Shown: positions 1 to 64,000 of the stretch, in pieces | How the letters are laid out: each line of letters begins with the position of its first letter | Position numbering within the stretch: the first letter of the stretch is position 1 | IMG/VR virus record: IMGVR_UViG_3300010885_082162 | Location: 8,039-72,038 of that record | From: a virus | Taxonomy: Duplodnaviria > Caudoviricetes | Direction: 5' to 3' (one strand) | DNA: 64,000 nucleotides | The notes under the pieces: model-generated | Database searches by the model: none | Told to the model about the DNA's origin: nothing | The model's input: the letters and a program-made list of their open reading frames with translations, nothing else | Program-made: the position numbers and the translations under genes

Positions 1-1026
1 GTCTACAATAGTAGCAGACATCATTAAAATTCTTGTAGCTTTTGAAAAGAGATGTTTTTCGCAATAAGGAGAAACATCAACAGTTTTAAATTCAAATCGA
101 TGTGTAATATTGGTCTTGCTTCCTTGACCATATAATTTCTTTTCTATGTTCATGACCCAGCTCTTGTAATCATGCACTTCAATAAACTTTTCAAGTTTTT
201 CTAAATGCTTCTGTACTAACTCGTAGCTTTTTGATGAATCTATACACTTGTTCAAAGAAGAAGAATTTTTCTTAAGCGTTGACTCAAGCTTTACTGCATA
301 CTTTTTTAAAACACTCAAATAAGTGTCTTTAACCCAGTCAAATATAGCTTTCTGCTCGTGAATTTTAGGCACTTTAATTTTTAAGACATCGTTGCAGAAT
401 TTTTCAGAAAAGCTAACTTCAATAAATCTTCCAACTTCTGATTCTATATTATGTGCCTCGTCAATGACTAGTAGCGCACGAGGCGTTAACTTACCTGAAT
501 GAGATGTTTCTGCAAGAAAATAAGAAAAATTTGTTATAGAAATGGATGAGTCAATAAACGCCTGTTTTTCTTGACTATACTGGCATTGTTTAGTGCAGTG
601 GTCTTGAAATTCTGTGCCCTTTAAGCTTTTAGACAAACGGCTTAGAAGCATTTTTGATTCTGCACACGTTTGATCATCATAGAAAGAACAAGCGTAATTT
701 GAAGAAGACTTGATTGTTCTTAATAACGGAAGTTTAGTATTTGGGCCAAAGTCTCTTACATATTGTTCTTGTAAGATTTTTTGCGTGGTAAGAACATATG
801 CACCTGACATTGATTCACCGCTCTCATCAGTCTGACAAGGGAAATGATCGTTTAGGTATCTAGCGATTGTAATTCCTATTACAGATTTACCTGTGCCTGT
901 TCCTAACTCAAGCAAAACATGTTTTTTACCTGATTCATAGGAATCAATAGCAAATTCAATCGCTTCTTTTTGTTCCTTTCTCATTTCTTTAAAAGGAAAA
1001 TAGTGTCGATATTCGTGTAGAGGCAT
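1..1026 (-). CDS. DinG/XPD-family Fe-S DEAH helicase, N-terminal part (runs off the window start)
   Basis: Missing from the ORF track; translated by hand from ATG at 1026: MPLHEYRHYFPFKEMRKEQKEAIEFAIDSYESGKKHVLLELGTGTGKS (Q motif + Walker A), four Cys (CSFYDDQTC...HCTKQC), ALLVIDEAHN (Walker B) and ILMMSAT. Segments read at the start, middle and end are all in one frame. Confidence 0.88.
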   Translation of the reverse strand, partial: MPLHEYRHYFPFKEMRKEQKEAIEFAIDSYESGKKHVLLELGTGTGKSVIGITIARYLNDHFPCQTDESGESMSGAYVLTTQKILQEQYVRDFGPNTKLPLLRTIKSSSNYACSFYDDQTCAESKMLLSRLSKSLKGTEFQDHCTKQCQYSQEKQAFIDSSISITNFSYFLAETSHSGKLTPRALLVIDEAHNIESEVGRFIEVSFSEKFCNDVLKIKVPKIHEQKAIFDWVKDTYLSVLKKYAVKLESTLKKNSSSLNKCIDSSKSYELVQKHLEKLEKFIEVHDYKSWVMNIEKKLYGQGSKTNITHRFEFKTVDVSPYCEKHLFSKATRILMMSATIVD

Positions 1027-1069
1027 TCAGTCTACACAATATAATACAAAGAGATAAATTACAAATTTA

Positions 1070-1672
1070 CTATTCACCAATGATCTTATCGACAATTCCC
1101 ATCTTTATCGCTTCTTGCGGCGATAAATAGACGTCATGGCCACGCTTCATAATATTTTCAATATCTTCTTTTGATAGTTTGGTTTCTTTTGCAATAGCAG
1201 TTGCCATTTGCACTTGCAATCGCTTACTTTCTTCTACATCATTCATTAACTCAAAGATATTTCCAGCAGACCCACCAGATATTGGATGCATCATAATTCT
1301 AGCTGATCTACCAATCATTCTTTTTCCTTTTTCGCCTGATGCAAGTAGAAGTACACCGGCAGACATAACTTTGCCTAAAGCAATCGTATGAACTGGACAT
1401 GGTAAAAACTTTATAGCATCATATAAAGTAAACATCTCATCAACAGATCCACCGTATGTTGAAATGACAAGATGAATTGGTTTGTGATTTTGACTAGCAA
1501 GATGCAACATTTGCATCATTACTGTTGATATTGATTGTTCATTAACATCGCAGTGAAGTACTAATAACCGAGAGCTATCTCCTACTTGAATATGAACACC
1601 TGATGACTCGTAGTCATAATTTCCTCTTTTAGATGCATCACCATGATTGCTGATTATGTAAGATCTACCCAT
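1070..1672 (-). CDS. clpP: ATP-dependent Clp protease proteolytic subunit
   Basis: ISTYGGSV, ALGKVMSAG (catalytic Ser), IMMHP (His), GHDVYLSPQEAIKMGIVDKI (Asp); triad appears intact. Confidence 0.92.
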   Translation of the reverse strand: MGRSYIISNHGDASKRGNYDYESSGVHIQVGDSSRLLVLHCDVNEQSISTVMMQMLHLASQNHKPIHLVISTYGGSVDEMFTLYDAIKFLPCPVHTIALGKVMSAGVLLLASGEKGKRMIGRSARIMMHPISGGSAGNIFELMNDVEESKRLQVQMATAIAKETKLSKEDIENIMKRGHDVYLSPQEAIKMGIVDKIIGE

Positions 1673-1946
1673 TTTTATTTACTTCTTCCTCGGCCCAATT
1701 ATCTTCACCATGACTGTACAACTTAGAAACAAAAATATCTTTTTCTTTTTTAGTTTTAATAAAAGAAATCATGTCTTTCATGTCTTGAATGTTTTCTATT
1801 TCTAAGCTTAGCAAATGAAGAATCATCCATCTTTGCCTGTCACTAATTCCAAACGTATTAATCTCGCTTACAATCTGTAGCGCAATTTTTTTATCTTCGG
1901 CAATTTTTTCAGTTTGTAATTGACCGTAAAGCATCTCATTCATCAT
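1665..1946 (-). CDS. hypothetical protein (93 aa, helical)
   Basis: ORF in the co-directional operon, overlapping the clpP start; no recognisable motif. Confidence 0.7.
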   Translation of the reverse strand: MMNEMLYGQLQTEKIAEDKKIALQIVSEINTFGISDRQRWMILHLLSLEIENIQDMKDMISFIKTKKEKDIFVSKLYSHGEDNWAEEEVNKNG

Positions 1947-1952
1947 TTTACC

Positions 1953-2480
1953 TCAAATTGTACTGATAAATTCGTCTCTAGAAAAATTTTCTACTTTAAA
2001 GAAAGACTCCCCTAAAATTCTAACGTATTTTCCTTGTTTGGTATCACCATCATCTTCTTGCTCTAGCACAATAAATTCACCCCAACTTTTGTGCTCTACA
2101 ATAAACTGAGCTTGCTCCCAAGAAGGCAATTCAAGACGATATTTTTCAAGTATATTAGACAAATCTCTTGGTAACGACAGCTTAATATCTTCAACTGTTA
2201 ATATTGACGAGGAGTGCTCTTTACCTAATTGAATTTCAGACTTACAGATGTCTATAACTTTATGTATTAATCCGCAATTATTGCACTGTGCGTATTTCAA
2301 ATCTATACTATCATTTTCTTTCAAGACAGAAAAAACAATAAATTTGTGCTTTGGCGGATCTTGCCTATTCTTAAATTGTGGAAGTACACATCGGCACTCT
2401 AAAAGATGTCTAAAACCTCTCTTTTGCTGTACAACGACGCTAGTATCTTTTTTAGTTTCAGAAGACTTTTTCTTGGCCAC
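1953..2480 (-). CDS. hypothetical protein with probable Zn-binding cysteines
   Basis: ECRC...CNNC...IC pattern; lies in the operon. Confidence 0.7.
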   Translation of the reverse strand: MAKKKSSETKKDTSVVVQQKRGFRHLLECRCVLPQFKNRQDPPKHKFIVFSVLKENDSIDLKYAQCNNCGLIHKVIDICKSEIQLGKEHSSSILTVEDIKLSLPRDLSNILEKYRLELPSWEQAQFIVEHKSWGEFIVLEQEDDGDTKQGKYVRILGESFFKVENFSRDEFISTI

Positions 2481-2483
2481 TGT

Positions 2484-2735
2484 TCACTTTTTAGTTGTTT
2501 TTTTTGAAGATGCTAAATCAATCTCTTCGTTTATCTTATTATGTAAACTTGTAAAAACAGATTGATACGAATTATCTAAAGAAGTTTTTACAAGTAATAA
2601 AACTATTTGTAAATCTTTTTCAGATAGCGATATCGTTCTCTTAGTATTTTCATTAACTAAAAGACGCTGCAATTGATCATTAGAAAAAGTAACTAGATTC
2701 AGAACTTCTTTACAAATTTTATCAGCATGATTCAT
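2484..2735 (-). CDS. hypothetical protein (83 aa)
   Basis: ORF with 3-nt spacing to the next gene in the minus-strand operon. Confidence 0.6.
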   Translation of the reverse strand: MNHADKICKEVLNLVTFSNDQLQRLLVNENTKRTISLSEKDLQIVLLLVKTSLDNSYQSVFTSLHNKINEEIDLASSKKTTKK

Positions 2736-2771
2736 GAACAGATCATACTTTTTAAAATTAATAAGTAAAGG

Positions 2772-3899
2772 TTAGACTACATCTGCAATACTTTTTAAAG
2801 TATTTTCTAAGGAATTATAATAAAGCGCAACTGCTTGATTAAGCACAAAGCTTTTATTCATAACAGACAGAATAAGACGAATTCCTTCGTCTATTTCTTG
2901 TGATCTTGAAAAGTAATTTATGTCATCAGGTATTGCAATTTCAATGCTATTTCCTGAAAGACCTCTTAAACGTTTATGTATAAAATCTTTTTCTAGCTCA
3001 CTACAATCAAGAAGTTTTTTCTTTAAGTTTTTTGAATGCAAAAAAACTGACTTTTTTGTAGTTTTACATTTAATAGCTAAACTAGAATCAGTAATAGTAA
3101 TTGAGTCAATTATAGCAGATTTTTCTAACTTTATTGAAGAGATTAAATCACCTTTTAAGCTAGATGTTACATCAACTCCGCATGTTACAGCTATGTCAAC
3201 AAGTAGATTAACATTTTCAACAGTAAAATCAACTTTAAAAATATAACATCTGAACGCATTTCTTGTATTATTGACGTTAATTGTACTTAAAATATCATTG
3301 GATGCACCTCTACAAAATAAGACAAAAGGCGTATTCTGCGCTTCAGTTGAAAAATATTGAAGAATATGGTGTATTTCAGATACGCTTTCTAGATAACCGT
3401 CAATGACAAAGATCTTGCAATTTTTATCTTGATTCCTTTTGACAGGTAATAAAGACGCAACATCGAACTGGTAATCATTTGAGATTTCTACGTAAGATTT
3501 TTCATTAATTGACTTTACTAGTTTTAGTTTAGTTTCTGAGTTACAGAAATTTAATATTTCTATTAAAATAGATTCTGAAATTTTGCTAAGTCTAAGATTT
3601 TCTAGCTGATCAATAACAGCTTTTTTATCTATAGGATTAGAATAATTTTCAATATTACTTCCAGCAAATTTTTTTAAAAGCATCACCCCAGCTTTAGGGC
3701 ATGATCTTTCTGCCTTTTCGGCATGATCTAGAACCAACTCAAAAATTTTTTGTTTACTACCCGCAAATCTTTTAGAAAAGATGTGTTGAAGACACCTCTG
3801 CGTTCTTAGCTTATGATTATCAAATTTTAGCGAGCTAGTAACTTCAACGTTCTTGATAAGAAAACTTTTAATTAAATTTATGTCTTTGTCGATCGACAT
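2772..3899 (-). CDS. divergent, shortened GroEL-like chaperonin (ATP-binding motif absent)
   Basis: Resembles the GroEL apical domain: KIFVIDGYLESVSEIHHIL, PFVLFCRG, NLLVDIAVTCGVDVTSSLKGD, RLRGLSG. The GDGTTT position reads SCPKAG. 375 aa versus ~545 aa for GroEL. Confidence 0.7.
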   Translation of the reverse strand: MSIDKDINLIKSFLIKNVEVTSSLKFDNHKLRTQRCLQHIFSKRFAGSKQKIFELVLDHAEKAERSCPKAGVMLLKKFAGSNIENYSNPIDKKAVIDQLENLRLSKISESILIEILNFCNSETKLKLVKSINEKSYVEISNDYQFDVASLLPVKRNQDKNCKIFVIDGYLESVSEIHHILQYFSTEAQNTPFVLFCRGASNDILSTINVNNTRNAFRCYIFKVDFTVENVNLLVDIAVTCGVDVTSSLKGDLISSIKLEKSAIIDSITITDSSLAIKCKTTKKSVFLHSKNLKKKLLDCSELEKDFIHKRLRGLSGNSIEIAIPDDINYFSRSQEIDEGIRLILSVMNKSFVLNQAVALYYNSLENTLKSIADVV

Positions 3900-3936
3900 G
3901 CGTCAAATTATTGTCTGTCTTTGGTAAAATTTATAA

Positions 3937-4464
3937 TTAAAATTTTGTCTCTATCCATTTAAATAATAAAGTCAAAGATCCGCCGGTTAATGCAACTAAC
4001 ACCCAGCGAACAGCAGAGCTAATTGTATTTTTACTCTTAACAAGATCATCTACATTTTTTTGTATAATTTGTACTTTTTCCGACGTCTCTTCAAGCTCTA
4101 AATCTGACTTTTCAGATTCTTTTTCTTTATGCTTTTTCCACCCTGATAATTCGATCAATTTTTGTTCTGTTTCGTTTATCTTCTGTGAATTTTTAGCATT
4201 TGAATCACTAATCTTTGAAAATATACCATCATCAGGATCATAGATCGCATCATGTATTTTGTCGACTTTACCTACAAGCTGCTCTTGATTCTGTTCGATT
4301 TTTTCAATCTTAAACATTAAGATATCAAATCCACCATTTAAAGCAGCGCTGCCAATAATCTTTTTATGAATGTCATCAAGTACAAAATTTTGTGCTGTAA
4401 AAGTATTTTTAACTCTCTGCGACTTTGGACTCGAAATTTTAATATTTTCGGTTTTTTTTGCCAT
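3937..4464 (-). CDS. coiled-coil protein with a single C-terminal transmembrane helix (XhlA/holin-like architecture)
   Basis: Heptad-rich body and a hydrophobic tail AVRWVLVALTGGSLTLLFKW. Confidence 0.6.
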   Translation of the reverse strand: MAKKTENIKISSPKSQRVKNTFTAQNFVLDDIHKKIIGSAALNGGFDILMFKIEKIEQNQEQLVGKVDKIHDAIYDPDDGIFSKISDSNAKNSQKINETEQKLIELSGWKKHKEKESEKSDLELEETSEKVQIIQKNVDDLVKSKNTISSAVRWVLVALTGGSLTLLFKWIETKF

Positions 4465-4515
4465 TATACAAAGCTCATAAAGTAGATATTTTATCTATAA
4501 CTATCTAGATTAGTA

Positions 4516-4538
4516 AAGCTATTAAGCTATTAAGCTAT
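4516..4538. repeat. 8-bp tandem repeat (AAGCTATT) x ~3 in a divergent intergenic region
   Basis: aagctatt aagctatt aagctat read directly between the divergent starts at 4464 (-) and 4560 (+). Confidence 0.85.
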
Positions 4539-4559
4539 CTAATTTATTATTAAGAGGTT

Positions 4560-6473
4560 ATGTTGACAGATTTTAAAGAAGCTATATTTATTAATCCAAA
4601 TTCTCAGCTAGAGCCTGAAGCTGATATTATATTTGTTGCTGATTTATTTGTAGAAGACTATGTTGGAGGCGCAGAGCTCACTTCTGAAGCATTAATTGAA
4701 GCTTCACCATTTAAAATACAAAAAATTCATTCCTCAAAAGTCAATCTATCAACATTGACACAAGGCTCCCAAAAGCATTGGATCTTTGGGAATTTTGCGC
4801 AACTTAATCCAGAACTCATACCAAGCATAGCTGCAAATCTTAAATATTCAGTACTTGAATATGATTATAAGTACTGTCGTTTCAGATCGCCAGAGAAACA
4901 TGAAGCATCAACCAAGCAACCTTGTGACTGTCATGATAAAATTAATGGCAAATTAATATCAGCTTTTTACTATGGTGCACAATCTCTATGGTGGATGTCA
5001 GAGAAACAAAAGCAGCGATATCACACATTATTTCCATTTTTAGCAGAAAAAGACAACGTGGTATTATCCAGTGTTTTTTCAAAAGCTACACTGGCTTACA
5101 TAAACCACCTTACTAAGTTATCTGCAGACAGTCTAATTGATAGAAAAGGTTGGGTAGTTCTTGGATCTGACTCTTGGGTTAAAGGTGCACAAGCAGCTAA
5201 AGAATGGTGCGAGAATAATCAAAAGCAGTTTGAAGTAGTGTGGAACTTATCGTACGATAAGCTTCTTGAAAAACTCTCTCATGCTGAAGGTTTTGTTTAT
5301 CTTCCAGCCGGTGCAGACACATGTCCTCGAATGGTTATTGAAGCAAAGCTTTTAGGCTGCAAGCTTCAACTCAATAATAATGTCCAGCACGCTTCAGAAG
5401 AATGGTTTAATGCCGACGATATCAACTCAATAAGCGAGTATCTCTTTGCTGCACCTACTCTTTTTTGGAAATGCATAGAAAAAGTCATTAATCATATTTC
5501 TAGAATCAGCGGTTACACAACTGCCTACAACTGTATTAATCAGGACTATCCATTTATAGCATGTATTGAATCAATGCTTAGATTTTGTGACGAAGTTTGT
5601 GTAATTGATGGTGGATCAACAGACGGGACTTGGGAAAAATTAAACGAATTATCACAAAAGAATGAAAAATTAAAAGTCAAACAAGTTGTAAGAGATTGGT
5701 CTCATCAATATCATGCTGTTTTTGATGGAGCACAAAAAGCTGAAGCAAGAGCAATGTGCACCGGTGACTTTTGTTGGCAAATGGATTCTGATGAGATTGT
5801 TCATGAAGATGATGCAATTAAGATCATTGAGCTGTGCAAGAAGATACCGCCTAAGGTTGATATTGTGTCATTGCCTGTTATTGAGTATTGGGGTGGGCCT
5901 GACAAAGTTAGATGTGATATACAACCCTGGAAGTGGAGACTTAGTAGAAATCTCTCACACATTACGCATGGTATACCAACTGATCTGCGTAGATTTAATG
6001 AAAACAAGCAACTATATGCTGCAGAAGGCACTGATGGATGTGATATGATTCATAAAATGACAGGAGAAAGACTGCCTCATGTGACTTTTCACACATTAGA
6101 TTCAGAGAAAATGAGACAATCAGCCTGTGCAGGCGATCTATCAGCACTATTGCAATATAGAACATGGTTTAACTCTGTCATTAAAAGCCTCCCAGGTGTA
6201 CACCATTATTCGTGGTATGATCTTTCAAGAAAGATAAAGCTTTACAAGAATTACTGGACAAAACACTGGAATTCTCTGTACAATAAATCGCTTGAAGATT
6301 CTGCTGATACAAATATGATGTTTGACTTACCATGGTCACAAGTTACAGATGAGATGATAGAGACAAGAGCGAAAGAATTAAAAGGCTCAACAGGCGGCTG
6401 GGTTTGGCATAGAAAATGGCATGGTCAAAGAACACCGCATATTACAGTTGATGTGTCGGAACCAAAGAAATGA
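4560..6473 (+). CDS. two-domain glycosyltransferase (N-terminal GT-B/GT4-like, C-terminal GT2)
   Basis: N-term VGGAELT...FVYLPAGADTCPRMVIEAKLLGC; C-term FCDEVCVIDGGSTDGTW...WQMDSDE (DXD); RBS aagagg. Confidence 0.8.
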   Translation: MLTDFKEAIFINPNSQLEPEADIIFVADLFVEDYVGGAELTSEALIEASPFKIQKIHSSKVNLSTLTQGSQKHWIFGNFAQLNPELIPSIAANLKYSVLEYDYKYCRFRSPEKHEASTKQPCDCHDKINGKLISAFYYGAQSLWWMSEKQKQRYHTLFPFLAEKDNVVLSSVFSKATLAYINHLTKLSADSLIDRKGWVVLGSDSWVKGAQAAKEWCENNQKQFEVVWNLSYDKLLEKLSHAEGFVYLPAGADTCPRMVIEAKLLGCKLQLNNNVQHASEEWFNADDINSISEYLFAAPTLFWKCIEKVINHISRISGYTTAYNCINQDYPFIACIESMLRFCDEVCVIDGGSTDGTWEKLNELSQKNEKLKVKQVVRDWSHQYHAVFDGAQKAEARAMCTGDFCWQMDSDEIVHEDDAIKIIELCKKIPPKVDIVSLPVIEYWGGPDKVRCDIQPWKWRLSRNLSHITHGIPTDLRRFNENKQLYAAEGTDGCDMIHKMTGERLPHVTFHTLDSEKMRQSACAGDLSALLQYRTWFNSVIKSLPGVHHYSWYDLSRKIKLYKNYWTKHWNSLYNKSLEDSADTNMMFDLPWSQVTDEMIETRAKELKGSTGGWVWHRKWHGQRTPHITVDVSEPKK

Positions 6474-6832
6474 AAACAAATAAACTTCACGAGACAATCT
6501 CAACGCTAGTAACAGAACGCTTAATAAGGCGAAAAGGTGAGAAATTCAATACTTCCGTTTGTAGTGAAATCTATCAAGATATATTCTTTTCTTTGACAGA
6601 AATTTTCAAAGAAGCAAAAACGCCACTTTGTAATGAATCAGTTAATTTTCTAGCTCAGATGTATTATGATTCTGTAACAATTAATGATAATCAGCAACTT
6701 GACCCGGCTATCTTTACTCAAAGAGCTAAACTAAATAATCTTGAAATAAGAGAATTGGCCCTTCTTGCAACTATGATGAACGGTACACCATTTGCCTCCC
6801 CATTTATTGGTGAGATAAAGAGACGCTCGTGA
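6470..6832 (+). CDS. hypothetical protein (120 aa)
   Basis: 4-nt overlaps with both neighbours (ATGA upstream, GTGA downstream). Confidence 0.7.
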   Translation: MKTNKLHETISTLVTERLIRRKGEKFNTSVCSEIYQDIFFSLTEIFKEAKTPLCNESVNFLAQMYYDSVTINDNQQLDPAIFTQRAKLNNLEIRELALLATMMNGTPFASPFIGEIKRRS

Positions 6833-7503
6833 TATCGGTAGTTATACCTGTTAGAAATGCTTCTGCAACAATTCAAGAATCAATACAATCAGTCTTATCT
6901 CAAGAAGTCAAGGATCTAGAAATTCTCTGCGTTATAAACGGCACAAATGATAACACAGAAGAAATAATTAGAACCATTAAAGACGATAGAATTTTAATTC
7001 TACATTCAGAGCCAGGTATAGTGCCAGCGCTTAATATGGGTCTAAGAAATTGTAAAGGTGATATTATAGCTCGTCAAGATTCAGATGATATTTGGCTTTC
7101 AAATAAGCTAAAAAAGCAGTTAGATTTCTTTGATAAAAATTCTGATATTGACATTTTAGGCACTCAATTAAACGTTGTTGATGGTGACAATAAACACATA
7201 AGACTAACAAGTTATCCAACAGAACATAGTCAAATAATCGCGAGCCTTCTTGTAGGTGAAAATGCTATTGGTCACCCTAGTGTAATTTTTAAGAGAAAGA
7301 TTTTAGATAAGTGTGCCGGGTACTTTGATCTTTTTCCATTTGCAGAAGATTTAGACTTATGGTCCCGTTCAATTCCTTGGTACAAGTTTGCAAATCTAAA
7401 TGAACCGCTAATTAGATACAAACATATTCCAAATCCAAATTATAACCCCCACGTACCAAAAATTGTTTCTGCATGGTATAGAATGGTTTACGGAATTAAA
7501 TGA
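6829..7503 (+). CDS. GT2 family glycosyltransferase
   Basis: ISVVIPVRN, ALNMGL, IIARQDSDD (DXD), AEDLDLW. Confidence 0.9.
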   Translation: MISVVIPVRNASATIQESIQSVLSQEVKDLEILCVINGTNDNTEEIIRTIKDDRILILHSEPGIVPALNMGLRNCKGDIIARQDSDDIWLSNKLKKQLDFFDKNSDIDILGTQLNVVDGDNKHIRLTSYPTEHSQIIASLLVGENAIGHPSVIFKRKILDKCAGYFDLFPFAEDLDLWSRSIPWYKFANLNEPLIRYKHIPNPNYNPHVPKIVSAWYRMVYGIK

Positions 7504-8261
7504 TAACTTACTCACAGCTTGGCAAAAATGGCAGACTTGGAAACCAGATGTTTCAATATGCAACTTTATTTTCTGCTGGTTTTACAAGAGGATATCAAAT
7601 TGGAATTCCAAAAGACCAAAAGCTTAATCAAGTCTTCAGCACTGATAGCGCAGAAAAATTGGATGTTGTTTCATGTAATTCTGTTTATAAAGAAAAAGAT
7701 TTCTCTTTTGACCCAAATATTTTTTTAATTCCTGACGGTACTGATCTATATGGTTATTTTCAATCAGGCAATTATTTCAACCATTGCGAAGAAGCGCTTA
7801 GAAAAGAATTTCAGTTTTCACAAGAAATTGTGCAAAGAGCAAATGACATTATAGCCAAGCATGGAAATATACCCTTATGTTCTATCCATGTAAGAAGAGG
7901 AGATTATACAAATCTTTCTCACTATCACACAAACTTAGGCTCTGACTATTACATCCCAGCTTGCAAGTTAGTTCATGAAAATATACCAAATGTTAAATTT
8001 TTAGTATTTTCTGACGATGTCGAATGGTGCAAAAATTCTTTTAAAGATGAAAAATTTATTATTGTTGATACTAAAGATGATGCTCTAGACTTATGCATTA
8101 TGTCTCAATGCCCAGTACATGTAATTGCAAATTCATCTTTTAGCTGGTGGGGCGCTTGGCTTAGCAGATCAACTGCAGTAGTTGCGCCTAAGCAGTGGTT
8201 TGGGAAAAATGGGCCACAAAATTGGCAATCAGTTTACCAGCATGGTTGGATTTTATTATGA
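7500..8261 (+). CDS. GT11 alpha-1,2-fucosyl/colitosyltransferase
   Basis: GRLGNQMFQYA, GYFQS, SIHVRRGDY, FSDD, IANSSFSWWGAWL: canonical GT11 motifs. Confidence 0.92.
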   Translation: MITYSQLGKNGRLGNQMFQYATLFSAGFTRGYQIGIPKDQKLNQVFSTDSAEKLDVVSCNSVYKEKDFSFDPNIFLIPDGTDLYGYFQSGNYFNHCEEALRKEFQFSQEIVQRANDIIAKHGNIPLCSIHVRRGDYTNLSHYHTNLGSDYYIPACKLVHENIPNVKFLVFSDDVEWCKNSFKDEKFIIVDTKDDALDLCIMSQCPVHVIANSSFSWWGAWLSRSTAVVAPKQWFGKNGPQNWQSVYQHGWILL

Positions 8262-8983
8262 GCATCGCAGTCATCTTTGTAGGCACAGCAAAATACAAAC
8301 AATTCTTTGATGGTTACTATGAAGGAATAACAAAGAATTTTCTACCAAACAAGCAGAAGACTATCTTTGCTTTTACTGATGATCCTTCAGACATTGTCTT
8401 TAATAAGCCAAATGTTATCACAAAGAAGATAGAACATCTAAAGTGGCCCTTCATCACTCTGTATAGATTTAAATTCATGAGAAGCATTAAACAAGATCTG
8501 CAAAAGTTTGATAACATCTTCTTCATTGATGCTGATTTATGGGCTACAAATCCTATCAGTGAGGATGAATTACCCCTAGACAAAGAACTCATAGGCGTGC
8601 AACACCCAGGTTTTGTTAGTAGAATCGGTACATTTGAGACAGACACGCGTTCCAAAGCTAATATCTTTGATGGCAAGTACGATGTGAAGCAATACAGACA
8701 AGGATGTTTCTGGGGAGGTAGGAGAAAAGATGTGCTCGATATGGTTGATACTGCAGACGACTGGGTCGAAGAAGACCTTCAAAATAAAATCGTAGCTGTC
8801 TGGCACGATGAGTCGCACATGAACAAGTACTTCTTGCTCAATCCTTCCAAGGTGCACACACTGCATGCAGGTTTTGCTCAACCTCAGCTTGGTTATGACG
8901 ACATTAGAAAGACGTGCCCAACAAAGTTTGTGCATCTTCACAAAGAAATGAATGAGTTTCCAAGATTTGCAGGTGTCAAATGA
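8258..8983 (+). CDS. GT6 alpha-1,3-Gal/GalNAc transferase (ABO-like)
   Basis: Likely start MSIAVIFVGTAKY at 8258 (ATGA overlap); AFTD, WPFITLYRF, FIDAD, QHPG, YRQGCFWGG, WHDESHMNKYF. Confidence 0.9.
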   Translation: MSIAVIFVGTAKYKQFFDGYYEGITKNFLPNKQKTIFAFTDDPSDIVFNKPNVITKKIEHLKWPFITLYRFKFMRSIKQDLQKFDNIFFIDADLWATNPISEDELPLDKELIGVQHPGFVSRIGTFETDTRSKANIFDGKYDVKQYRQGCFWGGRRKDVLDMVDTADDWVEEDLQNKIVAVWHDESHMNKYFLLNPSKVHTLHAGFAQPQLGYDDIRKTCPTKFVHLHKEMNEFPRFAGVK

Positions 8984-9927
8984 AGTTTTGTATCGTAGGA
9001 CCGGGAACAATGCCTATCCCACCAAAGGGTTGGGGTGCCGTAGAAATTCTTATCGACGACTATAGAAAGACGTTAATTGATTTAGGGCACCAAGTTGAGA
9101 TAGTAAACACTAGAAATCCTAATTTAATTGCTGGGTTAGTCAATGCATTAAACCCCGACTTTGTTCACGTTCAGTATGATGAACACGTTAATGTAATTCC
9201 CTACCTTGACTGCAAAAATGTTGCTATAACTAGTCATTATGGTTACTTAGAACAGTCGCATAGGTGGGACCCAGGTTACAGAAACATCTTCTGGGGATTT
9301 GTTAATACTACTGCGAAGATCTTCTGTTTGTCTCCTGGTATAAGAGATGTCTATTCTAAAGCCGGTATACCGGATGAAAGACTTTTTGTAGTACCGAATG
9401 GAGTGAGAACAGATTTATTTAAGTTTGAAAAAGAGTGTAAGTATCCGGACAGAACACTCTATCTTGCAAAAGTCGACCCGCGCAAACGACAAGCAAAACT
9501 TCAAAATATAGACGGTTTGTACTTTGCAGGAAACTGTGTAGATAATGAATTTAATACAAATAGTCCAAGATATCTCGGAGAGTGGAACAAAGATAAGCTG
9601 TACAATAATCTAACAGAGTATGCAAACTTAGCTCTATTGTCAGATGGTGAAGCACATCCGCTCGTCTGTCTTGAAGCAATGTCAGCAGGTCTAGGTCTTG
9701 TTCTATCGGAATGTGCGACTGCAAATCTTGACCTTAATAAATCATTTGTCGACGTAATTCCCGAAGCAAAGATTGGAGATATCGAGTTTATTTCCAACGC
9801 CTTAGAAGCGAATAGAAAGAAGTCTGTGACTCAAAGAGGCAAGATTAGAGAGTATGCAAAAGAGTTTGACTGGAAAAACATTATAACTAAGAATTATCTT
9901 GCATCAGTGCAAAGGATATTAACATGA
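8980..9927 (+). CDS. GT4-like (GT-B) glycosyltransferase
   Basis: WGAVEIL, VVPNGV, EAHPLVCLEAMSAGL. Confidence 0.85.
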   Translation: MKFCIVGPGTMPIPPKGWGAVEILIDDYRKTLIDLGHQVEIVNTRNPNLIAGLVNALNPDFVHVQYDEHVNVIPYLDCKNVAITSHYGYLEQSHRWDPGYRNIFWGFVNTTAKIFCLSPGIRDVYSKAGIPDERLFVVPNGVRTDLFKFEKECKYPDRTLYLAKVDPRKRQAKLQNIDGLYFAGNCVDNEFNTNSPRYLGEWNKDKLYNNLTEYANLALLSDGEAHPLVCLEAMSAGLGLVLSECATANLDLNKSFVDVIPEAKIGDIEFISNALEANRKKSVTQRGKIREYAKEFDWKNIITKNYLASVQRILT

Positions 9928-10739
9928 ATGCAACTGTAGTAACTGCGCTATACGACATTGGAAGAGAGAAAATTGATGGAAGAGGGATGAATCAATACTA
10001 CGATTGGTTTAAGAAAACTCTTCTTTTGCAATGCCCAATGGTAATTTATTGTGAAAGCAGTCATATAGATTTTATTCAAAAGAATAGACCGAATAATCTA
10101 CAAACAAAAATTGTAGTGCAAGAGCTTGTTGACATTCCATATTATCACTTGAAAAATAGAATGGATGAAGTTCTATTAAATGAAGACTATCAAAAAAAAG
10201 TCTCAGACCCTAATAGAATAGAATGTAAAACAAGTCTATATTCTATAATTCAATACTCAAAGTTTCCTTGGGTTCTTAATGCAGTCAGAGAGAACTATTT
10301 TAATAGTGATTACTTCTTCTGGCTGGATGCAGGAGCATCTCGATTTATCCCAGACTTGGATATATCTTCTCTAAAATTTCCGGGAGAAAATTTCATGAAC
10401 CAAGTTAAGATGCACACAGGAAAAATACTGTACCAGATGTACTTATTTCCATATACAGATCTCTCGCTTAAAAGCGAAGATATAACGCATGATTATCTTT
10501 ATGACAACAGATCTTATGTGTGGGGCGGCATGTTTGGCGTAGATGCATCGTCAATTGAAAAATTAGCTAGTCTTATTGACATCGTTCTAAAGCAAGAAAT
10601 GCTTGAAAAAAACCTTTTGAATAATGAACAAATTGCTATTGGATTCTTGTTAAAAGATCACAAAGATAAATTTCTAATTCTAAAAAATGATAATAGAATT
10701 CATAGAAATTTTGAGTTGATTTATCAATCATTTGTGTGA
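9924..10739 (+). CDS. HtrL/YibB (WlaTC) family protein, putative glycosyltransferase
   Basis: TVVTALYDIGRE, YSIIQYSKF, FFWLDAG, VWGGMFG, NNEQI pattern typical of the family. Confidence 0.7.
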   Translation: MNATVVTALYDIGREKIDGRGMNQYYDWFKKTLLLQCPMVIYCESSHIDFIQKNRPNNLQTKIVVQELVDIPYYHLKNRMDEVLLNEDYQKKVSDPNRIECKTSLYSIIQYSKFPWVLNAVRENYFNSDYFFWLDAGASRFIPDLDISSLKFPGENFMNQVKMHTGKILYQMYLFPYTDLSLKSEDITHDYLYDNRSYVWGGMFGVDASSIEKLASLIDIVLKQEMLEKNLLNNEQIAIGFLLKDHKDKFLILKNDNRIHRNFELIYQSFV

Positions 10740-10761
10740 ACGAAGCACTGTAGAAACTAAT

Positions 10762-11118
10762 ATGAAAATTTTAAGAATTTGTTTTGATATTGATAAAACT
10801 CTTGTTACATTCCCAGATGTTGAGGGAGATTATTCTACTGTTAAACCAATCCATAAGAATATTGAATTTGTAAGACTGGTAAAATCTTTGGGACACACAG
10901 TTATTCTTTATACTGCGAGAAAAATGGGAACTTATTCAGGTAACTCTGGTCGTGCACTAGCTGAAATTGGTAAAATAACTTTTGAAACTTTAGAAAAATT
11001 TAATATACCTTATGACGAAATTTATTTCGGTAAACCTAGCGCAGATTTTTACATTGATGATAAAGCAGTGTATGCTTTTGACAACCTTGAACATGCAACA
11101 GGTATTAAAAATAATTAA
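10762..11118 (+). CDS. HAD-family capsule-biosynthesis-type phosphatase
   Basis: Likely start MKILRICFDIDKTL (DxD), ILYTAR, IPYDEIYFGKPSADFYIDDKA. Confidence 0.85.
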   Translation: MKILRICFDIDKTLVTFPDVEGDYSTVKPIHKNIEFVRLVKSLGHTVILYTARKMGTYSGNSGRALAEIGKITFETLEKFNIPYDEIYFGKPSADFYIDDKAVYAFDNLEHATGIKNN

Positions 11119-11145
11119 TAATTTAATAAGGAAAATGGAAAATGT

Positions 11146-11823
11146 ATGAACTATAAGAGAGATAAAAATTTCCCTATTTCTTGGACAGAGTGGGACGAAT
11201 GTCAAAAATATGAGTTAGACTCGTGGAGTTACAACTTAAATAACCCAGAGCTTTTTTTAGGAATTGAGAACCATATCTTTATCGGTGGATTTATGGGTCT
11301 TGAGTTTGAAGATAACAAAGTATCAAATGCAAGAGGTAAAAGAATTATTGAGTATGGAGCCGGTGTTGTTGGCTATACTGTTAGATCAGATAATTTAGGT
11401 CCATCATTTGCTGTTGAACCGCTTAATATGCCGCAGTGGGTGAAAGATAGATACGAGCAACATAACATAAAATTTATTCAAGCGCCGGGGGAGATTGTTA
11501 ATTTGGATTTTCTTGGCCTAACTGAAAAACTTGATGAGTCGTGGATGGCTGGTGTTTTACAACACGTCTTGGACCCAATTGCAATATTAGAAAATATGGC
11601 AAATACTGCTAATTTAGTGAGAATTAGTGAATGGGTTGATCTTCCTCCGCACGAAGGGCATCCATGGACTGTAACTGAAGATATGATTACTTCGACTCTA
11701 GACAAGCTTGGGTCTAGAATAAAAGTTGAAAAAGTTTTTGTTGACCAAATGTGTCACACTCAACTAAGGGGCTGGTTAGTAAATGTGATTTACGATACAT
11801 CGGCGTCAAATAAAAAACTTTGA
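11146..11823 (+). CDS. putative class I SAM-dependent methyltransferase
   Basis: IIEYGAG motif I, AVEP motif II, GVLQHVLDP. Confidence 0.6.
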   Translation: MNYKRDKNFPISWTEWDECQKYELDSWSYNLNNPELFLGIENHIFIGGFMGLEFEDNKVSNARGKRIIEYGAGVVGYTVRSDNLGPSFAVEPLNMPQWVKDRYEQHNIKFIQAPGEIVNLDFLGLTEKLDESWMAGVLQHVLDPIAILENMANTANLVRISEWVDLPPHEGHPWTVTEDMITSTLDKLGSRIKVEKVFVDQMCHTQLRGWLVNVIYDTSASNKKL

Positions 11824-11828
11824 TTTAA

Positions 11829-12845
11829 ATGACAATGAATTTAAAGTACACAAAAGTAATAGTTTGGGGATACCCACTTCATACACACACACAATCTTAC
11901 ACGCATGCAATGTGGCATAGAGTTTTTTCTCATTTAGGATTTAAGTCATATTGGTTTGATGACGAAAATTATCCTAAAGACTTTGACTACAGTAATTCTA
12001 TTTTTATCACAGAAGGGTGGGGCGATAAGAATATTCCTGTAAATGACTCTAGTATATATTTCGTTAATTTTGGTATTAATCCAAAAAAATACCTTGACCG
12101 AGGAGCAAAATTTGTCGACATTAGGCTGAACGTTGATCATATTAATGATTTAAACTATTCATATGAATTGGACAGAAACAAAACAGAAAAATTAGGAGAG
12201 TGCGCATTTTTTCTAAAGAATGCTAATGACTCTGCTATATCTGAGCAATTTAGAACAGGCGTTGAAAACTACAGCGCTGTTTATCTTTCTTGGGCAACTG
12301 ACAAGCTTCCTCATGAGTTTAACTTTGATGATAGGTTTATTAGTCGTGAAAATGGCTGCTTTTATATTGGATCAGTTGGAGAAAATAACGTTAATCAAAT
12401 AATGTTATTTAATAAAGCCCTTCAAGAGTTTGGAGTACCTCTTTATCATGTAGATCCATGGAAATCACCTGTATCTTTTGAAGATGCAATTAAATTAACA
12501 CAGAGGTCTTTTATAGCACCTGACATAAGAGGTAGTTTTTTAAGAAAGGATGTTAACGGAAAGCCTGATACAGGAGTTGATCATAAAAAAATTGGTTACA
12601 TACCTTGTAGAACTTTTAAAAATATTAGTTATGGGCAAGTTGGAGCAACTAACTCTAAAGCAGTTAAAGATTTATTTGGAGAATTGATTTTATACAGCGA
12701 TAATGAATATGAAATGGCTTACATAGCAAAAGAAAAATCAAAAGACTACGACTACATCTTAGAACAAATGAAATATGTTCAAGCTAATCATACATTTGTG
12801 AATAGAGCTGAAGCTTTACTTCAAGTCATAGAAAGGATTCAGTAG
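11829..12845 (+). CDS. putative GT-B glycosyltransferase (CgeB-like C-terminus)
   Basis: YIPCRTFKNISYG and NHTFVNRAEALL C-terminal pattern. Confidence 0.6.
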   Translation: MTMNLKYTKVIVWGYPLHTHTQSYTHAMWHRVFSHLGFKSYWFDDENYPKDFDYSNSIFITEGWGDKNIPVNDSSIYFVNFGINPKKYLDRGAKFVDIRLNVDHINDLNYSYELDRNKTEKLGECAFFLKNANDSAISEQFRTGVENYSAVYLSWATDKLPHEFNFDDRFISRENGCFYIGSVGENNVNQIMLFNKALQEFGVPLYHVDPWKSPVSFEDAIKLTQRSFIAPDIRGSFLRKDVNGKPDTGVDHKKIGYIPCRTFKNISYGQVGATNSKAVKDLFGELILYSDNEYEMAYIAKEKSKDYDYILEQMKYVQANHTFVNRAEALLQVIERIQ

Positions 12846-12849
12846 ATAT

Positions 12850-13611
12850 ATGACAGATTTAGGTATGTTCTTTACAGCCTACAAAGAAGGTAAAGCTGTA
12901 GATTTTTCTATAAGCACATTTTATGAGTTTTATCCTAATAGACCTGCATTTATCTACTCTGAAGGGGACGATTTTTCATACCTACAAGAGAAGTACAGCA
13001 GTCTAACATGTAAAGTTGTAGATGACGCCATGGCCAGCTGGCTTGTGAGAAATGTCAATTCTAACAATTTTAGACAAGTAGAAATTCAAAAAAAAATTAA
13101 AGACTATCTTGATATTGCAATTTCAAGGCACGTAGAAGCAACTATTAAGTGTAATACAGAATACATGTTATGCTCACAACCGGACGTTATGCTTCGTGGA
13201 AAATTAACTATCCCAAACAGTGTTTCTATGCTACAGTCTCACGTTAATCATTACGCGTCTAGGCCGGATGGAAGCTGTATTCAAAAATTTTTAAGTAAAA
13301 TACCAGGATCAGCAAATTTTGAATGGTGGGGATATCCACAAATTTTTTCTTCAAAATCTTTTCTTAAAGGTGTTGATGTTGTCTATAAAAATAAAGAACT
13401 ATTTCATGATCTTCTCATGACAGATGAAAGAGTACATCATAGCGATATTTGGCTACCAGTATTTTTAGCTGCTGCCGGATATCATTCTGTTCATAATCCA
13501 GAAGTCGTCGAATGTTTGCGCGATTCAAGTTGGAGAATTAGCAGTCACAAGCTTGTTCACCAGTTTAGAGACTATTATCCAAAATCTGGCTATGATGGAT
13601 TTCATGCATAG
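12850..13611 (+). CDS. putative GT-A fold glycosyltransferase
   Basis: YMLCSQPDVMLRG degenerate DXD-like site; glycan-cluster context. Confidence 0.4.
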   Translation: MTDLGMFFTAYKEGKAVDFSISTFYEFYPNRPAFIYSEGDDFSYLQEKYSSLTCKVVDDAMASWLVRNVNSNNFRQVEIQKKIKDYLDIAISRHVEATIKCNTEYMLCSQPDVMLRGKLTIPNSVSMLQSHVNHYASRPDGSCIQKFLSKIPGSANFEWWGYPQIFSSKSFLKGVDVVYKNKELFHDLLMTDERVHHSDIWLPVFLAAAGYHSVHNPEVVECLRDSSWRISSHKLVHQFRDYYPKSGYDGFHA

Positions 13612-14389
13612 CAGTCTATTAAAAAATGACTTAATAATTGGTGAAAGCTCTCAGATATCCAATTACATGTCCTCAGAACTAGTAAGAGTGTCTTCTAGAA
13701 ATATACCCAATCATATTTATCAGACTAATTGGGAAAGAGTTTACATCTGTTTTGCAGAACAAAGAACAGTAAATGCGCATGATATAGCTTTTAAAGAAGA
13801 GTTTAATAAAATTAATGTTGACTTAACGCTAGAAGTTGCAAAAAAAATTAATGCAAAAGAAATTGTATATTTTTCAACTGTAGAACTTTGGAGTAATTGT
13901 TCCGGAGCTATTAGCTTAAATACGGACTTTGACTTTGAAGAAAACTATTACACTATTTCAAAATACAAAGCTGCTAAAATTTTAAAAGAAATAGAAAATG
14001 TAATAATTTTATATCCTTTCAATTTTAATTCAAGATACAGAAGTTCTAATTTCTTAATGGGCAAGATTTTTCAGTCATTGCTTTGTAAAAAAAAGATAGA
14101 AGTTGGAAATCTAGACTGGAATAGAGATATTTTACACGCTAAATGGGTTGCTAGTCAGGCTGAAATTACAAAACAATCACAGATTATAGGGTCCGGTACC
14201 TATTTTAATGTCAGAGAGTATGCTAAAGATCTCTATAAAAAATTTAATATGAACTATGAAGAATATGTCTTTGAGTCTAGTCAAAGCTCTCAAAAAAAAT
14301 TAACGTATCTTAGCTCAGAAAAAATTCTTTATTCATACGATCAGCTTCTCTCTGATACATTACTAGACTTAAAGCAGGCTTATCTCTAA
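13604..14389 (+). CDS. atypical NAD-dependent epimerase/dehydratase (SDR)
   Basis: Likely start 13604 overlapping the upstream stop; YFSTVEL, YTISK (YxxxK), YPFNF, RDILH; glycine-rich motif eroded (IIGESSQIS). Confidence 0.65.
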   Translation: MHSSLLKNDLIIGESSQISNYMSSELVRVSSRNIPNHIYQTNWERVYICFAEQRTVNAHDIAFKEEFNKINVDLTLEVAKKINAKEIVYFSTVELWSNCSGAISLNTDFDFEENYYTISKYKAAKILKEIENVIILYPFNFNSRYRSSNFLMGKIFQSLLCKKKIEVGNLDWNRDILHAKWVASQAEITKQSQIIGSGTYFNVREYAKDLYKKFNMNYEEYVFESSQSSQKKLTYLSSEKILYSYDQLLSDTLLDLKQAYL

Positions 14390-14434
14390 ATCTCTAATAC
14401 ACTTTCTATCTAACTTATTATATTTGAGAAAAAC

Positions 14435-14836
14435 ATGAATAGAAGATATCTGCCTACGCTATCAGAGCTAATTGATAGACTCTCAATTCTTCAGCTAAAA
14501 GAAGTCTTTATTACTGAACATAAAAAAGAATATTCAGAAGAAATTAAAGACATTGTTCACGATATACAAGAATGTTTAAACGATACAAATACTGTTTTAT
14601 CTGCTGAAGATGTAAGAGCTATTGTTGTACTTTCACAAATGAATCTTCACATATGGCATAATGAGTCAAACTATAGAAAAGGCATTAAAGACGGTAATGA
14701 TCTAGCGCTTACTCATGGCCTTAATGGAATACGAAATACAGCCAAGAATAAGATTCAAGAGTCAGCAGCCGGAAGAAAAGATTATAAAATTGACTGTTTA
14801 GCAGCAGACTTTAAAGATTGGGAGGTAAGCTGGTGA
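14435..14836 (+). CDS. hypothetical protein (helical, 133 aa)
   Basis: TLSELIDRLSILQLK...NLHIWHNE...NGIRN pattern; no function assignable. Confidence 0.7.
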   Translation: MNRRYLPTLSELIDRLSILQLKEVFITEHKKEYSEEIKDIVHDIQECLNDTNTVLSAEDVRAIVVLSQMNLHIWHNESNYRKGIKDGNDLALTHGLNGIRNTAKNKIQESAAGRKDYKIDCLAADFKDWEVSW

Positions 14837-15480
14837 TTATTACATTAAAAGATAAGATTTTAGAAAGACTAAACTTTTACTCCGATAGATTTTATCAAGA
14901 AGGATCTTGTGGAGCTAGACCGAATGGATGTCATTCTATAGAATGCGCTAATAGAAAAAGGCATTATACTGACAAAAATCTATACCACTCATATGGTGAA
15001 TTTTATGCAAGCCTAATAGCAAATTTACTTGGAAGTCAAAAAGAAGAAGACTTTTCAATAATGGAATTAGGAACATATTTTGGCGGATCAATTGCTGCGT
15101 GGTGCGAATCATTACCACAAGCTTTTGTTTGCGGTATTGATCAAAATCTAGATAGATTATGGATCGATCCAAACAACTATCCTAACTTAAAACTAATTTC
15201 AGGCAATCATGAAAATCTACTAACATATGAGTCACTAGGAAGTAGAAAATTTGATCTTATAATCGACGATGGCTCACACATAGCCGATAATCAAATTAGT
15301 AACTTTTCTATACTCAAGAGCAAACTAAAACCAGACGGTGTCTATATTATTGAAGACATTTATCCTGAAAACGTCTATCCTGAAAATTTTTTAAATCAAT
15401 TTGAGCGAGTTGATTTCTCTAAAGACTCTGGTAGGGGAGACGATACACTGCTTGTTTACAAACACACTGAGAAAAAATGA
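14833..15480 (+). CDS. class I SAM-dependent (sugar O-)methyltransferase
   Basis: GTG start 7 nt after GGAGG; MELGTYFGGS, GIDQ, FDLIIDDGSH, LKPDGVYIIEDI. Confidence 0.8.
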   Translation: MIITLKDKILERLNFYSDRFYQEGSCGARPNGCHSIECANRKRHYTDKNLYHSYGEFYASLIANLLGSQKEEDFSIMELGTYFGGSIAAWCESLPQAFVCGIDQNLDRLWIDPNNYPNLKLISGNHENLLTYESLGSRKFDLIIDDGSHIADNQISNFSILKSKLKPDGVYIIEDIYPENVYPENFLNQFERVDFSKDSGRGDDTLLVYKHTEKK

Positions 15481-16004
15481 ATAAAAGAGCATTAATATTA
15501 ACATATGAAAGTTACCAAGACCATGAGGTCATCTATCCATACTATCGACTAACAGAAGATGAGTATGATGTTGAAATTATGTCTAACAAACAGGGAAGAT
15601 TTTATGGCATATTAGGAACATATATGAACGGAACTCATCTACTAAGTGATCTGTCTGATGCAAGCAAAAGAGAAAACTTTTTTAAGTATGACTTACTTGT
15701 AATTCCGGGCGGAGTCAAAGCGCTAGAGTATCTTAGGCAAGAAAAAGATGTTCTCGACTTTATTAATGAGTGGGATAAGAGAAAAAAAGTCATAGCTTGT
15801 ATTTGTCATGGCGCTCAACTTTTAATTTCTTCAAAAGTTGTTGAGGGAAGACAGATCTCTGGGTACTATAGTATTAAGGATGATATTAACAACGCAGGCG
15901 CAATATATGTTGATGCGCCCTTTGTTGTCTCTGACAATATTGTCACATCTCCGCATTATAAGCACATGGGTCCTTGGATGAAAAAAGCGATCAGCATGGT
16001 GTGA
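15477..16004 (+). CDS. DJ-1/PfpI family protein
   Basis: QDHEVIYP (Glu), LVIPGG, ICHGAQLL (nucleophilic Cys), NIVTSP. Confidence 0.9.
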   Translation: MNKRALILTYESYQDHEVIYPYYRLTEDEYDVEIMSNKQGRFYGILGTYMNGTHLLSDLSDASKRENFFKYDLLVIPGGVKALEYLRQEKDVLDFINEWDKRKKVIACICHGAQLLISSKVVEGRQISGYYSIKDDINNAGAIYVDAPFVVSDNIVTSPHYKHMGPWMKKAISMV

Positions 16005-16005
16005 T

Positions 16006-16680
16006 ATGAGTTATAAGACGAATATTGTTAAGAAACCATGGGGCTATGAATATCTAGCATATGAAAATGAAAATGTAGCTTTGTGGTTTCTTAGTATTTT
16101 AAGGGACCAAAAAACTTCAATGCACTGTCACCCAAATAAAACTACGGGCCTGATGGTAATTGATGGAGATGCAGAAGTTTCTTTCTTATCTAATAAGTTA
16201 AGTCTATCTACAAAAGAAAAGACAATGATAAGAAAAGGACTTTTTCATTCTACACATGCAATTGGTTCTAATTTATGCATATTTGAAATTGAAACACCTG
16301 TCAACAAGCACGACCTTGTTAGACTTGAAGACAAATATGGAAGAACAGGTCAACCTTATGAAGATGAATCAAATGAATTACCAAAAGCAAGTGAATGTAT
16401 TTGGATTGACGAACCAGTTAAAGGATTGAGTAATTTCTATAATCTTGGTGGAAAAAAAATAGCTGTTCATCACATTGATAGCATGCAACATATGCAAAGT
16501 CTATTAGCACAAACTAACTCACACATTATGTTTTTAAGAGGAGGTCTCTTAACAGCATATGACATTAATGTTGCAGGTCCCGGTGATATTGTGACCAAAG
16601 ACGTCTTAGAAAAATTGTTAAAAGTTTTTTCTAATATGTCTAATAACACGATTGTTTTAACCCATGAAGGTAACTTTTAA
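16006..16680 (+). CDS. cupin-domain protein (sugar isomerase-like)
   Basis: KKPWGYE, TSMHCHP, FHST, DLVRLEDKYGR. Confidence 0.75.
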   Translation: MSYKTNIVKKPWGYEYLAYENENVALWFLSILRDQKTSMHCHPNKTTGLMVIDGDAEVSFLSNKLSLSTKEKTMIRKGLFHSTHAIGSNLCIFEIETPVNKHDLVRLEDKYGRTGQPYEDESNELPKASECIWIDEPVKGLSNFYNLGGKKIAVHHIDSMQHMQSLLAQTNSHIMFLRGGLLTAYDINVAGPGDIVTKDVLEKLLKVFSNMSNNTIVLTHEGNF

Positions 16681-16682
16681 TT

Positions 16683-17069
16683 ATGAAAGATTTCCCACCA
16701 GGATTTGAAAATGAGTCAAACAATATTGCAATTGACTTTGATGGTGTAATACACGATTTTAGTAAAGGTTTTTATGATGGAACATGCTATGGAGAACCCT
16801 TACCTGGATCAATTGAGTCAATCAAGAAACTATCTAAAAAGTTTAATATTGTTATCTTTACCGCAAAAGCTAAACCAAGTAGGCCTCTTATTCAAGGAAA
16901 AACAGGAAAAGAGCATGTAGAAGACTGGCTTAAAAAGCATGAAATATTTTCTCTAGTAAAAGAAGTAACATCTGAAAAACCAAGAGCTTTTCTGTACATT
17001 GATGATAAAGGTTATAGATTTAGCAACTGGGATGATGCCTTGCTTTTTATAGAAAAAAATTATGAGTGA
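16683..17069 (+). CDS. HAD-family phosphatase
   Basis: AIDFDGVIH, IFTA, EKP, YIDD. Confidence 0.85.
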   Translation: MKDFPPGFENESNNIAIDFDGVIHDFSKGFYDGTCYGEPLPGSIESIKKLSKKFNIVIFTAKAKPSRPLIQGKTGKEHVEDWLKKHEIFSLVKEVTSEKPRAFLYIDDKGYRFSNWDDALLFIEKNYE

Positions 17070-17895
17070 ATACAGTCTAAATGTATTTAAGCGAGCTTCG
17101 CTTTGCAGAAATTTTGAGAAAAAAGTTTTTGATCTTATAAAACTCAATACTTTTAAATTTCCAATTTATCTGTCTGCAGGCCAAGAATATATTGCAGCTT
17201 CAATTGCTGAATGTTTATCTTTGGCAAAGATTAATCCTAATATCTTTATTCAACACAGAGGACATTCAACTTATCTATCTTTTGAAGCGCCCATAGAAGA
17301 ATTAATTGATGAACTTTTAGGAAGAAAAACAGGTTGTTCAAATGGCATGGGTGGATCTGCTTCAATTCAGTCTAGACTTAAAAATATTTATGGTCACGAT
17401 GGTCTGATGGGAAGTCAAGTCCCAATCGCAGTTGGGCACTGTTATTCAACAAAAAAACCTACTATAGTTTTTATGGGTGATGCCTCTGCAGAAGAAGACT
17501 ATGTTTTAGGTGCACTTGGCTGGGCGGCTACTAAAAAACTACCAATATTATTTGTTGTTGAGGATAACAATCTTTCAATTCTCACAGAGAAAAAAGTTAG
17601 AAGAAGTTGGGAGATGGATGATGTTGCTAAATCTTTTGGAATGAATGCGTTTAATATAAATGATGATCCGCACGAGATTCAAGAAGCTTTGACATCTGTG
17701 TTTGCTAGCCCGTTGCTTATAAACGTCAATACGCATAGAAAATATTGGCATGCTGGTGCAGGTATTGATGACGAAACTATCTATGACCGCTATGAAAATG
17801 AAATGAAGACATTAGGCATCAAGGCACAAGAAATACATGAAAAAACACGTCTACATGTAGAGGAATTATGGCAAAGAACGTTAGAGAAACAATAA
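17062..17895 (+). CDS. ThDP-dependent dehydrogenase E1 alpha-like subunit
   Basis: YLSAGQE, HRGHSTY, GMGGSAS, MGDAS...VVEDNN (ThDP/Mg motif). Confidence 0.88.
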   Translation: MSEYSLNVFKRASLCRNFEKKVFDLIKLNTFKFPIYLSAGQEYIAASIAECLSLAKINPNIFIQHRGHSTYLSFEAPIEELIDELLGRKTGCSNGMGGSASIQSRLKNIYGHDGLMGSQVPIAVGHCYSTKKPTIVFMGDASAEEDYVLGALGWAATKKLPILFVVEDNNLSILTEKKVRRSWEMDDVAKSFGMNAFNINDDPHEIQEALTSVFASPLLINVNTHRKYWHAGAGIDDETIYDRYENEMKTLGIKAQEIHEKTRLHVEELWQRTLEKQ

Positions 17896-18779
17896 AGTCT
17901 CTTACTAAGAAACATCTAGAAAGCGGAAAAAGATGTTTTGGGCAGTGTCTAACAGCTGTTGGATGGGTTGGCGGAACACTACCAGAGCTATATGAAGAAG
18001 ACGGAATGGTTGAACTTTCGATGGCCGATGTCTCAGGAGGTTCTATTGTTACAGGAATTGCGCTTGCAGGTGAAAGACCAATTTACGTTGTTAGATATCA
18101 GGGTTTTCAATGGTATAACGCACCGTCAATTGTTAACTATGCTGCCAAGTCAAAAGAAATATGGGGAATACCCTGCCCTATCTTTGTCAGGAGTATTGCG
18201 ATGGAAGGTGGCGTAGGACCAGTTGCTGGCTCTTCACATCATTCACTATATGATAGAATGCCAGGTTTAAAAATTGCTGCACCCATGACCCCACTTGAGT
18301 ATGAAAAAGTTTATGACTCTTTCATGAAAGATGACGTACCATATTACGTTTCAGAGCATAAAAAAAGTTATGATAATTGTGAAGAACTCGAAGATGAAAT
18401 ACATGAAAATTCCGACATAGTATTATTTCCAATATCAATTACAAGATTTTCAGCAAAAGATGCAAAACTAAAATTAGAAGAGCTAGGATACACTGTAAGT
18501 ATCGTTCATCAATTATGGATAAAACCTTTTACTGGGAAGCAAAAATCGGTAGATGCATTAAAAAACTCAAAAGCAGGTTTAGTAATTGATGATGACTACG
18601 CTCAAGGAGTTGCTACAAATATCGCTCATCAGCTTATGTTATCATCTAAAAAAACAGTTGATGTTTTAGGCTTAGAAGAAAGAACAGCGGGTTTTCATCC
18701 AAGCGTTGACTTATTTCCACCAAGCTCTGAAAACATAATCAATAAATGTCTAGAGTTACTATCAACTAAATTAACATGA
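17868..18779 (+). CDS. ThDP-dependent dehydrogenase E1 beta / transketolase C-terminal-like subunit
   Basis: GIALAGERPI, IVNYAAK, MPGLKIAAPMTP; RBS gagga; no E2/E3 nearby. Confidence 0.88.
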   Translation: MAKNVRETIKSLTKKHLESGKRCFGQCLTAVGWVGGTLPELYEEDGMVELSMADVSGGSIVTGIALAGERPIYVVRYQGFQWYNAPSIVNYAAKSKEIWGIPCPIFVRSIAMEGGVGPVAGSSHHSLYDRMPGLKIAAPMTPLEYEKVYDSFMKDDVPYYVSEHKKSYDNCEELEDEIHENSDIVLFPISITRFSAKDAKLKLEELGYTVSIVHQLWIKPFTGKQKSVDALKNSKAGLVIDDDYAQGVATNIAHQLMLSSKKTVDVLGLEERTAGFHPSVDLFPPSSENIINKCLELLSTKLT

Positions 18780-19258
18780 TATTTTCTGATGTCAAAGAGT
18801 ATGAAGCAAGTTATTACAGTGACTACAGAGGAGACTTGTGGACACTGTGGAAAGAGGATGAAACATATCCATCTATTAAATTTAATCATGACAAAGTTTC
18901 AACATCAAGAAAGAATGTGTTAAGAGGCATTCACGGTGATTTTAAGTCAACTAAATTGGTAACATGTTTGTTTGGAGAAATTTATTTTGTAGTTGTTGAT
19001 AACCGTCCAGACTCACCTACATTTAAAAAGTGGGATTGGACTATGCTAAGTGATAAGAACAAGAAATCTATACTACTTCCACCTGGTTTCGGCAATGGAT
19101 TTCTTGCAATGAGTAAACATTCTGTATTCCACTATAAATGGTCTTATGAGGGATCGTATCCTGATGTTGATGAGCAATTTACTATTAAATGGAATGATTC
19201 TACTATCGGAATTGACTGGCCGATTTTAAATCCAATTTTACAAAAAAGAGACAAGTGA
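18776..19258 (+). CDS. RmlC-family NDP-4-keto-6-deoxy sugar 3(,5)-epimerase, resembling Campylobacter MlghB/DdahB heptose epimerases
   Basis: RGDLWT, KFNHDK, NVLRGIHGD, KLVTC, VVVDNRPDSPT, QFTIKWND..IGIDWP...PIL..RD. Confidence 0.85.
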   Translation: MIFSDVKEYEASYYSDYRGDLWTLWKEDETYPSIKFNHDKVSTSRKNVLRGIHGDFKSTKLVTCLFGEIYFVVVDNRPDSPTFKKWDWTMLSDKNKKSILLPPGFGNGFLAMSKHSVFHYKWSYEGSYPDVDEQFTIKWNDSTIGIDWPILNPILQKRDK

Positions 19259-19262
19259 CATT

Positions 19263-20444
19263 ATGCAAAACTTTAAATGGCCGCTAATCAATGATAACGT
19301 TTCAGACAGCGATAAAAAAGCTTTAATAAAATTTCTTTCTGAGCCTGGTGTAAGACTAACCCAGGGAAAAAAGGTACAAGAGTTTGAAAAGAAATGGTCC
19401 GAGTGGCTCGGTGTTTCTTATAGCGTATTTGTTAACTCGGGTGCCTCCGCAAATTACATTATGACTGCAATTTGCCGCGACGTAAAAGGAGTAGGCGAGA
19501 TAATTGTACCTCCTCTTGGCTGGGTCTCTGATATTGCTGCCGTCGTAAATCTCGGCATGATCCCTGTATTTGTTGACATCTCAATGGAAAATTTAGCAAT
19601 TACTGCTGAAAATATTGAAGAGGCAATAACAGAAAATACAAAAGCAATAGTTTTAGTTCATACGCTAGGATTTAATGGCATAAATGATAAAATTATTGAA
19701 ATTGCAAAAAAATACAATTTGATGTTGATTGAAGATTGCTGTGAGTCACATGGAGCAACCTTCAATGAAAGAAAAGTTGGAACGCTTGGAGATATATCAA
19801 ATTTTTCATTCTACTTCGGTCATCATATGACTACAATTGAAGGCGGAATGATATGCACAAATGATAAAGAACTTTATGATCTTGCTAAACTCTACAGATC
19901 ACACGGTATGATTCGTGAGCTTGACGAAGAAACTAAAACAAAATACTCAAATGAAAATCCATCTCTAAATCCTCTGTTCACTTTCGTAGTGCCTGGATTT
20001 AATATGAGGAGCACTGAAATCAATGCAGTAATTGGATTAGAACAGCTAAAACATTTAGACAGTGCAATTCAAAAAAGAACTAATAATCTTTTAAGCTGGC
20101 TTTCTAAGCTTGACTCTAAGCTATTCATTACAGAGTTTCACACATTAGGCAGCAGTAATTTCTCTCTACCTCTAATTTTGCGTAAACCAAACGAAGATGC
20201 TTTTAAAAAGATATGTGATATTCTTGATAGTGAAGGAATTGAATACAGAAAAGGTACAGCCGGCGGAGGTAATCAAGCACGTCAACCTTACTTAAAAAAG
20301 TTTATTCATAAAATTGTAGGAAATTTAAAAACAGTCAATCACGTACACGATTTTGGACTTTACATTGGTAATCATTCTGACGTTAATGATGAAGATATTG
20401 AAAAAATTTGTCTTAAATTTTCTCAGGAGATTACTAATGTTTAA
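19263..20444 (+). CDS. PLP-dependent NDP-4-keto-6-deoxy sugar C3-dehydratase (ColD-like; DegT/DnrJ fold)
   Basis: FVNSGASAN, IEDCCESHGA, SFYFGHHMTTIEGG with His at the position of the aminotransferase Lys; no RfbH-type Cys cluster for Fe-S seen. Confidence 0.85.
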   Translation: MQNFKWPLINDNVSDSDKKALIKFLSEPGVRLTQGKKVQEFEKKWSEWLGVSYSVFVNSGASANYIMTAICRDVKGVGEIIVPPLGWVSDIAAVVNLGMIPVFVDISMENLAITAENIEEAITENTKAIVLVHTLGFNGINDKIIEIAKKYNLMLIEDCCESHGATFNERKVGTLGDISNFSFYFGHHMTTIEGGMICTNDKELYDLAKLYRSHGMIRELDEETKTKYSNENPSLNPLFTFVVPGFNMRSTEINAVIGLEQLKHLDSAIQKRTNNLLSWLSKLDSKLFITEFHTLGSSNFSLPLILRKPNEDAFKKICDILDSEGIEYRKGTAGGGNQARQPYLKKFIHKIVGNLKTVNHVHDFGLYIGNHSDVNDEDIEKICLKFSQEITNV

Positions 20445-21411
20445 AAACAAGAAAGTATTAGTTACTGGTGGGAATGGGATGATTGGCAGGCATCTCATTG
20501 ACCTTCTACAAAAGAGGGGAGCAAATATTAGAGTTGCCGACATTAGACAAGCCCCTGATGTAAAAGGCGTAGAATTTGTCAATGTTGACCTCAGAGACTT
20601 TAATTCATGTAAAAAAATATGTGACAATATTGACTACGTCTTTAATTTAGTTGGAATTAAATGCTCGCCAAAAGTGTGTATTGAAAGACCTGCTGATATT
20701 ATGGGCCCAATGCTTCAGTTTAATACAAACATGTTAGAAGCAGCAATGCAAGCAAATATAAAATGGTACTTGTATACAAGCACAGTAGGTGTTTATGCAC
20801 CAGCCGAAGTCTTTCATGAAGATGATGTTTGGTCTTCTCAGCCTTCTAAAAACGACTGGTTTGGCGGGTGGGCAAAAAGAATGGGTGAACTTCAGTGTCA
20901 AGCATATGAAAAACAATTCGGTGAAGGAAAATGCAGCATTGTGAGACCTGCTAATGTTTATGGTCCATATGATAACTTTGATCTTGAAAGCTCAATGGTC
21001 ATACCATCATTAATTAGAAAAGCATTTTCAAATGGAAAGCTTTCTGTTTGGGGTGACGGATCAGCTGTAAGAGACTTTATTCATGCAAAAGATGTTGCAG
21101 AAGGTATGATCTTTGCAGTTGAAAATAAGATAACAGATCCTTTAAATTTAGGATCTGGGAGTGGAGTTACAATAAAAGAAGTTGCAGACTGTGTTGCTGA
21201 GATAGTTGGAGTTGATGTAGAGTGGGATCTATCTAAACCAACAGGTGATGCTAAGAGAATTTTTGATACTAAGCGTGCACAAAAATTAGGTTTTGCACCA
21301 AAGATAACAATTAGACAAGGCATAGAAGAAACTGTTAAGTGGTATGTGAAAAATATTCAAGAAGCGAATACAAGACTTGACACATTTAAGCTCTTAAAAG
21401 AAAAAGTTTAA
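20437..21411 (+). CDS. extended SDR, Fcl/GME-like NDP-sugar epimerase/reductase lacking the catalytic Tyr
   Basis: Start 20437 after AGGAG; VTGGNGMIG, TSTVGVY, FGGWAK (Gly at the YxxxK Tyr position), RPANVYGPYDNF. Confidence 0.85.
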   Translation: MFKNKKVLVTGGNGMIGRHLIDLLQKRGANIRVADIRQAPDVKGVEFVNVDLRDFNSCKKICDNIDYVFNLVGIKCSPKVCIERPADIMGPMLQFNTNMLEAAMQANIKWYLYTSTVGVYAPAEVFHEDDVWSSQPSKNDWFGGWAKRMGELQCQAYEKQFGEGKCSIVRPANVYGPYDNFDLESSMVIPSLIRKAFSNGKLSVWGDGSAVRDFIHAKDVAEGMIFAVENKITDPLNLGSGSGVTIKEVADCVAEIVGVDVEWDLSKPTGDAKRIFDTKRAQKLGFAPKITIRQGIEETVKWYVKNIQEANTRLDTFKLLKEKV

Positions 21412-21987
21412 ATGAATAGAATTCTAGTCACAGGCGCGAGTTCAGGTCTAGGCAAATATTTGTCAAAAAAGTTTGAAGACGAAGGTCATTTTGTTCTAAA
21501 GCACAATGGAAAAAATCACTTTAATCTAATTAATTTAAACGACTTAAACAGACTAATTTGTCTTGCAAAAGAAAATAAAATTGATGTATTAATCAATAAC
21601 GCAGCCATTACATGCCCAGGAAAGAAGCTACATGAGTATAGCCAGGACGAGATAGTTGATATGACAAGTGTTAATTTGCTTGCCCCTATTCTTCTTACTC
21701 ATGGTCTAGTTGATCAATTAAATTGTGTTATCAACATAAACTCAATGGTTGGTCTAGAAATAAAGCCAAAAAGAACGTTATATTCAGCTACGAAATGGGG
21801 ACTAAGAGGATTCTCTCAAAGTTTTTCGTCTGAGAATGAAAGAATTCATATTCTTGACGTATATCCAACTAATATTAAGACAAGTCCTGAAAAAGAAAAC
21901 GCGATGGATATAAACTTTGTTCTAGATGAAATCTATAATGCATTTTTAAATAAAGAGAAACGGCTGGTTTTAGATGGAAGAAAATAA
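21412..21987 (+). CDS. classical short-chain dehydrogenase/reductase
   Basis: VTGASSGLG, LINNAA, NINS, YSATK. Confidence 0.88.
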   Translation: MNRILVTGASSGLGKYLSKKFEDEGHFVLKHNGKNHFNLINLNDLNRLICLAKENKIDVLINNAAITCPGKKLHEYSQDEIVDMTSVNLLAPILLTHGLVDQLNCVININSMVGLEIKPKRTLYSATKWGLRGFSQSFSSENERIHILDVYPTNIKTSPEKENAMDINFVLDEIYNAFLNKEKRLVLDGRK

Positions 21988-22939
21988 AAAGCTGATGCTA
22001 ATTTGTGGTGCTACTGGCTTTATTGGTAGAAATTTACTTGACTTCTTTGTCAAGAAAGACATCTATAAAATTAGAGCAACTCATTTTTCTAGAACCGCAC
22101 CCAAAGGTTATGAAAATGTCGAATGGGTAAAGTGCGATCTAAAAGATCATAATTCTGTGAAGTCAATCATGAAAGGAGTTGATGTTGTTCTACAATTTGC
22201 AGCAACAACGTCGGGCGCAAAAGATATTATTGCTAAACCCTATATTCATGTAACTGACAATGCAATAATGAATTCTTTGTTGTTAAGAGAAGCCTTCGAA
22301 CAGAGCGTAGAACATTTTGTATTTCCAAGCTGCACAATAATGTATCAGAAATCAGCCATCGCAATTTCTGAAGATGATTATAATCCATCAGATGAAATTT
22401 TACCTTTTTACTATGGCGCAGGTCATACGAAAGTTTACCTAGAAAAAATGTGCGAGTTCTATTCAAGAATTGGGAAAACTAAGCATACTGTCATTAGACA
22501 CTCAAATCTCTATGGATCGTATGATAAGTTTGACCTAGAGAAATCACACGTTTTTGGAGCTACAGTAACAAAAGTCATGTCATCAAAAGATGATAAGATA
22601 ATTGTGTGGGGTACAGGAGAAGAACAAAGAGACTTGCTTCATATTGATGACTTTTTAAGTTTTGTTGAGATTGCACTGCAAAAACAGGCTACACAATATG
22701 AGCTAGTAAATGTTGGTCTAGGAGAAGGAATTAAAATTAAAGACTTGGTTCGAAAGATAGTAAAAGCTTCAGGAAAAAAGCTACAGATTGAACACGACCT
22801 TTCCAAGCCTTCAGTACCAACATCGCTTTATTTAAATTGCAACAGAGCTAAAAATATCTTTGGATGGACACCGAAAGTATCGCTTGAAGAAGGTATAAAA
22901 AAGACGCTAGCTTGGTATAATCAAAATATCTTCTTTTAA
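21974..22939 (+). CDS. extended SDR, Fcl-like NDP-sugar epimerase lacking the catalytic Tyr
   Basis: CGATGFIG, FPSCTIMY, GAGHTK (Ala at the Tyr position), SNLYG, SHVFGA. Confidence 0.85.
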   Translation: MEENKKLMLICGATGFIGRNLLDFFVKKDIYKIRATHFSRTAPKGYENVEWVKCDLKDHNSVKSIMKGVDVVLQFAATTSGAKDIIAKPYIHVTDNAIMNSLLLREAFEQSVEHFVFPSCTIMYQKSAIAISEDDYNPSDEILPFYYGAGHTKVYLEKMCEFYSRIGKTKHTVIRHSNLYGSYDKFDLEKSHVFGATVTKVMSSKDDKIIVWGTGEEQRDLLHIDDFLSFVEIALQKQATQYELVNVGLGEGIKIKDLVRKIVKASGKKLQIEHDLSKPSVPTSLYLNCNRAKNIFGWTPKVSLEEGIKKTLAWYNQNIFF

Positions 22940-23046
22940 AAGACTACAACTTGCAAAATTATTGATTATATATGCCTGTAGCTTAAGTCATCTTGATAAG
23001 CAAAATATTTCAAATGAAATCAGAGTAATAAATTAGTAAGAGGATT

Positions 23047-23802
23047 ATGTTAAAACAACAGATTGATTTTTTTCATGAAAATGGCTTTCTAGTCGTAAAT
23101 GATATCTTTACTAAAGACGATGCTGATCACTGTAATAGACTAATAAGAAGACATGCAAATATTGACTTTGCTGCAATTGTTAATCCTGACCGTTATGAAG
23201 ATTTAATAGCGCAAGACGAGAGACCAAAATCAAATATAACATTAGAAGAAATAGAAGAAACTTGCAACTATTTTTTATCAGCTATGAAAAATTTTAAGAT
23301 TGTGTCTACATTAGAGAGTCTAACGGGTAAAGAAATTGTAGGCTTAAGTAGTCAATTTATCTTTAAAGAAGCATACTCTAGATACGCAAGTCAAGCGTGG
23401 AGTATTCACCAAGATGGTTGGTATCCTGGCGACAAACATGGTGATTATGTAACTGCAAACTGGTTTCTTAGAGATACAGATGTAAAAAATGGCACAATCT
23501 TTGTATATCCCGGTTCACATAAGCTGGGATTATTACATGCACAGCCTCAAAAAAGTTTTAGAGAGGATTATAATAAAAGTCCCGGTAGCAATTGCACTTT
23601 ACCTGACGATTTTAAGATTGAAAAAGTCGATCTAGAGATTTCTAAATCATCAGTTGTATTTCTTCATGGTCATTGCGTGCATGGTTCTTATCCGAATACC
23701 TCAGAAAGATCGAGACCATGGCATTCCTTCTGCTACATTACAAAAGGATCAAATTTTGTCATTGGTCAAAATGCTAAGAGAAGAGAAATTAACTTAAGAT
23801 GA
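23047..23802 (+). CDS. PhyH-family Fe(II)/2-oxoglutarate dioxygenase
   Basis: IHQDGWY (HxD), NGTIFVYPGSH, VVFLHGHCVHGSYPNTSERSR. Confidence 0.9.
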   Translation: MLKQQIDFFHENGFLVVNDIFTKDDADHCNRLIRRHANIDFAAIVNPDRYEDLIAQDERPKSNITLEEIEETCNYFLSAMKNFKIVSTLESLTGKEIVGLSSQFIFKEAYSRYASQAWSIHQDGWYPGDKHGDYVTANWFLRDTDVKNGTIFVYPGSHKLGLLHAQPQKSFREDYNKSPGSNCTLPDDFKIEKVDLEISKSSVVFLHGHCVHGSYPNTSERSRPWHSFCYITKGSNFVIGQNAKRREINLR

Positions 23803-23825
23803 CTTTTGCACATACTTTTGCACAT
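23802..23825. repeat. perfect 12-bp tandem duplication ACTTTTGCACAT x2
   Basis: Read directly in the spacer between the PhyH and HemN-like genes. Confidence 0.85.
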
Positions 23826-23880
23826 TTTCCTTTAACTGAATAAAATTAGCTATAAGCCGATTTCTAAAGGGAAGATAACT

Positions 23881-25317
23881 ATGTTGTTTAAGAGTAGTGA
23901 TGAAAGACTTCAAAAGTCTAAGCTAACAGTGCTAGCTAAGAAATATGAACACAGTGCGTTCATGTATACTCATTATCCGCATAAAAGATTTTGGAGTCAA
24001 AATAAAAATGACGCTAGCTTTAAGAGTTCTCTCATAACCCTCAACAAGCAAAACAATCTAACAGCAATGTTGTATGTGCATATGCCGTATTGCCAACAGC
24101 TTTGTTATTTCTGCACGTGTCACGTATCTATTACTAATGATTATCAAAAAGTAAAAGACTACATGGAAATTTTATTCAAAGAAATTGATCATTTTTCTAA
24201 TTTCCTCACTGATAATAAAATTAAATTAGACGTTAAAGAAATTCACCTCGGCGGAGGATCTCCAACTTTTATAGAGGAAGCAGAGTTTGATATACTTTGT
24301 CAAAAGCTTGAAAAGATTGTGGACATAAAACTGTTGAGAGAATTTGCAATAGAAATTGATCCTCGAAGAGTTGATGTTCAAAAAATGAGATATTATCACA
24401 GCAAAGGAATTAATAGGATTTCTTTTGGAATTCAAGACTTTGATTCAAAAGTCCAAAATGCTGTCAATAGAATCCAGCCAGTTGAGCTAATTGATGACCT
24501 GCTTACACCTGAGATAAGAGACTTATTTAAGAATGGAATCAATTTTGATATTATCTGCGGTTTACCACATCAAACTGTTGACTCAATTAAACTAACAGCA
24601 AAAGAATGCGTTCGACTTTCTCCTGAAAGAATTTGCTTAAATTATCTTCATTACTCTCCTGTTTTTGCACCTCAGCAGAAATTCATGATAGATGGCAAAG
24701 ATGGTAGACCAACTAAGCTTCCTGATTTCTTTGAAAGAAAAGAACTCTTTAGTGCTACTCAAGATGTGCTGGTTGATGGAGGATATGTTCGAACTGGTTA
24801 TGACCATTTTGCTAAACCATTTGATGATGTTGCAAAAGCAGTTGATCAAAAAAAGGTCTACTGGAATTCGATGGGTGTTACACCCGGTGAGTATAATAAC
24901 ATAATTGGTCTCGGAATTAGTAGTGAGTCTACTGTTGGAAATTCTTATTTTCAGAACTTCTATGATATGTTAGACTACACTAGCTCAGTACTGTCAAACT
25001 GCTTTCCTATATATAGAGAATATGAATTAACAGACGACGATCTTGTGAGAAAAGACGTAATACAGCAAATAAGAAATTATTTTGAAATTAATTTTTCATC
25101 CATTGAAGAAGCACATAAAATTAATTTCCAAAGCTATTTTAGCGATGAAATGACAAAAATTAAAACTTTTGAAGAAGATGAGATTTTAGTCATTGAAAAA
25201 AATCAAATAAGACTCACTGAGACGGGTAGACAATTTACTAATATCGTGTGCAGAGTTTTTGATAAATATTATTCTGATGACTTGAGAAAAAAAGATTTAG
25301 GGATTAGAGTAGATTGA
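23881..25317 (+). CDS. hemN: HemN-like radical SAM enzyme (oxygen-independent coproporphyrinogen III oxidase family)
   Basis: YVHMPYCQQLCYFCTC (CxxxCxxCxC), IHLGGGSPT, RISFGIQDF, GYDHFAKP, GLGISS, LTETGR. Confidence 0.82.
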   Translation: MLFKSSDERLQKSKLTVLAKKYEHSAFMYTHYPHKRFWSQNKNDASFKSSLITLNKQNNLTAMLYVHMPYCQQLCYFCTCHVSITNDYQKVKDYMEILFKEIDHFSNFLTDNKIKLDVKEIHLGGGSPTFIEEAEFDILCQKLEKIVDIKLLREFAIEIDPRRVDVQKMRYYHSKGINRISFGIQDFDSKVQNAVNRIQPVELIDDLLTPEIRDLFKNGINFDIICGLPHQTVDSIKLTAKECVRLSPERICLNYLHYSPVFAPQQKFMIDGKDGRPTKLPDFFERKELFSATQDVLVDGGYVRTGYDHFAKPFDDVAKAVDQKKVYWNSMGVTPGEYNNIIGLGISSESTVGNSYFQNFYDMLDYTSSVLSNCFPIYREYELTDDDLVRKDVIQQIRNYFEINFSSIEEAHKINFQSYFSDEMTKIKTFEEDEILVIEKNQIRLTETGRQFTNIVCRVFDKYYSDDLRKKDLGIRVD

Positions 25318-25335
25318 TTAGCTGAAGGATTTAAC

Positions 25336-27204
25336 GTGCTAAAAAAGTTTAAACAGCTTGAAATTATCAATATACCCCTAAAAAATCTTGAAACTAAAAA
25401 AGCTATTTACAGCAAGTTAGAGACAACTTTTAAAAATGGATGTCGAAAAATTTTATTGGTAAATTCACTACCTTTTAACACCGAGAACTTTGAACTGAGA
25501 CAAGCAAGAAACTCTAGGTATTATGCATGGCCACCTTACGGAATAGCTGTGCTTTGTAAAGTCTTAAGAGACAGAGGGTATGAAGTTAAACTTATAGATT
25601 TTAATCTTGAAATCTTGGACCTAATCAACAGAAGAAGTGACATTCAAGATAATGAATCTGCTAGAGAGCTTGCTGAGAATCATTGGAAGTCTAGTTTTAA
25701 ACAGTCTGTAAATAATTTTCAACCTGACTTAGTAGGTCTAACATGCATGTTTACCATGGGACATGAAATGTTGATAAGAACTGCTAATTTTGCAAAAGAA
25801 GAATTTCAGATTCCTACTATCGTTGGCGGAGTACATGTAACTAATGCAACTAAATTTGTGCTCGGTGAAAGCAAGAATATTGACTTTGCCGGCTTATATG
25901 AATCCGATGTTAGTTTTTGCGATTTTATTGATGTTATAAACAAAAAACTTGATTTAAATAAATTAAATCAAATAGCAACCATTATTAATGGTGAGTATAT
26001 CGCTATAGACTCTAGCGCGACGCCAACTGCAGATGATCTAAACATAATACCCGATTATGATTCACTAGATCTCAGCTTGTATAGCAACTTAGGTGAAGTC
26101 GGATCTTATAGATCATGGCTGCCCAAACAGATAAAGTCGACTTCAATTTTGTCAAACAGAGGATGTCGAGCGAGATGCTCATTCTGCAGCGTAAGAAATT
26201 TTAATGGTTTCGGTGTTAGAGCAAGAAGCATAGAGTCAGTTATTGATGAGCTAACAAAAGTAAAAGAAAAATATGGAATCGGTCATGTTACGTGGATAGA
26301 TGATGATCTGTTCTATGATCAAGAAAGAGCCTTGCAGCTTTTTAATGAAATGGCTGATAGAAACTTAAACATAAAATGGTGTGCATCAAATGGAATAATT
26401 GCCTCTGCAGCTGCAAAAACACCAGCTCTAATAGAGACAGCTGCACGTTCTGGTTGCATTGGAATGACTTTTGGATTAGAATCCGGAAGCGATGCTATAT
26501 TAAAAGCTGTACATAAACCATCCAAAGTTCAGCACTATTACATAGTAGGAGATCTTCTAAAGAAGTACCCACAAATTTTTACTAGAGGATTTTTAATAAT
26601 TGGTTTTCCGAATGAGACCTTGAGCCAAATGATGCAGACTGTCAAGATGGCGCAAGATGTTGGACTTGACTGGTATGGCATACAGCTTTTATCTCCACTG
26701 CCTTCAACTGAAATTTATGAAGAAATGGTTTCATTGGGTCTTATTGATGATATCAATTTGAAAAAGAATAAAGAGGGTGACGGTTCTAAATTGTTCGTTG
26801 TTAGACAGGCAGAGAAACAAAGAGAACAAGAGCAGCTTCAAAAAAATAAAGTTGAAAAATTTGTTAATCTTTTTGAGGGCGACTGGAATGTGATACCAAC
26901 CAGAGAACAGCTTCACGACATTTGGCTGCTAGTTGATTATTGGATTAATTACGCACCAATTTTGGAGCTAAAAGACAGAGATAGACTTGTTAAGAAAAAA
27001 ATGATACTAACTGATATTTGTGATAGAATGACAAAAGATAATCCTCTAGCTAGCTTATTTCTAAGCGTTGTTGACCAAAAACTTGGAAATGTTGAAGAAT
27101 CGAAAAAGAGAAATACTATCGCAAAATCTTATCTAAATTCTTCTGAATACTGGAAATCGAGATTTGATGCACTTAATCTTAATGGTCTAATGGAGTTAAC
27201 TTGA
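25336..27204 (+). CDS. cobalamin-binding radical SAM protein (class B methylase-like)
   Basis: PPYGIAVL, VGLTCMF, VGGVHVT (B12 domain), SNRGCRARCSFC, WIDDDL, GLESGS, FLIIGFPNET. Confidence 0.88.
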   Translation: MLKKFKQLEIINIPLKNLETKKAIYSKLETTFKNGCRKILLVNSLPFNTENFELRQARNSRYYAWPPYGIAVLCKVLRDRGYEVKLIDFNLEILDLINRRSDIQDNESARELAENHWKSSFKQSVNNFQPDLVGLTCMFTMGHEMLIRTANFAKEEFQIPTIVGGVHVTNATKFVLGESKNIDFAGLYESDVSFCDFIDVINKKLDLNKLNQIATIINGEYIAIDSSATPTADDLNIIPDYDSLDLSLYSNLGEVGSYRSWLPKQIKSTSILSNRGCRARCSFCSVRNFNGFGVRARSIESVIDELTKVKEKYGIGHVTWIDDDLFYDQERALQLFNEMADRNLNIKWCASNGIIASAAAKTPALIETAARSGCIGMTFGLESGSDAILKAVHKPSKVQHYYIVGDLLKKYPQIFTRGFLIIGFPNETLSQMMQTVKMAQDVGLDWYGIQLLSPLPSTEIYEEMVSLGLIDDINLKKNKEGDGSKLFVVRQAEKQREQEQLQKNKVEKFVNLFEGDWNVIPTREQLHDIWLLVDYWINYAPILELKDRDRLVKKKMILTDICDRMTKDNPLASLFLSVVDQKLGNVEESKKRNTIAKSYLNSSEYWKSRFDALNLNGLMELT

Positions 27205-28214
27205 AAGCAATTATTACAGGTATAACTGGCATGGTAGGCTCACACTTAGCAGACTTTTTGCTTGAGAACACGGACTGGGAAATTCACGGCATGATGAGAT
27301 GGTTCGAACCAACAAAAAATATTGAGCATCTCTCACGAAGAATAAATGATAAAGATCGAATAGAACTACACAATGCTGACCTTAATGATTTTGCAAGCCT
27401 GATGTCACTTATAAAAAAAGTCAAACCAGACTATGTGTTTCATTTAGCAGCTCAAAGTTATCCAAAGACTAGTTTTGACTCTCCACTTGAGACTTTGCAA
27501 ACCAACATAATTGGAACATGCGCACTGCTAGAGGCAATTAGACTCTCAGAAATTGACTTAAAAAAAATTACTGTACATGTCTGCGCAAGCTCCGAAGTCT
27601 TTGGAAGAGTTTCAAAAGATAAACTTCCAATTCACGAAGATGTTAACTTTCATCCAGCTTCACCGTACGCAATTTCCAAAGTTGGCACTGATTTAATTGG
27701 AAGATTTTATGCTGAAGCATATGGAATGAGAGTCATGACGACTAGAATGTTTACACATACGGGACCTCGCAGAGGTGACGTTTTTGCTGAATCTTCATTT
27801 GCTAAGCAAATTGCGCTAATAGAAGCCGGTAAAATACCGCCTATTTTAAAAGTAGGTAATCTAGATTCTCTTAGAACATGGGCAGATGTTCGTGATGCAG
27901 TTAGAGCATATTACATGCTTGTGACTAATAATCCTGTCGCAGGTGAGTACTACAACATTGGCGGCTCTTATACGTGTTCTGTAAGAGACATGTTAAATTT
28001 TCTTCTTAAAAATTCTACAGTTAAAAACATACAAGTTGTCGTAGATCCGGATAGGCTTAGGCCTATTGATGCTGATCTTCAGATACCTGACACAAATAAG
28101 TTTAAGAGCCACACCGGTTGGCAGCCTGAGATTAGTTTTGAAAAAACAATGTTAGAATTATTACAATATTGGCGTAATGAAGTAAGAAAAGATACTGCCG
28201 AAATTGTAAGATAA
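27201..28214 (+). CDS. GDP-sugar 4,6-dehydratase of the WcbK/DmhA (GDP-manno-heptose 4,6-dehydratase) subfamily
   Basis: ITGITGMVGSHLADFLLENTDW, HLAAQSYPKTSFDSP, CASSEVFG, HPASPYAISKVGTD, THTGPRRGDVFAES, RLRPIDADLQ. These match my recollection of Burkholderia WcbK and Yersinia DmhA better than canonical Gmd. Confidence 0.82.
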   Translation: MKAIITGITGMVGSHLADFLLENTDWEIHGMMRWFEPTKNIEHLSRRINDKDRIELHNADLNDFASLMSLIKKVKPDYVFHLAAQSYPKTSFDSPLETLQTNIIGTCALLEAIRLSEIDLKKITVHVCASSEVFGRVSKDKLPIHEDVNFHPASPYAISKVGTDLIGRFYAEAYGMRVMTTRMFTHTGPRRGDVFAESSFAKQIALIEAGKIPPILKVGNLDSLRTWADVRDAVRAYYMLVTNNPVAGEYYNIGGSYTCSVRDMLNFLLKNSTVKNIQVVVDPDRLRPIDADLQIPDTNKFKSHTGWQPEISFEKTMLELLQYWRNEVRKDTAEIVR

Positions 28215-28217
28215 ACT

Positions 28218-28991
28218 ATGACAAAAAAGATATTAGTAATTGGTGAATCTTGTAAAGATGTTTTCATCTACGGTAGTGTTGAAAGATTTGCTCCCGAGGC
28301 ACCTGCGCCCGTATTTTTAGAATTATCTAGTAATGAAAATCCAGGCATGGCTGCCAATGTTCAAAACAACATAATGTCTTTAAGCGTTTCATGCGACATT
28401 ATGACTAATTCAAACTGGGAAACAATTAAAAAAACAAGATATATGGACGATAGAACAAATCATATGTTTGTTAGAGTCGATACCAATGATAAAAGTTACT
28501 CAAAATTTATTCTTAACAGTGAAACGCTTGACAAGATTTTAGGTTATGACGTTGTTGTCATATCTGACTATGACAAAGGCTTTATAACAAGCGATGACAT
28601 CTTGAGAATTTCATCTTCACATCAAAATGTTCTCTTAGATACTAAAAAAGTCTTAGGAGATTGGTGTAGAAATGTGAAATACATAAAAATCAATAGAGAC
28701 GAATATGAAAAATCTAAAGATGCAATTGATGAAAATATTTCTAGCAAACTAATCATAACTCAAGGTAAAGAAGGCTGTGTTTTTCAAAATAAGCTTTTAA
28801 AGGTAAAAAAAGTAAGCATAAGAGATGTCTCAGGAGCCGGTGATACTTTTATGGCAGCGCTAGCAGTTAAGATTGCAAATGAAGTAAAAATTGAAGGTGC
28901 AATAAAGTTTGCAAATGAATGCGCAACAGTCGTCGTACAAAAAAGAGGAGTATCAGTCATCAATGATAGTATGGACAAACGGCTGCTTTGA
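28218..28991 (+). CDS. PfkB-family kinase, HldE/RfaE domain I-like (heptose-7-phosphate kinase)
   Basis: VIGESCKD, PEAPAPV, GMAANV, ISDYDKG, DVSGAGDTF. Confidence 0.85.
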   Translation: MTKKILVIGESCKDVFIYGSVERFAPEAPAPVFLELSSNENPGMAANVQNNIMSLSVSCDIMTNSNWETIKKTRYMDDRTNHMFVRVDTNDKSYSKFILNSETLDKILGYDVVVISDYDKGFITSDDILRISSSHQNVLLDTKKVLGDWCRNVKYIKINRDEYEKSKDAIDENISSKLIITQGKEGCVFQNKLLKVKKVSIRDVSGAGDTFMAALAVKIANEVKIEGAIKFANECATVVVQKRGVSVINDSMDKRLL

Positions 28992-29358
28992 TTGCATTCA
29001 TGCAGGTCACGTTGAGATACTTGACTACGCCAGAAAAAAAGGTCATAAACTGATTGTTGGTATCGACTCTGACGATAGAGTGAAAAAATCAAAAGGTGCC
29101 AACAGACCTATTCATAGTCAAGATAGCAGAAAAAGAGTGCTTGAGTCGATTAAACACGTAGATGAAGTTGTAATTTTTTCTTCTGACGAAGAGCTTGTAG
29201 AATGTATTAAAAAATCTGGCGCATCTCTCATTGTCGTTGGATCAGACTACATAGATAAAAAAGTAATAGGCTCTGAATTAGTAGAAGTTAATTTTTTTAA
29301 GAGAATACCGGAATTTTCAAGCACAAAAATAATAGAAAAAGGAGGCCTCAATGAGTAG
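28963..29358 (+). CDS. HldE/RfaE domain II-like nucleotidyltransferase (heptose-1-phosphate adenylyl/cytidylyltransferase family)
   Basis: Likely start 28963; NGCFDCIHAGH (HxGH), LIVGIDSD, RPI, VGSDY, SSTKII. Confidence 0.88.
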   Translation: MIVWTNGCFDCIHAGHVEILDYARKKGHKLIVGIDSDDRVKKSKGANRPIHSQDSRKRVLESIKHVDEVVIFSSDEELVECIKKSGASLIVVGSDYIDKKVIGSELVEVNFFKRIPEFSSTKIIEKGGLNE

Positions 29359-29716
29359 TTTTAAAAAATTTCTTCCTGAAGAACACCCAAAAGGATGGGG
29401 GAAAGAGTTGTGGATCACAAACACAGACAAATATTGTGGAAAAATATTGTGTTTTAATAAGGGCAAGAGATGTAGTTGGCATTATCATGAAATAAAAGAT
29501 GAAGTTTTTTATCTTTTAAACGGTTTAATGGAAATAACAGTTTCTGAGTCAAATGATAGAGAAAAAGCAGAAACATTCTTTCTAAAAAAAGGAGAAACTT
29601 TTCACGTAAAGACCGGGCTGAGACATCAAATGCTAGCAATTGAAGACTCAGAATTACTTGAAGTTTCAACACGACATTTTGAAGATGATAGTATTAGAAT
29701 TATTAAGGGTGACTAA
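29351..29716 (+). CDS. cupin-domain protein (sugar isomerase-like)
   Basis: KGWGKELW, SWHYHEIKDE, RHQM, EVST. Confidence 0.8.
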   Translation: MSSFKKFLPEEHPKGWGKELWITNTDKYCGKILCFNKGKRCSWHYHEIKDEVFYLLNGLMEITVSESNDREKAETFFLKKGETFHVKTGLRHQMLAIEDSELLEVSTRHFEDDSIRIIKGD

Positions 29717-29981
29717 TGAAATTAATCACGGGTGGCACAGGCCTTTTAGGTTCAGAAATTCTTAAATTAGAACAGAATTCTGTAGGTTGCCCCACCTTGA
29801 CTATAGAAAATTCTTACAAATTGATCCTAGACTTTATCGACCCCACGAAGTGCATTTTCTCCAGGGAGCTGCCAGCAAGGCTAAAGAAAAACTTGGCTGA
29901 AAACCAAAACACACGCTTAAAGATCTTGCTCAGATGATGTATGAGATTGATTTAAAAATTGAATCAGACAAGAGGCGTTGA
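29716..29981 (+). pseudogene. chimeric remnant: RmlD-like SDR N-terminus joined out of frame to a Gmd C-terminus carrying a nonsense codon
   Basis: Frame from 29716: MKLITGGTGLLGSEIL. Frame from 29796: [52 protein letters not shown], with TGA at 29898-29900 where Gmd has Trp (LGWKP). Confidence 0.85.
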
Positions 29982-30012
29982 ACGAGACTCACACTTATTG
30001 TAGTATGTACTA

Positions 30013-30834
30013 ATGCAAGAAAATACGTCATTTGACGTTCTTCCTACGGGAAAACCGCACGTTTCATTCTCTGAAGTGAAGCTTTGGAAAGAATGTTCTT
30101 ATCATCACAATTTAGTTCACATCAAAAAATTAAGTCTTTTCAAGCCTTCACCGGCACTTGATTTTGGCACTGCAGTCCATGCTTCTTGCGAACATTATCT
30201 TTTAACTCGCGAAATGAAACCTGAAATTGCTTTTGACCACATGGAAAAAGCATGGGCAACAAATTCAACACCTGAAAATCCTGACTTTACCCAAGCTTCA
30301 TTAGCAAAATCAAAAGCAGAAGCTACAGCAATTCTTTCTGAACTCCCCCCATTTCTTGATGAAACATTTCCTGAATGGGAAACAATTTCTGCTGAACATC
30401 AATTATACGAACCAATCACCAACCACCCACATGCTTTTAAGGGGTTTATTGACGGCATCATTAAAGCAAAAGGAAAACGTGGCGAAACAATCTATTGGAT
30501 TATAGATTGGAAAACTGCAGCCCGCGGGTGGGATCGTCATAAACGCTCAGACCCAATGATCGCTGCACAGCTGGGTCTCTACAAAAACTATTGGTGTCAA
30601 AAAAACCCAGAGATTCCATTTAAGAATGTTCGAGCAGCATTTGTGATTTTAAAGAAAGCAGCAAAACCAGGCGAACATTGCGAGCTATTTTCAGTATCAC
30701 TGGGTGAAGTTCCAATTACTAGATCTTTAAAAGTCGTAAGCAATATGTTAACTTCTGTTAAAAAAGGAATTGCTTTAAAGAATAGAGATTCTTGTATGTG
30801 GTGCGAGTTTAAAAATACAGCGCACTGCACTTAA
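30013..30834 (+). CDS. PD-(D/E)XK nuclease, Cas4/AddB-like with Fe-S cysteines
   Basis: SFSEVKLWKEC, FGTAVH, KGFIDG, IIDWKT, QLGLY, CMWCEFKNTAHC. Confidence 0.88.
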   Translation: MQENTSFDVLPTGKPHVSFSEVKLWKECSYHHNLVHIKKLSLFKPSPALDFGTAVHASCEHYLLTREMKPEIAFDHMEKAWATNSTPENPDFTQASLAKSKAEATAILSELPPFLDETFPEWETISAEHQLYEPITNHPHAFKGFIDGIIKAKGKRGETIYWIIDWKTAARGWDRHKRSDPMIAAQLGLYKNYWCQKNPEIPFKNVRAAFVILKKAAKPGEHCELFSVSLGEVPITRSLKVVSNMLTSVKKGIALKNRDSCMWCEFKNTAHCT

Positions 30835-30874
30835 AAGTTGTATTTTTTATTACACTTTACTACAAGATGGTAAT

Positions 30875-32143
30875 ATGACGCTGATGCAGAAAAAAACTAT
30901 ATTAATGCTTTCAGATCATCCATTATCTACTTCTGGAGTTGGTACGCAAAGTAGATGGTTAATAAACGGATTAGTTAATACGGGAAAATATAGTTTTAAA
31001 TGCTTTGGTGGTGCTGTACAGCACGACAATTATGACTCTGTTGTTGTTAACCCAGATTTTATCATTAAGCCAACTAATGGATTTGGTGATAAGAATCTTC
31101 TAAGAAAAACACTTGCGCAGTTAAGACCTGATGCTTTAATGTTATTCACAGATCCAAGGTTCTTTATATGGGCCTGGGAGATGGCTGATGAAATTAATCA
31201 AATTTGTCCAATTGCATACTGGCATCTTTGGGATAATCCGCCATGGCCTGATTACAACAGTGTGTTATATGAGTCCACGGACTTGATTAATTGCATTAAT
31301 TATCCAACTTATGAGATGGTCAAAGAACATTTTCCTCACAAAACAAATTACATACCACATGCTGTGCCAACCGAGCTCTATAATGTATTGCCAAACGATC
31401 AAGTTCAGGAATTTAAGAAGAAGCTTTTAGGGCCTGAAAGACTTGACCATTTTACAGTTTTATATGTGTCAAGAAATGCTAGAAGAAAGATGACGAGTGA
31501 TATCCTAGTCTCTTGGAAGATGTTTATGAATGACTTGCAAGAAAAGCACGGTCATCAAAAAGCTTCTATTGTAATGCATTGCGATCCTTACGACCCAGAA
31601 GGCACAAACTTACACAGCGTGGTCGATATGCTTGGAATTCGAAACAGCGTTGTCTTTTCTAAAGATAGAATTGCTTTTGAAGACATGAATATTCTCTACA
31701 ATATGTGCGACACAGTCGTTAACAGGTCGTCAAATGAAGGTTTTGGTTTACCTCTTCTTGAAGCTAAAATGTGTGGTAAGCCAGTGATTTCAATAAAGAC
31801 TGGTGGTCTTACTAGACAAGTTGAAGACTATAAGACAGGTGAGCAATTCGGTATTGGTATAGAGCCAGAAGTGCGGTCAATGGTAGGTAATCTTATGATA
31901 CCCTACATTTACGAAGATTTTATCTCGCATGAGACACTCGCAAAGGCATTCATGGAAATGCTCTCGTGGGGCCCAGACAAGAGAAAAGAAATTGGTTTGA
32001 AGGCCATGAAACATGCTCAAAGAGATTACGTTATGGAAGATGTTGTATCTGCATGGGATAAGTCGCTAAGCAAGCTAATTGAAGATTGGAAAAATCCAGA
32101 AGCAAAACCACCAACTTGGGAAATGAAGGTGTTAGATGTTTGA
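30875..32143 (+). CDS. GT4-like glycosyltransferase
   Basis: SGVGTQ, YIPHAV, VSRNARRK, NEGFGLPLLEAKMCGKPVI. Confidence 0.9.
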   Translation: MTLMQKKTILMLSDHPLSTSGVGTQSRWLINGLVNTGKYSFKCFGGAVQHDNYDSVVVNPDFIIKPTNGFGDKNLLRKTLAQLRPDALMLFTDPRFFIWAWEMADEINQICPIAYWHLWDNPPWPDYNSVLYESTDLINCINYPTYEMVKEHFPHKTNYIPHAVPTELYNVLPNDQVQEFKKKLLGPERLDHFTVLYVSRNARRKMTSDILVSWKMFMNDLQEKHGHQKASIVMHCDPYDPEGTNLHSVVDMLGIRNSVVFSKDRIAFEDMNILYNMCDTVVNRSSNEGFGLPLLEAKMCGKPVISIKTGGLTRQVEDYKTGEQFGIGIEPEVRSMVGNLMIPYIYEDFISHETLAKAFMEMLSWGPDKRKEIGLKAMKHAQRDYVMEDVVSAWDKSLSKLIEDWKNPEAKPPTWEMKVLDV

Positions 32144-33335
32144 TAATAACTTTTTTGTCAATATGAACAGTAGAAAAAAAGTCTTGCTTAGAGCACCCGT
32201 ATTGACCCAGTCTGGTTATGGTGTTCATTCTCGACAAATTGCTCGTTGGCTTCTTTCAAAGTCTCACCTTGATGTTTCCGTTCAAGCTCTGCCTTGGGGT
32301 TCAACACCTTGGTTGATTAATAAAGATTTGTCCGGAGGCTTAATAGGCAAGATCATGGAAAAGACAGTTGACCCAACAGGTCAAAAATACGATGCTACTA
32401 TTCAGGTTCAATTACCAAATGAGTGGGATGTAAGCATGTCTGATACTAACATCGGCATCTCTGCAATTGTTGAGACAGATATCTGTAATCCTGCGTGGGT
32501 GGCCGCATGTAATAGAATGTCTAAAGTAATTGTACCTTCTACGTTCTGTCAAAGTGTTTTAAGAAACTCTGGGCAATTAACGTCTGAAGTAAAAGTCATA
32601 CCCGAATCATTCCCAGACGAGATATTAGAGCTTAAAGCCACACGCGTCGACGATATTAAATTTCAGACCCAGTTTAACTTTCTAGTAATTGGACAGATTA
32701 CAGGAAAGAACGCAGAAAATGATAGAAAAAATATCTTTTATACTATTAAGTGGTTTTGCGAAACATTTAATAAAGACAACGACGTAGGCCTAGTGATTAA
32801 AACAAACATGGGTCGAAACACCAAGATAGACAGGCAGGTAGTTGAGAATACTATTAAAGCTGTCTTGACGGAAATTAAGAAGAAAAAAGAACCAAAAATC
32901 TATCTTCTACACGGCGAAATGTCAGATTCTGAGATGGCATCTCTTTATCGACATCCACAGATAAAAGCTCTAATAACTTTATCAAGAGGTGAAGGTTATG
33001 GTTTACCTATTCTAGAGGCAGCAGCTAGTGGCCTACCTGTCATTGCCACAAACTGGTCTGGTCATCTTGACTTTATGTCAAAAGGTAAGTTTATTGAAAT
33101 CGATTTTAATCTTGGCAACGTGCATCCAACAAGAATAGATAATGAAATTTTTATTGAAAAAGCAAGATGGGCTAATCCAATTGAAGAAGATTTTAAGAAG
33201 AAAATATTAAAATTCAAATCAGCCAGCTCGTTACCCAAAGAGTGGGCAGCAAATCTCGCTGTTAAGATTAAGCAAGATTATAATTTTTCTGCCATTTCAA
33301 AGATTTATGATGAAGAGCTGAGTGTTATTTTATGA
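32136..33335 (+). CDS. GT4-like glycosyltransferase
   Basis: TQSGYG, IVPSTF, RGEGYGLPILEAAASGLPVIATNWSGH; alternative start at 32163. Confidence 0.9.
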   Translation: MFDNNFFVNMNSRKKVLLRAPVLTQSGYGVHSRQIARWLLSKSHLDVSVQALPWGSTPWLINKDLSGGLIGKIMEKTVDPTGQKYDATIQVQLPNEWDVSMSDTNIGISAIVETDICNPAWVAACNRMSKVIVPSTFCQSVLRNSGQLTSEVKVIPESFPDEILELKATRVDDIKFQTQFNFLVIGQITGKNAENDRKNIFYTIKWFCETFNKDNDVGLVIKTNMGRNTKIDRQVVENTIKAVLTEIKKKKEPKIYLLHGEMSDSEMASLYRHPQIKALITLSRGEGYGLPILEAAASGLPVIATNWSGHLDFMSKGKFIEIDFNLGNVHPTRIDNEIFIEKARWANPIEEDFKKKILKFKSASSLPKEWAANLAVKIKQDYNFSAISKIYDEELSVIL

Positions 33336-33628
33336 TTTCAGTTATCTTTGCTTGTGTATTTGCATGCTTATTTGCCGGCTCAACAGCGCTTCTAATTCGA
33401 TCAACAAAAAATAGTCTACAAATGATTGATAAGTTGGATGAACTAGAAGAACAGCTTGAGATATCTTTGAAAATACTTGAAGAAAAGTATAAACGCATCG
33501 AAGAAAAATCAAAGACAGACATTTTTTTTGATGATCCTGTTGTCAAAGATTTAGTCAAAGATATAGCTAGCTGCAGAGATGCAATTTTTGCAATAATCAA
33601 AAATTTTGACAATAAAGAAGAAAATTAA
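33332..33628 (+). CDS. small membrane-anchored coiled-coil protein
   Basis: N-terminal hydrophobic helix followed by heptads; ATGA overlap. Confidence 0.65.
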   Translation: MISVIFACVFACLFAGSTALLIRSTKNSLQMIDKLDELEEQLEISLKILEEKYKRIEEKSKTDIFFDDPVVKDLVKDIASCRDAIFAIIKNFDNKEEN

Positions 33629-33662
33629 TGAAAACTAACTAATATATGATTGTTTTTAATAA

Positions 33663-34508
33663 ATGTCTAAAGATCGAAAAAATTTCAAAAGAAAAAAAGC
33701 ATCAAATGATGATGCTGCAGCTACCAATGCAACAACAGCAACGCTAGAAGCCAAATTAGAAGATTTAACAGCTGTAGTCAATACATTAGAAGATGCTGTT
33801 GTTCAACCAAAGATTAAAGAAAAAACCAATCTCAAGCTTTACTTTAACGAAGACACGCATAGATCAATAGTTGAATTTCAGAATGTGCAAGATAGAAAGT
33901 TTAGAGATCTTTTATATGTCCAAAAGATCATGCCAGCCTTTGAAAAGCTGGTTGAAAATCTAATTAACATCTATAAATTTACAAGCATGCATGACACTTA
34001 TGAAGATCTTAAGGTCGATTGCGTTAACTTTCTTTTTGAGACAATTCATAAGTTTGATGAGACAAGAGGCTCAAACGCTTTCTCTTATTTCAATGTTGTA
34101 GCTAAAAATTGGTTGATTATAAAGACTAAGCAAAAAGCTCAAAAGATGAAAAAGCTGGTCAGCTTAGATGATCCTGATGGCCTTACGTCTTACGAAACAT
34201 GCCTCATAGAAGAATATAATTACCTGCCATTTAAAGATGCTGATGCTGAGTTTGTTAATAGAAAAGAAATAGTAACAATGCTCTATGAGATTAGAGCAAA
34301 GGCTAAATCAGAAAATGAATTATCTTGTATCAATTCGATAATTACAATTTTTGAGAATTTAGACGATATTGACTTACTAAACAAGAGTGCTATACTTCTT
34401 TACATGAGAGAACTTTCTGGGCTTTCACCTAAGCAAATGACGACAACAATGCAGTCAATTAAGAGCTATTATAAAAAGATGAAGGTAGAAACTTCAAGAT
34501 TTCAATAA
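33663..34508 (+). CDS. phage sigma factor (sigma70 region 2-like, T4 gp55-like late sigma)
   Basis: YEDLKVDCVNFLFETIHKFDETRGSNAFSYFNVVAKNWL resembles region 2.2-2.4 (KFD...AF.YF). Confidence 0.65.
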   Translation: MSKDRKNFKRKKASNDDAAATNATTATLEAKLEDLTAVVNTLEDAVVQPKIKEKTNLKLYFNEDTHRSIVEFQNVQDRKFRDLLYVQKIMPAFEKLVENLINIYKFTSMHDTYEDLKVDCVNFLFETIHKFDETRGSNAFSYFNVVAKNWLIIKTKQKAQKMKKLVSLDDPDGLTSYETCLIEEYNYLPFKDADAEFVNRKEIVTMLYEIRAKAKSENELSCINSIITIFENLDDIDLLNKSAILLYMRELSGLSPKQMTTTMQSIKSYYKKMKVETSRFQ

Positions 34509-34516
34509 TTCATTTT

Positions 34517-34873
34517 ATGAAAACAGTTGACGATGCAGAGGTATTGATAGAGAAAAAAGCTAAAGACTTTTCAGATCTATTAGATCAAATAGACGGTGTC
34601 TCAGATAAAAAGAAAAAATTGTGGAGAGAAATCTACGAGAATGCAATTGCAGACCGGCAGAATGCTTATGTCCTTTTTGTTTCTCTTGTAAAGATTGTTG
34701 AAAATGACAGTACAGAGCATGCTGTTCATGGGAAGTCTTTATCTTCATATATAGAAAAGATGAGCAAGGCAAATGATCAGCTTATAAGACTCGCTGAGCT
34801 GGTATCAAAGTCAGAAAGAGAAAATGACACAATTAATCCTGACGAGATGTTTAAGCGCATAGAGGGTCAGTGA
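34517..34873 (+). CDS. hypothetical helical protein
   Basis: ORF between the sigma factor and baseplate genes; no catalytic motif. Confidence 0.7.
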   Translation: MKTVDDAEVLIEKKAKDFSDLLDQIDGVSDKKKKLWREIYENAIADRQNAYVLFVSLVKIVENDSTEHAVHGKSLSSYIEKMSKANDQLIRLAELVSKSERENDTINPDEMFKRIEGQ

Positions 34874-34874
34874 A

Positions 34875-36458
34875 ATGGGTATTACACCAAGGGATTACAT
34901 ACAATCGACCGACATAGCAACTGATTTTGTTGAAGGAAGATTAATAAGTCCACGCTCACAGCTTAAAACTGATATAATCCAAAATCCAACATTTAAAAAG
35001 ATGGTGGTGCTTGATGTAGTGTCAGATCCTGTGAGTGTTTTAGACATAAATGATAAAAAAATTGAATATTGGCGTAACGTCCTAAGCGTCTCAAATATGA
35101 AATATGCATCGGTATTGCCCAGAAATACTGTTGTAGGTCATTTTATTTATTCTCTTGATAGTCCTATCTTTGCTTTCCCATTTTTTCCATCCCATTTTGC
35201 TTTACCATGCAAACCAGGTGAAACTGTTTGGGTTATGGTTCCTGATCCAAATGCTTCTGATAATCCATCATTAGTTTTTTGGATGTGCAGGGTTACTGAA
35301 CCTCACTTTGCTGATGATGTAAACCATACACATTCACCAAGAGTCCAAGATATTTCTTTTGCAGGCGTTGATAAATCATCTAAAAAAGATAGATCTGAAA
35401 ATGGTGGAAAGACTAGCCCATACTATGAATTAAGAAACGGCAATATTTTACTCGAAGGTAACGATAGAAGAAGAATCGATAGAAATAATCTTTACATCGA
35501 AACAGCCGAAGAAGAAGACTATTTTGAAAATTTAGTAAGATTAACAGACTCTGCAAGAGTAATGCAGTATGAAGCTATTCCAAGATTTAAGAAGCGACCA
35601 GGAGACATTGTTCTCGAAGGCACAAATAATTCGCTAATAGTTCTCGGCACGGACAGAACATCTAGCCTCGCTAAGTATGAAGACACAAAAACAGTGTTAG
35701 GCTTCTCCCCTTCATTTAATACTAAAGATATGCAAGGTGATGCAGGAAGCATCGATCTTGTCGTAGGAAGAGGTCAAACAAAAGAAACGCTTGGTAAAGT
35801 GGTTAGTACTACTTCAATATTTGGTGCAGAGGGCAAAATAAAAGGCAAAGAGATAAAGAAAGAGCTCGGCAAAGCTGAAGATGAATTGTCAAAGCAAGAA
35901 GGTGACTTTGACTTAATCAATGATAGAAGTAGAATACAGATATCTCAAAAGACGAAGGTTGACACTAATTACGGATTAGCTACTTACAATTCATCATTTA
36001 GCACAGGTAACACTAGACTTGGTACGCCAATTGCTGATAATGCTGATGGAGATTCTGCAATAGTTATAAAGACTGATAAGATCAGACTCATAGCACGTTC
36101 CGATGTTGAAATACTTGTGTCTTCATATGAAGAGACTGTTAATGCCAAAGAGGCAAAGATAAAGAATGAACTTGTTGATACAACAAAGTGGGCATCGATT
36201 GTTATTAAGAGCAACGGTGATATCGTGTTTAAACCTTCAGCGCTTGGCTACATAAAGCTTGGCGGAGATGATGCCAATCTTGGTGTAATCTGCTCAGACA
36301 CCGCAGTTATTCCCTCAAACGGAACTGTTGAGGGACCGCCAATGATCACAACGATGGGCGGTCAGTTTGCTGGCTCTTCTGCCACAGGAATTGGTGAAAA
36401 TAGGCAAGTTCTAGCCACGGGACAAGCAAAATATGCAAGCAAGGTCCTGATTAAGTAG
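34875..36458 (+). CDS. baseplate hub/spike protein (gp5/VgrG-like)
   Basis: OB-fold-like FPFFPSHFALPCKPGETVWVM, PGDIVLEGTNNSLIVLG, beta-helix-like IVIKTDKIRLIAR / IVIKSNGDIVF; located upstream of the gp25-like gene. Confidence 0.6.
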   Translation: MGITPRDYIQSTDIATDFVEGRLISPRSQLKTDIIQNPTFKKMVVLDVVSDPVSVLDINDKKIEYWRNVLSVSNMKYASVLPRNTVVGHFIYSLDSPIFAFPFFPSHFALPCKPGETVWVMVPDPNASDNPSLVFWMCRVTEPHFADDVNHTHSPRVQDISFAGVDKSSKKDRSENGGKTSPYYELRNGNILLEGNDRRRIDRNNLYIETAEEEDYFENLVRLTDSARVMQYEAIPRFKKRPGDIVLEGTNNSLIVLGTDRTSSLAKYEDTKTVLGFSPSFNTKDMQGDAGSIDLVVGRGQTKETLGKVVSTTSIFGAEGKIKGKEIKKELGKAEDELSKQEGDFDLINDRSRIQISQKTKVDTNYGLATYNSSFSTGNTRLGTPIADNADGDSAIVIKTDKIRLIARSDVEILVSSYEETVNAKEAKIKNELVDTTKWASIVIKSNGDIVFKPSALGYIKLGGDDANLGVICSDTAVIPSNGTVEGPPMITTMGGQFAGSSATGIGENRQVLATGQAKYASKVLIK

Positions 36459-36474
36459 TAAAATATCTATCACT

Positions 36475-38058
36475 ATGTCAGAAAATACCTCACAAATACA
36501 ACCTGGCGATGGTTGCATGGTACACGCAGGCATCCTCCAGTCTCATGGCGGTAACCCGACGACCGCGGAGCTGACCAAGGGTTACCCAAATTCTGCAACT
36601 GAAAAGTTTATTGATGAAGTTATTAATGAACTTGTAAAACCTAACGAAGATCCGCTTCCTTGCGGTAAACCAATACCACCTCTAGCTTCAAATCTACGTG
36701 AAGTATTTAAAGATCTAAAAGATGAAAAGAAATTCCCTGACTTCCATAAAAATATTCTTGGAAACTACAGAGATCTTGCGCGAAGCTTAGAAGTCTCCTC
36801 AAATTTTAATCTATTCCCAATTTGTGATCCTATTGCGCTAGGAACTAGCTTATTTCCTGGACTCAACCTTAAAATTGACAAGCTATCTGACTTTTTAAAA
36901 TTTGCAATTCCAAATCCTGTAGCTTTAGCAGCAGAATTTGGAAAAGCAGGCGTCAAAGATCCAATAATGAAAGAAGTCGGCATCGACGTGCCGCTTACGC
37001 CTATTGGACTATTGGCAGAATTTGCAAAAAAAGCCAAAGACATAAAAAAACCACCCGTGCTGCCTCTCGCGGGCCCCGTCCCGCCAACCGATGAACAACT
37101 AATTTCTGGTGGATCAACTGTGCAAAGCCCTTGGCAAAGTGTAGAAGTTGAGAATCCTGCAGGGAAGATACAGGCATATGATTCTATAGGACCGGATCTT
37201 GCTGCACAAATTGGTGCTTTTGGCATTAATATAGTGACATTTTTACCGCAGCTAATTGCGTCTATGCCAGTGTTTGTGATTAACATGATAACGAAGGGAC
37301 CCGCCGCGGCGCTCAACACAATATGCGGTCTAGTAGCTGATGATTCTGGTTTGGTCGGTGTTGGAATTAATTCGCCAAATGGTGAGCCTCAGGATATTGT
37401 CATGCGTGCTGCAAGAAAAGTTCTTGCAAGAAAAGTTACAGAGATGTGTGTTTTTCACGCAATGGCCAACACAATAGGAACTAGCAAAAGCGGTCTAGTT
37501 GGTCTGATGGCTGGCGGCGGCGGCGAGACCAATAAACCAGAAACTGAAGTTAAATCTGGCTTGATAGCAGACTACACCCCCGCCGCGGCCGCCACAGATA
37601 ATTACTTGGTTAATGAAAAACAAAAAATTTATACAGGCGGCGATCACAACCCAGGAGATTACATTACTTTTACAAATCCGCCGCTGGGAGCAGCATTTAA
37701 TGATCCGTGGAGACATGCACTTAAGTTAGGTAAACCTCTGGGTAATACCGATCCCTCGGCAGGAGAAGTCTATGAACCGAGGGGAAGCGAAGCTAATGAT
37801 GATTATGCGTCTGAATTAGATCCTATGATTGCTGGCACGTGGGGTGACCTGGAGCAAGCGTTCGGCATGGCGAATGAAGAAACGTTGCTAAAACAAGGTC
37901 AAAACAACGAAAAATTCGGCAAATATGATATAGAAACGTTGAAAGAAAAAGCTAAAAGTGACCCAAGTAACCTCGAAGCAATTAAAGCATTAAAAAATAA
38001 GCAGTTAATAGTGGGTACAAAAGAGTATAAAGAAAAAGAAAAAAACGGGGGAGGTTGA
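36475..38058 (+). CDS. hypothetical Pro/Gly/Ala-rich baseplate-region protein
   Basis: 527-aa ORF with locally GC-richer DNA; no family recognised. Confidence 0.6.
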   Translation: MSENTSQIQPGDGCMVHAGILQSHGGNPTTAELTKGYPNSATEKFIDEVINELVKPNEDPLPCGKPIPPLASNLREVFKDLKDEKKFPDFHKNILGNYRDLARSLEVSSNFNLFPICDPIALGTSLFPGLNLKIDKLSDFLKFAIPNPVALAAEFGKAGVKDPIMKEVGIDVPLTPIGLLAEFAKKAKDIKKPPVLPLAGPVPPTDEQLISGGSTVQSPWQSVEVENPAGKIQAYDSIGPDLAAQIGAFGINIVTFLPQLIASMPVFVINMITKGPAAALNTICGLVADDSGLVGVGINSPNGEPQDIVMRAARKVLARKVTEMCVFHAMANTIGTSKSGLVGLMAGGGGETNKPETEVKSGLIADYTPAAAATDNYLVNEKQKIYTGGDHNPGDYITFTNPPLGAAFNDPWRHALKLGKPLGNTDPSAGEVYEPRGSEANDDYASELDPMIAGTWGDLEQAFGMANEETLLKQGQNNEKFGKYDIETLKEKAKSDPSNLEAIKALKNKQLIVGTKEYKEKEKNGGG

Positions 38059-38061
38059 ACA

Positions 38062-39144
38062 ATGCCAGATCCAACGAAAGATGACGTAGAACTTCCAGAT
38101 CTTCCTAGTGAAGACGTCTACCCGCCTTGGCTTAAGCCTGCAATCCCGGCGCCACCACCTCCGCCGCCGACACCGCTACCGCAATCGGCCGAGGTCGCGG
38201 ATCCATTTGCACCTCGAGGTTACGACCTTCCGGCAGACCCTGCACAGGGCAAAGAAGACGTCAAATATCTTACTCCCGCGGAACTCGGAGCCGGCGCCAT
38301 TGTTGCCAAAGCACTTGAAGGCGCAGGATTATCTTTTAGTGGTCAGAGCGCAGCATACGCAGAATTTCTCTTTCCAGCAGAGTTCACGCGCAACCAACAG
38401 CAGGCACAAGCAAATGCAAAAGGTATGTCGAGCTGCGGTATATTTGCAAGAGCCTGCTACGCTGCAGCAGGAGCAACTTATCATTTTAATCCTAAAAATA
38501 ATGGGTGGTTAACTAACATAAAAAAGTACGGCGGCGAGCTCACGGCCGCCGATGGAGGATCCACAAATTCTACTGTACATATAGAAACACCGGACCCTAT
38601 TAAAGCAGGCGCTGTTGGGAAGGCGCTTGGTCCTGCTGTAGTGGTAAAAAATTATTTCACGGATGAATATCTAGTTGGATCTGCGATTTCTGCTTTTATC
38701 CAAATTGGATTAAGTCGCGCCGCGCTTAAATATGAGCCCGGGAAGTCTAAGGGGAAGATGTGTGTGCTCGCTCCGGGGGACGTGCTTATAATTGGTTCTC
38801 CTGAACATGTTATTGTTTGTATCAGTGACTTTGATCCGAATAGTGACACATATTTTGACGCAGTCGAGGGCGGGCAGTCTGATACAGGTAACCCGCCTCA
38901 GGATCCTGATCCTGAAGCGACGCCGAAGGTGGCGAAAAAAAGTTACTCACCAACTGCATTTATGCCTAGCCGTTTTTTCTGGAATCTAAATAAAGTTGCA
39001 GATGCTTCCACCGACGGCCACGCGGCCGGCGGCCAAATTCTAAAGAAAATTTTTAGTCAAGGCACTCAAGGCGCTGCCGCCATTCAATTTAGCGCCGGCC
39101 GCCGACTGCTTTATGTAATTGAAGCAGCTAAGTTTATTGTGTAA
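38062..39144 (+). CDS. putative CHAP/NlpC-P60-like cysteine hydrolase with Pro-rich N-terminus
   Basis: MSSCGIF (Cys), APGDVLIIGSPEHVIVC (His), DAVEGGQ (Glu); poly-Pro linker PAPPPPPPTP. Confidence 0.55.
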   Translation: MPDPTKDDVELPDLPSEDVYPPWLKPAIPAPPPPPPTPLPQSAEVADPFAPRGYDLPADPAQGKEDVKYLTPAELGAGAIVAKALEGAGLSFSGQSAAYAEFLFPAEFTRNQQQAQANAKGMSSCGIFARACYAAAGATYHFNPKNNGWLTNIKKYGGELTAADGGSTNSTVHIETPDPIKAGAVGKALGPAVVVKNYFTDEYLVGSAISAFIQIGLSRAALKYEPGKSKGKMCVLAPGDVLIIGSPEHVIVCISDFDPNSDTYFDAVEGGQSDTGNPPQDPDPEATPKVAKKSYSPTAFMPSRFFWNLNKVADASTDGHAAGGQILKKIFSQGTQGAAAIQFSAGRRLLYVIEAAKFIV

Positions 39145-39184
39145 TCGAAAGTCTAAGGAATGATTCGATTAATTTTTCGTTATG

Positions 39185-39191
39185 ATAATTA
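39185..39191 (+). promoter_or_regulatory. candidate late-promoter element ATAATTA upstream of the gp25-like gene
   Basis: The same or a near-identical heptamer lies upstream of several plus-strand late genes (39678, 60049, 62557); AT-rich background limits significance. Confidence 0.35.
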
Positions 39192-39198
39192 GGATAAT

Positions 39199-39669
39199 AT
39201 GGCAGTCTACAGTTTTAAAAATGTAGGTAAGACGAGGAAGAGTCAAGATGACGCAGCAGCCAAGGCTTCAAAAATTCCGTATGGAATAAAGACACCTTTG
39301 CAGCTCGGTAATTCAAGTGAGGGTATCTTGTCAATGAACTTTTCTTTATCAGATCAGTTTTCTGACAACTTAAAAAATTTACTTCTAACAAATTGGGGCG
39401 AAAGATTAGGGCTATATGACTTTGGTGCCAACCTAAAGCCGCTTACAGCAGAGTTTACTAGTCAAGAAGATTTTGACACAGAAGCTATAGAACGGATTAA
39501 AGTTGCAGTTGATAAATGGATGCCATTTGTGACTTTAAGCACTTTTGAGTCTTCTACTGATAGAACCGAGAACAAAAATACGGGGGTAATTAAAATTAAC
39601 ATATTGTATAGAATACCCTCGCTTGAAGACAATGATAGATCTCTACAAATTGTTTTATATGTAATATAA
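39199..39669 (+). CDS. baseplate wedge protein gp25/GpW-like
   Basis: NLKNLLLTNWGERL...FGANLK...IKVAVDKWMPFV. Confidence 0.88.
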   Translation: MAVYSFKNVGKTRKSQDDAAAKASKIPYGIKTPLQLGNSSEGILSMNFSLSDQFSDNLKNLLLTNWGERLGLYDFGANLKPLTAEFTSQEDFDTEAIERIKVAVDKWMPFVTLSTFESSTDRTENKNTGVIKINILYRIPSLEDNDRSLQIVLYVI

Positions 39670-39705
39670 AGTTAGATCTAATTATGCTGAGAAATTTAGG
39701 TAAAA

Positions 39706-41619
39706 ATGGCACTTATTAATAATACACAAGCCCTCAAATCTGTTAGACAGAGAAACTATTTAGCTAGGGACTTTGATAGCTTTAGAAGTGTGCTGTTAGA
39801 ATACGCTAGACAATATTACCCAGATAAAATTAAAGATTTTTCTGAATCATCTGTAGGTGGTCTGTTTTTAGATATGGCAGCTTATGTTGGTGATAACTTG
39901 TCCTTCTATTTAGATCATCTTTATGGAGAGCTCAATTTCGATACTGTTATTGAGGCTAAAAATATTGAACAGATCATAAAGAACGCAGGCTTACAGATAA
40001 CAGGCGCAGCACCGGCAATTACTCAAGTTGATTTTTATATTGAAGTTCCTGTTGCGGATGATGGCACAGACGCGCCTCCTCCAAGGACCGATCTCTTGGC
40101 AACAATCGTTGCAAACACAGTTTTGCAAGCTGACAACGGAACACGATTTACGCTTATAGAAAATGTTGATTTCTGGCAATCCAATCCTGATACAGGCGTC
40201 ATAGAGTTGAATCCTGCAGTTGATGTAACCATTGGCAGAAGAATTGCTGGGACTGTTGCGACAAGAATATTAAAAGCTTCAGGTCTGTGTATTTCAGGTG
40301 TGCAGACCTCAGAAACATTTCAGATTGGTGAATTTCAACCTTTTAAAACTATTACGCTGTCATTACCTGATGTTTCAAACATACTGTCGGTGATAGATAG
40401 CAAGGGAAACATCTATTATGAAGTTGAGAATTTAACCCATGATGTTGTCTATAAAAATACGCTAAACACGTCTGCTATTGACAGTAGTTTGGTAAAGGAC
40501 TCGTTAAAAGTTGTTCCCGCACCTTACAGATATACAAAGCAAGTTTCAATAACAAATAAAGCTGTTACTTTAACTTTTGGAGGTGGTACCGCAGATTCGC
40601 TTGATGACGATGCAATTCCTGATCCCTCAGAGTTTGCGATTCCTTTAAGATATACACAGACTTTTTCACGTCGAGCTGTTAATCCTCAGCGTTTACTTCA
40701 AACATCAACATTGGGCGTAGGGCCTGCTAATGCATCTTTAACAGTAATATACAGACATGGTGGCGGATTACTACACAACGTCCCGCCAGGCAATATAAAA
40801 ACAATTAATTTTATTGAAATTGAATTTCCCGAGAATCCACCTATTGAGCTGCAAACACAAGTCAAGAATGGAATAGAAGTCTTTAATCCGACGCCTGCAA
40901 CAGGAGGTGAAGACGCACCCACAAATGACGAAATTCTAGCACTGGTTCCTGCGTTAAAGAGCGCTCAAGAGCGAATAGTAACTAAAGAAGACTTACTTGC
41001 AAGAGTCTACACGATGCCGTCAAACTTTGGTAGAGTATTTAGAGCATCTGTTTCTAACAATCCCAATAATCCACTTGCTTCAAGGTTGCATGTTATCTCT
41101 AGAACACCATCAGGCGTTTTAATTCCGTCTCCTGATACACTTAAAATTAATCTTAAGCGTTACTTAAATTCTTACCGAATGATATCAGACGCTATTGACA
41201 TTCTTGATGCGGAAGTTATTAATCTTGAAGTATTCTTTCAAGTTGTTGCTGATCCGTCATACAACAAAACAATATTGATCAAAACGATCATCGAGTCTTT
41301 GCAATTACAGCTTAATTCAACAAACTTTCACATAAATCAGCCAATAGTAAAATCTGATATTGTCAGTACGATATATGCACAACAAGGTGTAATTGGCGTT
41401 GAATCTGTTGTTATAAGAAATTTAGCTGGTATTGTAACAAATAGATCGTATTCTGAGATTGTTTTTGACGTCAGGAGTAATACAAAAAACCAAATTATCT
41501 ATCCGACAGAAGGCGGAATCTTTGAAGTTAGATTTCCTGACATTAATATCATAGGCAGCGGTGTCCAATGTATAAAAACATCAAGACTAAAAAAGACACA
41601 TACATCACCAACAAAGTAA
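39706..41619 (+). CDS. baseplate wedge protein gp6/GpJ-like
   Basis: YLARDFDSFR, DFSESSVG..FLDMAAYVGDNLSFYLD, ATGGED, QERIVTKED. Confidence 0.88.
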   Translation: MALINNTQALKSVRQRNYLARDFDSFRSVLLEYARQYYPDKIKDFSESSVGGLFLDMAAYVGDNLSFYLDHLYGELNFDTVIEAKNIEQIIKNAGLQITGAAPAITQVDFYIEVPVADDGTDAPPPRTDLLATIVANTVLQADNGTRFTLIENVDFWQSNPDTGVIELNPAVDVTIGRRIAGTVATRILKASGLCISGVQTSETFQIGEFQPFKTITLSLPDVSNILSVIDSKGNIYYEVENLTHDVVYKNTLNTSAIDSSLVKDSLKVVPAPYRYTKQVSITNKAVTLTFGGGTADSLDDDAIPDPSEFAIPLRYTQTFSRRAVNPQRLLQTSTLGVGPANASLTVIYRHGGGLLHNVPPGNIKTINFIEIEFPENPPIELQTQVKNGIEVFNPTPATGGEDAPTNDEILALVPALKSAQERIVTKEDLLARVYTMPSNFGRVFRASVSNNPNNPLASRLHVISRTPSGVLIPSPDTLKINLKRYLNSYRMISDAIDILDAEVINLEVFFQVVADPSYNKTILIKTIIESLQLQLNSTNFHINQPIVKSDIVSTIYAQQGVIGVESVVIRNLAGIVTNRSYSEIVFDVRSNTKNQIIYPTEGGIFEVRFPDINIIGSGVQCIKTSRLKKTHTSPTK

Positions 41620-43058
41620 TTAGTGCAAAATCTAAAGTATCAGGTAACGTAGGTTTGGCAGGAACGCTCGACTTATTTAAGTTGCATGATTTGGCACCTG
41701 ACTCATCAGGCGTAACAAATGAAATTTCTAGAATTTTAGTTCATTTTGATCTATCTGATATTGATAATTTGTGGAAATCAGGAAGTATAGACATTAATGA
41801 CAACTCTTTTCAGTGTCAATTATCTTTGACAGATGTATATGGCGGCCAACCAACACCACAGAATTTTACTATAAGCGTTTTTCCGCTCTCGGCTTCTTTT
41901 GAAGAAGGTCTTGGTAAAGATCTTGTTTATTACACAGATGTTGATGCAGCCAACTGGCTATCGTCATCAAGAGGCACACTCTGGAATTCTGCTGGCTGTG
42001 ATTTAGGCGGCGGTGCAACTCAATCACGTGATTTTATTACAAGCTCTGTCAATATTACGTCAACTGAGGCAAAGCAAGAATTTGTTATTGGAACAGAGAA
42101 TTTATTAATTGATGTAACAAAAATTATTTCGGCGACTTTAACAGGTGAACTTCCCGACCGCGGATTTAGAATTTCGTACAGTGGCTCGCTTGAGACAAAC
42201 TCAAACACATATTTTGTGAAGCGTTTTGCAAGTCGTCACGCATATGATGAAACGAAAAGGCCGAAGCTAATCTTCAAATTTGACGACTCCATCATTGATG
42301 ACACACAAAATTTAACATTTGATACTGATTGTAAGATTAATCTCTACAATTACGTAAAGGGTGATCTAAACAATTTAATTTCAGCTTCGACATCTCTTAC
42401 GGGATCCAATTGTGTTAAGCTTAAATTAGTCGCAGAAACAGGTGGTTACTCACTAACTTTCTCAGGATCGCAATTTAAGCTCGGCTCAAATGCAGTGACA
42501 GGTGTTTATACGTCCACAGTTAATATCGACTCTTCAGATGCCACAATTGCAGCAAGAATAGTTGAGTCAGGATCAGTAAAATTTACGCCTGTGTGGATAT
42601 CAAACAGTGCAAACATTACTTTTGTCTCAGGAAGCAAGATAGAAGCAAAAAAACCCGTCAGATCCTCTGCATCAAATAAGAAAAAATTCTACAGAGTAAC
42701 GGTAGGAGGAATTGATCAAAGATATTCTAGTAATCAAGATGTCACAGGAAGAGTTAATATTTTTGATGATAACAATGCGTTTATTAAGCTAGTAAAAACA
42801 CCAGTTGAGTTAGCAGGTATTGTGCTTAGTAATGTTTTTTATTCTGTAAGAGAAATTGAGTCCGGCATTACAGTAATTCCATTTGATGATATCAAAAATT
42901 CAACTAAGGTTTCGAGCGATTCCGAAGGAATGTTCTTTACTTTTAACGCGTCTAATTTTGAAATTGGGAGATCATATGCTATTGATTTAATGATTAAATT
43001 AAATGGTATCAAAAATATCTACCAAGATGCATCAAATGTTTTTCAGATAATACAATAG
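41568..43058 (+). CDS. structural protein (DNRLRE-like beta-sandwich N-terminal region)
   Basis: KDTYIT...SRILVHFDLS...RPKLIF pattern; located in the baseplate cluster. Confidence 0.55.
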   Translation: MYKNIKTKKDTYITNKVISAKSKVSGNVGLAGTLDLFKLHDLAPDSSGVTNEISRILVHFDLSDIDNLWKSGSIDINDNSFQCQLSLTDVYGGQPTPQNFTISVFPLSASFEEGLGKDLVYYTDVDAANWLSSSRGTLWNSAGCDLGGGATQSRDFITSSVNITSTEAKQEFVIGTENLLIDVTKIISATLTGELPDRGFRISYSGSLETNSNTYFVKRFASRHAYDETKRPKLIFKFDDSIIDDTQNLTFDTDCKINLYNYVKGDLNNLISASTSLTGSNCVKLKLVAETGGYSLTFSGSQFKLGSNAVTGVYTSTVNIDSSDATIAARIVESGSVKFTPVWISNSANITFVSGSKIEAKKPVRSSASNKKKFYRVTVGGIDQRYSSNQDVTGRVNIFDDNNAFIKLVKTPVELAGIVLSNVFYSVREIESGITVIPFDDIKNSTKVSSDSEGMFFTFNASNFEIGRSYAIDLMIKLNGIKNIYQDASNVFQIIQ

Positions 43059-43071
43059 TAGAGACTAAATA

Positions 43072-46000
43072 ATGACATTTAAAATAGGATCACTTAGCTC
43101 GCCATCCTTCGTAAAGTCAATTTTACGTGATGCTAAGCCTGTACAGCTTACTGCAGCGGATCTTGTTGAACAACAAGATGCTACAAGCTTTAAAGAATTT
43201 AATTCATTTAAGTATGATCCAATTTCATCACCGTTAAAGAGCACTCAACAACTTAATATAGATTGGTCTAAGTTTGAAAATCATACATTCTTCTCTTCAG
43301 CTGAAGTTAAAGTAAATGATGCATTTAATTTGCTAATTAATAAATTTCCATTCGATGGTACGAAATTAGAAGTACAAAATTTTATTGATAATTTAACTGG
43401 ATTTGAAAAATATATCTTGGAGCAGTTTCCTACATGGTCCGGGGCGCTTCACTTCTCAGGTACTCAAGTCGGTGAAAATCCTGCAAATGGTTATATTTCA
43501 AAATTAGGCACCCACATTGAAGTAAAAGATTATGCAGGTTTCTATTACCCAGAGATATCAAAAAACGTAACCGGTCAAACAATCCTAAATCCAGGCATAA
43601 CAGGTTCGCTTTCTTTAGAAACCCAGATCTATTTACCGACAATTTCAAATTCAAGTCAAGTTGTTTTTCAAAAGGTTTCAAACTCATCCAATGGATTTAC
43701 GCTTTATCTCAACCCTGATTCTTCGACTGCTTATGTTACTGCGAGTTTTTGTGTTTCTTCAGGCTCAAAAAGTGTAAGTACATCAGCAGTATTAACGAAG
43801 GGCGTTTATAATCATATCTGCGTTGTAATGAATAGAGAAGAGCAGCGTCCTGATGTTACCTTACAATTTTATGTAAATGAAAAGTTAAAATCAAATAGTA
43901 ATAAAAGCATTAATATTGGAAAATTAGACATTGACAATAACAGTCTCTATGTTGGATCTGGAAGCGCTTTTTTTAATAACAATACGTTAATAACACCAAC
44001 ACAAACGCTAAGTGGTACAATTGATGAGCTAAGAATTTTTCATGAAGCTAGAAGTCTTGACAAGCAAAAGTTATATGGCAATAGAGGCATATACGCATCG
44101 CCTACTTTAAAATTATACTATCGATTTAATGAGCCACCCATTTTAACAGAAAGCGCAACTGACTCAGTTAATTCGATTGTTTTAGATAGTTCTGGAAATT
44201 CTTTACATTCTTACATCAGTAATTTCACAGGCTCATTAAGAATAAATTCAGAAACTGATAATCTCAATCCTATAAAAAATGAAAAGAGAGAGTTCAATAT
44301 CGTTCTCTTCCCAGCCTATGAAGAAGTGCAGGATTTAAATACACAACTTCTTTCCAGCGCATCGCTGTATGATAATGAAAATCCTAACTATATTATTAAG
44401 CTTATTCCGAAACACTATCTTTTAGAAGGTGCAGCAGAAGATGGTTTCTTTAATGAGCGAGGCAATTCAGGCGGTGCTTATTCAGGTAATGGTATACCTG
44501 GTCAGGGAAAGATTGGCTCCACTCATATTATACTGACTTTTATCTACATATGGGCTAAGTTCTTCGATGACATTAAATTATATGTCGAGTCATTTGGAAA
44601 ATTAAGAACTGTGAGCTATGATGAAAATGAATCAGTTCCTGATAATTTTCTACAAGATATTATAAAGAGTTACGGATTTTACTTCCCAGGTCTATTTCAA
44701 CATTCTGATATCAATAAATTTACTGACGATAGTGAGGGCCCTGAGACTGAGTATTCTACAGGCCAAGCATTTAAAAAAGTTCATACTCAGATATTAAGAA
44801 GAGTAATTGTTAATATAGACGATTTCATCAGATCAAAAGGTACTCAGCACAGTATAAGATCTTTCTTGCGATCAGTAGGTATAGATCCAGATAACAGTCT
44901 AAAAATTCGAGAGTATGGTGGTTATACTACAAATATTCTTGGTTCGTCTAGAAATAAACGACTTGAGCCAATTGCTGTGGTTGACTTTGTTAGCTCATCA
45001 TTTGTAATATCTTCTCCGCTCTCTGCATCAAGAGTCGAGCCTGGTTATCCTTTACCAGGTGGACAATTTGTACTCAACAATGAAGATCAAGTTATTGGTA
45101 CAAATTACGCATCTGACGGCTTGTTAACATCAGGTTCTTGGACATTATCATGTCATTATAAATTTCCGCCTTACAAGCTTGAAACAATAAAAGCAGCAAA
45201 TCAGTCTCTTATGCGCTTAATTGTTACAGGAAGCGAAGCATATGCTCAACCAGGCTTGATTGCAAATGTTGTTGCTGTTCATGGAACTAAGACAGCAGAT
45301 CAAAAAATAATAGCGTATCTAAGACCCGGCACTTCAGGAAGTGCTAATATAGCTTCAAGCTCGCCACTCCTAACAATGTCGCTCAGCATACCAGGCGATG
45401 GAATCTTTGATGGTGAGCGATGGAATGTCGCGTTTGGTAGAAAAAGGTTTGATGAATTTGGCTCAAACTATTTATCCTCTAGCTATTTTCTACGAGCAGG
45501 AAAATCTAACTATGGTGATATTGAAGAGTTATATACTGAGTCTATATTCTTTAATGAAAAATTGCAAAATGAAAAAAATGCATTTGAGTTCTTATCGAGT
45601 TCTTTCAATGCTTCTGGATCTTATATTTGTATAGGTTCACAACAGACAATTCCTGTTTCTGCTATACAATCTTATTCTTTTTTAAATAACTCATTTGAAG
45701 TAGATGATAGTGTCTCAAGAACAGTCAACTTCACAGGATGGGCATCTCATCTTCGATTCTGGTCCAAGGCAATAAGCGAGCCTGAATGGCAAGAGCATGT
45801 TAGGAATTACAAATCTGCAGGCGTTTCTAATGCAAAAATAAACTATAACTTTACAACAAAGGCATCCGGATCTTTTGGCAAACTTAGAATTGATACCTTT
45901 GCAAAACAAATAGATAAGACGTCAAACATAAATGGACAAATTATTTTTATTGATCACAGTAACAATAACTTGCATCTCACCGGATCATATTTTGGATCAG

Positions 46001-46614
46001 GTTCTAACGTTGTAGTAATTGGAGATGTTGAGTCTTATAGCTACTTATCCCCTGATTTTGATGAGGCATCAACTAGCGACAAAGTTAGAATTAGAGGTTT
46101 ACTTAATGAAAGCAATCTTTCCGAGAATCCATTTGCAACATTAGGCCCAGCATATTCTTCTAATGAATCATTCATTAAAGAAGTTCCAATAGATGATACA
46201 AGATTATCAATAGAATTTTCACTCACTGATGCGCTAGATAGAGACATAATAACAATGTTTTCAAGTTTAGAAGAATTAGGTGATGCTATAGGGCGACCTG
46301 AGCTAATGTTCTCACCAGACTATCCCGATCTAGAAACGCTTAGAAATGTTTACTTTAATAGACTTACAGAAAACTTAAATTTTAGAAAATTTTTAGAATT
46401 TTATCGTTGGTTTGATAATTCAATTTCAACATTTATTGAACAACTTATCCCAGGGAAAACAAAATTTAAAGGTACAAATTTTGTGATTGAATCACATATG
46501 TTAGAGCGACACAAGAGAGAGGCTAGACACGGAGACAACTACATAAGTAATAATCAGCAAGCTAGCAAAGAAAATTCACTAAGTCTGGATTTTGCGGCTA
46601 GCATCAAACAATAA
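43072..46614 (+). CDS. large baseplate wedge/tail protein with a LamG (ConA-like) domain
   Basis: LamG-like GVYNHICVV...FYVNEK...SGTIDELRIF (~43620-44110); KGTQHSIRSFLRSVGI wedge-type motif; GTNFVIESHMLER. Confidence 0.7.
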   Translation: MTFKIGSLSSPSFVKSILRDAKPVQLTAADLVEQQDATSFKEFNSFKYDPISSPLKSTQQLNIDWSKFENHTFFSSAEVKVNDAFNLLINKFPFDGTKLEVQNFIDNLTGFEKYILEQFPTWSGALHFSGTQVGENPANGYISKLGTHIEVKDYAGFYYPEISKNVTGQTILNPGITGSLSLETQIYLPTISNSSQVVFQKVSNSSNGFTLYLNPDSSTAYVTASFCVSSGSKSVSTSAVLTKGVYNHICVVMNREEQRPDVTLQFYVNEKLKSNSNKSINIGKLDIDNNSLYVGSGSAFFNNNTLITPTQTLSGTIDELRIFHEARSLDKQKLYGNRGIYASPTLKLYYRFNEPPILTESATDSVNSIVLDSSGNSLHSYISNFTGSLRINSETDNLNPIKNEKREFNIVLFPAYEEVQDLNTQLLSSASLYDNENPNYIIKLIPKHYLLEGAAEDGFFNERGNSGGAYSGNGIPGQGKIGSTHIILTFIYIWAKFFDDIKLYVESFGKLRTVSYDENESVPDNFLQDIIKSYGFYFPGLFQHSDINKFTDDSEGPETEYSTGQAFKKVHTQILRRVIVNIDDFIRSKGTQHSIRSFLRSVGIDPDNSLKIREYGGYTTNILGSSRNKRLEPIAVVDFVSSSFVISSPLSASRVEPGYPLPGGQFVLNNEDQVIGTNYASDGLLTSGSWTLSCHYKFPPYKLETIKAANQSLMRLIVTGSEAYAQPGLIANVVAVHGTKTADQKIIAYLRPGTSGSANIASSSPLLTMSLSIPGDGIFDGERWNVAFGRKRFDEFGSNYLSSSYFLRAGKSNYGDIEELYTESIFFNEKLQNEKNAFEFLSSSFNASGSYICIGSQQTIPVSAIQSYSFLNNSFEVDDSVSRTVNFTGWASHLRFWSKAISEPEWQEHVRNYKSAGVSNAKINYNFTTKASGSFGKLRIDTFAKQIDKTSNINGQIIFIDHSNNNLHLTGSYFGSGSNVVVIGDVESYSYLSPDFDEASTSDKVRIRGLLNESNLSENPFATLGPAYSSNESFIKEVPIDDTRLSIEFSLTDALDRDIITMFSSLEELGDAIGRPELMFSPDYPDLETLRNVYFNRLTENLNFRKFLEFYRWFDNSISTFIEQLIPGKTKFKGTNFVIESHMLERHKREARHGDNYISNNQQASKENSLSLDFAASIKQ

Positions 46615-46624
46615 GAGTTCATAA

Positions 46625-47677
46625 ATGAAACTAAAAAATCCTTTAGAGCCCGATAATCTTAACAATGGTCAGTGGGTTGAAATTTTTACAAATGAAGCAT
46701 CGATTGAAGGTGGAATAAATACTGTTGTAATTGAATCTAGTTTAGATTATTACTCAAGCTTAACTCAAACATCAATCGTTAGAGATAGAAAATTTATAGA
46801 TCGATCTTCATTAAAAAAAATTGTTGGATCGAACACGGTTGCAAATGCATTTGATACATCAATCTCAAAAGATCGAGCAACTAAAACAGGCTATCTGTCA
46901 AGCTCAGTTGATCCTTATCGTCAAGGCGTTGAAATAACTTTACCTCGTCACATTACAGGACTAGTAAAAATATCAGCAGGTACACCAGGGCATTTTATCG
47001 ACCCTGTGCCCTTTGGTGTCAGCGAAAATATTAATCTTACAGATAATGACTTTTTTGAAGAATTAAATCTCTTTAATTCTGTTGAGTTTATACAAGCGCA
47101 AGATAGCAATAAATTAATTGAGCAGATAATCACATTTCCAATAGTCACATCAGATACTAATCAGAGAGAAAATTCTGTTTTAAACGGGATTATAGAACCT
47201 TTTCCTATAAGACCAATCATCTCTTATTTTAGTATATATTTTCCAGCAGAGCCTCACGGCATAAAAGCAAATTTTTCTAATGGCGACATTCTTGTAAAGA
47301 AAGCATCTGATATTGTTAGCAGTGTATATGACTTCTTGCCAAACGCTGTTAATAAAGAGATATTTCTTGATGCTGGCGAACCAATCACAATGTCAAATGA
47401 TGAGGGCACAAGTACAGTAGAAGTTGGACCAAGTATACCGTATACGTCTACAGACACAAACTTCATAGAACCATTTAAAGATATCGTATTTGCGCGCGGT
47501 GATGTATTAGAGCTTACACGAAATTACGATAATGATCTTTTATCTGCTGTTAGAGCTCTCCTGCCGATGGAAACAACCTACTTAAATATAAATCAAATTT
47601 CAGGTAGAACTGGTTTTTCGTATAATAATTCCATACAAGGTGTAGATTCAATTGTTTATGGAGGCTTATCTAGATAA
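46625..47677 (+). CDS. hypothetical structural protein
   Basis: Between tail genes, TAATG-coupled to the next ORF. Confidence 0.6.
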   Translation: MKLKNPLEPDNLNNGQWVEIFTNEASIEGGINTVVIESSLDYYSSLTQTSIVRDRKFIDRSSLKKIVGSNTVANAFDTSISKDRATKTGYLSSSVDPYRQGVEITLPRHITGLVKISAGTPGHFIDPVPFGVSENINLTDNDFFEELNLFNSVEFIQAQDSNKLIEQIITFPIVTSDTNQRENSVLNGIIEPFPIRPIISYFSIYFPAEPHGIKANFSNGDILVKKASDIVSSVYDFLPNAVNKEIFLDAGEPITMSNDEGTSTVEVGPSIPYTSTDTNFIEPFKDIVFARGDVLELTRNYDNDLLSAVRALLPMETTYLNINQISGRTGFSYNNSIQGVDSIVYGGLSR

Positions 47678-50600
47678 TGTCGTCGCCTAAGTCAAAGAGA
47701 CAACCACCTGCAAGAGATTTCGACAAGTACGTTGCTACTTTTCAGTCTGATCCTCTAAATAAGTCAGTAGGTCTTAACTCTGTCAATCCAAACAAATGGA
47801 AACAGTTTGGACCAATTTTATCAAGTAGCAATGGCTATATAACATTTATACAAGAGTCTTTAACAGAGAGCATAGTAATTCCTGGTAGAAACTCGGACAT
47901 TATCCCCTTAGGTTTTGGCTTTAATTTTAATGGTGTTACGTATAACGACTTTATTGCTAGTCCACACGGCTGGATGTCATTATTGGATCCTAGCAATTAT
48001 CCAAGTACTGCTTCGATCGACACAGCGTATATCGATCGAATGATTATTAGCGGCAGCAGTTCTTTTGATAATGCTGCAATCAAACAAGCATTTCAGTATA
48101 ATGATCTTTTACTAGCACCGTGGTTTGATCGACAGCTCACAACACACAGAGATATTGATTCTTACATTGAATATTTTTCAGGTTCAAATACCTCTGTTGC
48201 TTCACAAAAAGAAAGATTTCTCTTTGGCAGAGCCAATTCAAAAGACTATTCATTTAAAGAGAATAACTTTGGAATGAAATACGCGTTGATAGATGATTCT
48301 ATCGATGGAAAAGCACTCGTTATCAGATGGTCAACAATGGGTTACAAGTATAGAGGCAAAAAACTTTCTTATGAAACTGCAATCTACGAAAGCGGTAAAA
48401 TAGAATTTAATTACGCACCACTTGCAAATTATTCAACAGATTACACACTGCTTCCACTGACAGTTAACCCAGTTAATGTTTGGAAGCTAGATGAATCCAC
48501 AGGTGCTACTGTTAATGATGCAATGAATGCTACTAATTTGATCTATAAAACACCTGCTAATATGAGACCGTCTGCAGGTATAATAGGTACAGCGTCTTTC
48601 TTCTCAGGCTCCGCTAACACAGTTATTTACGCTAATAATACCGCATTTGCAAATTATGTTGTAACTGACTCATTTTCTTTTAGCGCATGGTTTAAGGGCG
48701 CGCTGAACGATGCATCATTAAAATTCATTTTATCGAGAATGAATCAAGACTTTTCAAGAGGTTATTCACTCGCCCTTGCTGGCGGCAGTATAGTTTTAAC
48801 ATTAAATGACTCTTACAGCAGTAACACATTGCAAGTTACATCAGTGCCTAATTCGTATAGCGATGATAATTGGCATCATGCAGTTGTTACATATAATGGA
48901 AATGCATCTGCCTCAGGCATAAAAATTTATATAGATGGACAACAGATTTCAACAACTACAACATACTCAACTTTAACAGTGAGCAGCAATATTCAGGCTG
49001 ACGTAACCCGCGATTTTTTGATTGGTGCTTATGGCGTTCAAAATGCAAACAATCAACAATTCACAGGTTCTATAGATGACGTCGCTCGATGGAATGCAGT
49101 AATAACACCCAACGATGTCAATACTATCTATGAAAATGGTCTAGCTGGTATATCTGTAGCTGATATAACGCCAATCGGCAACAGTACAACATCATATGCA
49201 ACTTGCGGAATATTCGCTTCGGGATCTTCAACATGGAATTATAGAGACTTTGCACCGCTGCTTGGTGTTATGTCTGCGTCAAGAAAGATTAGCGACTTTG
49301 GTGGCGGGCTTTATACAGGATCATACTTTGATATTGATACAGAGACAAGTGTTACTGCATCTTATGCAGTTAATATAGGCATTAATCATTGGCCAAAGCA
49401 CGGTGGAAAAATCACATTTTCTGCTCCGAAACTCAGAAGACAACTAATAAGAACAGATCTGTTGGCTGATGACAGTAAGCAATATTTCGACCAGTCAGGA
49501 TTTGATGATAGGCGAATTATTAATTACATTACCCAAAGTAATGTTGATGCATCAACCGTCCTTCCGCTGTCTTTAATTGTGGCACCGAGTTATCCTGGTG
49601 TTCATTTAAAACAAAATCTTATTTCTTCTGGTGGAATACGGCTACCAAATAGAAAGATTATTTCTGCTGGGCACGACAGTTATATTGCTGATGAGACACA
49701 TCTTTTTAAAAAGACAGCACCTTTTTCTGAAGATTCACCTTCTCAAGGAAGACTAACTGACCCTTTCTTTTTAACTGGATCGATTTCGGCCTTCAGCGTG
49801 AATACCAATTCTTTTGCAAGAAGCATAGAAAATAAACGTCAGCTTAAACTTGTTTTTAACGTTGGCAATAAAACAAAGATGTTTACAAGTGCTAGCAGCT
49901 TGTATTACTACAACGTTGCCGCAAATCAGTGGAACATTCCAACTAGATCGCTAGACGATCATGTAACAAGCTCATTTAAAAAGTTTTCAGTTCCTACCGA
50001 CGGCGCTGGCGGTTCTTGTAACGGTTCTTTTTATCTTGAAGACAAGATCGGATTTGACTCACAAGGAAATTGTATTATCTCAGGAAACCTCAATATTTTT
50101 AGGTCTACAACGGGTAATGAAAGAAATCAATCAACTGCTGAAATAGGTACACTCTTTAACTTAAAAGATCACACGCAAATTCTTGCACCTGAGTATGCAA
50201 AGAGTATTCAAAGAAATTCTAATTACTTAGCTTCAGATGATGAGTGCTTTACGTTGCCAATAATTGATCCATTCTTAGTTGAGAAAGCTGTTATTGAAAT
50301 TCCATTCTGTATGGGCGACGGATGGTTTGATGACAGAACCTCATTTTTGCTTGCATCAGCAAGTAATTACGCGTTTACTGCATCGAACGGCAATATTACT
50401 AAACTGTCGCCTTTGAATTGGTTGGAAGAAGGTGGGCCGGCCATAACAGTAGCTATGTACTGTCAAAGAAACTACGGCACAGGAAGCGTTAGAGATCTGG
50501 TATTTAAAACCACTTTTAGTCATGCCGACGACAAACAAAATTTAGTTAAATTAACATATGCAAACAGCGGTTCTGCTAGCGATCTTACACACATTGTGAC

Positions 50601-51351
50601 GTTAACAGGTAATGATAATAATCGTAACATCATGTCTGACTACGTGCCGTATCAGTTAAACAATTCAAAGAAAGTTTTCACAGGAAGTGTACTAGTAAAA
50701 GCCGACGCGTCAGTAACAAATTGTGCAAATGTAGGTATATTTAGAATATTTCAGCAATCAAGTTACAGCAACACGGGCAGTTTACTAGTTGATTTTGAAA
50801 ACTTCTTAAACACTGAGTATGTATCGATTGGCAATAAAACAAATCCACTTACTAATCTGACTTATCTGTTAGGATTTGATACTTTTGGTAGATCAATGTC
50901 TGGCTTCGGTGCCGGCAGCGGCGGAGAGTTTATAACTTCTCAAGATGTGTTATATAATCAATCGATTCTAAATCCATTTTATATAACAGGCTCATCGTAT
51001 AGACAGACAGTATCAGCCAGTCTTGGTTCTCAATTTAATTTGTTAGGCACTGGTAGCTATATTTATTGCACTTCTAAATTGTCGTTAGGCAAACAAAAAC
51101 AATCACCTTATCTTACATATCCTGAAGATAAGTTCATATTGTCTGTATCAAAGACACGCCCAGCTTATAATCGTGCTGATATTAGAATTAGCGCAGCCTC
51201 TTTATCAACAGGACAGATAACAACACTAGTTTCATCTTCTTACTTTAATGATATATCAGACCCAGAAGGGCATGAGGTTTATTTGAATACCGGCTCTATT
51301 AAACTCACATTATACGGCTCTAATGTTAAATTAGGTGGAGAAGTGCAATGA
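47677..51351 (+). CDS. large Ser/Thr-rich structural protein with a LamG domain
   Basis: WKLDESTG...FSFSAWFK...WHHAVVTY...KIYIDG...FTGSIDDVARWN (~48470-49150). Confidence 0.72.
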   Translation: MSSPKSKRQPPARDFDKYVATFQSDPLNKSVGLNSVNPNKWKQFGPILSSSNGYITFIQESLTESIVIPGRNSDIIPLGFGFNFNGVTYNDFIASPHGWMSLLDPSNYPSTASIDTAYIDRMIISGSSSFDNAAIKQAFQYNDLLLAPWFDRQLTTHRDIDSYIEYFSGSNTSVASQKERFLFGRANSKDYSFKENNFGMKYALIDDSIDGKALVIRWSTMGYKYRGKKLSYETAIYESGKIEFNYAPLANYSTDYTLLPLTVNPVNVWKLDESTGATVNDAMNATNLIYKTPANMRPSAGIIGTASFFSGSANTVIYANNTAFANYVVTDSFSFSAWFKGALNDASLKFILSRMNQDFSRGYSLALAGGSIVLTLNDSYSSNTLQVTSVPNSYSDDNWHHAVVTYNGNASASGIKIYIDGQQISTTTTYSTLTVSSNIQADVTRDFLIGAYGVQNANNQQFTGSIDDVARWNAVITPNDVNTIYENGLAGISVADITPIGNSTTSYATCGIFASGSSTWNYRDFAPLLGVMSASRKISDFGGGLYTGSYFDIDTETSVTASYAVNIGINHWPKHGGKITFSAPKLRRQLIRTDLLADDSKQYFDQSGFDDRRIINYITQSNVDASTVLPLSLIVAPSYPGVHLKQNLISSGGIRLPNRKIISAGHDSYIADETHLFKKTAPFSEDSPSQGRLTDPFFLTGSISAFSVNTNSFARSIENKRQLKLVFNVGNKTKMFTSASSLYYYNVAANQWNIPTRSLDDHVTSSFKKFSVPTDGAGGSCNGSFYLEDKIGFDSQGNCIISGNLNIFRSTTGNERNQSTAEIGTLFNLKDHTQILAPEYAKSIQRNSNYLASDDECFTLPIIDPFLVEKAVIEIPFCMGDGWFDDRTSFLLASASNYAFTASNGNITKLSPLNWLEEGGPAITVAMYCQRNYGTGSVRDLVFKTTFSHADDKQNLVKLTYANSGSASDLTHIVTLTGNDNNRNIMSDYVPYQLNNSKKVFTGSVLVKADASVTNCANVGIFRIFQQSSYSNTGSLLVDFENFLNTEYVSIGNKTNPLTNLTYLLGFDTFGRSMSGFGAGSGGEFITSQDVLYNQSILNPFYITGSSYRQTVSASLGSQFNLLGTGSYIYCTSKLSLGKQKQSPYLTYPEDKFILSVSKTRPAYNRADIRISAASLSTGQITTLVSSSYFNDISDPEGHEVYLNTGSIKLTLYGSNVKLGGEVQ

Positions 51352-54179
51352 AGAATTATTTTACTGACGCTGTGCATGACGTAATTGGAAATACACCTGT
51401 ATTAGATCAATTTGATACTTCATATCCTGCTTCATTTTACGGTTCATCTCAAGACGACTTTGTTACAGGCACACTTTTAGTTTTAAATCAAGCAGAGACT
51501 AAAAAACAAGGTAAAGAAGTTTATAGCGCACAAAATAGAGGTAGACTTTTTAGTAAAACTTATGCTTCTTCGCAGCCTGCGTTAGATTCAACTTTTGGTT
51601 CTGCTGAAGTCGACAAGAATCCTTCGTACTCTGAAAGACTAGTTCCTTGGTTTGAAAAGACTTCGAACTCTTATAGAATTATGCAGTGCATTGACGAGCG
51701 AGAGAGATTTTACGACTCTTGCTTACCAAGCATTAAAAATTGTTTTTCTGCAGATGATTCAAGTGTGTGGTATACGTATGACAATCCACAATACTGGCTT
51801 AGCCCATACGGCAACGTTCAGTCGTCTTCTGACATAGGTTATATTTTATTTAATGCAAAGCCTATTGCATCTAATCCCCTGTCTAATAACGTGTGGACAT
51901 GGTCATTTCCTTACGAAGAAAGATACAAACCTGAAGACCGTGTGATCAACACAGAAAATATATTTTCGGACATTAATACAGACGTGACCACAAACTGGTA
52001 TCCCTCTTCTTTTTCTAAAGTTAAGAACCAAAAAATTCCAAGAAAAATAAAGAATCTTTTACCTCTCCTGCCTGGCCGAAAGCAGATTAATACTAGTGAC
52101 ACTAGCTTTAGAGTGGATCCATCGTTACCCAGCAACGGTGACGGAAGTTATAGAATATTAATTCCGGCAGATATTAAGCTAAATAATAAGGATACGCCTA
52201 CAAATCAATATCTGACAGGCTCAATGACAGATGAAGATATGATTCGTTTTTTGTTTGGATTCGGTGATCTTAATAACATAGCTTATACATCTTTTACTTT
52301 AAATGACGAGGAAGATGAAGAAAAAGTCTTATCGTCATCTTACTTCACTGGCTTTGAGATTATCAATTTTGGAGCTATTACATCAGCTTCATTAAATGGC
52401 GGTCCAATACCACCGACAGATTCGCCATACAGCTTTAGTCAATTTAACTATACAGACAATTATGTCACAGTGAAGTGGTTGTCACCGACAGGTAAATCTG
52501 TTGGACAACCAGGTTATGCTGAATATCCATGGGTGTTGGTCGCAAGGTCAGGAAGTATCTCAGCTACACTCGATGAAAATCTAGAATCTTCACAGCGTTA
52601 TAACTTTGTTTCAGGATCAAATTATTTTTCTTATGCACCAAGTAGCACACCGCGTGCACGAGGACAAATACTCACAAACTCTTCAGCAATTTATTGGTTG
52701 TCTAGTTCTAACGCAGCTACCGCAGGTCAAACGAATAGCAATGAAACACACTGGGTGCTGGGTTCATTTTTAAGTGCGTCAAACTATATACCTCCTTTCG
52801 GTGGGCCGCAGGTTGTTACGACTTATAAAATGTCAGGTTCATCTGCATTTACAAAATCTGTATCTTATCAGAAGCTTGAAGTAACTTCTTCATCGCCGTG
52901 GAAGTTATCTTACTCAAGAGCAGTTTCTGCTAATACAACAAATTATTTCAGATCAAGCTTTACAGGAATGCCCGGGCTACCATCAAGCTTAGGAAATGTC
53001 GATATCGAGATAGAGAAGTTATACGGTACAGATGTTCCTTTTGAAGGTACTAACGTGGTAGAGACAAAGTCTCAGATCTTAACTGAATTTACGTCTTCTT
53101 TATATCCACCGGGCGAATATCAAGTTAAATTTAGTTACGTTAAGACAGGTCAAGATGCAGGTACGGGTAGCATAGACAGGGCTTTCATTGATAACGTCTA
53201 TGTGTTTACGTTAGGTGCTGGTCAATTGACTGCTAGCTTTGATCCTAACTACAGAATTGGATACAACCATTATCCACAGTTTAGACAGGTCGTTAGAGAT
53301 ACTAGGTCGAGTCCATATTTTCCAGGCACAGGTCTGAAGTCAGCAGCCGAGCTAAGCACAGACATTATTAAAAAATTGGATGTATTTAATCCTAGCGCAA
53401 TAAAGCCTAAATATTCACAGTTTAGTGTAAATATTACTGATTCAAAAACTTTAAGATCTGCGCTCACATCTACAAAGACAACTGCCGTCTTCAGCATAGA
53501 TTCCAACAAAATTAGTACAATAAGTCAATTAGCTAGCGTAAAAAATAACCCAGAAATTTTAGCGCGTCTCTCGACGATTGACGAATTAGCACGCCTTCTA
53601 ACACAGACGAGTTATGGTGGCTATGAAATTGCTTTCGCTCCTGTAATTAGAGGATGGAAGTACGGCATTTATAATGGTTTGCCGGCGAACTCTAGGGTCA
53701 TCTTTAGAAGAAATAGATTCGGCCACTTTAGAGACATGCTTGAGCAACGTCTGTTCACGACTTTTTGTAATACAGACCGTTCTTTCATTAAAAACGTAGC
53801 AAGAAGCGGTGAGAGGAGTACAAGCAAATTTAAGCAAGGCATTTCTGTGCAAGACGGGCCCGTGAGTGTAAAATTTGTTCGTCAGACTATTAATATTGAT
53901 GAGAATAATATCGGAAAAATTATAACTACAGAGATAGCGCCTATATTGACTACATCACAAAATTTAACAAAAAATGCGTCATCATCAACGCCTTATTTTG
54001 ACGGTGAAAGCAGATCTAGACCTAATGATTTTAATCCTGACGGTTCAAAGTTAAGTGAAATGATAATGTTAACATCTGCAATAACACTTCCTGTGCTAAG
54101 CACTGAAGTCAAAGCAATTACAACTGCTCCTCAAATAAATTCAGCACTTAAAAATTTGACAATCACTTCTCGTAGGTAG
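51348..54179 (+). CDS. large Ser/Thr-rich structural protein
   Basis: ATGA-coupled; RGWKYG...FRRNRFGHFRDMLEQR near the C-terminus; tail cluster context. Confidence 0.6.
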   Translation: MKNYFTDAVHDVIGNTPVLDQFDTSYPASFYGSSQDDFVTGTLLVLNQAETKKQGKEVYSAQNRGRLFSKTYASSQPALDSTFGSAEVDKNPSYSERLVPWFEKTSNSYRIMQCIDERERFYDSCLPSIKNCFSADDSSVWYTYDNPQYWLSPYGNVQSSSDIGYILFNAKPIASNPLSNNVWTWSFPYEERYKPEDRVINTENIFSDINTDVTTNWYPSSFSKVKNQKIPRKIKNLLPLLPGRKQINTSDTSFRVDPSLPSNGDGSYRILIPADIKLNNKDTPTNQYLTGSMTDEDMIRFLFGFGDLNNIAYTSFTLNDEEDEEKVLSSSYFTGFEIINFGAITSASLNGGPIPPTDSPYSFSQFNYTDNYVTVKWLSPTGKSVGQPGYAEYPWVLVARSGSISATLDENLESSQRYNFVSGSNYFSYAPSSTPRARGQILTNSSAIYWLSSSNAATAGQTNSNETHWVLGSFLSASNYIPPFGGPQVVTTYKMSGSSAFTKSVSYQKLEVTSSSPWKLSYSRAVSANTTNYFRSSFTGMPGLPSSLGNVDIEIEKLYGTDVPFEGTNVVETKSQILTEFTSSLYPPGEYQVKFSYVKTGQDAGTGSIDRAFIDNVYVFTLGAGQLTASFDPNYRIGYNHYPQFRQVVRDTRSSPYFPGTGLKSAAELSTDIIKKLDVFNPSAIKPKYSQFSVNITDSKTLRSALTSTKTTAVFSIDSNKISTISQLASVKNNPEILARLSTIDELARLLTQTSYGGYEIAFAPVIRGWKYGIYNGLPANSRVIFRRNRFGHFRDMLEQRLFTTFCNTDRSFIKNVARSGERSTSKFKQGISVQDGPVSVKFVRQTINIDENNIGKIITTEIAPILTTSQNLTKNASSSTPYFDGESRSRPNDFNPDGSKLSEMIMLTSAITLPVLSTEVKAITTAPQINSALKNLTITSRR

Positions 54180-54186
54180 AGAAAAT

Positions 54187-57100
54187 ATGACTATACCCAC
54201 AGAAAAAAATCCAAATGATGCTTTCGCTTATCTACTAAGTAGCTCGGATGAAAATTCTAAACTGATGAGGACAGCAGTGCTTTCAGATTTTCAAGTAGGT
54301 CTACCTGAAAACCCAAGTGAATTACAACTTACAGGCAGAATTTCATATAGCACTGCATTTGCTGAGGTTCAACCCAGCCAAATAGTTTATTTTCCTCCTG
54401 ACGTTACTATCTTTCTTGTCTCAACTCTTCCATTTGAAATTTTAAGGACGGGTGTTGCGTATAGCCAGCTTGAAGATTTTAAACAAACAATAACAGTCGT
54501 GTTGCCACAAGATCCTCGCGTCGGTCAAGTCTGCTACGTTAAAGATGCGTCAGGAACAGCTCACGTCTGTGCAATAAAGATTCAGGGTTCTAAGATAGAC
54601 GGAGATGATAGTAAATTATTAGATTATAAAGACGGTTGCATCGGTCTTATATGGTCCGGCGCAGCTTGGTCAACGCTATCAGATGGTAATCAAAGCTCAT
54701 CAGATAACAATTTACTCAATAAGACAATTCAAGCTGCAATAGAAAGTTATGGTCCTGCAACAACTGATCCTGCTTATATTGTTTTAGCATCATCTCCTTC
54801 ATTGCCAAATGAAAGGGTGCTCACTGCTGGATCTGGTATTACCATCACTGACGCCGGCGCAGGAGGCAGTTTAACTATTACCGCGGCGGGTGGTGGTGGT
54901 TCCGGTGACGTCGTGGGCCCTGCTAGCGCAACAGATAATGCGATCGCTAGATTTGATCTAACAACGGGCAAGCTGATACAAAACTCTGGTGTTACAATTG
55001 ATGATTCTAATAATGTGACTGTAGCTGGCCGCATTATTGTGACAGGCGGTACGACCTCAGTAACAGATGCAACGCTTGGTAATGCAGCTGTGGGTTCTTT
55101 CCCTTACTATGATGGTGGCGGCAATTCTGCTGTGTACGCAATGTTTGGTCACAAAGATCTTGACCACGCTTCTGTTGTAACCAATTATGCTCTATACCAA
55201 GATAATACAGGTAACACATCAATAAACGCATCCAATGGAAAAAATCTGTATTTTTCTGTTAATAACGTTGCTATGGGTGCAATAACAAATGATATTGGTT
55301 CTGGCGTAGATGCAATACTCTTTACGGGCGATTTATCGACAAGAACAGATATAACGCTCGGTAATACAACAGGTGTTTCAGCAACAACAATTAATGCAGG
55401 TACTGGTGATCTCAATATCGGTCATAATGCTGCGGATCGAAATGTTAATTTAGGCACAGGCAATAATTCAACAGAGCAAGAAGTTACTGTAGGCAGTACA
55501 TTTGGAAGGTCTCCCCTTGTTCTTAGAGCAGGAACTGGCGACATGTATTTAACGGGCACTGTATCTACTGATTTTATAATTGGGCATACAGCAGGAACTG
55601 GTGATATAACTGTAGGTAGATCAACTGCAAGTAATACGATAAATATTGGTAATGCTAATACTGTAACTACAAAAACGCAAACTATTAATATAGGCGCTGG
55701 TACACCAGCAGGAACTGGAAAAGCTACTGTTACTATTGGTAACCCTGGTGGCGCTTCTGCGATAACGCTTCAGGCAGGCTCAGGCGGAATTATACTTTCA
55801 GGGTCGGCAACAACAGTAATCACAGGATCAACATCAGGACAGGCTGATGCTTACATCGGAACAGTTGAAATAGGCGAGCTTCCTGCTACGAAAACGTCTT
55901 TTCCAGCAGTTTATGCCATGTTCGGCCACAAAGATCTTGATCATAGCACAGATGGTAATTATGCCCTTGTTCAAAGCAATGTTGGCGATACATACTTGGG
56001 TGCAGCTTCAGCAAAAGCTGTGGTATTTAAAAATGGAACAAGCATTATCGGTTATCTAGACGATAATGAAATATCGCTAACAGGCAAACCCAGCGTTGCT
56101 CAAACTGTTACGCTCGGCTCTACAACAGGTGCTTCTGCTTTAACACTTGATGCAGGCACAGGAACTATAAATATAGGCACATCTGCTTCTGCTAGAACCA
56201 CAGACATAGCTACGGCAGCAGCCAATCAAACTGTTACACTCGGTTCAACCCATGGTGGTTCTTCTTTAACTTTAAACGCAGGTTCTGGGAGCCTGAATCT
56301 AGGCGCATCAAATGCGATAAGAAACATAAACATAGGAACAGGCACATCGGTTCAAACAATTGGCATCGGAACAGGAGCTGCAGCAAATGCAATCACGATA
56401 GGCAGCAGTGCTGCATCAATCATCACGATTAATGGTGGCGATGCTTTAAATCTGTATACCGATAATGGTTCACTAACGATTGATAGTGGTACAGGTAATA
56501 TAAATATTGGAACCTTTGGTTATGCAAGAACCACAGAAATAGCTACAGGAGCAGCCAATCAAACTGTTACATTAGGTTCAACCCATGGCGGTTCTTCTTT
56601 AGCTTTAAACGCAGGTTCTGGCAGCTTGAATGTAGGCACATCCAACTCGGCTCGAACAATTAACATTGGCTCAGACCCAGCCGGCACTGCGACTACTCAA
56701 CAAACGATAAATATTGGAGCTAAAAATACAGTCGGCTTTAATATGTTACATCTTATAGATGAAGATTCTTCAAATGGTCATGAAATTTATATACTCAGTG
56801 ATAATGGAACTCAAGCAGGAGGAATCAGCGTTGTTGAAATAGGCACAGTCGCAGCAGCAACAACGATTGAAATCGGAAAATCTACAGTTGGTGTCAAGGA
56901 TATCACGATAGGCGGAACCGGTGGTGCTTCTGCTACAACAATTAATGCAGGCACAGGAGGAATAACTCTTTCTGGATCGGCAACAACAATAATTACAGGT
57001 TCGTCTACAACAAATGCCGAAGCATATATTGGATTGGTTGAAATTGGTGAATTACCGTGGTCAAAGTCGACATTCCCAGGTGTTTATGCAATGTTTGGTC

Positions 57101-58224
57101 ATAAAACATTAGCACATACTGGCTTAAACTACGGATTAGTCCAATCAAACGTAGGTGATACTTTCTTAAATGCAGCTTCTGGCAAGAGCGTGTTTATAGC
57201 TAACAATGGAAGTGCAATTGCACAAATTGATACAAGCGTTACAAACTTTACTGGCTCTTTAACTACCACAATAACGGGTAACTCGACAATAATAAGTGGC
57301 AGTAATTCTCTAACATTGATGTCTAGAGTTAACGGCGGACGTCTGTTATTATCTGGTTCTTCCATTTTAGTGACAGGAAGTATTGGTATAAACTTGCCTG
57401 GACGAACCCCTGTTAACGGCTCCGGTATACACATTAAACAATACAAAGATCCAACTGCAGTTGGCACTACTGTTACAGATAATAGCGCTGCACTTCGTAT
57501 AGAAGATGATGATGGTGATGGCTGGATAATCGGCGCAGGTAGCGATAATCATCTATGGTTTAGTTGGGATTCCTCGTTTGTTGGCGGAGATGGAACGTCG
57601 ACAGCACAAGGTTACATTAGATCTACTACTAATGCTTTTACATTAATGAATTTTACAGGGCAGCATAGATGCGTGCCGCACGCAGGCGTTGTAGCAGATT
57701 TTAGCGAAAAGATTGGTTTGATAGTAATTACGTCGGGTGACTATCTTAATCCTATTTCAGGTTCAACAACAGGTTCTTATAACAGAAATATCGGAATTAA
57801 TGATGCAACACCAACAGTTCTCCTAGCATCATCTAGAAATGACAAAAGAGCACTTGGCGTTGTATCTGAAATAGAAGATGTTTCTGACGGTGCCCGAGAA
57901 TTTGCTGTAGGCAAATTTGTAAGTGTGACTGAATCAGGCGGTGCCGAAGATAATCGTTTATTTATTAATGCTATTGGAGAAGGTGCAATTTGGGTGTGCA
58001 ATATTAATGGCAGCTTAGAGAATGGCGATTATATTACAACGTGTGAAATACCAGGTTATGGAATGAAACAAGATGATGACCTGCTTCACAATTATACTGT
58101 AGCAAAGATCACATGTAATTGTGATTTTTCTTTAAATAATAATCTTTATCAATGTGAAGAATTGATACACGAAGGCGTCACTTATCGCAGAGCTTTTGTG
58201 GGTTGCACTTACCACTGCGGTTAA
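54187..58224 (+). CDS. long tail-fibre-like protein with internal repeats and a C-terminal FTGQH...TYHCG intramolecular-chaperone-like domain
   Basis: Gly/Thr-rich beta-repeats (TINIG, TLGST), three YAMFGHK modules, C-terminal NFTGQHRC...GDYITT...YTVAKIT...CTYHCG. Confidence 0.75.
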   Translation: MTIPTEKNPNDAFAYLLSSSDENSKLMRTAVLSDFQVGLPENPSELQLTGRISYSTAFAEVQPSQIVYFPPDVTIFLVSTLPFEILRTGVAYSQLEDFKQTITVVLPQDPRVGQVCYVKDASGTAHVCAIKIQGSKIDGDDSKLLDYKDGCIGLIWSGAAWSTLSDGNQSSSDNNLLNKTIQAAIESYGPATTDPAYIVLASSPSLPNERVLTAGSGITITDAGAGGSLTITAAGGGGSGDVVGPASATDNAIARFDLTTGKLIQNSGVTIDDSNNVTVAGRIIVTGGTTSVTDATLGNAAVGSFPYYDGGGNSAVYAMFGHKDLDHASVVTNYALYQDNTGNTSINASNGKNLYFSVNNVAMGAITNDIGSGVDAILFTGDLSTRTDITLGNTTGVSATTINAGTGDLNIGHNAADRNVNLGTGNNSTEQEVTVGSTFGRSPLVLRAGTGDMYLTGTVSTDFIIGHTAGTGDITVGRSTASNTINIGNANTVTTKTQTINIGAGTPAGTGKATVTIGNPGGASAITLQAGSGGIILSGSATTVITGSTSGQADAYIGTVEIGELPATKTSFPAVYAMFGHKDLDHSTDGNYALVQSNVGDTYLGAASAKAVVFKNGTSIIGYLDDNEISLTGKPSVAQTVTLGSTTGASALTLDAGTGTINIGTSASARTTDIATAAANQTVTLGSTHGGSSLTLNAGSGSLNLGASNAIRNINIGTGTSVQTIGIGTGAAANAITIGSSAASIITINGGDALNLYTDNGSLTIDSGTGNINIGTFGYARTTEIATGAANQTVTLGSTHGGSSLALNAGSGSLNVGTSNSARTINIGSDPAGTATTQQTINIGAKNTVGFNMLHLIDEDSSNGHEIYILSDNGTQAGGISVVEIGTVAAATTIEIGKSTVGVKDITIGGTGGASATTINAGTGGITLSGSATTIITGSSTTNAEAYIGLVEIGELPWSKSTFPGVYAMFGHKTLAHTGLNYGLVQSNVGDTFLNAASGKSVFIANNGSAIAQIDTSVTNFTGSLTTTITGNSTIISGSNSLTLMSRVNGGRLLLSGSSILVTGSIGINLPGRTPVNGSGIHIKQYKDPTAVGTTVTDNSAALRIEDDDGDGWIIGAGSDNHLWFSWDSSFVGGDGTSTAQGYIRSTTNAFTLMNFTGQHRCVPHAGVVADFSEKIGLIVITSGDYLNPISGSTTGSYNRNIGINDATPTVLLASSRNDKRALGVVSEIEDVSDGAREFAVGKFVSVTESGGAEDNRLFINAIGEGAIWVCNINGSLENGDYITTCEIPGYGMKQDDDLLHNYTVAKITCNCDFSLNNNLYQCEELIHEGVTYRRAFVGCTYHCG
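56191..56631 (+). repeat. 108-bp imperfect direct repeat (56191-56298 and 56524-56631) within the fibre gene
   Basis: Both copies encode ARTT[DE]IAT.AANQTVTLGSTHGGSSL.LNAGSGSLN; offset 333 nt, in frame. Confidence 0.88.
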
Positions 58225-58725
58225 TCAGCAGATGCCAGCGTCTTCTGCTATCTCTAATAGTAAACTTGCAGTAGGATCTTCTTTGACTTCAAAAATCTCA
58301 GAAAAATCAATACGTGGTTTAAACCTCCCCTTTAATTCGATTACTTTTAGATAATCTGGCGCATTCCGCGGGTTCCATGGAATGACGTCACCCGGTACCC
58401 AGCCAGTGTAACCAATTACGTAGTCAAATCCGGATTTTCCAGATTTTCTAATTAACTTTCCGATCCTTACGTTGTCGCAGCGCTGTGCCATCTGTGTACG
58501 TGTGACTTTTTCATCTAGAAAGATGCCAAAATCATCGATCTGGCAGTAATCCACACCACACCATTCGAGTTCTAAGAATTCACCTTTTTTAAGTGTGATG
58601 ATTTCTCGAAACGTGGAGTCTTTCGACAAACTGCCGTACAAATAAGTAAAAGATTCAAGAGAGTCATATAGTGGCAAGGACCACTTTTTTGAGGAATTTC
58701 TCAGACTAATTCTTATTTTTTTCAC
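58225..58725 (-). CDS. hypothetical protein (166 aa)
   Basis: GTG start after AGGAG; its stop abuts the fibre gene stop with no gap. Confidence 0.7.
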   Translation of the reverse strand: MKKIRISLRNSSKKWSLPLYDSLESFTYLYGSLSKDSTFREIITLKKGEFLELEWCGVDYCQIDDFGIFLDEKVTRTQMAQRCDNVRIGKLIRKSGKSGFDYVIGYTGWVPGDVIPWNPRNAPDYLKVIELKGRFKPRIDFSEIFEVKEDPTASLLLEIAEDAGIC

Positions 58726-58753
58726 CTATCTCCTGTATAAATAATGAGTATTC

Positions 58754-59143
58754 TTAAAATAATTTAAGATTACCTGTGATTAAATCTAGCTTGTCTCCGT
58801 CATCAGGGCCTAGAGATGCAGCAATGAGTTGAATTCCTTCACCAGCCTTATCATCTGAAGCACCAATGATCTCGTATGTAGAAACTCCTTGAATTTCTGC
58901 TTTTAAAAGAAGTTTACGCATAGACTCTTCAGAAGCGACGCCCAGCACAATTCGAGTTGCTGAGCCTAACATCCATTCAGCTTCGATACCTGACAAGTCA
59001 ACCTTCACACTGCCACTGCGATCTGATTCATCACCCTCAATAATAAAAGTCATTGATGCTTTTGATGCTAAAGCAGCAGCCTCAGCTCGCCTTAGTTTCA
59101 TATCTCTTCGTAAGAGAATAACCTGTTTAAGAAATCTTTTCAT
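58754..59143 (-). CDS. degenerate peptidyl-tRNA hydrolase 2 (Pth2)-like protein
   Basis: KQVILLRRDMKL...WM...RIVLGVASEE...SLGP...LDLITGNLKL fold pattern; the GKxAAQxxHA and DAGxT motifs are altered. Confidence 0.75.
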   Translation of the reverse strand: MKRFLKQVILLRRDMKLRRAEAAALASKASMTFIIEGDESDRSGSVKVDLSGIEAEWMLGSATRIVLGVASEESMRKLLLKAEIQGVSTYEIIGASDDKAGEGIQLIAASLGPDDGDKLDLITGNLKLF

Positions 59144-59182
59144 GAATAGCTTCTGAAAAGATTATAACATTAATGGTAAAAT

Positions 59183-59644
59183 TTATAAGGAGTTATTTGT
59201 GTTTGTTAAAATTAAATCTTGTCTAATCTCCATAAGAATCCTGCCGAGCCAATTTTCACCTGTTCCAAGACACACTCCCCATACACGATCGTTCCATGTG
59301 TTAACGTGTATGAGCTGTGATTCACCTGTGTCAATTAGCATGCTAGCTAGAAATGGATTGTCGAATTTCTGATATAAGAATGTGTGCATTAAGGATATTT
59401 TAACATTATCCCAATCAGGGCGCAGCTGAACACAACGACCTAGCTTTTTAGCTTCATACGGTGTCTTCGCTTTTCTAATTAACTCACGCGTGTCTTCGTT
59501 TAGACTCTTATATGCTTGATAAGCGTGTTCTACAGAAGGAAACGGCTTCTTGTCTATATAAATCGTACTGAGATAAAAATTAGACAAGAAGCCGTATCTT
59601 AATCGAGGTGAAAAGTCGTTAATAATATCACTGCTAGACATCAT
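59183..59644 (-). CDS. NADAR (YbiA-like) family protein
   Basis: True start probably MMSSSD at 59644; FLSNFY, PSVEHAYQAYK, AKKLGR, LRPDWD, QKF, D..WG, NWLGRILMEIR. Confidence 0.9.
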   Translation of the reverse strand: MMSSSDIINDFSPRLRYGFLSNFYLSTIYIDKKPFPSVEHAYQAYKSLNEDTRELIRKAKTPYEAKKLGRCVQLRPDWDNVKISLMHTFLYQKFDNPFLASMLIDTGESQLIHVNTWNDRVWGVCLGTGENWLGRILMEIRQDLILTNTNNSL

Positions 59645-59657
59645 TGACGACAATTTA

Positions 59658-59894
59658 TCAGTGACTGCACTGCTCGATCGACTTTGCAGAGGCAGCAGGT
59701 GCTGCAGCTGATGCTGAAGAGACTGCTGCACTGGCTGTCTGGACTGGAACTGGAACTGCTGAAGCTGAAACTTCAGGTGTACTAGCTGTCGTTGTAGCAG
59801 ATACAGAAGCTGCATCGTCGGCGGGCTTTGACTTATCTGCACAGCTTGTAAGACTAGCTATCATAACGAATCCGAGTAATTTTGCATTAAACAT
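59658..59894 (-). CDS. small Ser/Ala/Thr-rich lipoprotein
   Basis: Signal peptide with lipobox LTSC, then a low-complexity S/A/T/P tail. Confidence 0.72.
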   Translation of the reverse strand: MFNAKLLGFVMIASLTSCADKSKPADDAASVSATTTASTPEVSASAVPVPVQTASAAVSSASAAAPAASAKSIEQCSH

Positions 59895-60001
59895 TGTTTT
59901 CTCCTAGTTGTCTAATTTTTACGGAAATTTATCCGCGGCTCTATTTATCAATGTTTTTTGAAGTTGTACATTAATTTATAAACTATTCGTCTTCACCATC
60001 A

Positions 60002-60031
60002 TATAATACATGTTATTATAATACATGTTAT
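60002..60031. repeat. perfect 15-bp tandem duplication TATAATACATGTTAT x2 in a divergent intergenic region
   Basis: Read directly; gives TATAAT on both strands. Confidence 0.88.
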
Positions 60032-60104
60032 GTTGCCAACTTCAAGTAATAGTTATCCGTGACTAAATGAAATCGTCTACTAATTTCAGAAAGTTTAATC
60101 AATA

Positions 60105-62543
60105 ATGAGTTATAGAGACTCACAACGATTTAGAAAGGTGTATGGGTACTATAGGCCTGTCCCGCGGCCGGCTGACACATTAACTTTGGCTGATAATAAT
60201 TATGTTAATGAAGTCGTTGCAGGAATAGATTGGAAACAGTCAGTTAGAGTAGCATCGACTGCCAATATTAATTTAGTTGCGCCCGGCAATATCGATTCAA
60301 TCGCGTTAGTTGATGAAGATAGAGTTCTCTTAAAGTCTCAAACAGCCACAGCAGAGAACGGCATTTACATTTACTACACTGCGACAAATACGCTTATTAG
60401 ATCACTCGACGCTGAACAAGATACGCTGACTAGCGGTGCTGCTGCATATGTCGAAGAGGGCACAGTAAATAGTAGCACAGCATGGATTTTATCAACAATC
60501 GACCCTATAACTGTCGGCACAACTGGGCTGATTTGGGTATTGCTCTCAGGCTCACAAGTTTTTATTAAGTCTGGGTCTTACGCTCATTCAACTGTCAATG
60601 TCTCTTTTGGCGATGAGTTTACAAATGCAATCGGCTCAAACATATTTTTCTACGTTTCAGGAACGATTGGATCTACAAATAATCCACAAATTAGCGTCTT
60701 CGGTGGTGATCTTCTTACTAGCGGTTCATTAAAAGTCGGCGACGACGTCAATGCTGAGCGTTTCTTTATAAGAATTCCTGAGTCTTCACTTAACTCATCT
60801 CCTGTTGGAAGCATAACAGGCTCGGCACAAGGCATTGTTTTATCGTCATCTCAAGACTTAAGATTCACAGTAAATTCTGGCTCTTATAATCTTGCAACTA
60901 CAACTGATTCTGCAAACTATAGCCTTGTATTTGGGTCAGGATCGTTAGTCGAATCCATTCTTAACGCAAAGTATGATGGATATGCTTACTATCGCAAAGG
61001 TTTTTTGTTTGGATCGAATATAACAGCATCAGGAACGTTGGACGTTACTTCTATCGGTACACTTAGACCTGGCTGGGACGATGAAAGAGATGTTGATCTC
61101 TTTTATAATGGCATGTTGTTAAATGATGGCAGTGCTGTTACAGGCGACTATGAATTTATTGATGATCATACTGTTTTATTTAATTCGACATCGGTAGGTC
61201 CATTTGAGTCAGGCGACATAATCTCTGTAGTCATAAAAAATTCTAATGGTGCGCCATACGGGATGGCTTATGTTCCTCCGCCTGCTGTAACAATGGGAGG
61301 AGATGTCACTGGCGATTCTAACTCTTCTACTGTCGTGAGAATTAGAAGCAGAGCTATTTCTTCTGTTGGCCCTAGTGATGGTGATGTTTATATTTTTAAT
61401 TCTTCACAAAATCAGTGGAACCCATCTACAACGTTTACATCGCCAGTTAGCTTTACGCTAGGCCTCAGCGGATCGCATACAAAGCTTGCAAACGGAACAT
61501 CTGCTTTTATTGGCGGATCTGGCATTCTCATCACATCAGCTTCAAATGGTGCAGTAACAATTACCTCATCAGGTGCAGGTACGCCTGACGGAATTAATAC
61601 ATACATTCAGTTTAATGATGGCGGATCATTCGGAGGTGATTCAGGTTTAACTTATAATAAAACATCTAATGAACTTTTTGTTTCTGGCGCTGTGCTTATT
61701 GGCACATCATCTGCTCCCACACTAGAAGTACTTGTTGCTAATCAAGTCTTGACATCTAGCGGCGGCACATACACCACAATGGGTAGCCGATTTGTGTCCG
61801 TATTGACAGGCTCAGAATTATTTAGCTCGCATTACGGATTAATAAATACTGTCACGTCCAAAGTTGCAACAGGCCCAGGCACCGCGGTGAATGGACAAGG
61901 AAATTTTGCGTACCACGCATCGACATCTTCGATTAGTAACTTGTGGGGTTATTATAATGCAGCTATTGCAGTAAAACCTGATGACGGAACAACTGCAGGA
62001 TTACTTTCATCTGCTATTGGAGATGCCTCGGTGATGGGCTTCTTGGCTGCTGAAAATTTTTCTGGCTCTATCACAAATGCATATGGTTTTAGATATAACA
62101 ATACTGGCATTAATAGCAATAGAACAATAACAAATTCTTTTGGTATGCAGATTTTAAATGTTGGTGCTGCAGCAGGTGTAACAAATGCAATTGGTCTTGA
62201 TATTGCTTCAATTAATACAGCGTCAGGAATTAAGTTAGGTATTCGTACACAAGATCCAATTGTTATTGGATCATCTAACGTTGTAGGATCAGAAAAATTA
62301 AGAATCGTAGGCGATACACGGTCAGAAGGAACATTGACCAGTGTAGGTGATATTATGCCAGCTGCAGATACAACATATAATTTAGGTTCTGATTCAAATC
62401 GTTGGGCCAACATATACACAGGCGACTTACATCTAAGAAATGATCGTGGCGATTGGACGATAGTCGAAGAAATAGACTACTTGTGTGTTGTAAATAACGT
62501 AACAGGAAAAAAATACAAAATGATGCTTGAGCCCATTGAATAA
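60105..62543 (+). CDS. fibre-like structural protein with C-terminal chaperone-like domain
   Basis: DWKQSVRVAST...DRVLLKSQ...ENGIY N-module, IQFNDGGSFGGDSGLTYNK module, C-term RWANIYTGDLHLRNDRGDWTIVEE. Confidence 0.78.
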   Translation: MSYRDSQRFRKVYGYYRPVPRPADTLTLADNNYVNEVVAGIDWKQSVRVASTANINLVAPGNIDSIALVDEDRVLLKSQTATAENGIYIYYTATNTLIRSLDAEQDTLTSGAAAYVEEGTVNSSTAWILSTIDPITVGTTGLIWVLLSGSQVFIKSGSYAHSTVNVSFGDEFTNAIGSNIFFYVSGTIGSTNNPQISVFGGDLLTSGSLKVGDDVNAERFFIRIPESSLNSSPVGSITGSAQGIVLSSSQDLRFTVNSGSYNLATTTDSANYSLVFGSGSLVESILNAKYDGYAYYRKGFLFGSNITASGTLDVTSIGTLRPGWDDERDVDLFYNGMLLNDGSAVTGDYEFIDDHTVLFNSTSVGPFESGDIISVVIKNSNGAPYGMAYVPPPAVTMGGDVTGDSNSSTVVRIRSRAISSVGPSDGDVYIFNSSQNQWNPSTTFTSPVSFTLGLSGSHTKLANGTSAFIGGSGILITSASNGAVTITSSGAGTPDGINTYIQFNDGGSFGGDSGLTYNKTSNELFVSGAVLIGTSSAPTLEVLVANQVLTSSGGTYTTMGSRFVSVLTGSELFSSHYGLINTVTSKVATGPGTAVNGQGNFAYHASTSSISNLWGYYNAAIAVKPDDGTTAGLLSSAIGDASVMGFLAAENFSGSITNAYGFRYNNTGINSNRTITNSFGMQILNVGAAAGVTNAIGLDIASINTASGIKLGIRTQDPIVIGSSNVVGSEKLRIVGDTRSEGTLTSVGDIMPAADTTYNLGSDSNRWANIYTGDLHLRNDRGDWTIVEEIDYLCVVNNVTGKKYKMMLEPIE

Positions 62544-62604
62544 GATTCAATGATGAATAATTAATATTGCAATTAAACTTTGCAATTTATAGGAGAAAAT
62601 TATT

Positions 62605-63918
62605 ATGGCTTTAGTTGGACACATATCTGGCAGTACACAGTCTAATTCTGTTATTGGTGTATCAGGATCAGTAATAGTTGCAAATAGATCATCAGCATTG
62701 TTCCCAGCAATGCCTGGGACTGATGTATCATTTTTCGTTTCTGGCTCAAAAGATGGAACAAGTCAAAGTCTTTTTGGCGGCGCCTTATTAGCATCAGGTT
62801 CTTTTAACCTAAAATCAGGCACAGGCGGAATATCACAATTTTCTGTTGACTCGACTGGGCTGTTAATAAACACAGCTGCAGGCACACCAATGATCACGCT
62901 CGCCGCGAGCAACGGCAATATCACCACAGCCGGTGACATTGCTGTCAACGGCGGTGATATTACAACAACATCAGCCTCTGCAACATTGTTCAACTCTAGC
63001 GCAACAACTGTTTCAATAGCCGCAGCAGGTACTGCAATTTCTATTGGATCTGCAGCTGGAACAGGAACCACCACAGTTAACAACAACCTTGCTGTTACAA
63101 AAAACGTAACTGTCACAGGAGATCTAACGGTCAATGGTGCGATGACCACTGTCAACACAACAAATCTTGAAGTAAAAGATTCAGTCATCGGTCTTGGATT
63201 CGCTTCTGGGACAATTGCCCAGACAGCAGGTGATCGTGGGTGGATCGGCGGACAGGCCGGTACAAACAACGTGATGAGCAAGTGGGATAACGCTTCTTCA
63301 GAGTTTGCATTTGCAACCACAACATCTTCGGCAACAGGAAGCTTTGGAATCGCAGCTTATTCTAATCTTCATGCAAATAACATCCAGGGTAATATCGTTT
63401 CTGCTTCACTAGGTTTCTCAGGATCTTTGACAAAATTGATGGATGGAACTTCATACATCATCGCCGGGAGCGGAATGACCGTTGCATCTGCATCCAACGG
63501 AGCAATTACACTTTCTACATCAGGCAGTGGCGGCGACGTTACTGGTCCTGGCAGCGCAACTGCAAATGCTGTAGTGCTTTTTGATGGAGTAACAGGTAAA
63601 CTCATCAAGAACTCTGGATTAACAACAGACGGCTCTAATTCACTTTTTATTGCAGGAACGCTTGGTGTTTCTGGTTCGACAACATTTGGCGCTTCAGCAT
63701 TGCCATCTGCAGATATGACATATGATCTTGGATCACCATCATTCAGGTGGGCTAACGTATATACCGGCGATTTACATCTTCGTAATGATCGCGGAGATTA
63801 TACCCTCATCGAGGAAGAAGATTTCTTAACCATTAGATTTAACAAAACAGGCAAGCGATACAAATTCCTTCTTGAAAGCACCCCAGAACTTGATGAGGAT
63901 CCAACACTTAAGTTCTAA
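62605..63918 (+). CDS. fibre-like structural protein with C-terminal chaperone-like domain
   Basis: RBS AGGAG; GDLTVNGAMTTVNTTNLEVKD module; C-term RWANVYTGDLHLRNDRGDYTLIEEEDFL. Confidence 0.78.
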   Translation: MALVGHISGSTQSNSVIGVSGSVIVANRSSALFPAMPGTDVSFFVSGSKDGTSQSLFGGALLASGSFNLKSGTGGISQFSVDSTGLLINTAAGTPMITLAASNGNITTAGDIAVNGGDITTTSASATLFNSSATTVSIAAAGTAISIGSAAGTGTTTVNNNLAVTKNVTVTGDLTVNGAMTTVNTTNLEVKDSVIGLGFASGTIAQTAGDRGWIGGQAGTNNVMSKWDNASSEFAFATTTSSATGSFGIAAYSNLHANNIQGNIVSASLGFSGSLTKLMDGTSYIIAGSGMTVASASNGAITLSTSGSGGDVTGPGSATANAVVLFDGVTGKLIKNSGLTTDGSNSLFIAGTLGVSGSTTFGASALPSADMTYDLGSPSFRWANVYTGDLHLRNDRGDYTLIEEEDFLTIRFNKTGKRYKFLLESTPELDEDPTLKF

Positions 63919-64000
63919 TGATTAAATTGGCTATTGCATCAATAATATGAGCTAAATCTAAAATATGAATTTTTCTCATTAGTGATTGCCAAATAATTAC

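What the first reader, a model, noticed from the sequence alone, without database searches (positions are those of the whole stretch)
17062..22939. Operon for a C4-branched 3,6-dideoxy sugar (yersiniose-like) using a stand-alone PDH-E1-type ThDP pair
Seen: E1 alpha + E1 beta (no E2/E3), RmlC-type epimerase, PLP enzyme with His instead of Lys (SFYFGHH), two extended SDRs and a classical SDR, all tightly coupled. Established: His-type PLP enzymes (ColD, RfbH) remove the C3 hydroxyl; ThDP enzymes add a pyruvate-derived two-carbon branch to NDP-4-keto sugars (YerE for yersiniose A; the E1-like pair AviB1/AviB2 for eurekanate); a reductase then gives the hydroxyethyl branch. Inference: 4,6-dehydration (27201), C3-deoxygenation, epimerisation, C4 acetyl addition and SDR reduction give a branched dideoxy sugar. 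I know of no described phage pathway of this kind. The E1 beta has Asp (SMAD) where PDH has the ThDP-activating Glu.
Basis: partly seen in the sequence, partly recalled or inferred. Interest (0 to 1): 0.85.

Follow-up and report, generated by a model that had tools for sequence, protein, structure and literature searches.

The report
Phage heptose operon with thiamine enzyme
A large freshwater phage carries a tightly packed operon that turns a seven-carbon nucleotide sugar into a 3,6-dideoxy-4-keto form, and a stand-alone two-subunit thiamine enzyme in it probably adds a two-carbon branch; no member of this cassette has been studied, although it is also common in uncultured phages, SAR11-type bacteria and ultra-small bacteria and archaea.

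Summary
The genes are E1 alpha and E1 beta with no E2 or lipoyl partner, an RmlC-type epimerase, a His-type (ColD-like) PLP 3-dehydratase, two extended SDRs and one classical SDR, all translationally coupled. The E1 beta carries Asp where PDH has the ThDP-activating Glu.

The substrate is not GDP-mannose. The "gmd" at 27201 matches the C. jejuni GDP-heptose 4,6-dehydratase (379 bits, against 165 for true GMD). The epimerase matches GDP-4-keto-heptose epimerases, and HldA/HldC-like heptose activation genes follow. Dehydratase, C3-dehydratase and epimerase therefore repeat three of the four steps of the known C. jejuni 3,6-dideoxy-heptose route.

The new part is the E1 pair. It belongs to a small family with no named or characterised member. 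The Asp is invariant in its core clade. The pair is almost always flanked by a DJ-1/PfpI protein and a metal cupin, and usually by a His-type 3-dehydratase. A two-carbon branch on the 4-keto-heptose is the best reading (about 0.5), by analogy with AviB1/B2-type enzymes, but it is inferred. The conserved helpers are not explained by it.

This scan has met the same cassette before on other DNA (at least 9 genomes), and those follow-ups reached the same conclusion.

The parts
14435..14836 (+). p133, a phage-only protein of unknown function found at the head of the cassette in many phages
   Evidence: No Pfam hit. It is 69-94% identical in 37 of 38 distinct viral homologues (one at 39%), more conserved than the enzymes, and was not found in the bacterial loci. 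The protein atlas gives only viral hypothetical clusters.
15477..16004 (+). DJ-1/PfpI-family protein with the Cys-His nucleophile motif kept
   Evidence: PF01965, 120 bits. TIGR01382, 123 bits. The 'ACICHG' motif aligns to PfpI/DJ-1D 'SICHG'. It lies next to the E1 pair in 62 of 64 viral loci and in 30 of the 45 genome-collection loci.
16006..16680 (+). Two-domain metal cupin (cup224), a conserved partner of the E1 pair
   Evidence: Weak PMI C-terminal cupin hit. H40, H42, H81, E94 and E96 are invariant in 25 homologues. The AlphaFold model has pLDDT 92.5. Fold matches are generic metal cupins: PMI, KdgF, cysteine dioxygenase and oxalate decarboxylase. It is fused to a HAD_2 phosphatase in a Nanoarchaeota locus.
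16683..17069 (+). p128, a minimal capless HAD-fold phosphatase; a candidate heptose-bisphosphate phosphatase
   Evidence: DFDGV motif I and YIDD motif are invariant. The model has pLDDT 86.6. Fold matches are weak: small HAD proteins, including GmhB (2gmw) and the phage arabinose-1,5-bisphosphate phosphatase AfhF. No sequence similarity to GmhB beyond motif I. It overlaps the E1 alpha start by 8 nt.
17062..17895 (+). E1 alpha-like ThDP (PP-domain) subunit
   Evidence: PF00676, 72 bits. TIGR03182 PDH E1 alpha, 111 bits, far below its cut-off of 394. GDxxxEED...EDNN and a 'WHAG' His are conserved across 43 homologues.
17868..18779 (+). E1 beta-like (PYR-domain) subunit with Asp at the ThDP-activating position
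   Evidence: Transket_pyr plus Transketolase_C. Asp54 aligns to Glu59 of Geobacillus E1 beta. The Asp is invariant in 48 of 48 family members from phages, bacteria and archaea. Glu returns only in distant members at 28-33% identity. The subunits are fused alpha-beta in a Saccharibacteria locus.
18776..19258 (+). NDP-4-keto-heptose 3,5- (or 3- or 5-) epimerase
   Evidence: Best solved match is the C. jejuni GDP-D-glycero-4-keto-D-lyxo-heptose 3,5-epimerase 8db5 (E 3.7e-48, 167 bits), against 93 bits for dTDP RmlC.
19263..20444 (+). PLP/PMP-dependent C3-dehydratase of the ColD type (His in place of the Schiff-base Lys)
   Evidence: ColD 2gms, E 6.5e-59; the CDP E1 dehydrase 3bcx, E 4e-47; His aligns with ColD His188. 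22 of 24 DegT proteins that lie beside the E1 pair in the first set of loci (mostly bacterial and archaeal) also carry His there.
20437..21411 (+). SDR_A, an extended SDR related to GDP-fucose synthase and GDP-mannose 3,5-epimerase, with an atypical active-site motif
   Evidence: GFS 7ll6, E 1.3e-32. The catalytic Tyr of YxxxK aligns to Gly or Phe (FGGWAK). The family motif is [YF]-G/A-G-W-A-K, with Y and F interchanging. It directly follows E1 beta in many of the bacterial loci.
21412..21987 (+). Classical SDR, 191 aa, canonical YSATK; a candidate ketoreductase for a branch carbonyl
   Evidence: PF00106, 82 bits. YxxxK is present. It co-occurs in 18 viral loci and in several bacterial loci.
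21974..22939 (+). SDR_B, a second extended SDR and paralogue of SDR_A, also without a canonical YxxxK
   Evidence: GFS, E 6e-23. Its motif is Y-[FY]-G-A-G-x-T-K.
23047..23802 (+). PhyH-type Fe(II)/2-oxoglutarate oxygenase, a frequent member of the cassette
   Evidence: PF05721, 71 bits. Matches cluster with the E1 pair in many first-set loci and in 16 viral loci.
23881..25317 (+). HemN-like radical SAM enzyme
   Evidence: TIGR00538, 351 bits, above its cut-off. It was found with the cassette in few loci: L005, L022, L040, L043, L047 and L063.
25336..27204 (+). B12-binding radical SAM enzyme; a candidate C-methyltransferase
   Evidence: B12-binding plus Radical_SAM. The best NCBIfam models are B12-rSAM methyltransferases, all far below cut-off. 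It is present in the eight-gene T4-like cassette L100 and in the Nitrospira loci.
27201..28214 (+). NDP-D-glycero-D-manno-heptose 4,6-dehydratase (DmhA/WcbK type), not GMD
   Evidence: 7us5, E 1.9e-112, 379 bits, against 165 bits for E. coli GMD. 55% identical to a gene in the heptose island of Synechococcus phage Bellamy.
28218..28991 (+). HldA-like heptose-7-phosphate kinase (PfkB family)
   Evidence: TIGR02198 rfaE_dom_I, 137 bits, below its cut-off of 345.
28909..29358 (+). HldC-like heptose-1-phosphate nucleotidyltransferase
   Evidence: TIGR02199 rfaE_dom_II, 118 bits, below its cut-off of 181. The real start is probably downstream of the listed TTG.
29351..29716 (+). Small cupin (cup121), WbuC-like, conserved beside the heptose activation genes in phages
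   Evidence: Cupin_2, 33 bits. Found in 22 viral loci.

Best explanation
The stretch is the core of a phage-borne heptose-tailoring operon.

Steps supported by close homology to characterised enzymes:
1. An activated D-glycero-D-manno-heptose is made by an HldA-like kinase, the small HAD phosphatase p128 and an HldC-like nucleotidyltransferase.
2. The heptose 4,6-dehydratase (27201-28214) converts it to NDP-6-deoxy-4-keto-heptose.
3. The ColD-type PLP enzyme (19263-20444) removes the C3 hydroxyl, giving NDP-3,6-dideoxy-4-keto-heptose.
4. The RmlC-type enzyme (18776-19258) epimerises it.

Step that is inferred: the E2-less E1 alpha/beta pair binds ThDP, decarboxylates pyruvate, and adds the resulting hydroxyethyl-ThDP carbanion to the C4 carbonyl of this keto-heptose. 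This is how AviB1/B2-type E1 pairs and YerE work. The product would be a 4-C-acetyl tertiary alcohol, that is, a branched nine-carbon sugar.

More speculative: the classical SDR reduces the branch carbonyl. The B12-radical SAM enzyme, PhyH, the metal cupin and DJ-1 then tailor the two-carbon branch. The chemistries these families are known for fit that idea: ketol isomerisation for cupins, 2-oxoaldehyde to 2-hydroxyacid for DJ-1, hydroxylation for PhyH and C-methylation for B12-rSAM.

The many glycosyltransferases on either side then place the sugar on a phage or host surface glycan.
For: Heptose substrate:
- The dehydratase matches C. jejuni 7us5 at 379 bits, against 165 for GMD.
- The epimerase matches heptose epimerases at 167 bits, against 93 for RmlC.
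- HldA/HldC-like genes are adjacent.
- In the bacterial loci examined, the cassette lies beside GDP-heptose genes: the full GmhA/HddA/GmhB/HddC set in two loci and a GHMP kinase in a third. A GHMP kinase is present in 31 of 45 genome-collection loci.
- The dehydratase, C3-dehydratase, epimerase and reductase route is proven in C. jejuni (PMC10440746).

3-Deoxygenation:
- The ColD alignment places His at position 188.

E1 pair as a working, stand-alone ThDP enzyme:
- The ThDP/Mg motif and both active-site His residues are conserved across 43 homologues.
- The Asp is invariant in 48 of 48, with Glu at the same column in distant members. It is therefore a selected trait and not decay.
- An alpha-beta fusion exists.
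- No E2 or lipoyl domain is found in three cassette-bearing phage genomes that are at least 93% complete.

Link between the E1 pair and the keto-sugar:
- A ColD-like gene lies beside the pair in 56 of 64 viral loci.
- 22 of 24 co-located DegT proteins in the first locus set are His-type.
- E1 beta, the epimerase and ColD overlap or abut.

Precedent:
- E2-less E1 pairs in deoxysugar clusters are the 'alphaKADH2' C2-branching enzymes. KbDH alpha/beta was shown in vitro and AlmDI/DII by knockout (PMC12247030).
- AviB1/B2 and Pau11/12 are proposed to do the same (PMC4753412).
Against: - No experiment exists on any member of this family, and every relative found is an unnamed environmental sequence.
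- Kinship with AviB1/B2-type enzymes could not be tested.
- DJ-1 and the cupin are as tightly linked to the E1 pair as anything else (62 and 61 of 64 viral loci), and a simple pyruvate-to-C4 transfer does not need them.
- The cupin is followed by, or fused to, a HAD phosphatase. This hints at a phosphorylated or small-molecule substrate rather than an NDP-sugar.
- The near-exclusive association with heptose pathways suggests chemistry that needs the C6-C7 side chain, which a C4 branch does not.
- The two conserved extended SDRs would have no obvious job if C4 becomes a tertiary alcohol, and both lack a canonical YxxxK.
- Asp for Glu at the cofactor-activating site might change reactivity.
- HldA/HldC normally give ADP-beta-heptose, whereas the dehydratase family is known with GDP-alpha-heptose.
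Confidence: 0.5

Rival explanations
1. The ThDP pair works together with DJ-1, the metal cupin and the HAD phosphatase on something other than C4 of the NDP-sugar. One option is making or processing an unusual 2-oxoacid donor or a sugar phosphate. Another is acting on an oxidised C6-C7 side chain of the heptose, that is, its ketol, 2-oxoaldehyde or 2-oxoacid states. These are the substrates these four enzyme families are known to handle. The sugar would still be an unusual modified heptose, but not a C4-acetyl-branched one.
For: - DJ-1 and the cupin are present in 62 and 61 of 64 viral loci and in most bacterial loci, directly upstream of E1 alpha.
- A cupin-HAD_2 fusion exists in Nanoarchaeota, and cupin-p128 are adjacent in phages.
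- The cassette is strictly associated with heptose genes.
- The DJ-1 protein keeps its catalytic Cys-His and the cupin keeps an invariant His/Glu metal site.
Against: - The Nitrospira-type loci carry the E1 pair with a His-type dehydratase and B12-rSAM genes but without DJ-1 or the cupin, so the pair can work without them.
- No precedent is known for such side-chain chemistry.
- The cupin fold matches are generic.
- Gene fusion shows a shared pathway, not consecutive steps.
Confidence: 0.25
2. The operon makes only an ordinary unbranched 3,6-dideoxy-heptose, as in C. jejuni HS:5/HS:11. The E1 pair is catalytically dead because Glu is replaced by Asp, or serves a structural or unrelated role.
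For: - Homologues of the first three C. jejuni enzymes are present, and possible reductases exist: SDR_A, SDR_B and the RmlD-like p278 with YTISK.
- Asp replaces the cofactor-activating Glu.
Against: - Asp, the ThDP/Mg motif and the active-site His residues are invariant over a family that spans phages, bacteria and archaea at 45-80% identity. This indicates purifying selection on an active site.
- Phages keep the pair even in an eight-gene cassette.
- Cultured cyanophage heptose islands lack the pair, so it is an added function and not part of the basic route.
Confidence: 0.08
3. One reading: GDP-mannose is dehydrated by Gmd, deoxygenated by ColD and branched at C4 to give a yersiniose-like 3,6-dideoxy-hexose (an octose).
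For: ColD is the best solved match of the PLP enzyme. The extended SDRs resemble GDP-fucose and colitose synthases. A GT11 (fucosyl- or colitosyl-transferase family) gene lies upstream.
Against: The dehydratase and epimerase score about twice as high against the heptose-specific enzymes as against GMD and RmlC. Heptose activation genes are adjacent, and no ManC was seen in the proteins that were scanned. Bacterial cassettes sit in GDP-heptose clusters.
Confidence: 0.05
4. The pair is a true pyruvate or acetoin dehydrogenase E1 used as a central-carbon auxiliary metabolic gene, borrowing the host's E2 and E3.
For: The best named matches are PDH E1 alpha and beta. Sources annotate relatives as pyruvate or acetoin dehydrogenase.
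Against: - Scores are far below the family cut-offs (111 against 394 bits; 46 against 321).
- The beta family is sharply bounded, with only 70 representatives at E below 1e-30.
- In every locus whose genes were listed, the pair lies among sugar genes and never with E2 or E3.
- The phosphorylation-loop Ser residues are replaced.
Confidence: 0.02

Closest known systems
alphaKADH2-type (PDH-E1-like alpha/beta) sugar C-branching ThDP enzymes of actinomycete antibiotics: AviB1/AviB2 (avilamycin), Pau11/Pau12 (paulomycin), AlmDI/DII (aldgamycin), KbDH alpha/beta (kibdelomycin)
   Same: A two-subunit E1 without E2 or E3, encoded inside a deoxysugar pathway that produces an NDP-keto sugar. Pyruvate-derived C2 transfer to the keto carbon is their established or proposed role (PMC12247030, PMC4753412).
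   Different: Those enzymes act on dTDP-hexose or pentose intermediates of secondary metabolites in Actinomycetota. This pair is in a heptose glycan cassette of phages, Pelagibacteraceae, CPR and DPANN. It has fixed DJ-1 and cupin partners and Asp at the activating position. Sequence kinship was not testable here.
YerE/YerF (yersiniose A) and relatives ErwE and MMAR_2332 (erwiniose, caryophyllose)
   Same: A ThDP-dependent acyl-anion addition to the C4 carbonyl of a 3,6-dideoxy-4-keto nucleotide sugar made with a PMP/PLP 3-dehydratase, for a cell-surface glycan, followed by reduction of the branch carbonyl.
   Different: YerE is a single-chain decarboxylase-superfamily (acetolactate-synthase-like) flavoprotein acting on a CDP-hexose. 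This is an E1-type heterodimer on a heptose pathway with a ColD-type dehydratase and no sign of an E3 reductase.
Campylobacter jejuni HS:5/HS:11 GDP-3,6-dideoxy-heptose pathway (Ghosh, Xiang and Raushel 2023, PMC10440746)
   Same: A heptose 4,6-dehydratase, a PLP C3-dehydratase and a cupin epimerase have clear homologues here (379 and 167 bits to the solved C. jejuni dehydratase and epimerase).
   Different: C. jejuni has no ThDP enzyme, DJ-1, cup224, PhyH or radical SAM genes. It uses the GHMP kinase/HddC route to GDP-heptose, whereas this phage has HldA/HldC-like genes. Its C4-reductases are ordinary SDRs, whereas SDR_A and SDR_B here have an atypical motif.
ColD / colitose pathway (GDP-4-keto-6-deoxymannose 3-dehydratase)
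   Same: ColD is the best solved match of the PLP enzyme, with His at the Lys position. No Fe-S reductase partner was seen among the annotated genes.
   Different: The neighbouring dehydratase and epimerase are heptose-specific types, so the substrate is probably the heptose analogue.
Heptose islands of cultured cyanophages (Synechococcus phage Bellamy, SynMITS9220M01)
   Same: A phage-encoded phosphoheptose isomerase, kinase, nucleotidyltransferase, small cupin and a 55%-identical heptose 4,6-dehydratase.
   Different: These islands have no E1 pair, DJ-1, cup224 or ColD-type enzyme. They are annotated only, not characterised.

Membership tests
PDH / acetoin / BCKDH E1 (lipoyl-E2-dependent 2-oxoacid dehydrogenase E1) | Scores above the curated family cut-offs for E1 alpha and E1 beta | tested here: not met
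   TIGR03182 scores 111 bits against a cut-off of 394. NF006667 scores 46 bits against 321.
PDH / acetoin / BCKDH E1 (lipoyl-E2-dependent 2-oxoacid dehydrogenase E1) | Encoded with, or dependent on, a lipoylated E2 and an E3 | tested here: not met
   No PF00198 or PF00364 in the contig or in three cassette-bearing phage genomes that are at least 93% complete. None appears in any neighbourhood listed. Use of a host E2 cannot be excluded by sequence.
PDH / acetoin / BCKDH E1 (lipoyl-E2-dependent 2-oxoacid dehydrogenase E1) | Glu on the beta (PYR) subunit that activates ThDP N1' | tested here: not met
   Asp stands at the aligned position. It is invariant in 48 of 48 relatives.
ThDP-dependent enzymes in general | GDG-X(25-30)-NN type ThDP/Mg2+ binding motif on the PP domain | tested here: met
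   GDAS...EDNN aligns with GDGA...ENN of human E1 alpha and is conserved in 43 homologues.
alphaKADH2-type sugar C-branching E1 pairs (AviB1/B2, AlmDI/DII, KbDH) | E2-less alpha/beta pair located within an NDP-deoxysugar pathway that yields a keto sugar | tested here: met
   The pair lies between the heptose activation/dehydratase genes and the ColD-type dehydratase and epimerase.
alphaKADH2-type sugar C-branching E1 pairs (AviB1/B2, AlmDI/DII, KbDH) | Sequence and phylogenetic grouping with the characterised members | not testable with these tools
   No sequence of AviB1/B2, Pau11/12, AlmDI/DII or KbDH could be fetched. None is in the PDB. All relatives found are unnamed environmental proteins.
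alphaKADH2-type sugar C-branching E1 pairs (AviB1/B2, AlmDI/DII, KbDH) | Pyruvate-dependent C2 transfer to the keto carbon of the sugar | not testable with these tools
   This needs an enzyme assay.
ColD / E1-dehydrase type NDP-4-keto-6-deoxysugar 3-dehydratases | DegT fold with His replacing the PLP-binding Lys | tested here: met
   Aligned to ColD His188; the H188N and H188K mutant entries mark the column.
GDP-heptose 4,6-dehydratase (DmhA/WcbK) as opposed to GDP-mannose 4,6-dehydratase | Closer to the characterised heptose enzyme than to GMD; catalytic YxxxK present | tested here: met
   7us5 scores 379 bits against 165 for GMD 1db3. It is below the GMD equivalog cut-off (199 against 415). 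YAISK is present. Nucleotide specificity (GDP or ADP) was not tested.
GDP-4-keto-heptose 3/5-epimerases (C. jejuni Cj1430 type) | Closer to the characterised heptose epimerases than to dTDP RmlC | tested here: met
   8db5 scores 167 bits against 93 for RmlC 1dzr.
GDP-fucose synthase / C4-reductase type extended SDRs | Catalytic Ser/Thr-Tyr-Lys triad (YxxxK) | tested here: not met
   In SDR_A, Gly or Phe aligns to the GFS and GME Tyr. The family motif is [YF]GGWAK with Y and F interchanging. SDR_B has Y[FY]GAGxTK.

The most novel reading that the evidence does not exclude
A hitherto undescribed class of carbon-branched heptose (a nine-carbon sugar) is made by a mobile cassette shared among aquatic phages, SAR11 and SAR116, Nitrospira, CPR bacteria and DPANN archaea. 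Its C-C bond is forged by a new Asp-type clade of E2-less E1 ThDP enzymes. The two-carbon branch is then remodelled by a fixed helper set (DJ-1, metal cupin, PhyH, B12-radical SAM and atypical SDRs) that has no counterpart in known branched-sugar pathways. Phages use the sugar to decorate their own virions or to rewrite the host surface.
Probability: 0.35. Interest if true: 0.8.

Novelty: new variant of a known kind. Interest (0 to 1): 0.62.

Why it matters
If the E1 pair does branch a keto-heptose, three things follow.

- E1-type sugar branching would extend from a few actinomycete antibiotics to the surface glycans of some of the most abundant aquatic microbes and their phages.
- A new sugar skeleton would be defined.
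- The family would offer a natural Glu-to-Asp variant of the ThDP activation site for mechanistic study.

The cassette is frequent. The alpha subunit has 2,859 homologues in public data, and at least 66 viral contigs carry the pair. It appears to have moved repeatedly between phages and bacteria.

It therefore probably shapes phage-host recognition in lakes and oceans. A phage could carry it to glycosylate its own particle, or to alter the receptor landscape of the infected cell.

The pathway can be reconstituted directly, because the first three steps have characterised C. jejuni counterparts.

Tried and rejected
- Kinship with AviB1/B2, AlmDI/DII or KbDH: no sequences were reachable. This remains untested.
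- cup224: a profile search against PDB sequences, Foldseek on a confident model and the protein atlas gave only generic metal cupins. No function can be assigned.
- p133: no Pfam hit, and the atlas lists only viral hypotheticals.
- p128 compared with GmhB or with the HAD domain fused to the cupin in Nanoarchaeota: no similarity beyond motif I.
- Promoter and terminator scan of 14000-30500: counts are no higher than in shuffles, so operon boundaries rest only on gene spacing.
- DNA hypermodification as the destination of the sugar. Heptosyl-5hmC is known in phages (bioRxiv 2023.12.21.572611). No ThyA-like hydroxymethylase was found in the window contig or in three cassette-bearing phage genomes that are at least 93% complete. 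The Tet/JBP search also found nothing, but its control rang in no genome, so it is uninformative. I treat this destination as unlikely, not excluded.
- Phosphonate reading, prompted by the P-methyltransferase-like best hit of the B12-rSAM enzyme: no PEP mutase appears in any neighbourhood listed, and the scores are far below cut-off. Rejected.
- Expression: no RNA holder was listed among public runs. This is not evidence either way.
- Cultured phages: no E1 alpha relative above 27% identity among 50,697 phage records.
- Literature searches for viral acoA/pdhA auxiliary genes found nothing, and a search for phage heptose, glycosylation and jumbo phages found nothing on this cassette.

Full report
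CONTEXT. The window is bases 8039-72038 of a 72-kb IMG/VR viral contig that CheckV rates as 22% complete. GC content is about 35%. A glycan island of roughly 29 kb on the + strand (4560-33335) holds at least seven glycosyltransferases. It is followed by structural genes, including a baseplate wedge protein about 30% identical to those of Flavobacterium and Microcystis myophages. Near-identical DNA occurs in freshwater and lake metagenomes and viromes of 13 studies; two of those samples may be the source of this contig. This is therefore a recurrent freshwater phage.

OBSERVATION.
- E1 alpha (17062-17895) keeps the ThDP/Mg motif (GDAS...EDNN) and a conserved His in 'WHAG', where PDH has 'YHGHS'.
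- E1 beta (17868-18779) has Asp where Geobacillus PDH E1 beta has Glu59.
- The PLP enzyme (19263-20444) aligns over its whole length with ColD, and its His falls on ColD His188.
- The first extended SDR starts at the ATG at 20437, which overlaps the ColD-like stop, not at the TTG at 20353.
- Genes from 14435 to 22939 overlap or are at most 4 nt apart.
- No E2 core or lipoyl domain is encoded in the contig.

THE SUBSTRATE IS A HEPTOSE.
It also falls below the GMD equivalog cut-off.
- The RmlC-type protein matches the C. jejuni GDP-4-keto-heptose 3,5- and 3-epimerases at 153-167 bits, against 93 bits for RmlC.
- The next two genes are HldA-like and HldC-like: heptose-7-phosphate kinase and heptose-1-phosphate nucleotidyltransferase.
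- The 128-aa protein overlapping the E1 alpha start is a minimal HAD phosphatase (DFDGV motif, model pLDDT 86.6). It has weak fold matches that include GmhB and a phage sugar-bisphosphate phosphatase.
- No GmhA was found in the 72 kb, but most of the genome is missing.

Heptose 4,6-dehydratase, PLP C3-dehydratase, C5-epimerase and C4-reductase are exactly the four enzymes shown by Ghosh, Xiang and Raushel to make GDP-3,6-dideoxy-heptoses in C. jejuni HS:5 and HS:11 (PMC10440746). Homologues of the first three are clear here. That part of the operon is known chemistry in a new host. A cultured cyanophage, Bellamy, already carries an annotated heptose island with a 55%-identical dehydratase but no E1 pair.

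THE E1 PAIR AND ITS FAMILY.
- E1 alpha has 2,859 homologues in public protein data. Nearly all of the 120 listed are 276-281 aa long and at least 70% identical, and the sources of most are aquatic metagenomes. No cultured phage has a relative above 27% identity.
- An all-against-library search with E1 beta finds a small, sharply bounded family: 702 representatives at E up to 1e-3 and 70 at E up to 1e-30, in 1.8 billion proteins. None of the members looked up has a functional name.
- The Asp is invariant in 48 of 48 members drawn from phage contigs, Pelagibacteraceae, SAR116, Nitrospira, Terriglobia, CPR bacteria and DPANN archaea.
- In members at 28-33% identity the same column carries Glu. 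This confirms that the column is the cofactor-activating position and that Asp is a derived, selected trait of the core clade.
- Those Glu-type relatives also lie in phage-like contigs beside extended SDR genes. One contig also holds DJ-1, PhyH and radical SAM genes; the other holds a GHMP kinase and a terminase.
- A Saccharibacteria locus encodes the two subunits as one 629-aa protein.
- Three cassette-bearing phage genomes that are at least 93% complete (186, 173 and 318 kb) have no E2 or lipoyl domain.

CONSERVED NEIGHBOURHOOD.
- In the first set of 48 loci (45 from bacterial and archaeal genome assemblies, the window's own contig and two from a related phage scaffold), the E1 pair is accompanied by the DJ-1/PfpI protein in 33, the 224-aa cupin in 37 and extended SDRs in most. 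Matches to PhyH occur in 19, a heptose-type dehydratase in 23 and a DegT protein in 24, of which 22 have His at the Lys site.
- A GHMP kinase of the HddA type lies within 10 kb in 31 of the 45 genome-collection loci.
- Three bacterial neighbourhoods read in full showed GDP-heptose genes directly beside the cassette: the complete GmhA/HddA/GmhB/HddC set in a Pelagibacteraceae and a Rickettsiales locus, and a GHMP kinase in a Terriglobia locus.
- In 64 IMG/VR viral loci the counts are DJ-1 62, cupin 61, ColD-like 56, SDR_A 45, epimerase 37, heptose dehydratase 33, and HldA-like 33 or GHMP kinase 17.
- A T4-like phage contig carries an eight-gene version, in the order cupin, B12-rSAM, DJ-1, E1 alpha, E1 beta, GHMP kinase, ColD-type enzyme, SDR. 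It lies a few genes downstream of UvsW and upstream of Mre11/Rad50-like genes.
- The Nitrospira loci have the pair with a His-type dehydratase and several B12-rSAM genes but no DJ-1 or cupin.
- A FastTree of E1 beta, rooted on the Glu-type members, places soil and groundwater bacteria, CPR and DPANN basally. Viral and Pelagibacteraceae, SAR116 and gammaproteobacterial sequences interleave in the crown, which suggests repeated phage-host exchange. Branch supports were not examined.

MECHANISM. The first part is supported by homology: heptose activation, 4,6-dehydration, C3-deoxygenation and epimerisation give an NDP-3,6-dideoxy-4-keto-heptose.

The second part is inferred: the E1 pair decarboxylates pyruvate and adds the C2 unit to the C4 carbonyl. 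The grounds are as follows.
(i) The known E2-less E1 pairs in deoxysugar clusters are described as C2-branching enzymes ('alphaKADH2'). KbDH was shown in vitro and AlmDI/DII by knockout. AviB1/B2 and Pau11/12 are proposed (PMC12247030; PMC4753412).
(ii) YerE uses precisely a 3,6-dideoxy-4-keto nucleotide sugar as acceptor.
(iii) The pair is tightly linked to His-type 3-dehydratases.
(iv) A canonical classical SDR stands next to it and could reduce the branch carbonyl.

I put this at about 0.5.

WHAT DOES NOT FIT.
- DJ-1, with its Cys-His intact, and the metal cupin, with an invariant His/Glu site, are as constant as the pair itself, and pyruvate-to-ketone transfer does not need them.
- The cupin is followed by a HAD phosphatase in phages and fused to one in a Nanoarchaeota locus that also has a separate GmhB-like gene.
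- The association with heptose rather than hexose pathways is nearly exclusive.
- Both conserved extended SDRs lack a canonical YxxxK. In SDR_A the GFS and GME Tyr aligns to Gly or Phe, and Y and F interchange across the family. SDR_B has Y[FY]GAGxTK.

One way to reconcile these points is that the helpers tailor the new two-carbon branch. Ketol isomerisation, 2-oxoaldehyde to 2-hydroxyacid conversion, hydroxylation and C-methylation are the chemistries these families are known for, and branch oxidation, methylation and amination occur in the antibiotic examples. The alternative is that the ThDP step itself happens elsewhere, on the side chain, on a sugar phosphate or with an unusual donor. I give that 0.25.

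DESTINATION OF THE SUGAR. This was not resolved. The island is rich in glycosyltransferases and abuts tail genes. Two GT-B genes (30875-33335, one hitting the 'GT4-conflict' model) and a PD-(D/E)XK nuclease travel with the cassette in many phages. Heptosylated 5hmC DNA is known in phages. However, no ThyA-like hydroxymethylase was found in the phage genomes searched, three of them at least 93% complete. The Tet/JBP search found nothing either, but its control was uninformative.

RELATION TO EARLIER WORK IN THIS SCAN. After I had reached the heptose reading, look-ups showed that the scan has met this cassette on other DNA in at least 9 genomes. Several follow-ups came to the same conclusion. 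Those are AI notes, not independent evidence.

This report adds the following:
- the freshwater origin of this phage;
- the Asp/Glu boundary of the family;
- the absence of E2 and lipoyl domains in complete phage genomes;
- the cupin-HAD fusion;
- the atypical SDR motif;
- the absence of the ThyA-type hydroxymethylase route to glycosylated DNA.

VERDICT. It is a new variant of a known kind: E1-type sugar C-branching grafted onto the known 3,6-dideoxy-heptose route. It has an uncharacterised helper set and a wide, mobile distribution.

Noticed in passing
window 14435-14836: p133 is a 133-aa protein with no detectable family. It is 69-94% identical in 37 of 38 distinct viral homologues, more conserved than the enzymes, and was not found in the bacterial loci. 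It may be a phage-specific regulator or accessory protein of the sugar pathway.
   Followed up: partly
window 20437-21411 and 21974-22939: Both conserved extended SDRs lack the canonical YxxxK. SDR_A has [YF]GGWAK (Phe in this phage) and SDR_B has Y[FY]GAGxTK. They look like a distinct atypical subfamily of GDP-fucose-synthase-like proteins and may not be ordinary 4-ketoreductases.
   Followed up: partly
window 30013-33335: A PD-(D/E)XK nuclease and two GT-B glycosyltransferases (one above the cut-off of the 'GT4-conflict' Pfam model) are syntenic with the cassette in many viral contigs, usually just upstream of it. This raises the possibility of a conflict-related or DNA-directed use of the sugar.
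   Followed up: partly
L031:2515-3921 (Nanoarchaeota MAG): The cup224 homologue is fused to a HAD_2 phosphatase domain in a locus that also has a separate GmhB-like HAD. In phages the cupin is followed by the small HAD p128.
   Followed up: partly
L054:5719-7788 (Rickettsiales MAG); also L006, L009, L033, L041: A second, divergent and fused E1 alpha-beta protein (689 aa, about 25-29% identical to the pair studied) sits in the same heptose clusters. Some bacteria therefore carry two different ThDP modules per locus.
   Followed up: no
L043:9174-11063 (Saccharibacteria MAG): The E1 alpha and beta of the studied family are encoded as a single 629-aa fusion protein.
   Followed up: no
L100:6492-14012 (IMG/VR T4-like contig): An eight-gene version of the cassette (cupin, B12-rSAM, DJ-1, E1 alpha, E1 beta, GHMP kinase, ColD-type enzyme, SDR) lies a few genes downstream of UvsW and upstream of Mre11/Rad50-like genes. 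No dehydratase or nucleotidyltransferase was seen nearby.
   Followed up: partly
window 13553-14389: A 278-aa ORF with weak Epimerase hits and a canonical YTISK motif, but with a degenerate Rossmann motif. It may be an RmlD-like 4-ketoreductase for an unbranched sugar made in parallel.
   Followed up: no
window 23881-25317: The HemN-like radical SAM protein scores above the curated HemN cut-off (351 against 325 bits), yet it sits in a sugar operon. It accompanies the cassette in only a few loci.
   Followed up: no
whole window (run search on 17062-22939): Near-identical DNA is held by freshwater and lake metagenomes and viromes from 13 studies dated 2017-2025 (two samples may be the source of this contig), whereas most relatives of the cassette come from marine samples. 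The phage appears to be a persistent lake phage of unknown host.
   Followed up: partly
window 7500-8983: GT11 (fucosyl- or colitosyl-transferase family) and GT6 genes lie upstream. GT11 enzymes transfer 6-deoxy and 3,6-dideoxy GDP-sugars, so one of them may be the transferase for the deoxyheptose.
   Followed up: no

What the first reader, a model, noticed from the sequence alone, without database searches (positions are those of the whole stretch)
41568..63918. [S/T]-G-S motif recurs densely in the outer structural proteins: candidate glycosylation sequon
Seen: S-G-S or T-G-S recurs in unrelated domains of the ORFs at 41568 (KSGS, YSGS, LTGS, FSGS, ESGS, VSGS), 43072 (ITGS, SSGS, FTGS, TSGS, VTGS, ASGS x2, LTGSYFGSGS), 47677 (more than ten), 51348, 54187, 60105 and 62605, often after a hydrophobic residue. 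Related S-A-S and S-S-S triplets are also common. I found none in the gp5-like or gp6-like proteins and almost none in the glycan enzymes. Inference: an acceptor sequon for the island's initiating GT (Ser-Gly is the animal proteoglycan xylosylation site), selected independently in many surface proteins.
Basis: partly seen in the sequence, partly recalled or inferred. Interest (0 to 1): 0.8.

Follow-up and report, generated by a model that had tools for sequence, protein, structure and literature searches.

The report
Ser/Thr-Gly-Ser tag on phage tail proteins
The outward-facing tail, baseplate and fibre proteins of this uncultured jumbo phage and its many aquatic relatives carry the tripeptide Ser/Thr-Gly-Ser about four times too often, and the excess travels with one conserved pair of phage sugar-transferase genes, so it is probably where a phage-made sugar coat is attached, though no chemistry shows this yet.

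Summary
In the eight late ORFs at 41568-63918, [ST]-G-S occurs 65 times against about 15 expected. SGS and TGS are the two most over-represented of all 8000 tripeptides. The other 49 ORFs of the window hold 3 against about 7 expected. Codon usage in the motif is diverse, so selection acts on the protein.

The excess is not peculiar to this island. It appears in 78 related viral contigs, in the cultured phages immuto, Mel-JY01 and RM378, and in 6 of 6 further contigs chosen only for carrying the same sugar-transferase cassette.

T4, phiKZ and Ma-LMM01 show none. S-PM2 and HTVC008M show a weak version. All five lack the cassette.

Every strongly enriched phage has the adjacent GT4 pair ORF30875/ORF32136. 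The rest of the glycan island is variable.

Sheath and capsid orthologues are enriched only in carriers. Published DNA chemistry of immuto shows no glycosylated base.

My best reading, at about 50%, is an enzyme-read O-glycosylation tag on exposed virion proteins. The main rival is a structural motif inherited within the lineage. There is no chemical evidence.

This scan has found the same pattern before on other DNA, in at least 8 earlier follow-ups.

The parts
41568..43058 (+). f505 protein (496 aa), first gene after gp6-like. It is beta-sandwich/CBM- and Ig-like. It has 6 [ST]GS sites, 4 of them conserved across the clade.
   Evidence: Model m905ce4257738 has pLDDT 86.7. Foldseek gives CBM and Ig-like hits.
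43072..46614 (+). f1170 protein (1180 aa) with a LamG_3 domain at residues 177-329. It has 11 [ST]GS sites. SGS687 and SGS932 are essentially invariant in 55 homologues.
   Evidence: Model mc4d7824a890a. Foldseek gives LamG/pentraxin hits.
46625..47677 (+). 350-aa structural protein of the same module with no motif (0 against 0.4 expected). Homologues in other clade members have 0-4.
47677..51351 (+). f1224 protein (1224 aa) with a LamG_3/pentraxin-like domain at residues 328-481. It has 14 [ST]GS sites. They are conserved in 8-15 of 15 orthologues, and 3 are also conserved in homologues at about 30% identity.
51348..54179 (+). 943-aa protein, paralogous to the C-terminal part of ORF47677. It has 5 sites against 1.6 expected.
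54187..58224 (+). 1345-aa Gly/Thr-rich fibre-like protein with internal repeats. It has 12 sites against 3.9 expected.
60105..62543 (+). 812-aa tail-fibre protein. The N-terminal domain matches tail-fibre and head-decoration PHROGs, and there is a weak endosialidase-like hit near the C-terminus. It has 9 sites against 2.5 expected.
62605..63918 (+). 437-aa virion structural protein with 8 sites against 2.0 expected.
30875..32143 (+). GTa: a GT4-family (GT-B) glycosyltransferase with an intact EX7E-type motif. It is the conserved partner of the tag in all enriched phages.
   Evidence: Pfam PF00534 at 2.9e-15. Best PDB relative is chlorovirus B736L at 7e-8. Homologues are in G001, immuto, Mel-JY01 and RM378. 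There are more than 580 relatives in viral contigs.
32136..33335 (+). GTb: a second GT4-family glycosyltransferase, overlapping GTa by 8 nt, also with an EX7E-type motif. It is a core gene of the clade.
   Evidence: Present in 5 of 5 further large clade contigs at 54-57% identity. Adjacent to GTa in 73 of 80 loci.
30013..30834 (+). PD-(D/E)XK nuclease that precedes the GT pair in 75 of 80 loci. Its role in this system, if any, is unknown.
4560..6473 (+). 637-aa protein with a central GT2 domain. It is 55-64% identical across the jumbo clade but absent from immuto and Mel-JY01, so it is not required for the tag.
6470..29716 (+). Variable part of the glycan island (GT2, GT11, GT6, GT4, sugar-nucleotide and tailoring enzymes). 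Almost none of it has a counterpart in G001, immuto or Mel-JY01. I infer these are elaborating enzymes.
39706..41619 (+). gp6-like baseplate wedge protein. It serves as an internal negative control: 0 motifs here and about 0.1 per sequence in 57 homologues.
33663..34508 (+). Late sigma-factor-like protein between the GT pair and the baseplate module.
   Evidence: phrog_234, 6.8e-6.

Best explanation
[ST]-G-S (more loosely [ST]-[GAS]-[ST]), usually flanked by hydrophobic strand residues, is an enzyme-read tag on the outward-facing virion proteins: distal baseplate, fibres, outer sheath domains and capsid. I infer that the conserved cytoplasmic GT4 pair (ORF30875 and ORF32136) attaches the first sugar or sugars to a Ser/Thr of the tag on folded or folding structural proteins. 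I also infer that the variable enzymes of the island (6470-29716 here, and different sets in relatives) then extend it into a lineage-specific glycan coat.

Shown here: the excess, its restriction to particular proteins, its conservation, and its co-occurrence with the GT pair. Not shown: that the tag is glycosylated at all, which residue is modified, and which GT initiates.
For: 1. Size and specificity: 65 against about 15 expected, with SGS and TGS ranked 1 and 2 of 8000. Asn, Asp or Ala at either flanking position gives no excess.
2. The signal is at the protein level, not the DNA level.
3. Purifying selection: motif S/T is kept at 0.83 against 0.56-0.71 for S/T in general. SGS is present in 61 of 62 sequences at one column of a family with 49% median identity. 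Substitutions are SAS, SSS, SGT and TGT.
4. It is not a generic property of the folds. T4 gp7-12 and gp34-37 give 7 against 7.5. Genome-wide, T4 gives 16/25, phiKZ 26/31 and Ma-LMM01 29/32. For orthologues of the same fold, sheath plus major capsid give 22 against 6.3 in carriers (p=9e-7) and 6 against 4.1 in non-carriers. Portal, gp6 and TerL are at about zero in both groups.
5. Topology: all 15 sheath sites map to the equivalent of T4 gp18 residues 60-321, the outer domains as I recall them, and none to the inner C-terminal domain. The rest of each proteome is at expectation.
6. Co-occurrence: GTa and GTb are in all strongly enriched phages, namely G001-G006, immuto and Mel-JY01, with GTa plus a weak GTb in RM378. 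Six of six contigs picked only by GTa homology show the excess next to their gp6-like gene. The five non-carrier myophages have no GT2 or GT4 above threshold.
7. The GT pair is the only conserved part of otherwise variable glycan islands. That is the usual layout of initiating enzymes plus elaborating enzymes.
8. The DNA rival is weakened. HPLC-UV-MS of immuto DNA found dA, dC, dT and fdPreQ1 only (PMC10516641).
9. Secondary-structure contexts in two models are heterogeneous: hairpin turns, strand N- and C-caps, helix-strand junctions and one mid-strand site. This does not look like one canonical turn.
Against: - There is no chemical evidence of glycosylation for any of these phages.
- All carriers belong to one very broad superclade (gp6-like about 30-33% identical). 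Co-occurrence may therefore reflect shared ancestry and not function.
- S-PM2 and HTVC008M show a mild excess (1.5-1.6 fold genome-wide, 2-3 fold in a few giant structural proteins) without the GT pair or any GT2/GT4 above threshold.
- Faust, TJE1 and phiPsal1 have distant GTa/GTb-like enzymes and no excess.
- 13 of 17 modelled sites lie within two residues of a beta-strand end, and most are at fixed columns. A structural motif would look the same.
- Solvent exposure could not be computed, because the tools return no coordinates.
- The constant PD-(D/E)XK nuclease next to the GT pair is unexplained.
- The acceptor specificity of GT4 enzymes cannot be read from sequence.
Confidence: 0.5

Rival explanations
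1. This is a lineage-inherited structural motif. [ST]-G-S would be a strand-capping, beta-bulge or turn element of the particular beta-sandwich, LamG or beta-helix domains used for outer virion proteins in this superclade. It would be kept because it stabilises folding or assembly. The GT pair would do something else, such as remodelling a host surface glycan, and would co-occur only through common descent.
For: Most sites sit at strand ends or hairpins. Most are fixed at conserved columns, and Gly is as conserved as the hydroxyl residues. One site is the conserved Gly of the LamG 'FxGxID' motif. A mild excess with similar hydrophobic flanks occurs in HTVC008M and S-PM2, which have no GTs above threshold. 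All carriers are related.
Against: A purely conformational Gly turn normally tolerates Asn, Asp or Gly at the flanks, yet NGS, DGS, SGN, SGD, AGS and SGA show no excess. Gly is replaced by Ala or Ser at several sites, which argues for a small residue and not for a positive-phi requirement. Contexts are structurally heterogeneous. Orthologous sheath and capsid proteins of the same fold carry the excess only in carriers. T4, phiKZ and Ma-LMM01 fibres lack it. Non-homologous proteins in RM378 and in the fibres of each lineage carry it.
Confidence: 0.3
2. It is a tag read by something other than a glycosyltransferase. Candidates are another post-translational modification (phosphorylation, acylation) or a recognition element for a phage assembly chaperone or a host factor.
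For: The pattern is specific for hydroxyl residues, conserved and limited to outer proteins, so it looks enzyme- or partner-read. Nothing ties it chemically to sugars.
Against: No kinase, acyltransferase or chaperone gene was found to co-vary with it. The only gene set seen to travel with it is the GT cassette.
Confidence: 0.12
3. The excess is a by-product of composition, low-complexity Ser/Gly runs or internal repeats.
For: The late proteins are rich in Ser, Thr and Gly. ORF54187 has internal repeats. One Mel-JY01 protein is a Gly/Ser/Thr repeat.
Against: Per-protein shuffles give p<=0.001 in six of the seven motif-bearing ORFs and 0.014 in the seventh. SGS is still 41 against 18.3 under a dipeptide expectation. 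The flanks are hydrophobic and not low-complexity. The contexts are unrelated in sequence.
Confidence: 0.02

Closest known systems
Mycobacteriophage virion glycosylation by phage-encoded glycosyltransferases (Freeman et al. 2023, Cell Host Microbe; seen here only as cited in PMC12619734, because the paper itself is not held)
   Same: Phage-encoded GTs sit near or within structural genes, and the modification is on virion proteins made in the cytoplasm. The proposed role is to shield or alter the virion surface.
   Different: In that system, as cited, the glycans sit at the C-termini of the capsid and tail-tube subunits of siphophages. Here the candidate sites are short internal tripeptides on the baseplate, fibres, sheath and capsid of aquatic myophages. 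The conserved enzymes are a specific GT4 pair. Nothing has been shown chemically.
Bacterial autotransporter heptosyltransferases (Aah/AIDA-I, TibC/TibA)
   Same: From my own knowledge: cytoplasmic O-glycosylation of many Ser residues in beta-strand/short-loop/beta-strand elements of a beta-rich surface protein, read as a structural motif and not as a long sequon.
   Different: Those enzymes are GT9-like and iron-containing, and they act on one or a few adhesins. Here the conserved enzymes are GT4 and the targets are many unrelated virion proteins.
GtfA/GtfB O-GlcNAcylation of serine-rich-repeat adhesins (accessory Sec system)
   Same: Two adjacent GT-B/GT4-type proteins act in the cytoplasm on S-x-S type motifs with a small middle residue.
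   Different: The NCBIfam GtfA match of ORF32136 is only 19 bits against a cut-off of 574.6. Both phage GTs keep an EX7E-type motif, whereas GtfB is non-catalytic as far as I know. The targets here are isolated tripeptides in folded domains, not long Ser-rich repeats.
Chlorovirus and giant-virus virion glycosylation by virus-encoded enzymes (for example PBCV GT B736L, PDB 3oy2)
   Same: The virus encodes its own glycosylation machinery without a lipid carrier or ER. B736L is the best solved relative of GTa (7e-8).
   Different: These are eukaryotic viruses. As I recall, chlorovirus capsid glycans are N-linked at atypical sites. The B736L match is only slightly better than matches to other GT4 enzymes.

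Membership tests
Virus-encoded virion glycosylation (mycobacteriophage type) | Phage-encoded glycosyltransferases conserved with the virion module | tested here: met
   The GT4 pair is conserved in all enriched phages. It lies directly upstream of the late sigma and baseplate genes in this clade.
Virus-encoded virion glycosylation (mycobacteriophage type) | Glycans chemically demonstrated on virion proteins | not testable with these tools
   This needs glycoprotein staining or mass spectrometry of virions. No such data were found.
Virus-encoded virion glycosylation (mycobacteriophage type) | Acceptor sites at the C-termini of capsid and tail-tube subunits | tested here: not met
   The candidate sites are internal and lie mainly on baseplate, fibre and sheath proteins.
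   The flanks are hydrophobic and E/D-G-S is not enriched. The conserved enzymes are GT4. The whole island was not screened for GT14.
GtfA/GtfB serine-rich-repeat glycosylation | Membership of the GtfA equivalog family; one catalytic and one non-catalytic GT-B partner | tested here: not met
   TIGR02918 scores 19 bits against a cut-off of 574.6. Both partners keep an EX7E-type motif.
BAHT autotransporter heptosyltransferases | GT9-type heptosyltransferase | tested here: not met
   The conserved pair is PF00534/GT4. The other island ORFs scanned gave GT2, GT11, GT6, GT4 and HtrL hits. ORFs 12850-29716 were not scanned.
DNA glycan hypermodification by phage GTs (Pyle et al. 2024, as cited in PMC12619734) | Glycosylated non-canonical nucleosides in virion DNA | tested here: not met
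   Published HPLC-UV-MS of immuto DNA found dA, dC, dT and fdPreQ1 only (PMC10516641). Only this one carrier has been tested.
Laminin_G_3 / ConA-like lectin domain (for ORF43072 and ORF47677) | Pfam PF13385 above the gathering score, with a jelly-roll fold | tested here: met
   45.5 and 58.6 bits against a cut-off of 27.6. Foldseek hits are to LamG and pentraxin domains.

The most novel reading that the evidence does not exclude
A very large superclade of aquatic T4-related myophages (about 130-370 kb, hosts from Flavobacterium to Microcystis to Rhodothermus) coats the exposed faces of its tails, baseplates, fibres and capsids with phage-made glycans. These are attached at a three-residue O-glycosylation sequon, [ST]-G-S, by a conserved cytoplasmic GT4 pair. 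Hypervariable glycan islands then diversify them into virion 'serotypes'. This would be the first sequon-defined protein glycosylation system of tailed phages, and it is predictable from sequence.
Probability: 0.45. Interest if true: 0.9.

Novelty: new variant of a known kind. Interest (0 to 1): 0.72.

Why it matters
If the tag is a glycosylation site, it would explain why so many large aquatic phages carry big glycan-enzyme islands that have no lipid-carrier or export genes. It would give a sequence rule for predicting which virion proteins, and which residues, are modified.

It would also point to a glycan coat on phage particles as a widespread trait. Such a coat could shield against host defences or grazers, affect stickiness and decay in water, or tune adsorption.

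It is directly testable because three carriers are in culture: immuto, Mel-JY01 and RM378. Even if the tag proves structural, a three-residue motif this specific, conserved and lineage-restricted in outer virion domains would still need explaining.

Tried and rejected
- **DNA-level motif:** rejected, because codons within the motif are diverse.
- **Composition or low complexity:** rejected.
- **ORF4560 GT2 as the partner enzyme:** rejected. It is absent from immuto and Mel-JY01, which still have the excess.
- **Any GT predicts the motif:** not supported. Faust, TJE1 and phiPsal1 have GT clusters, including distant GTa/GTb-like enzymes, without the excess.
- **DNA glycosylation as the job of the GT pair:** made unlikely for immuto by published nucleoside chemistry.
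- **Solved relatives of the motif-rich proteins:** none found by sequence. Foldseek gave only generic CBM, Ig and LamG folds and no T4 baseplate protein, so the motif could not be mapped on an experimental structure.
- **PHROGs and Pfam for the extra enriched proteins of G001 and for ORFs 34875-39144:** no hits.
- **Megablast of the late region against cultured phages:** no match.
- **Literature:** no report of this motif or of glycosylated virions in these phages. Freeman et al. 2023 is not held.
- **Solvent exposure of the sites:** could not be computed, because the structure tool returns secondary structure and confidence but no coordinates.
- **Strict TGS-over-SGT ordering as a universal property:** not upheld in G001 or Mel-JY01.

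Full report
**What the window is.** The window is bases 8039-72038 of a 72-kb IMG/VR viral contig that CheckV estimates at about 22% complete, so this is a jumbo phage. A roughly 29-kb glycan-enzyme island lies at 4560-33335. It is followed by a late sigma-like gene, gp25-like and gp6-like baseplate genes, and then eight large late ORFs at 41568-63918.

**Observation.** I translated 57 non-overlapping ORFs and counted [ST]GS against the expectation from each protein's own composition and against 1000 shuffles.
- The late ORFs hold 65 instances against about 15 expected. Per ORF the counts are 6/0.9, 11/1.8, 0/0.4, 14/2.2, 5/1.6, 12/3.9, 9/2.5 and 8/2.0.
- The remaining 49 ORFs, including the gp5-like, gp6-like and glycan enzymes, hold 3 against about 7.
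- Among all 8000 tripeptides, SGS (41 against 8.4, p=8e-16) and TGS (24 against 6.9) rank first and second. SAS is also raised (18 against 6.4).
- SGT, TGT, AGS, NGS, DGS, SGA, SGN and SGD are at expectation.
- Under a dipeptide-aware expectation SGS is still 41 against 18.3, but TGS is only 24 against 17.0.
- Codons in the motif follow ordinary usage, and no 9-mer dominates. Selection is therefore on the protein.
- The flanks are hydrophobic at -3, -2, -1, +1 and +3 (0.49-0.58 against a background of 0.31). This pattern suggests strand, motif, strand.

**Breadth.**
- Homologues of ORF47677 range from 96% down to about 26% identity. Orthologues keep the sites in 8-15 of 15 sequences. Homologues at about 30% identity keep three of them and are still 2.3-6 fold enriched at other positions.
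- A profile scan of viral contigs returned 78 loci. In nearly every one, the syntenic ~505-aa, ~1170-aa and ~1000-1400-aa proteins and the downstream fibres are 3-6 fold enriched, and the ~614-aa gp6-like protein has essentially none.
- In non-redundant alignments, 51-76% of instances sit at columns occupied in at least half of the sequences. One example is SGS in 61 of 62 sequences at 49% median identity. Replacements are SAS, SSS, SGT and TGT. The remainder sit at low- or mid-occupancy columns.
- Motif residues are conserved above background: S/T is kept at 0.83 against 0.56-0.71, and Gly at 0.78 against 0.64-0.81.
- The gp6-like gene led to cultured distant relatives. Flavobacterium phage immuto has 61 against 13.3 downstream of gp6, and Microcystis phage Mel-JY01 has 45 against 6.1. 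SGS and TGS rank 1-4 in both.

**Controls.**
- T4 gp7-12 and gp34-37 give 7 against 7.5, with SGS ranked 1320th.
- Genome-wide, over ORFs of at least 150 aa, the ratios were: T4 0.64, phiKZ 0.83, Ma-LMM01 0.91, Faust 1.21, TJE1 1.00, phiPsal1 0.69. S-PM2 gave 1.48 and HTVC008M 1.63. RM378 gave 2.54, immuto 2.51, Mel-JY01 2.60 and G001 (a complete 369-kb clade member) 1.77.
- In the enriched genomes the excess is carried by 4-12 proteins. The rest of each proteome is near expectation: 38/30, 34/25 and 65/58.

**What travels with the excess.** I compared every window protein with the complete genomes of G001, immuto and Mel-JY01.
- Almost all of the island (6470-29716) has no counterpart in them. 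ORF30013, ORF30875 and ORF32136 are present in all three.
- ORF30013 is a PD-(D/E)XK nuclease. ORF30875 (GTa) and ORF32136 (GTb) are GT4/GT-B enzymes, and both keep an EX7E-type motif.
- GTa's best solved relative is the chlorovirus enzyme B736L, though only modestly ahead of other GT4 enzymes.
- GTb is present at 54-57% identity in 5 of 5 further large clade contigs. RM378 has GTa and a weak GTb next to it.
- The GT2-containing ORF4560 is conserved only within the jumbo clade.
- T4, phiKZ, Ma-LMM01, S-PM2 and HTVC008M have neither GTa nor GTb, and no GT2 or GT4 above threshold.

**A prediction test.** A GTa profile led by RM378 found more than 580 relatives in viral contigs.
- Among the best 80 loci, 73 have GTb and 75 have the nuclease alongside, followed by variable sugar genes. 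None has the sigma/gp6 neighbourhood of this clade.
- I fetched six of the largest of these contigs whole, chosen only by GTa homology and size. All six show the excess (ratios 1.6-2.7, with 1-5 strongly enriched ORFs). In the five that hold a gp6-like gene, enriched ORFs lie in the block right next to it; G011 has no detected gp6-like gene.
- These contigs have a gp6 about 32% identical to ours. They belong to the same very broad superclade, so they are not phylogenetically independent.

**Same fold, with and without the GT pair.** Using T4 seeds I collected orthologues across the genomes.
- Sheath plus major capsid give 22 against 6.3 in four carriers (p=9e-7) and 6 against 4.1 in non-carriers.
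- Portal, gp6 and terminase are at or below expectation in both groups.
- All 15 sheath sites of carriers align to the equivalent of T4 gp18 residues 60-321. As I recall from the gp18 structure, these are the outward-facing domains. None lies in the conserved C-terminal inner domain.

**Structure.** AlphaFold models were built from 54-55 homologues each: f505 at pLDDT 86.7 and f1170 at 72.9.
- They place the 17 sites in a tight hairpin, loops between neighbouring strands, strand N-caps and C-caps, helix-strand junctions, one mid-strand position and a few longer loops. Thirteen lie within two residues of a strand end.
- This is not one canonical turn type.
- One site in ORF47677 (FTGSIDD) is the conserved Gly of the LamG 'FxGxID' motif.
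- Foldseek sees only CBM, Ig and LamG/pentraxin folds. No solved relative exists by sequence.

**Rival role for the GTs.** Phage GTs can hypermodify DNA (Pyle et al. 2024, cited in PMC12619734). For immuto, published HPLC-UV-MS of digested DNA found canonical dA, dC and dT plus fdPreQ1 replacing dG, and no glycosylated nucleoside (PMC10516641). PMC12619734 describes a lineage of large aquatic phages ('moraphages') with four core GT orthogroups of unassigned function. That description is compatible with this clade, but I did not test membership.

**Interpretation.** Chance, composition and a DNA word are excluded. The pattern requires a hydroxyl residue at both flanks and a small residue in the middle. 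It is conserved, is restricted to exposed virion proteins, and is absent from orthologues of the same fold in phages that lack the GT pair. It therefore looks like a tag that something reads.

The only gene set found to travel with it is the nuclease-GTa-GTb cassette, which is also the one constant element of otherwise variable glycan islands. I therefore favour an O-glycosylation tag, at about 0.5.

The main rival, at about 0.3, is a structural strand-capping motif inherited within the superclade, with the GTs doing something else. It is supported by the strand-end positions, the fixed columns, the relatedness of all carriers, and the mild excess in S-PM2 and HTVC008M without GTs. There is no chemical evidence for either reading.

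**Earlier notes of this scan.** At least eight earlier follow-ups on other genomes report the same tripeptide excess with a conserved GT pair. These are unchecked AI notes. I reproduced the core claims independently on this window's relatives, but they are not independent evidence.

Noticed in passing
window 30013-33335; loci L200-L278: A PD-(D/E)XK nuclease gene precedes the GTa-GTb pair in 75 of 80 viral loci. This is as constant as the pair itself. Why a nuclease should be locked to two glycosyltransferases is unexplained.
   Followed up: partly
window 4560-6473: This 637-aa protein has a central GT2 domain (residues about 333-443) and about 330 unassigned N-terminal residues. It is 55-64% identical across the jumbo clade, much more conserved than the structural proteins, but has no homologue in 50,697 cultured phage records.
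   Followed up: partly
Mel-JY01 (L082/W02) 83441-84932: The GTa homologue of Microcystis phage Mel-JY01 is split into two adjacent ORFs (190 aa and 302 aa). This could be a frameshift, a sequencing error or a genuinely split gene.
   Followed up: no
G008:C1:21438-23231 and G010:C1:86040-87905: The gp6-like matches in two GT-cassette contigs each contain one in-frame TAA.
   Followed up: no
window 54187-58224: ORF54187 has long internal repeats. For example, the segments around residues 538-546 and 929-937, and around 700 and 811, are near-copies. It is unusually rich in Gly and Thr (13.4% and 12.5%).
   Followed up: no
window 47677-54179: ORF51348 (943 aa) is a paralogue of part of ORF47677. 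Both hit the same single gene in G001 and in most related loci, which suggests a duplication or split in this lineage.
   Followed up: partly
S-PM2 (W07) 53491-63507 and 165928-177267; HTVC008M (W08) 37918-54905: A few giant structural proteins of these marine T4-like phages show a 2-3 fold [ST]GS excess, partly with hydrophobic flanks. Neither genome has GTa, GTb or any GT2/GT4 above threshold.
   Followed up: partly
Mel-JY01 (W02) 635-4591: Two adjacent proteins (805 and 508 aa) are extremely rich in S-G-T and S-G-S (37 and 13 [ST]GS instances). SGT reaches 91 against 11.6 expected over the enriched ORFs. They lie next to a 1227-aa protein that carries a GTb-like domain.
   Followed up: no
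immuto (W01) 135031-136152: This 373-aa hypothetical protein, among head and neck structural genes, has 12 [ST]GS against 1.3 expected. That is the densest in that genome. Its identity is unknown.
   Followed up: no
window 60105-62543: The N-terminal domain (residues about 30-165) matches PHROGs annotated both as tail fibre and as head decoration. A weak endosialidase-type hit (PF12219, 8e-4, below the cut-off) lies near the C-terminus.
   Followed up: no
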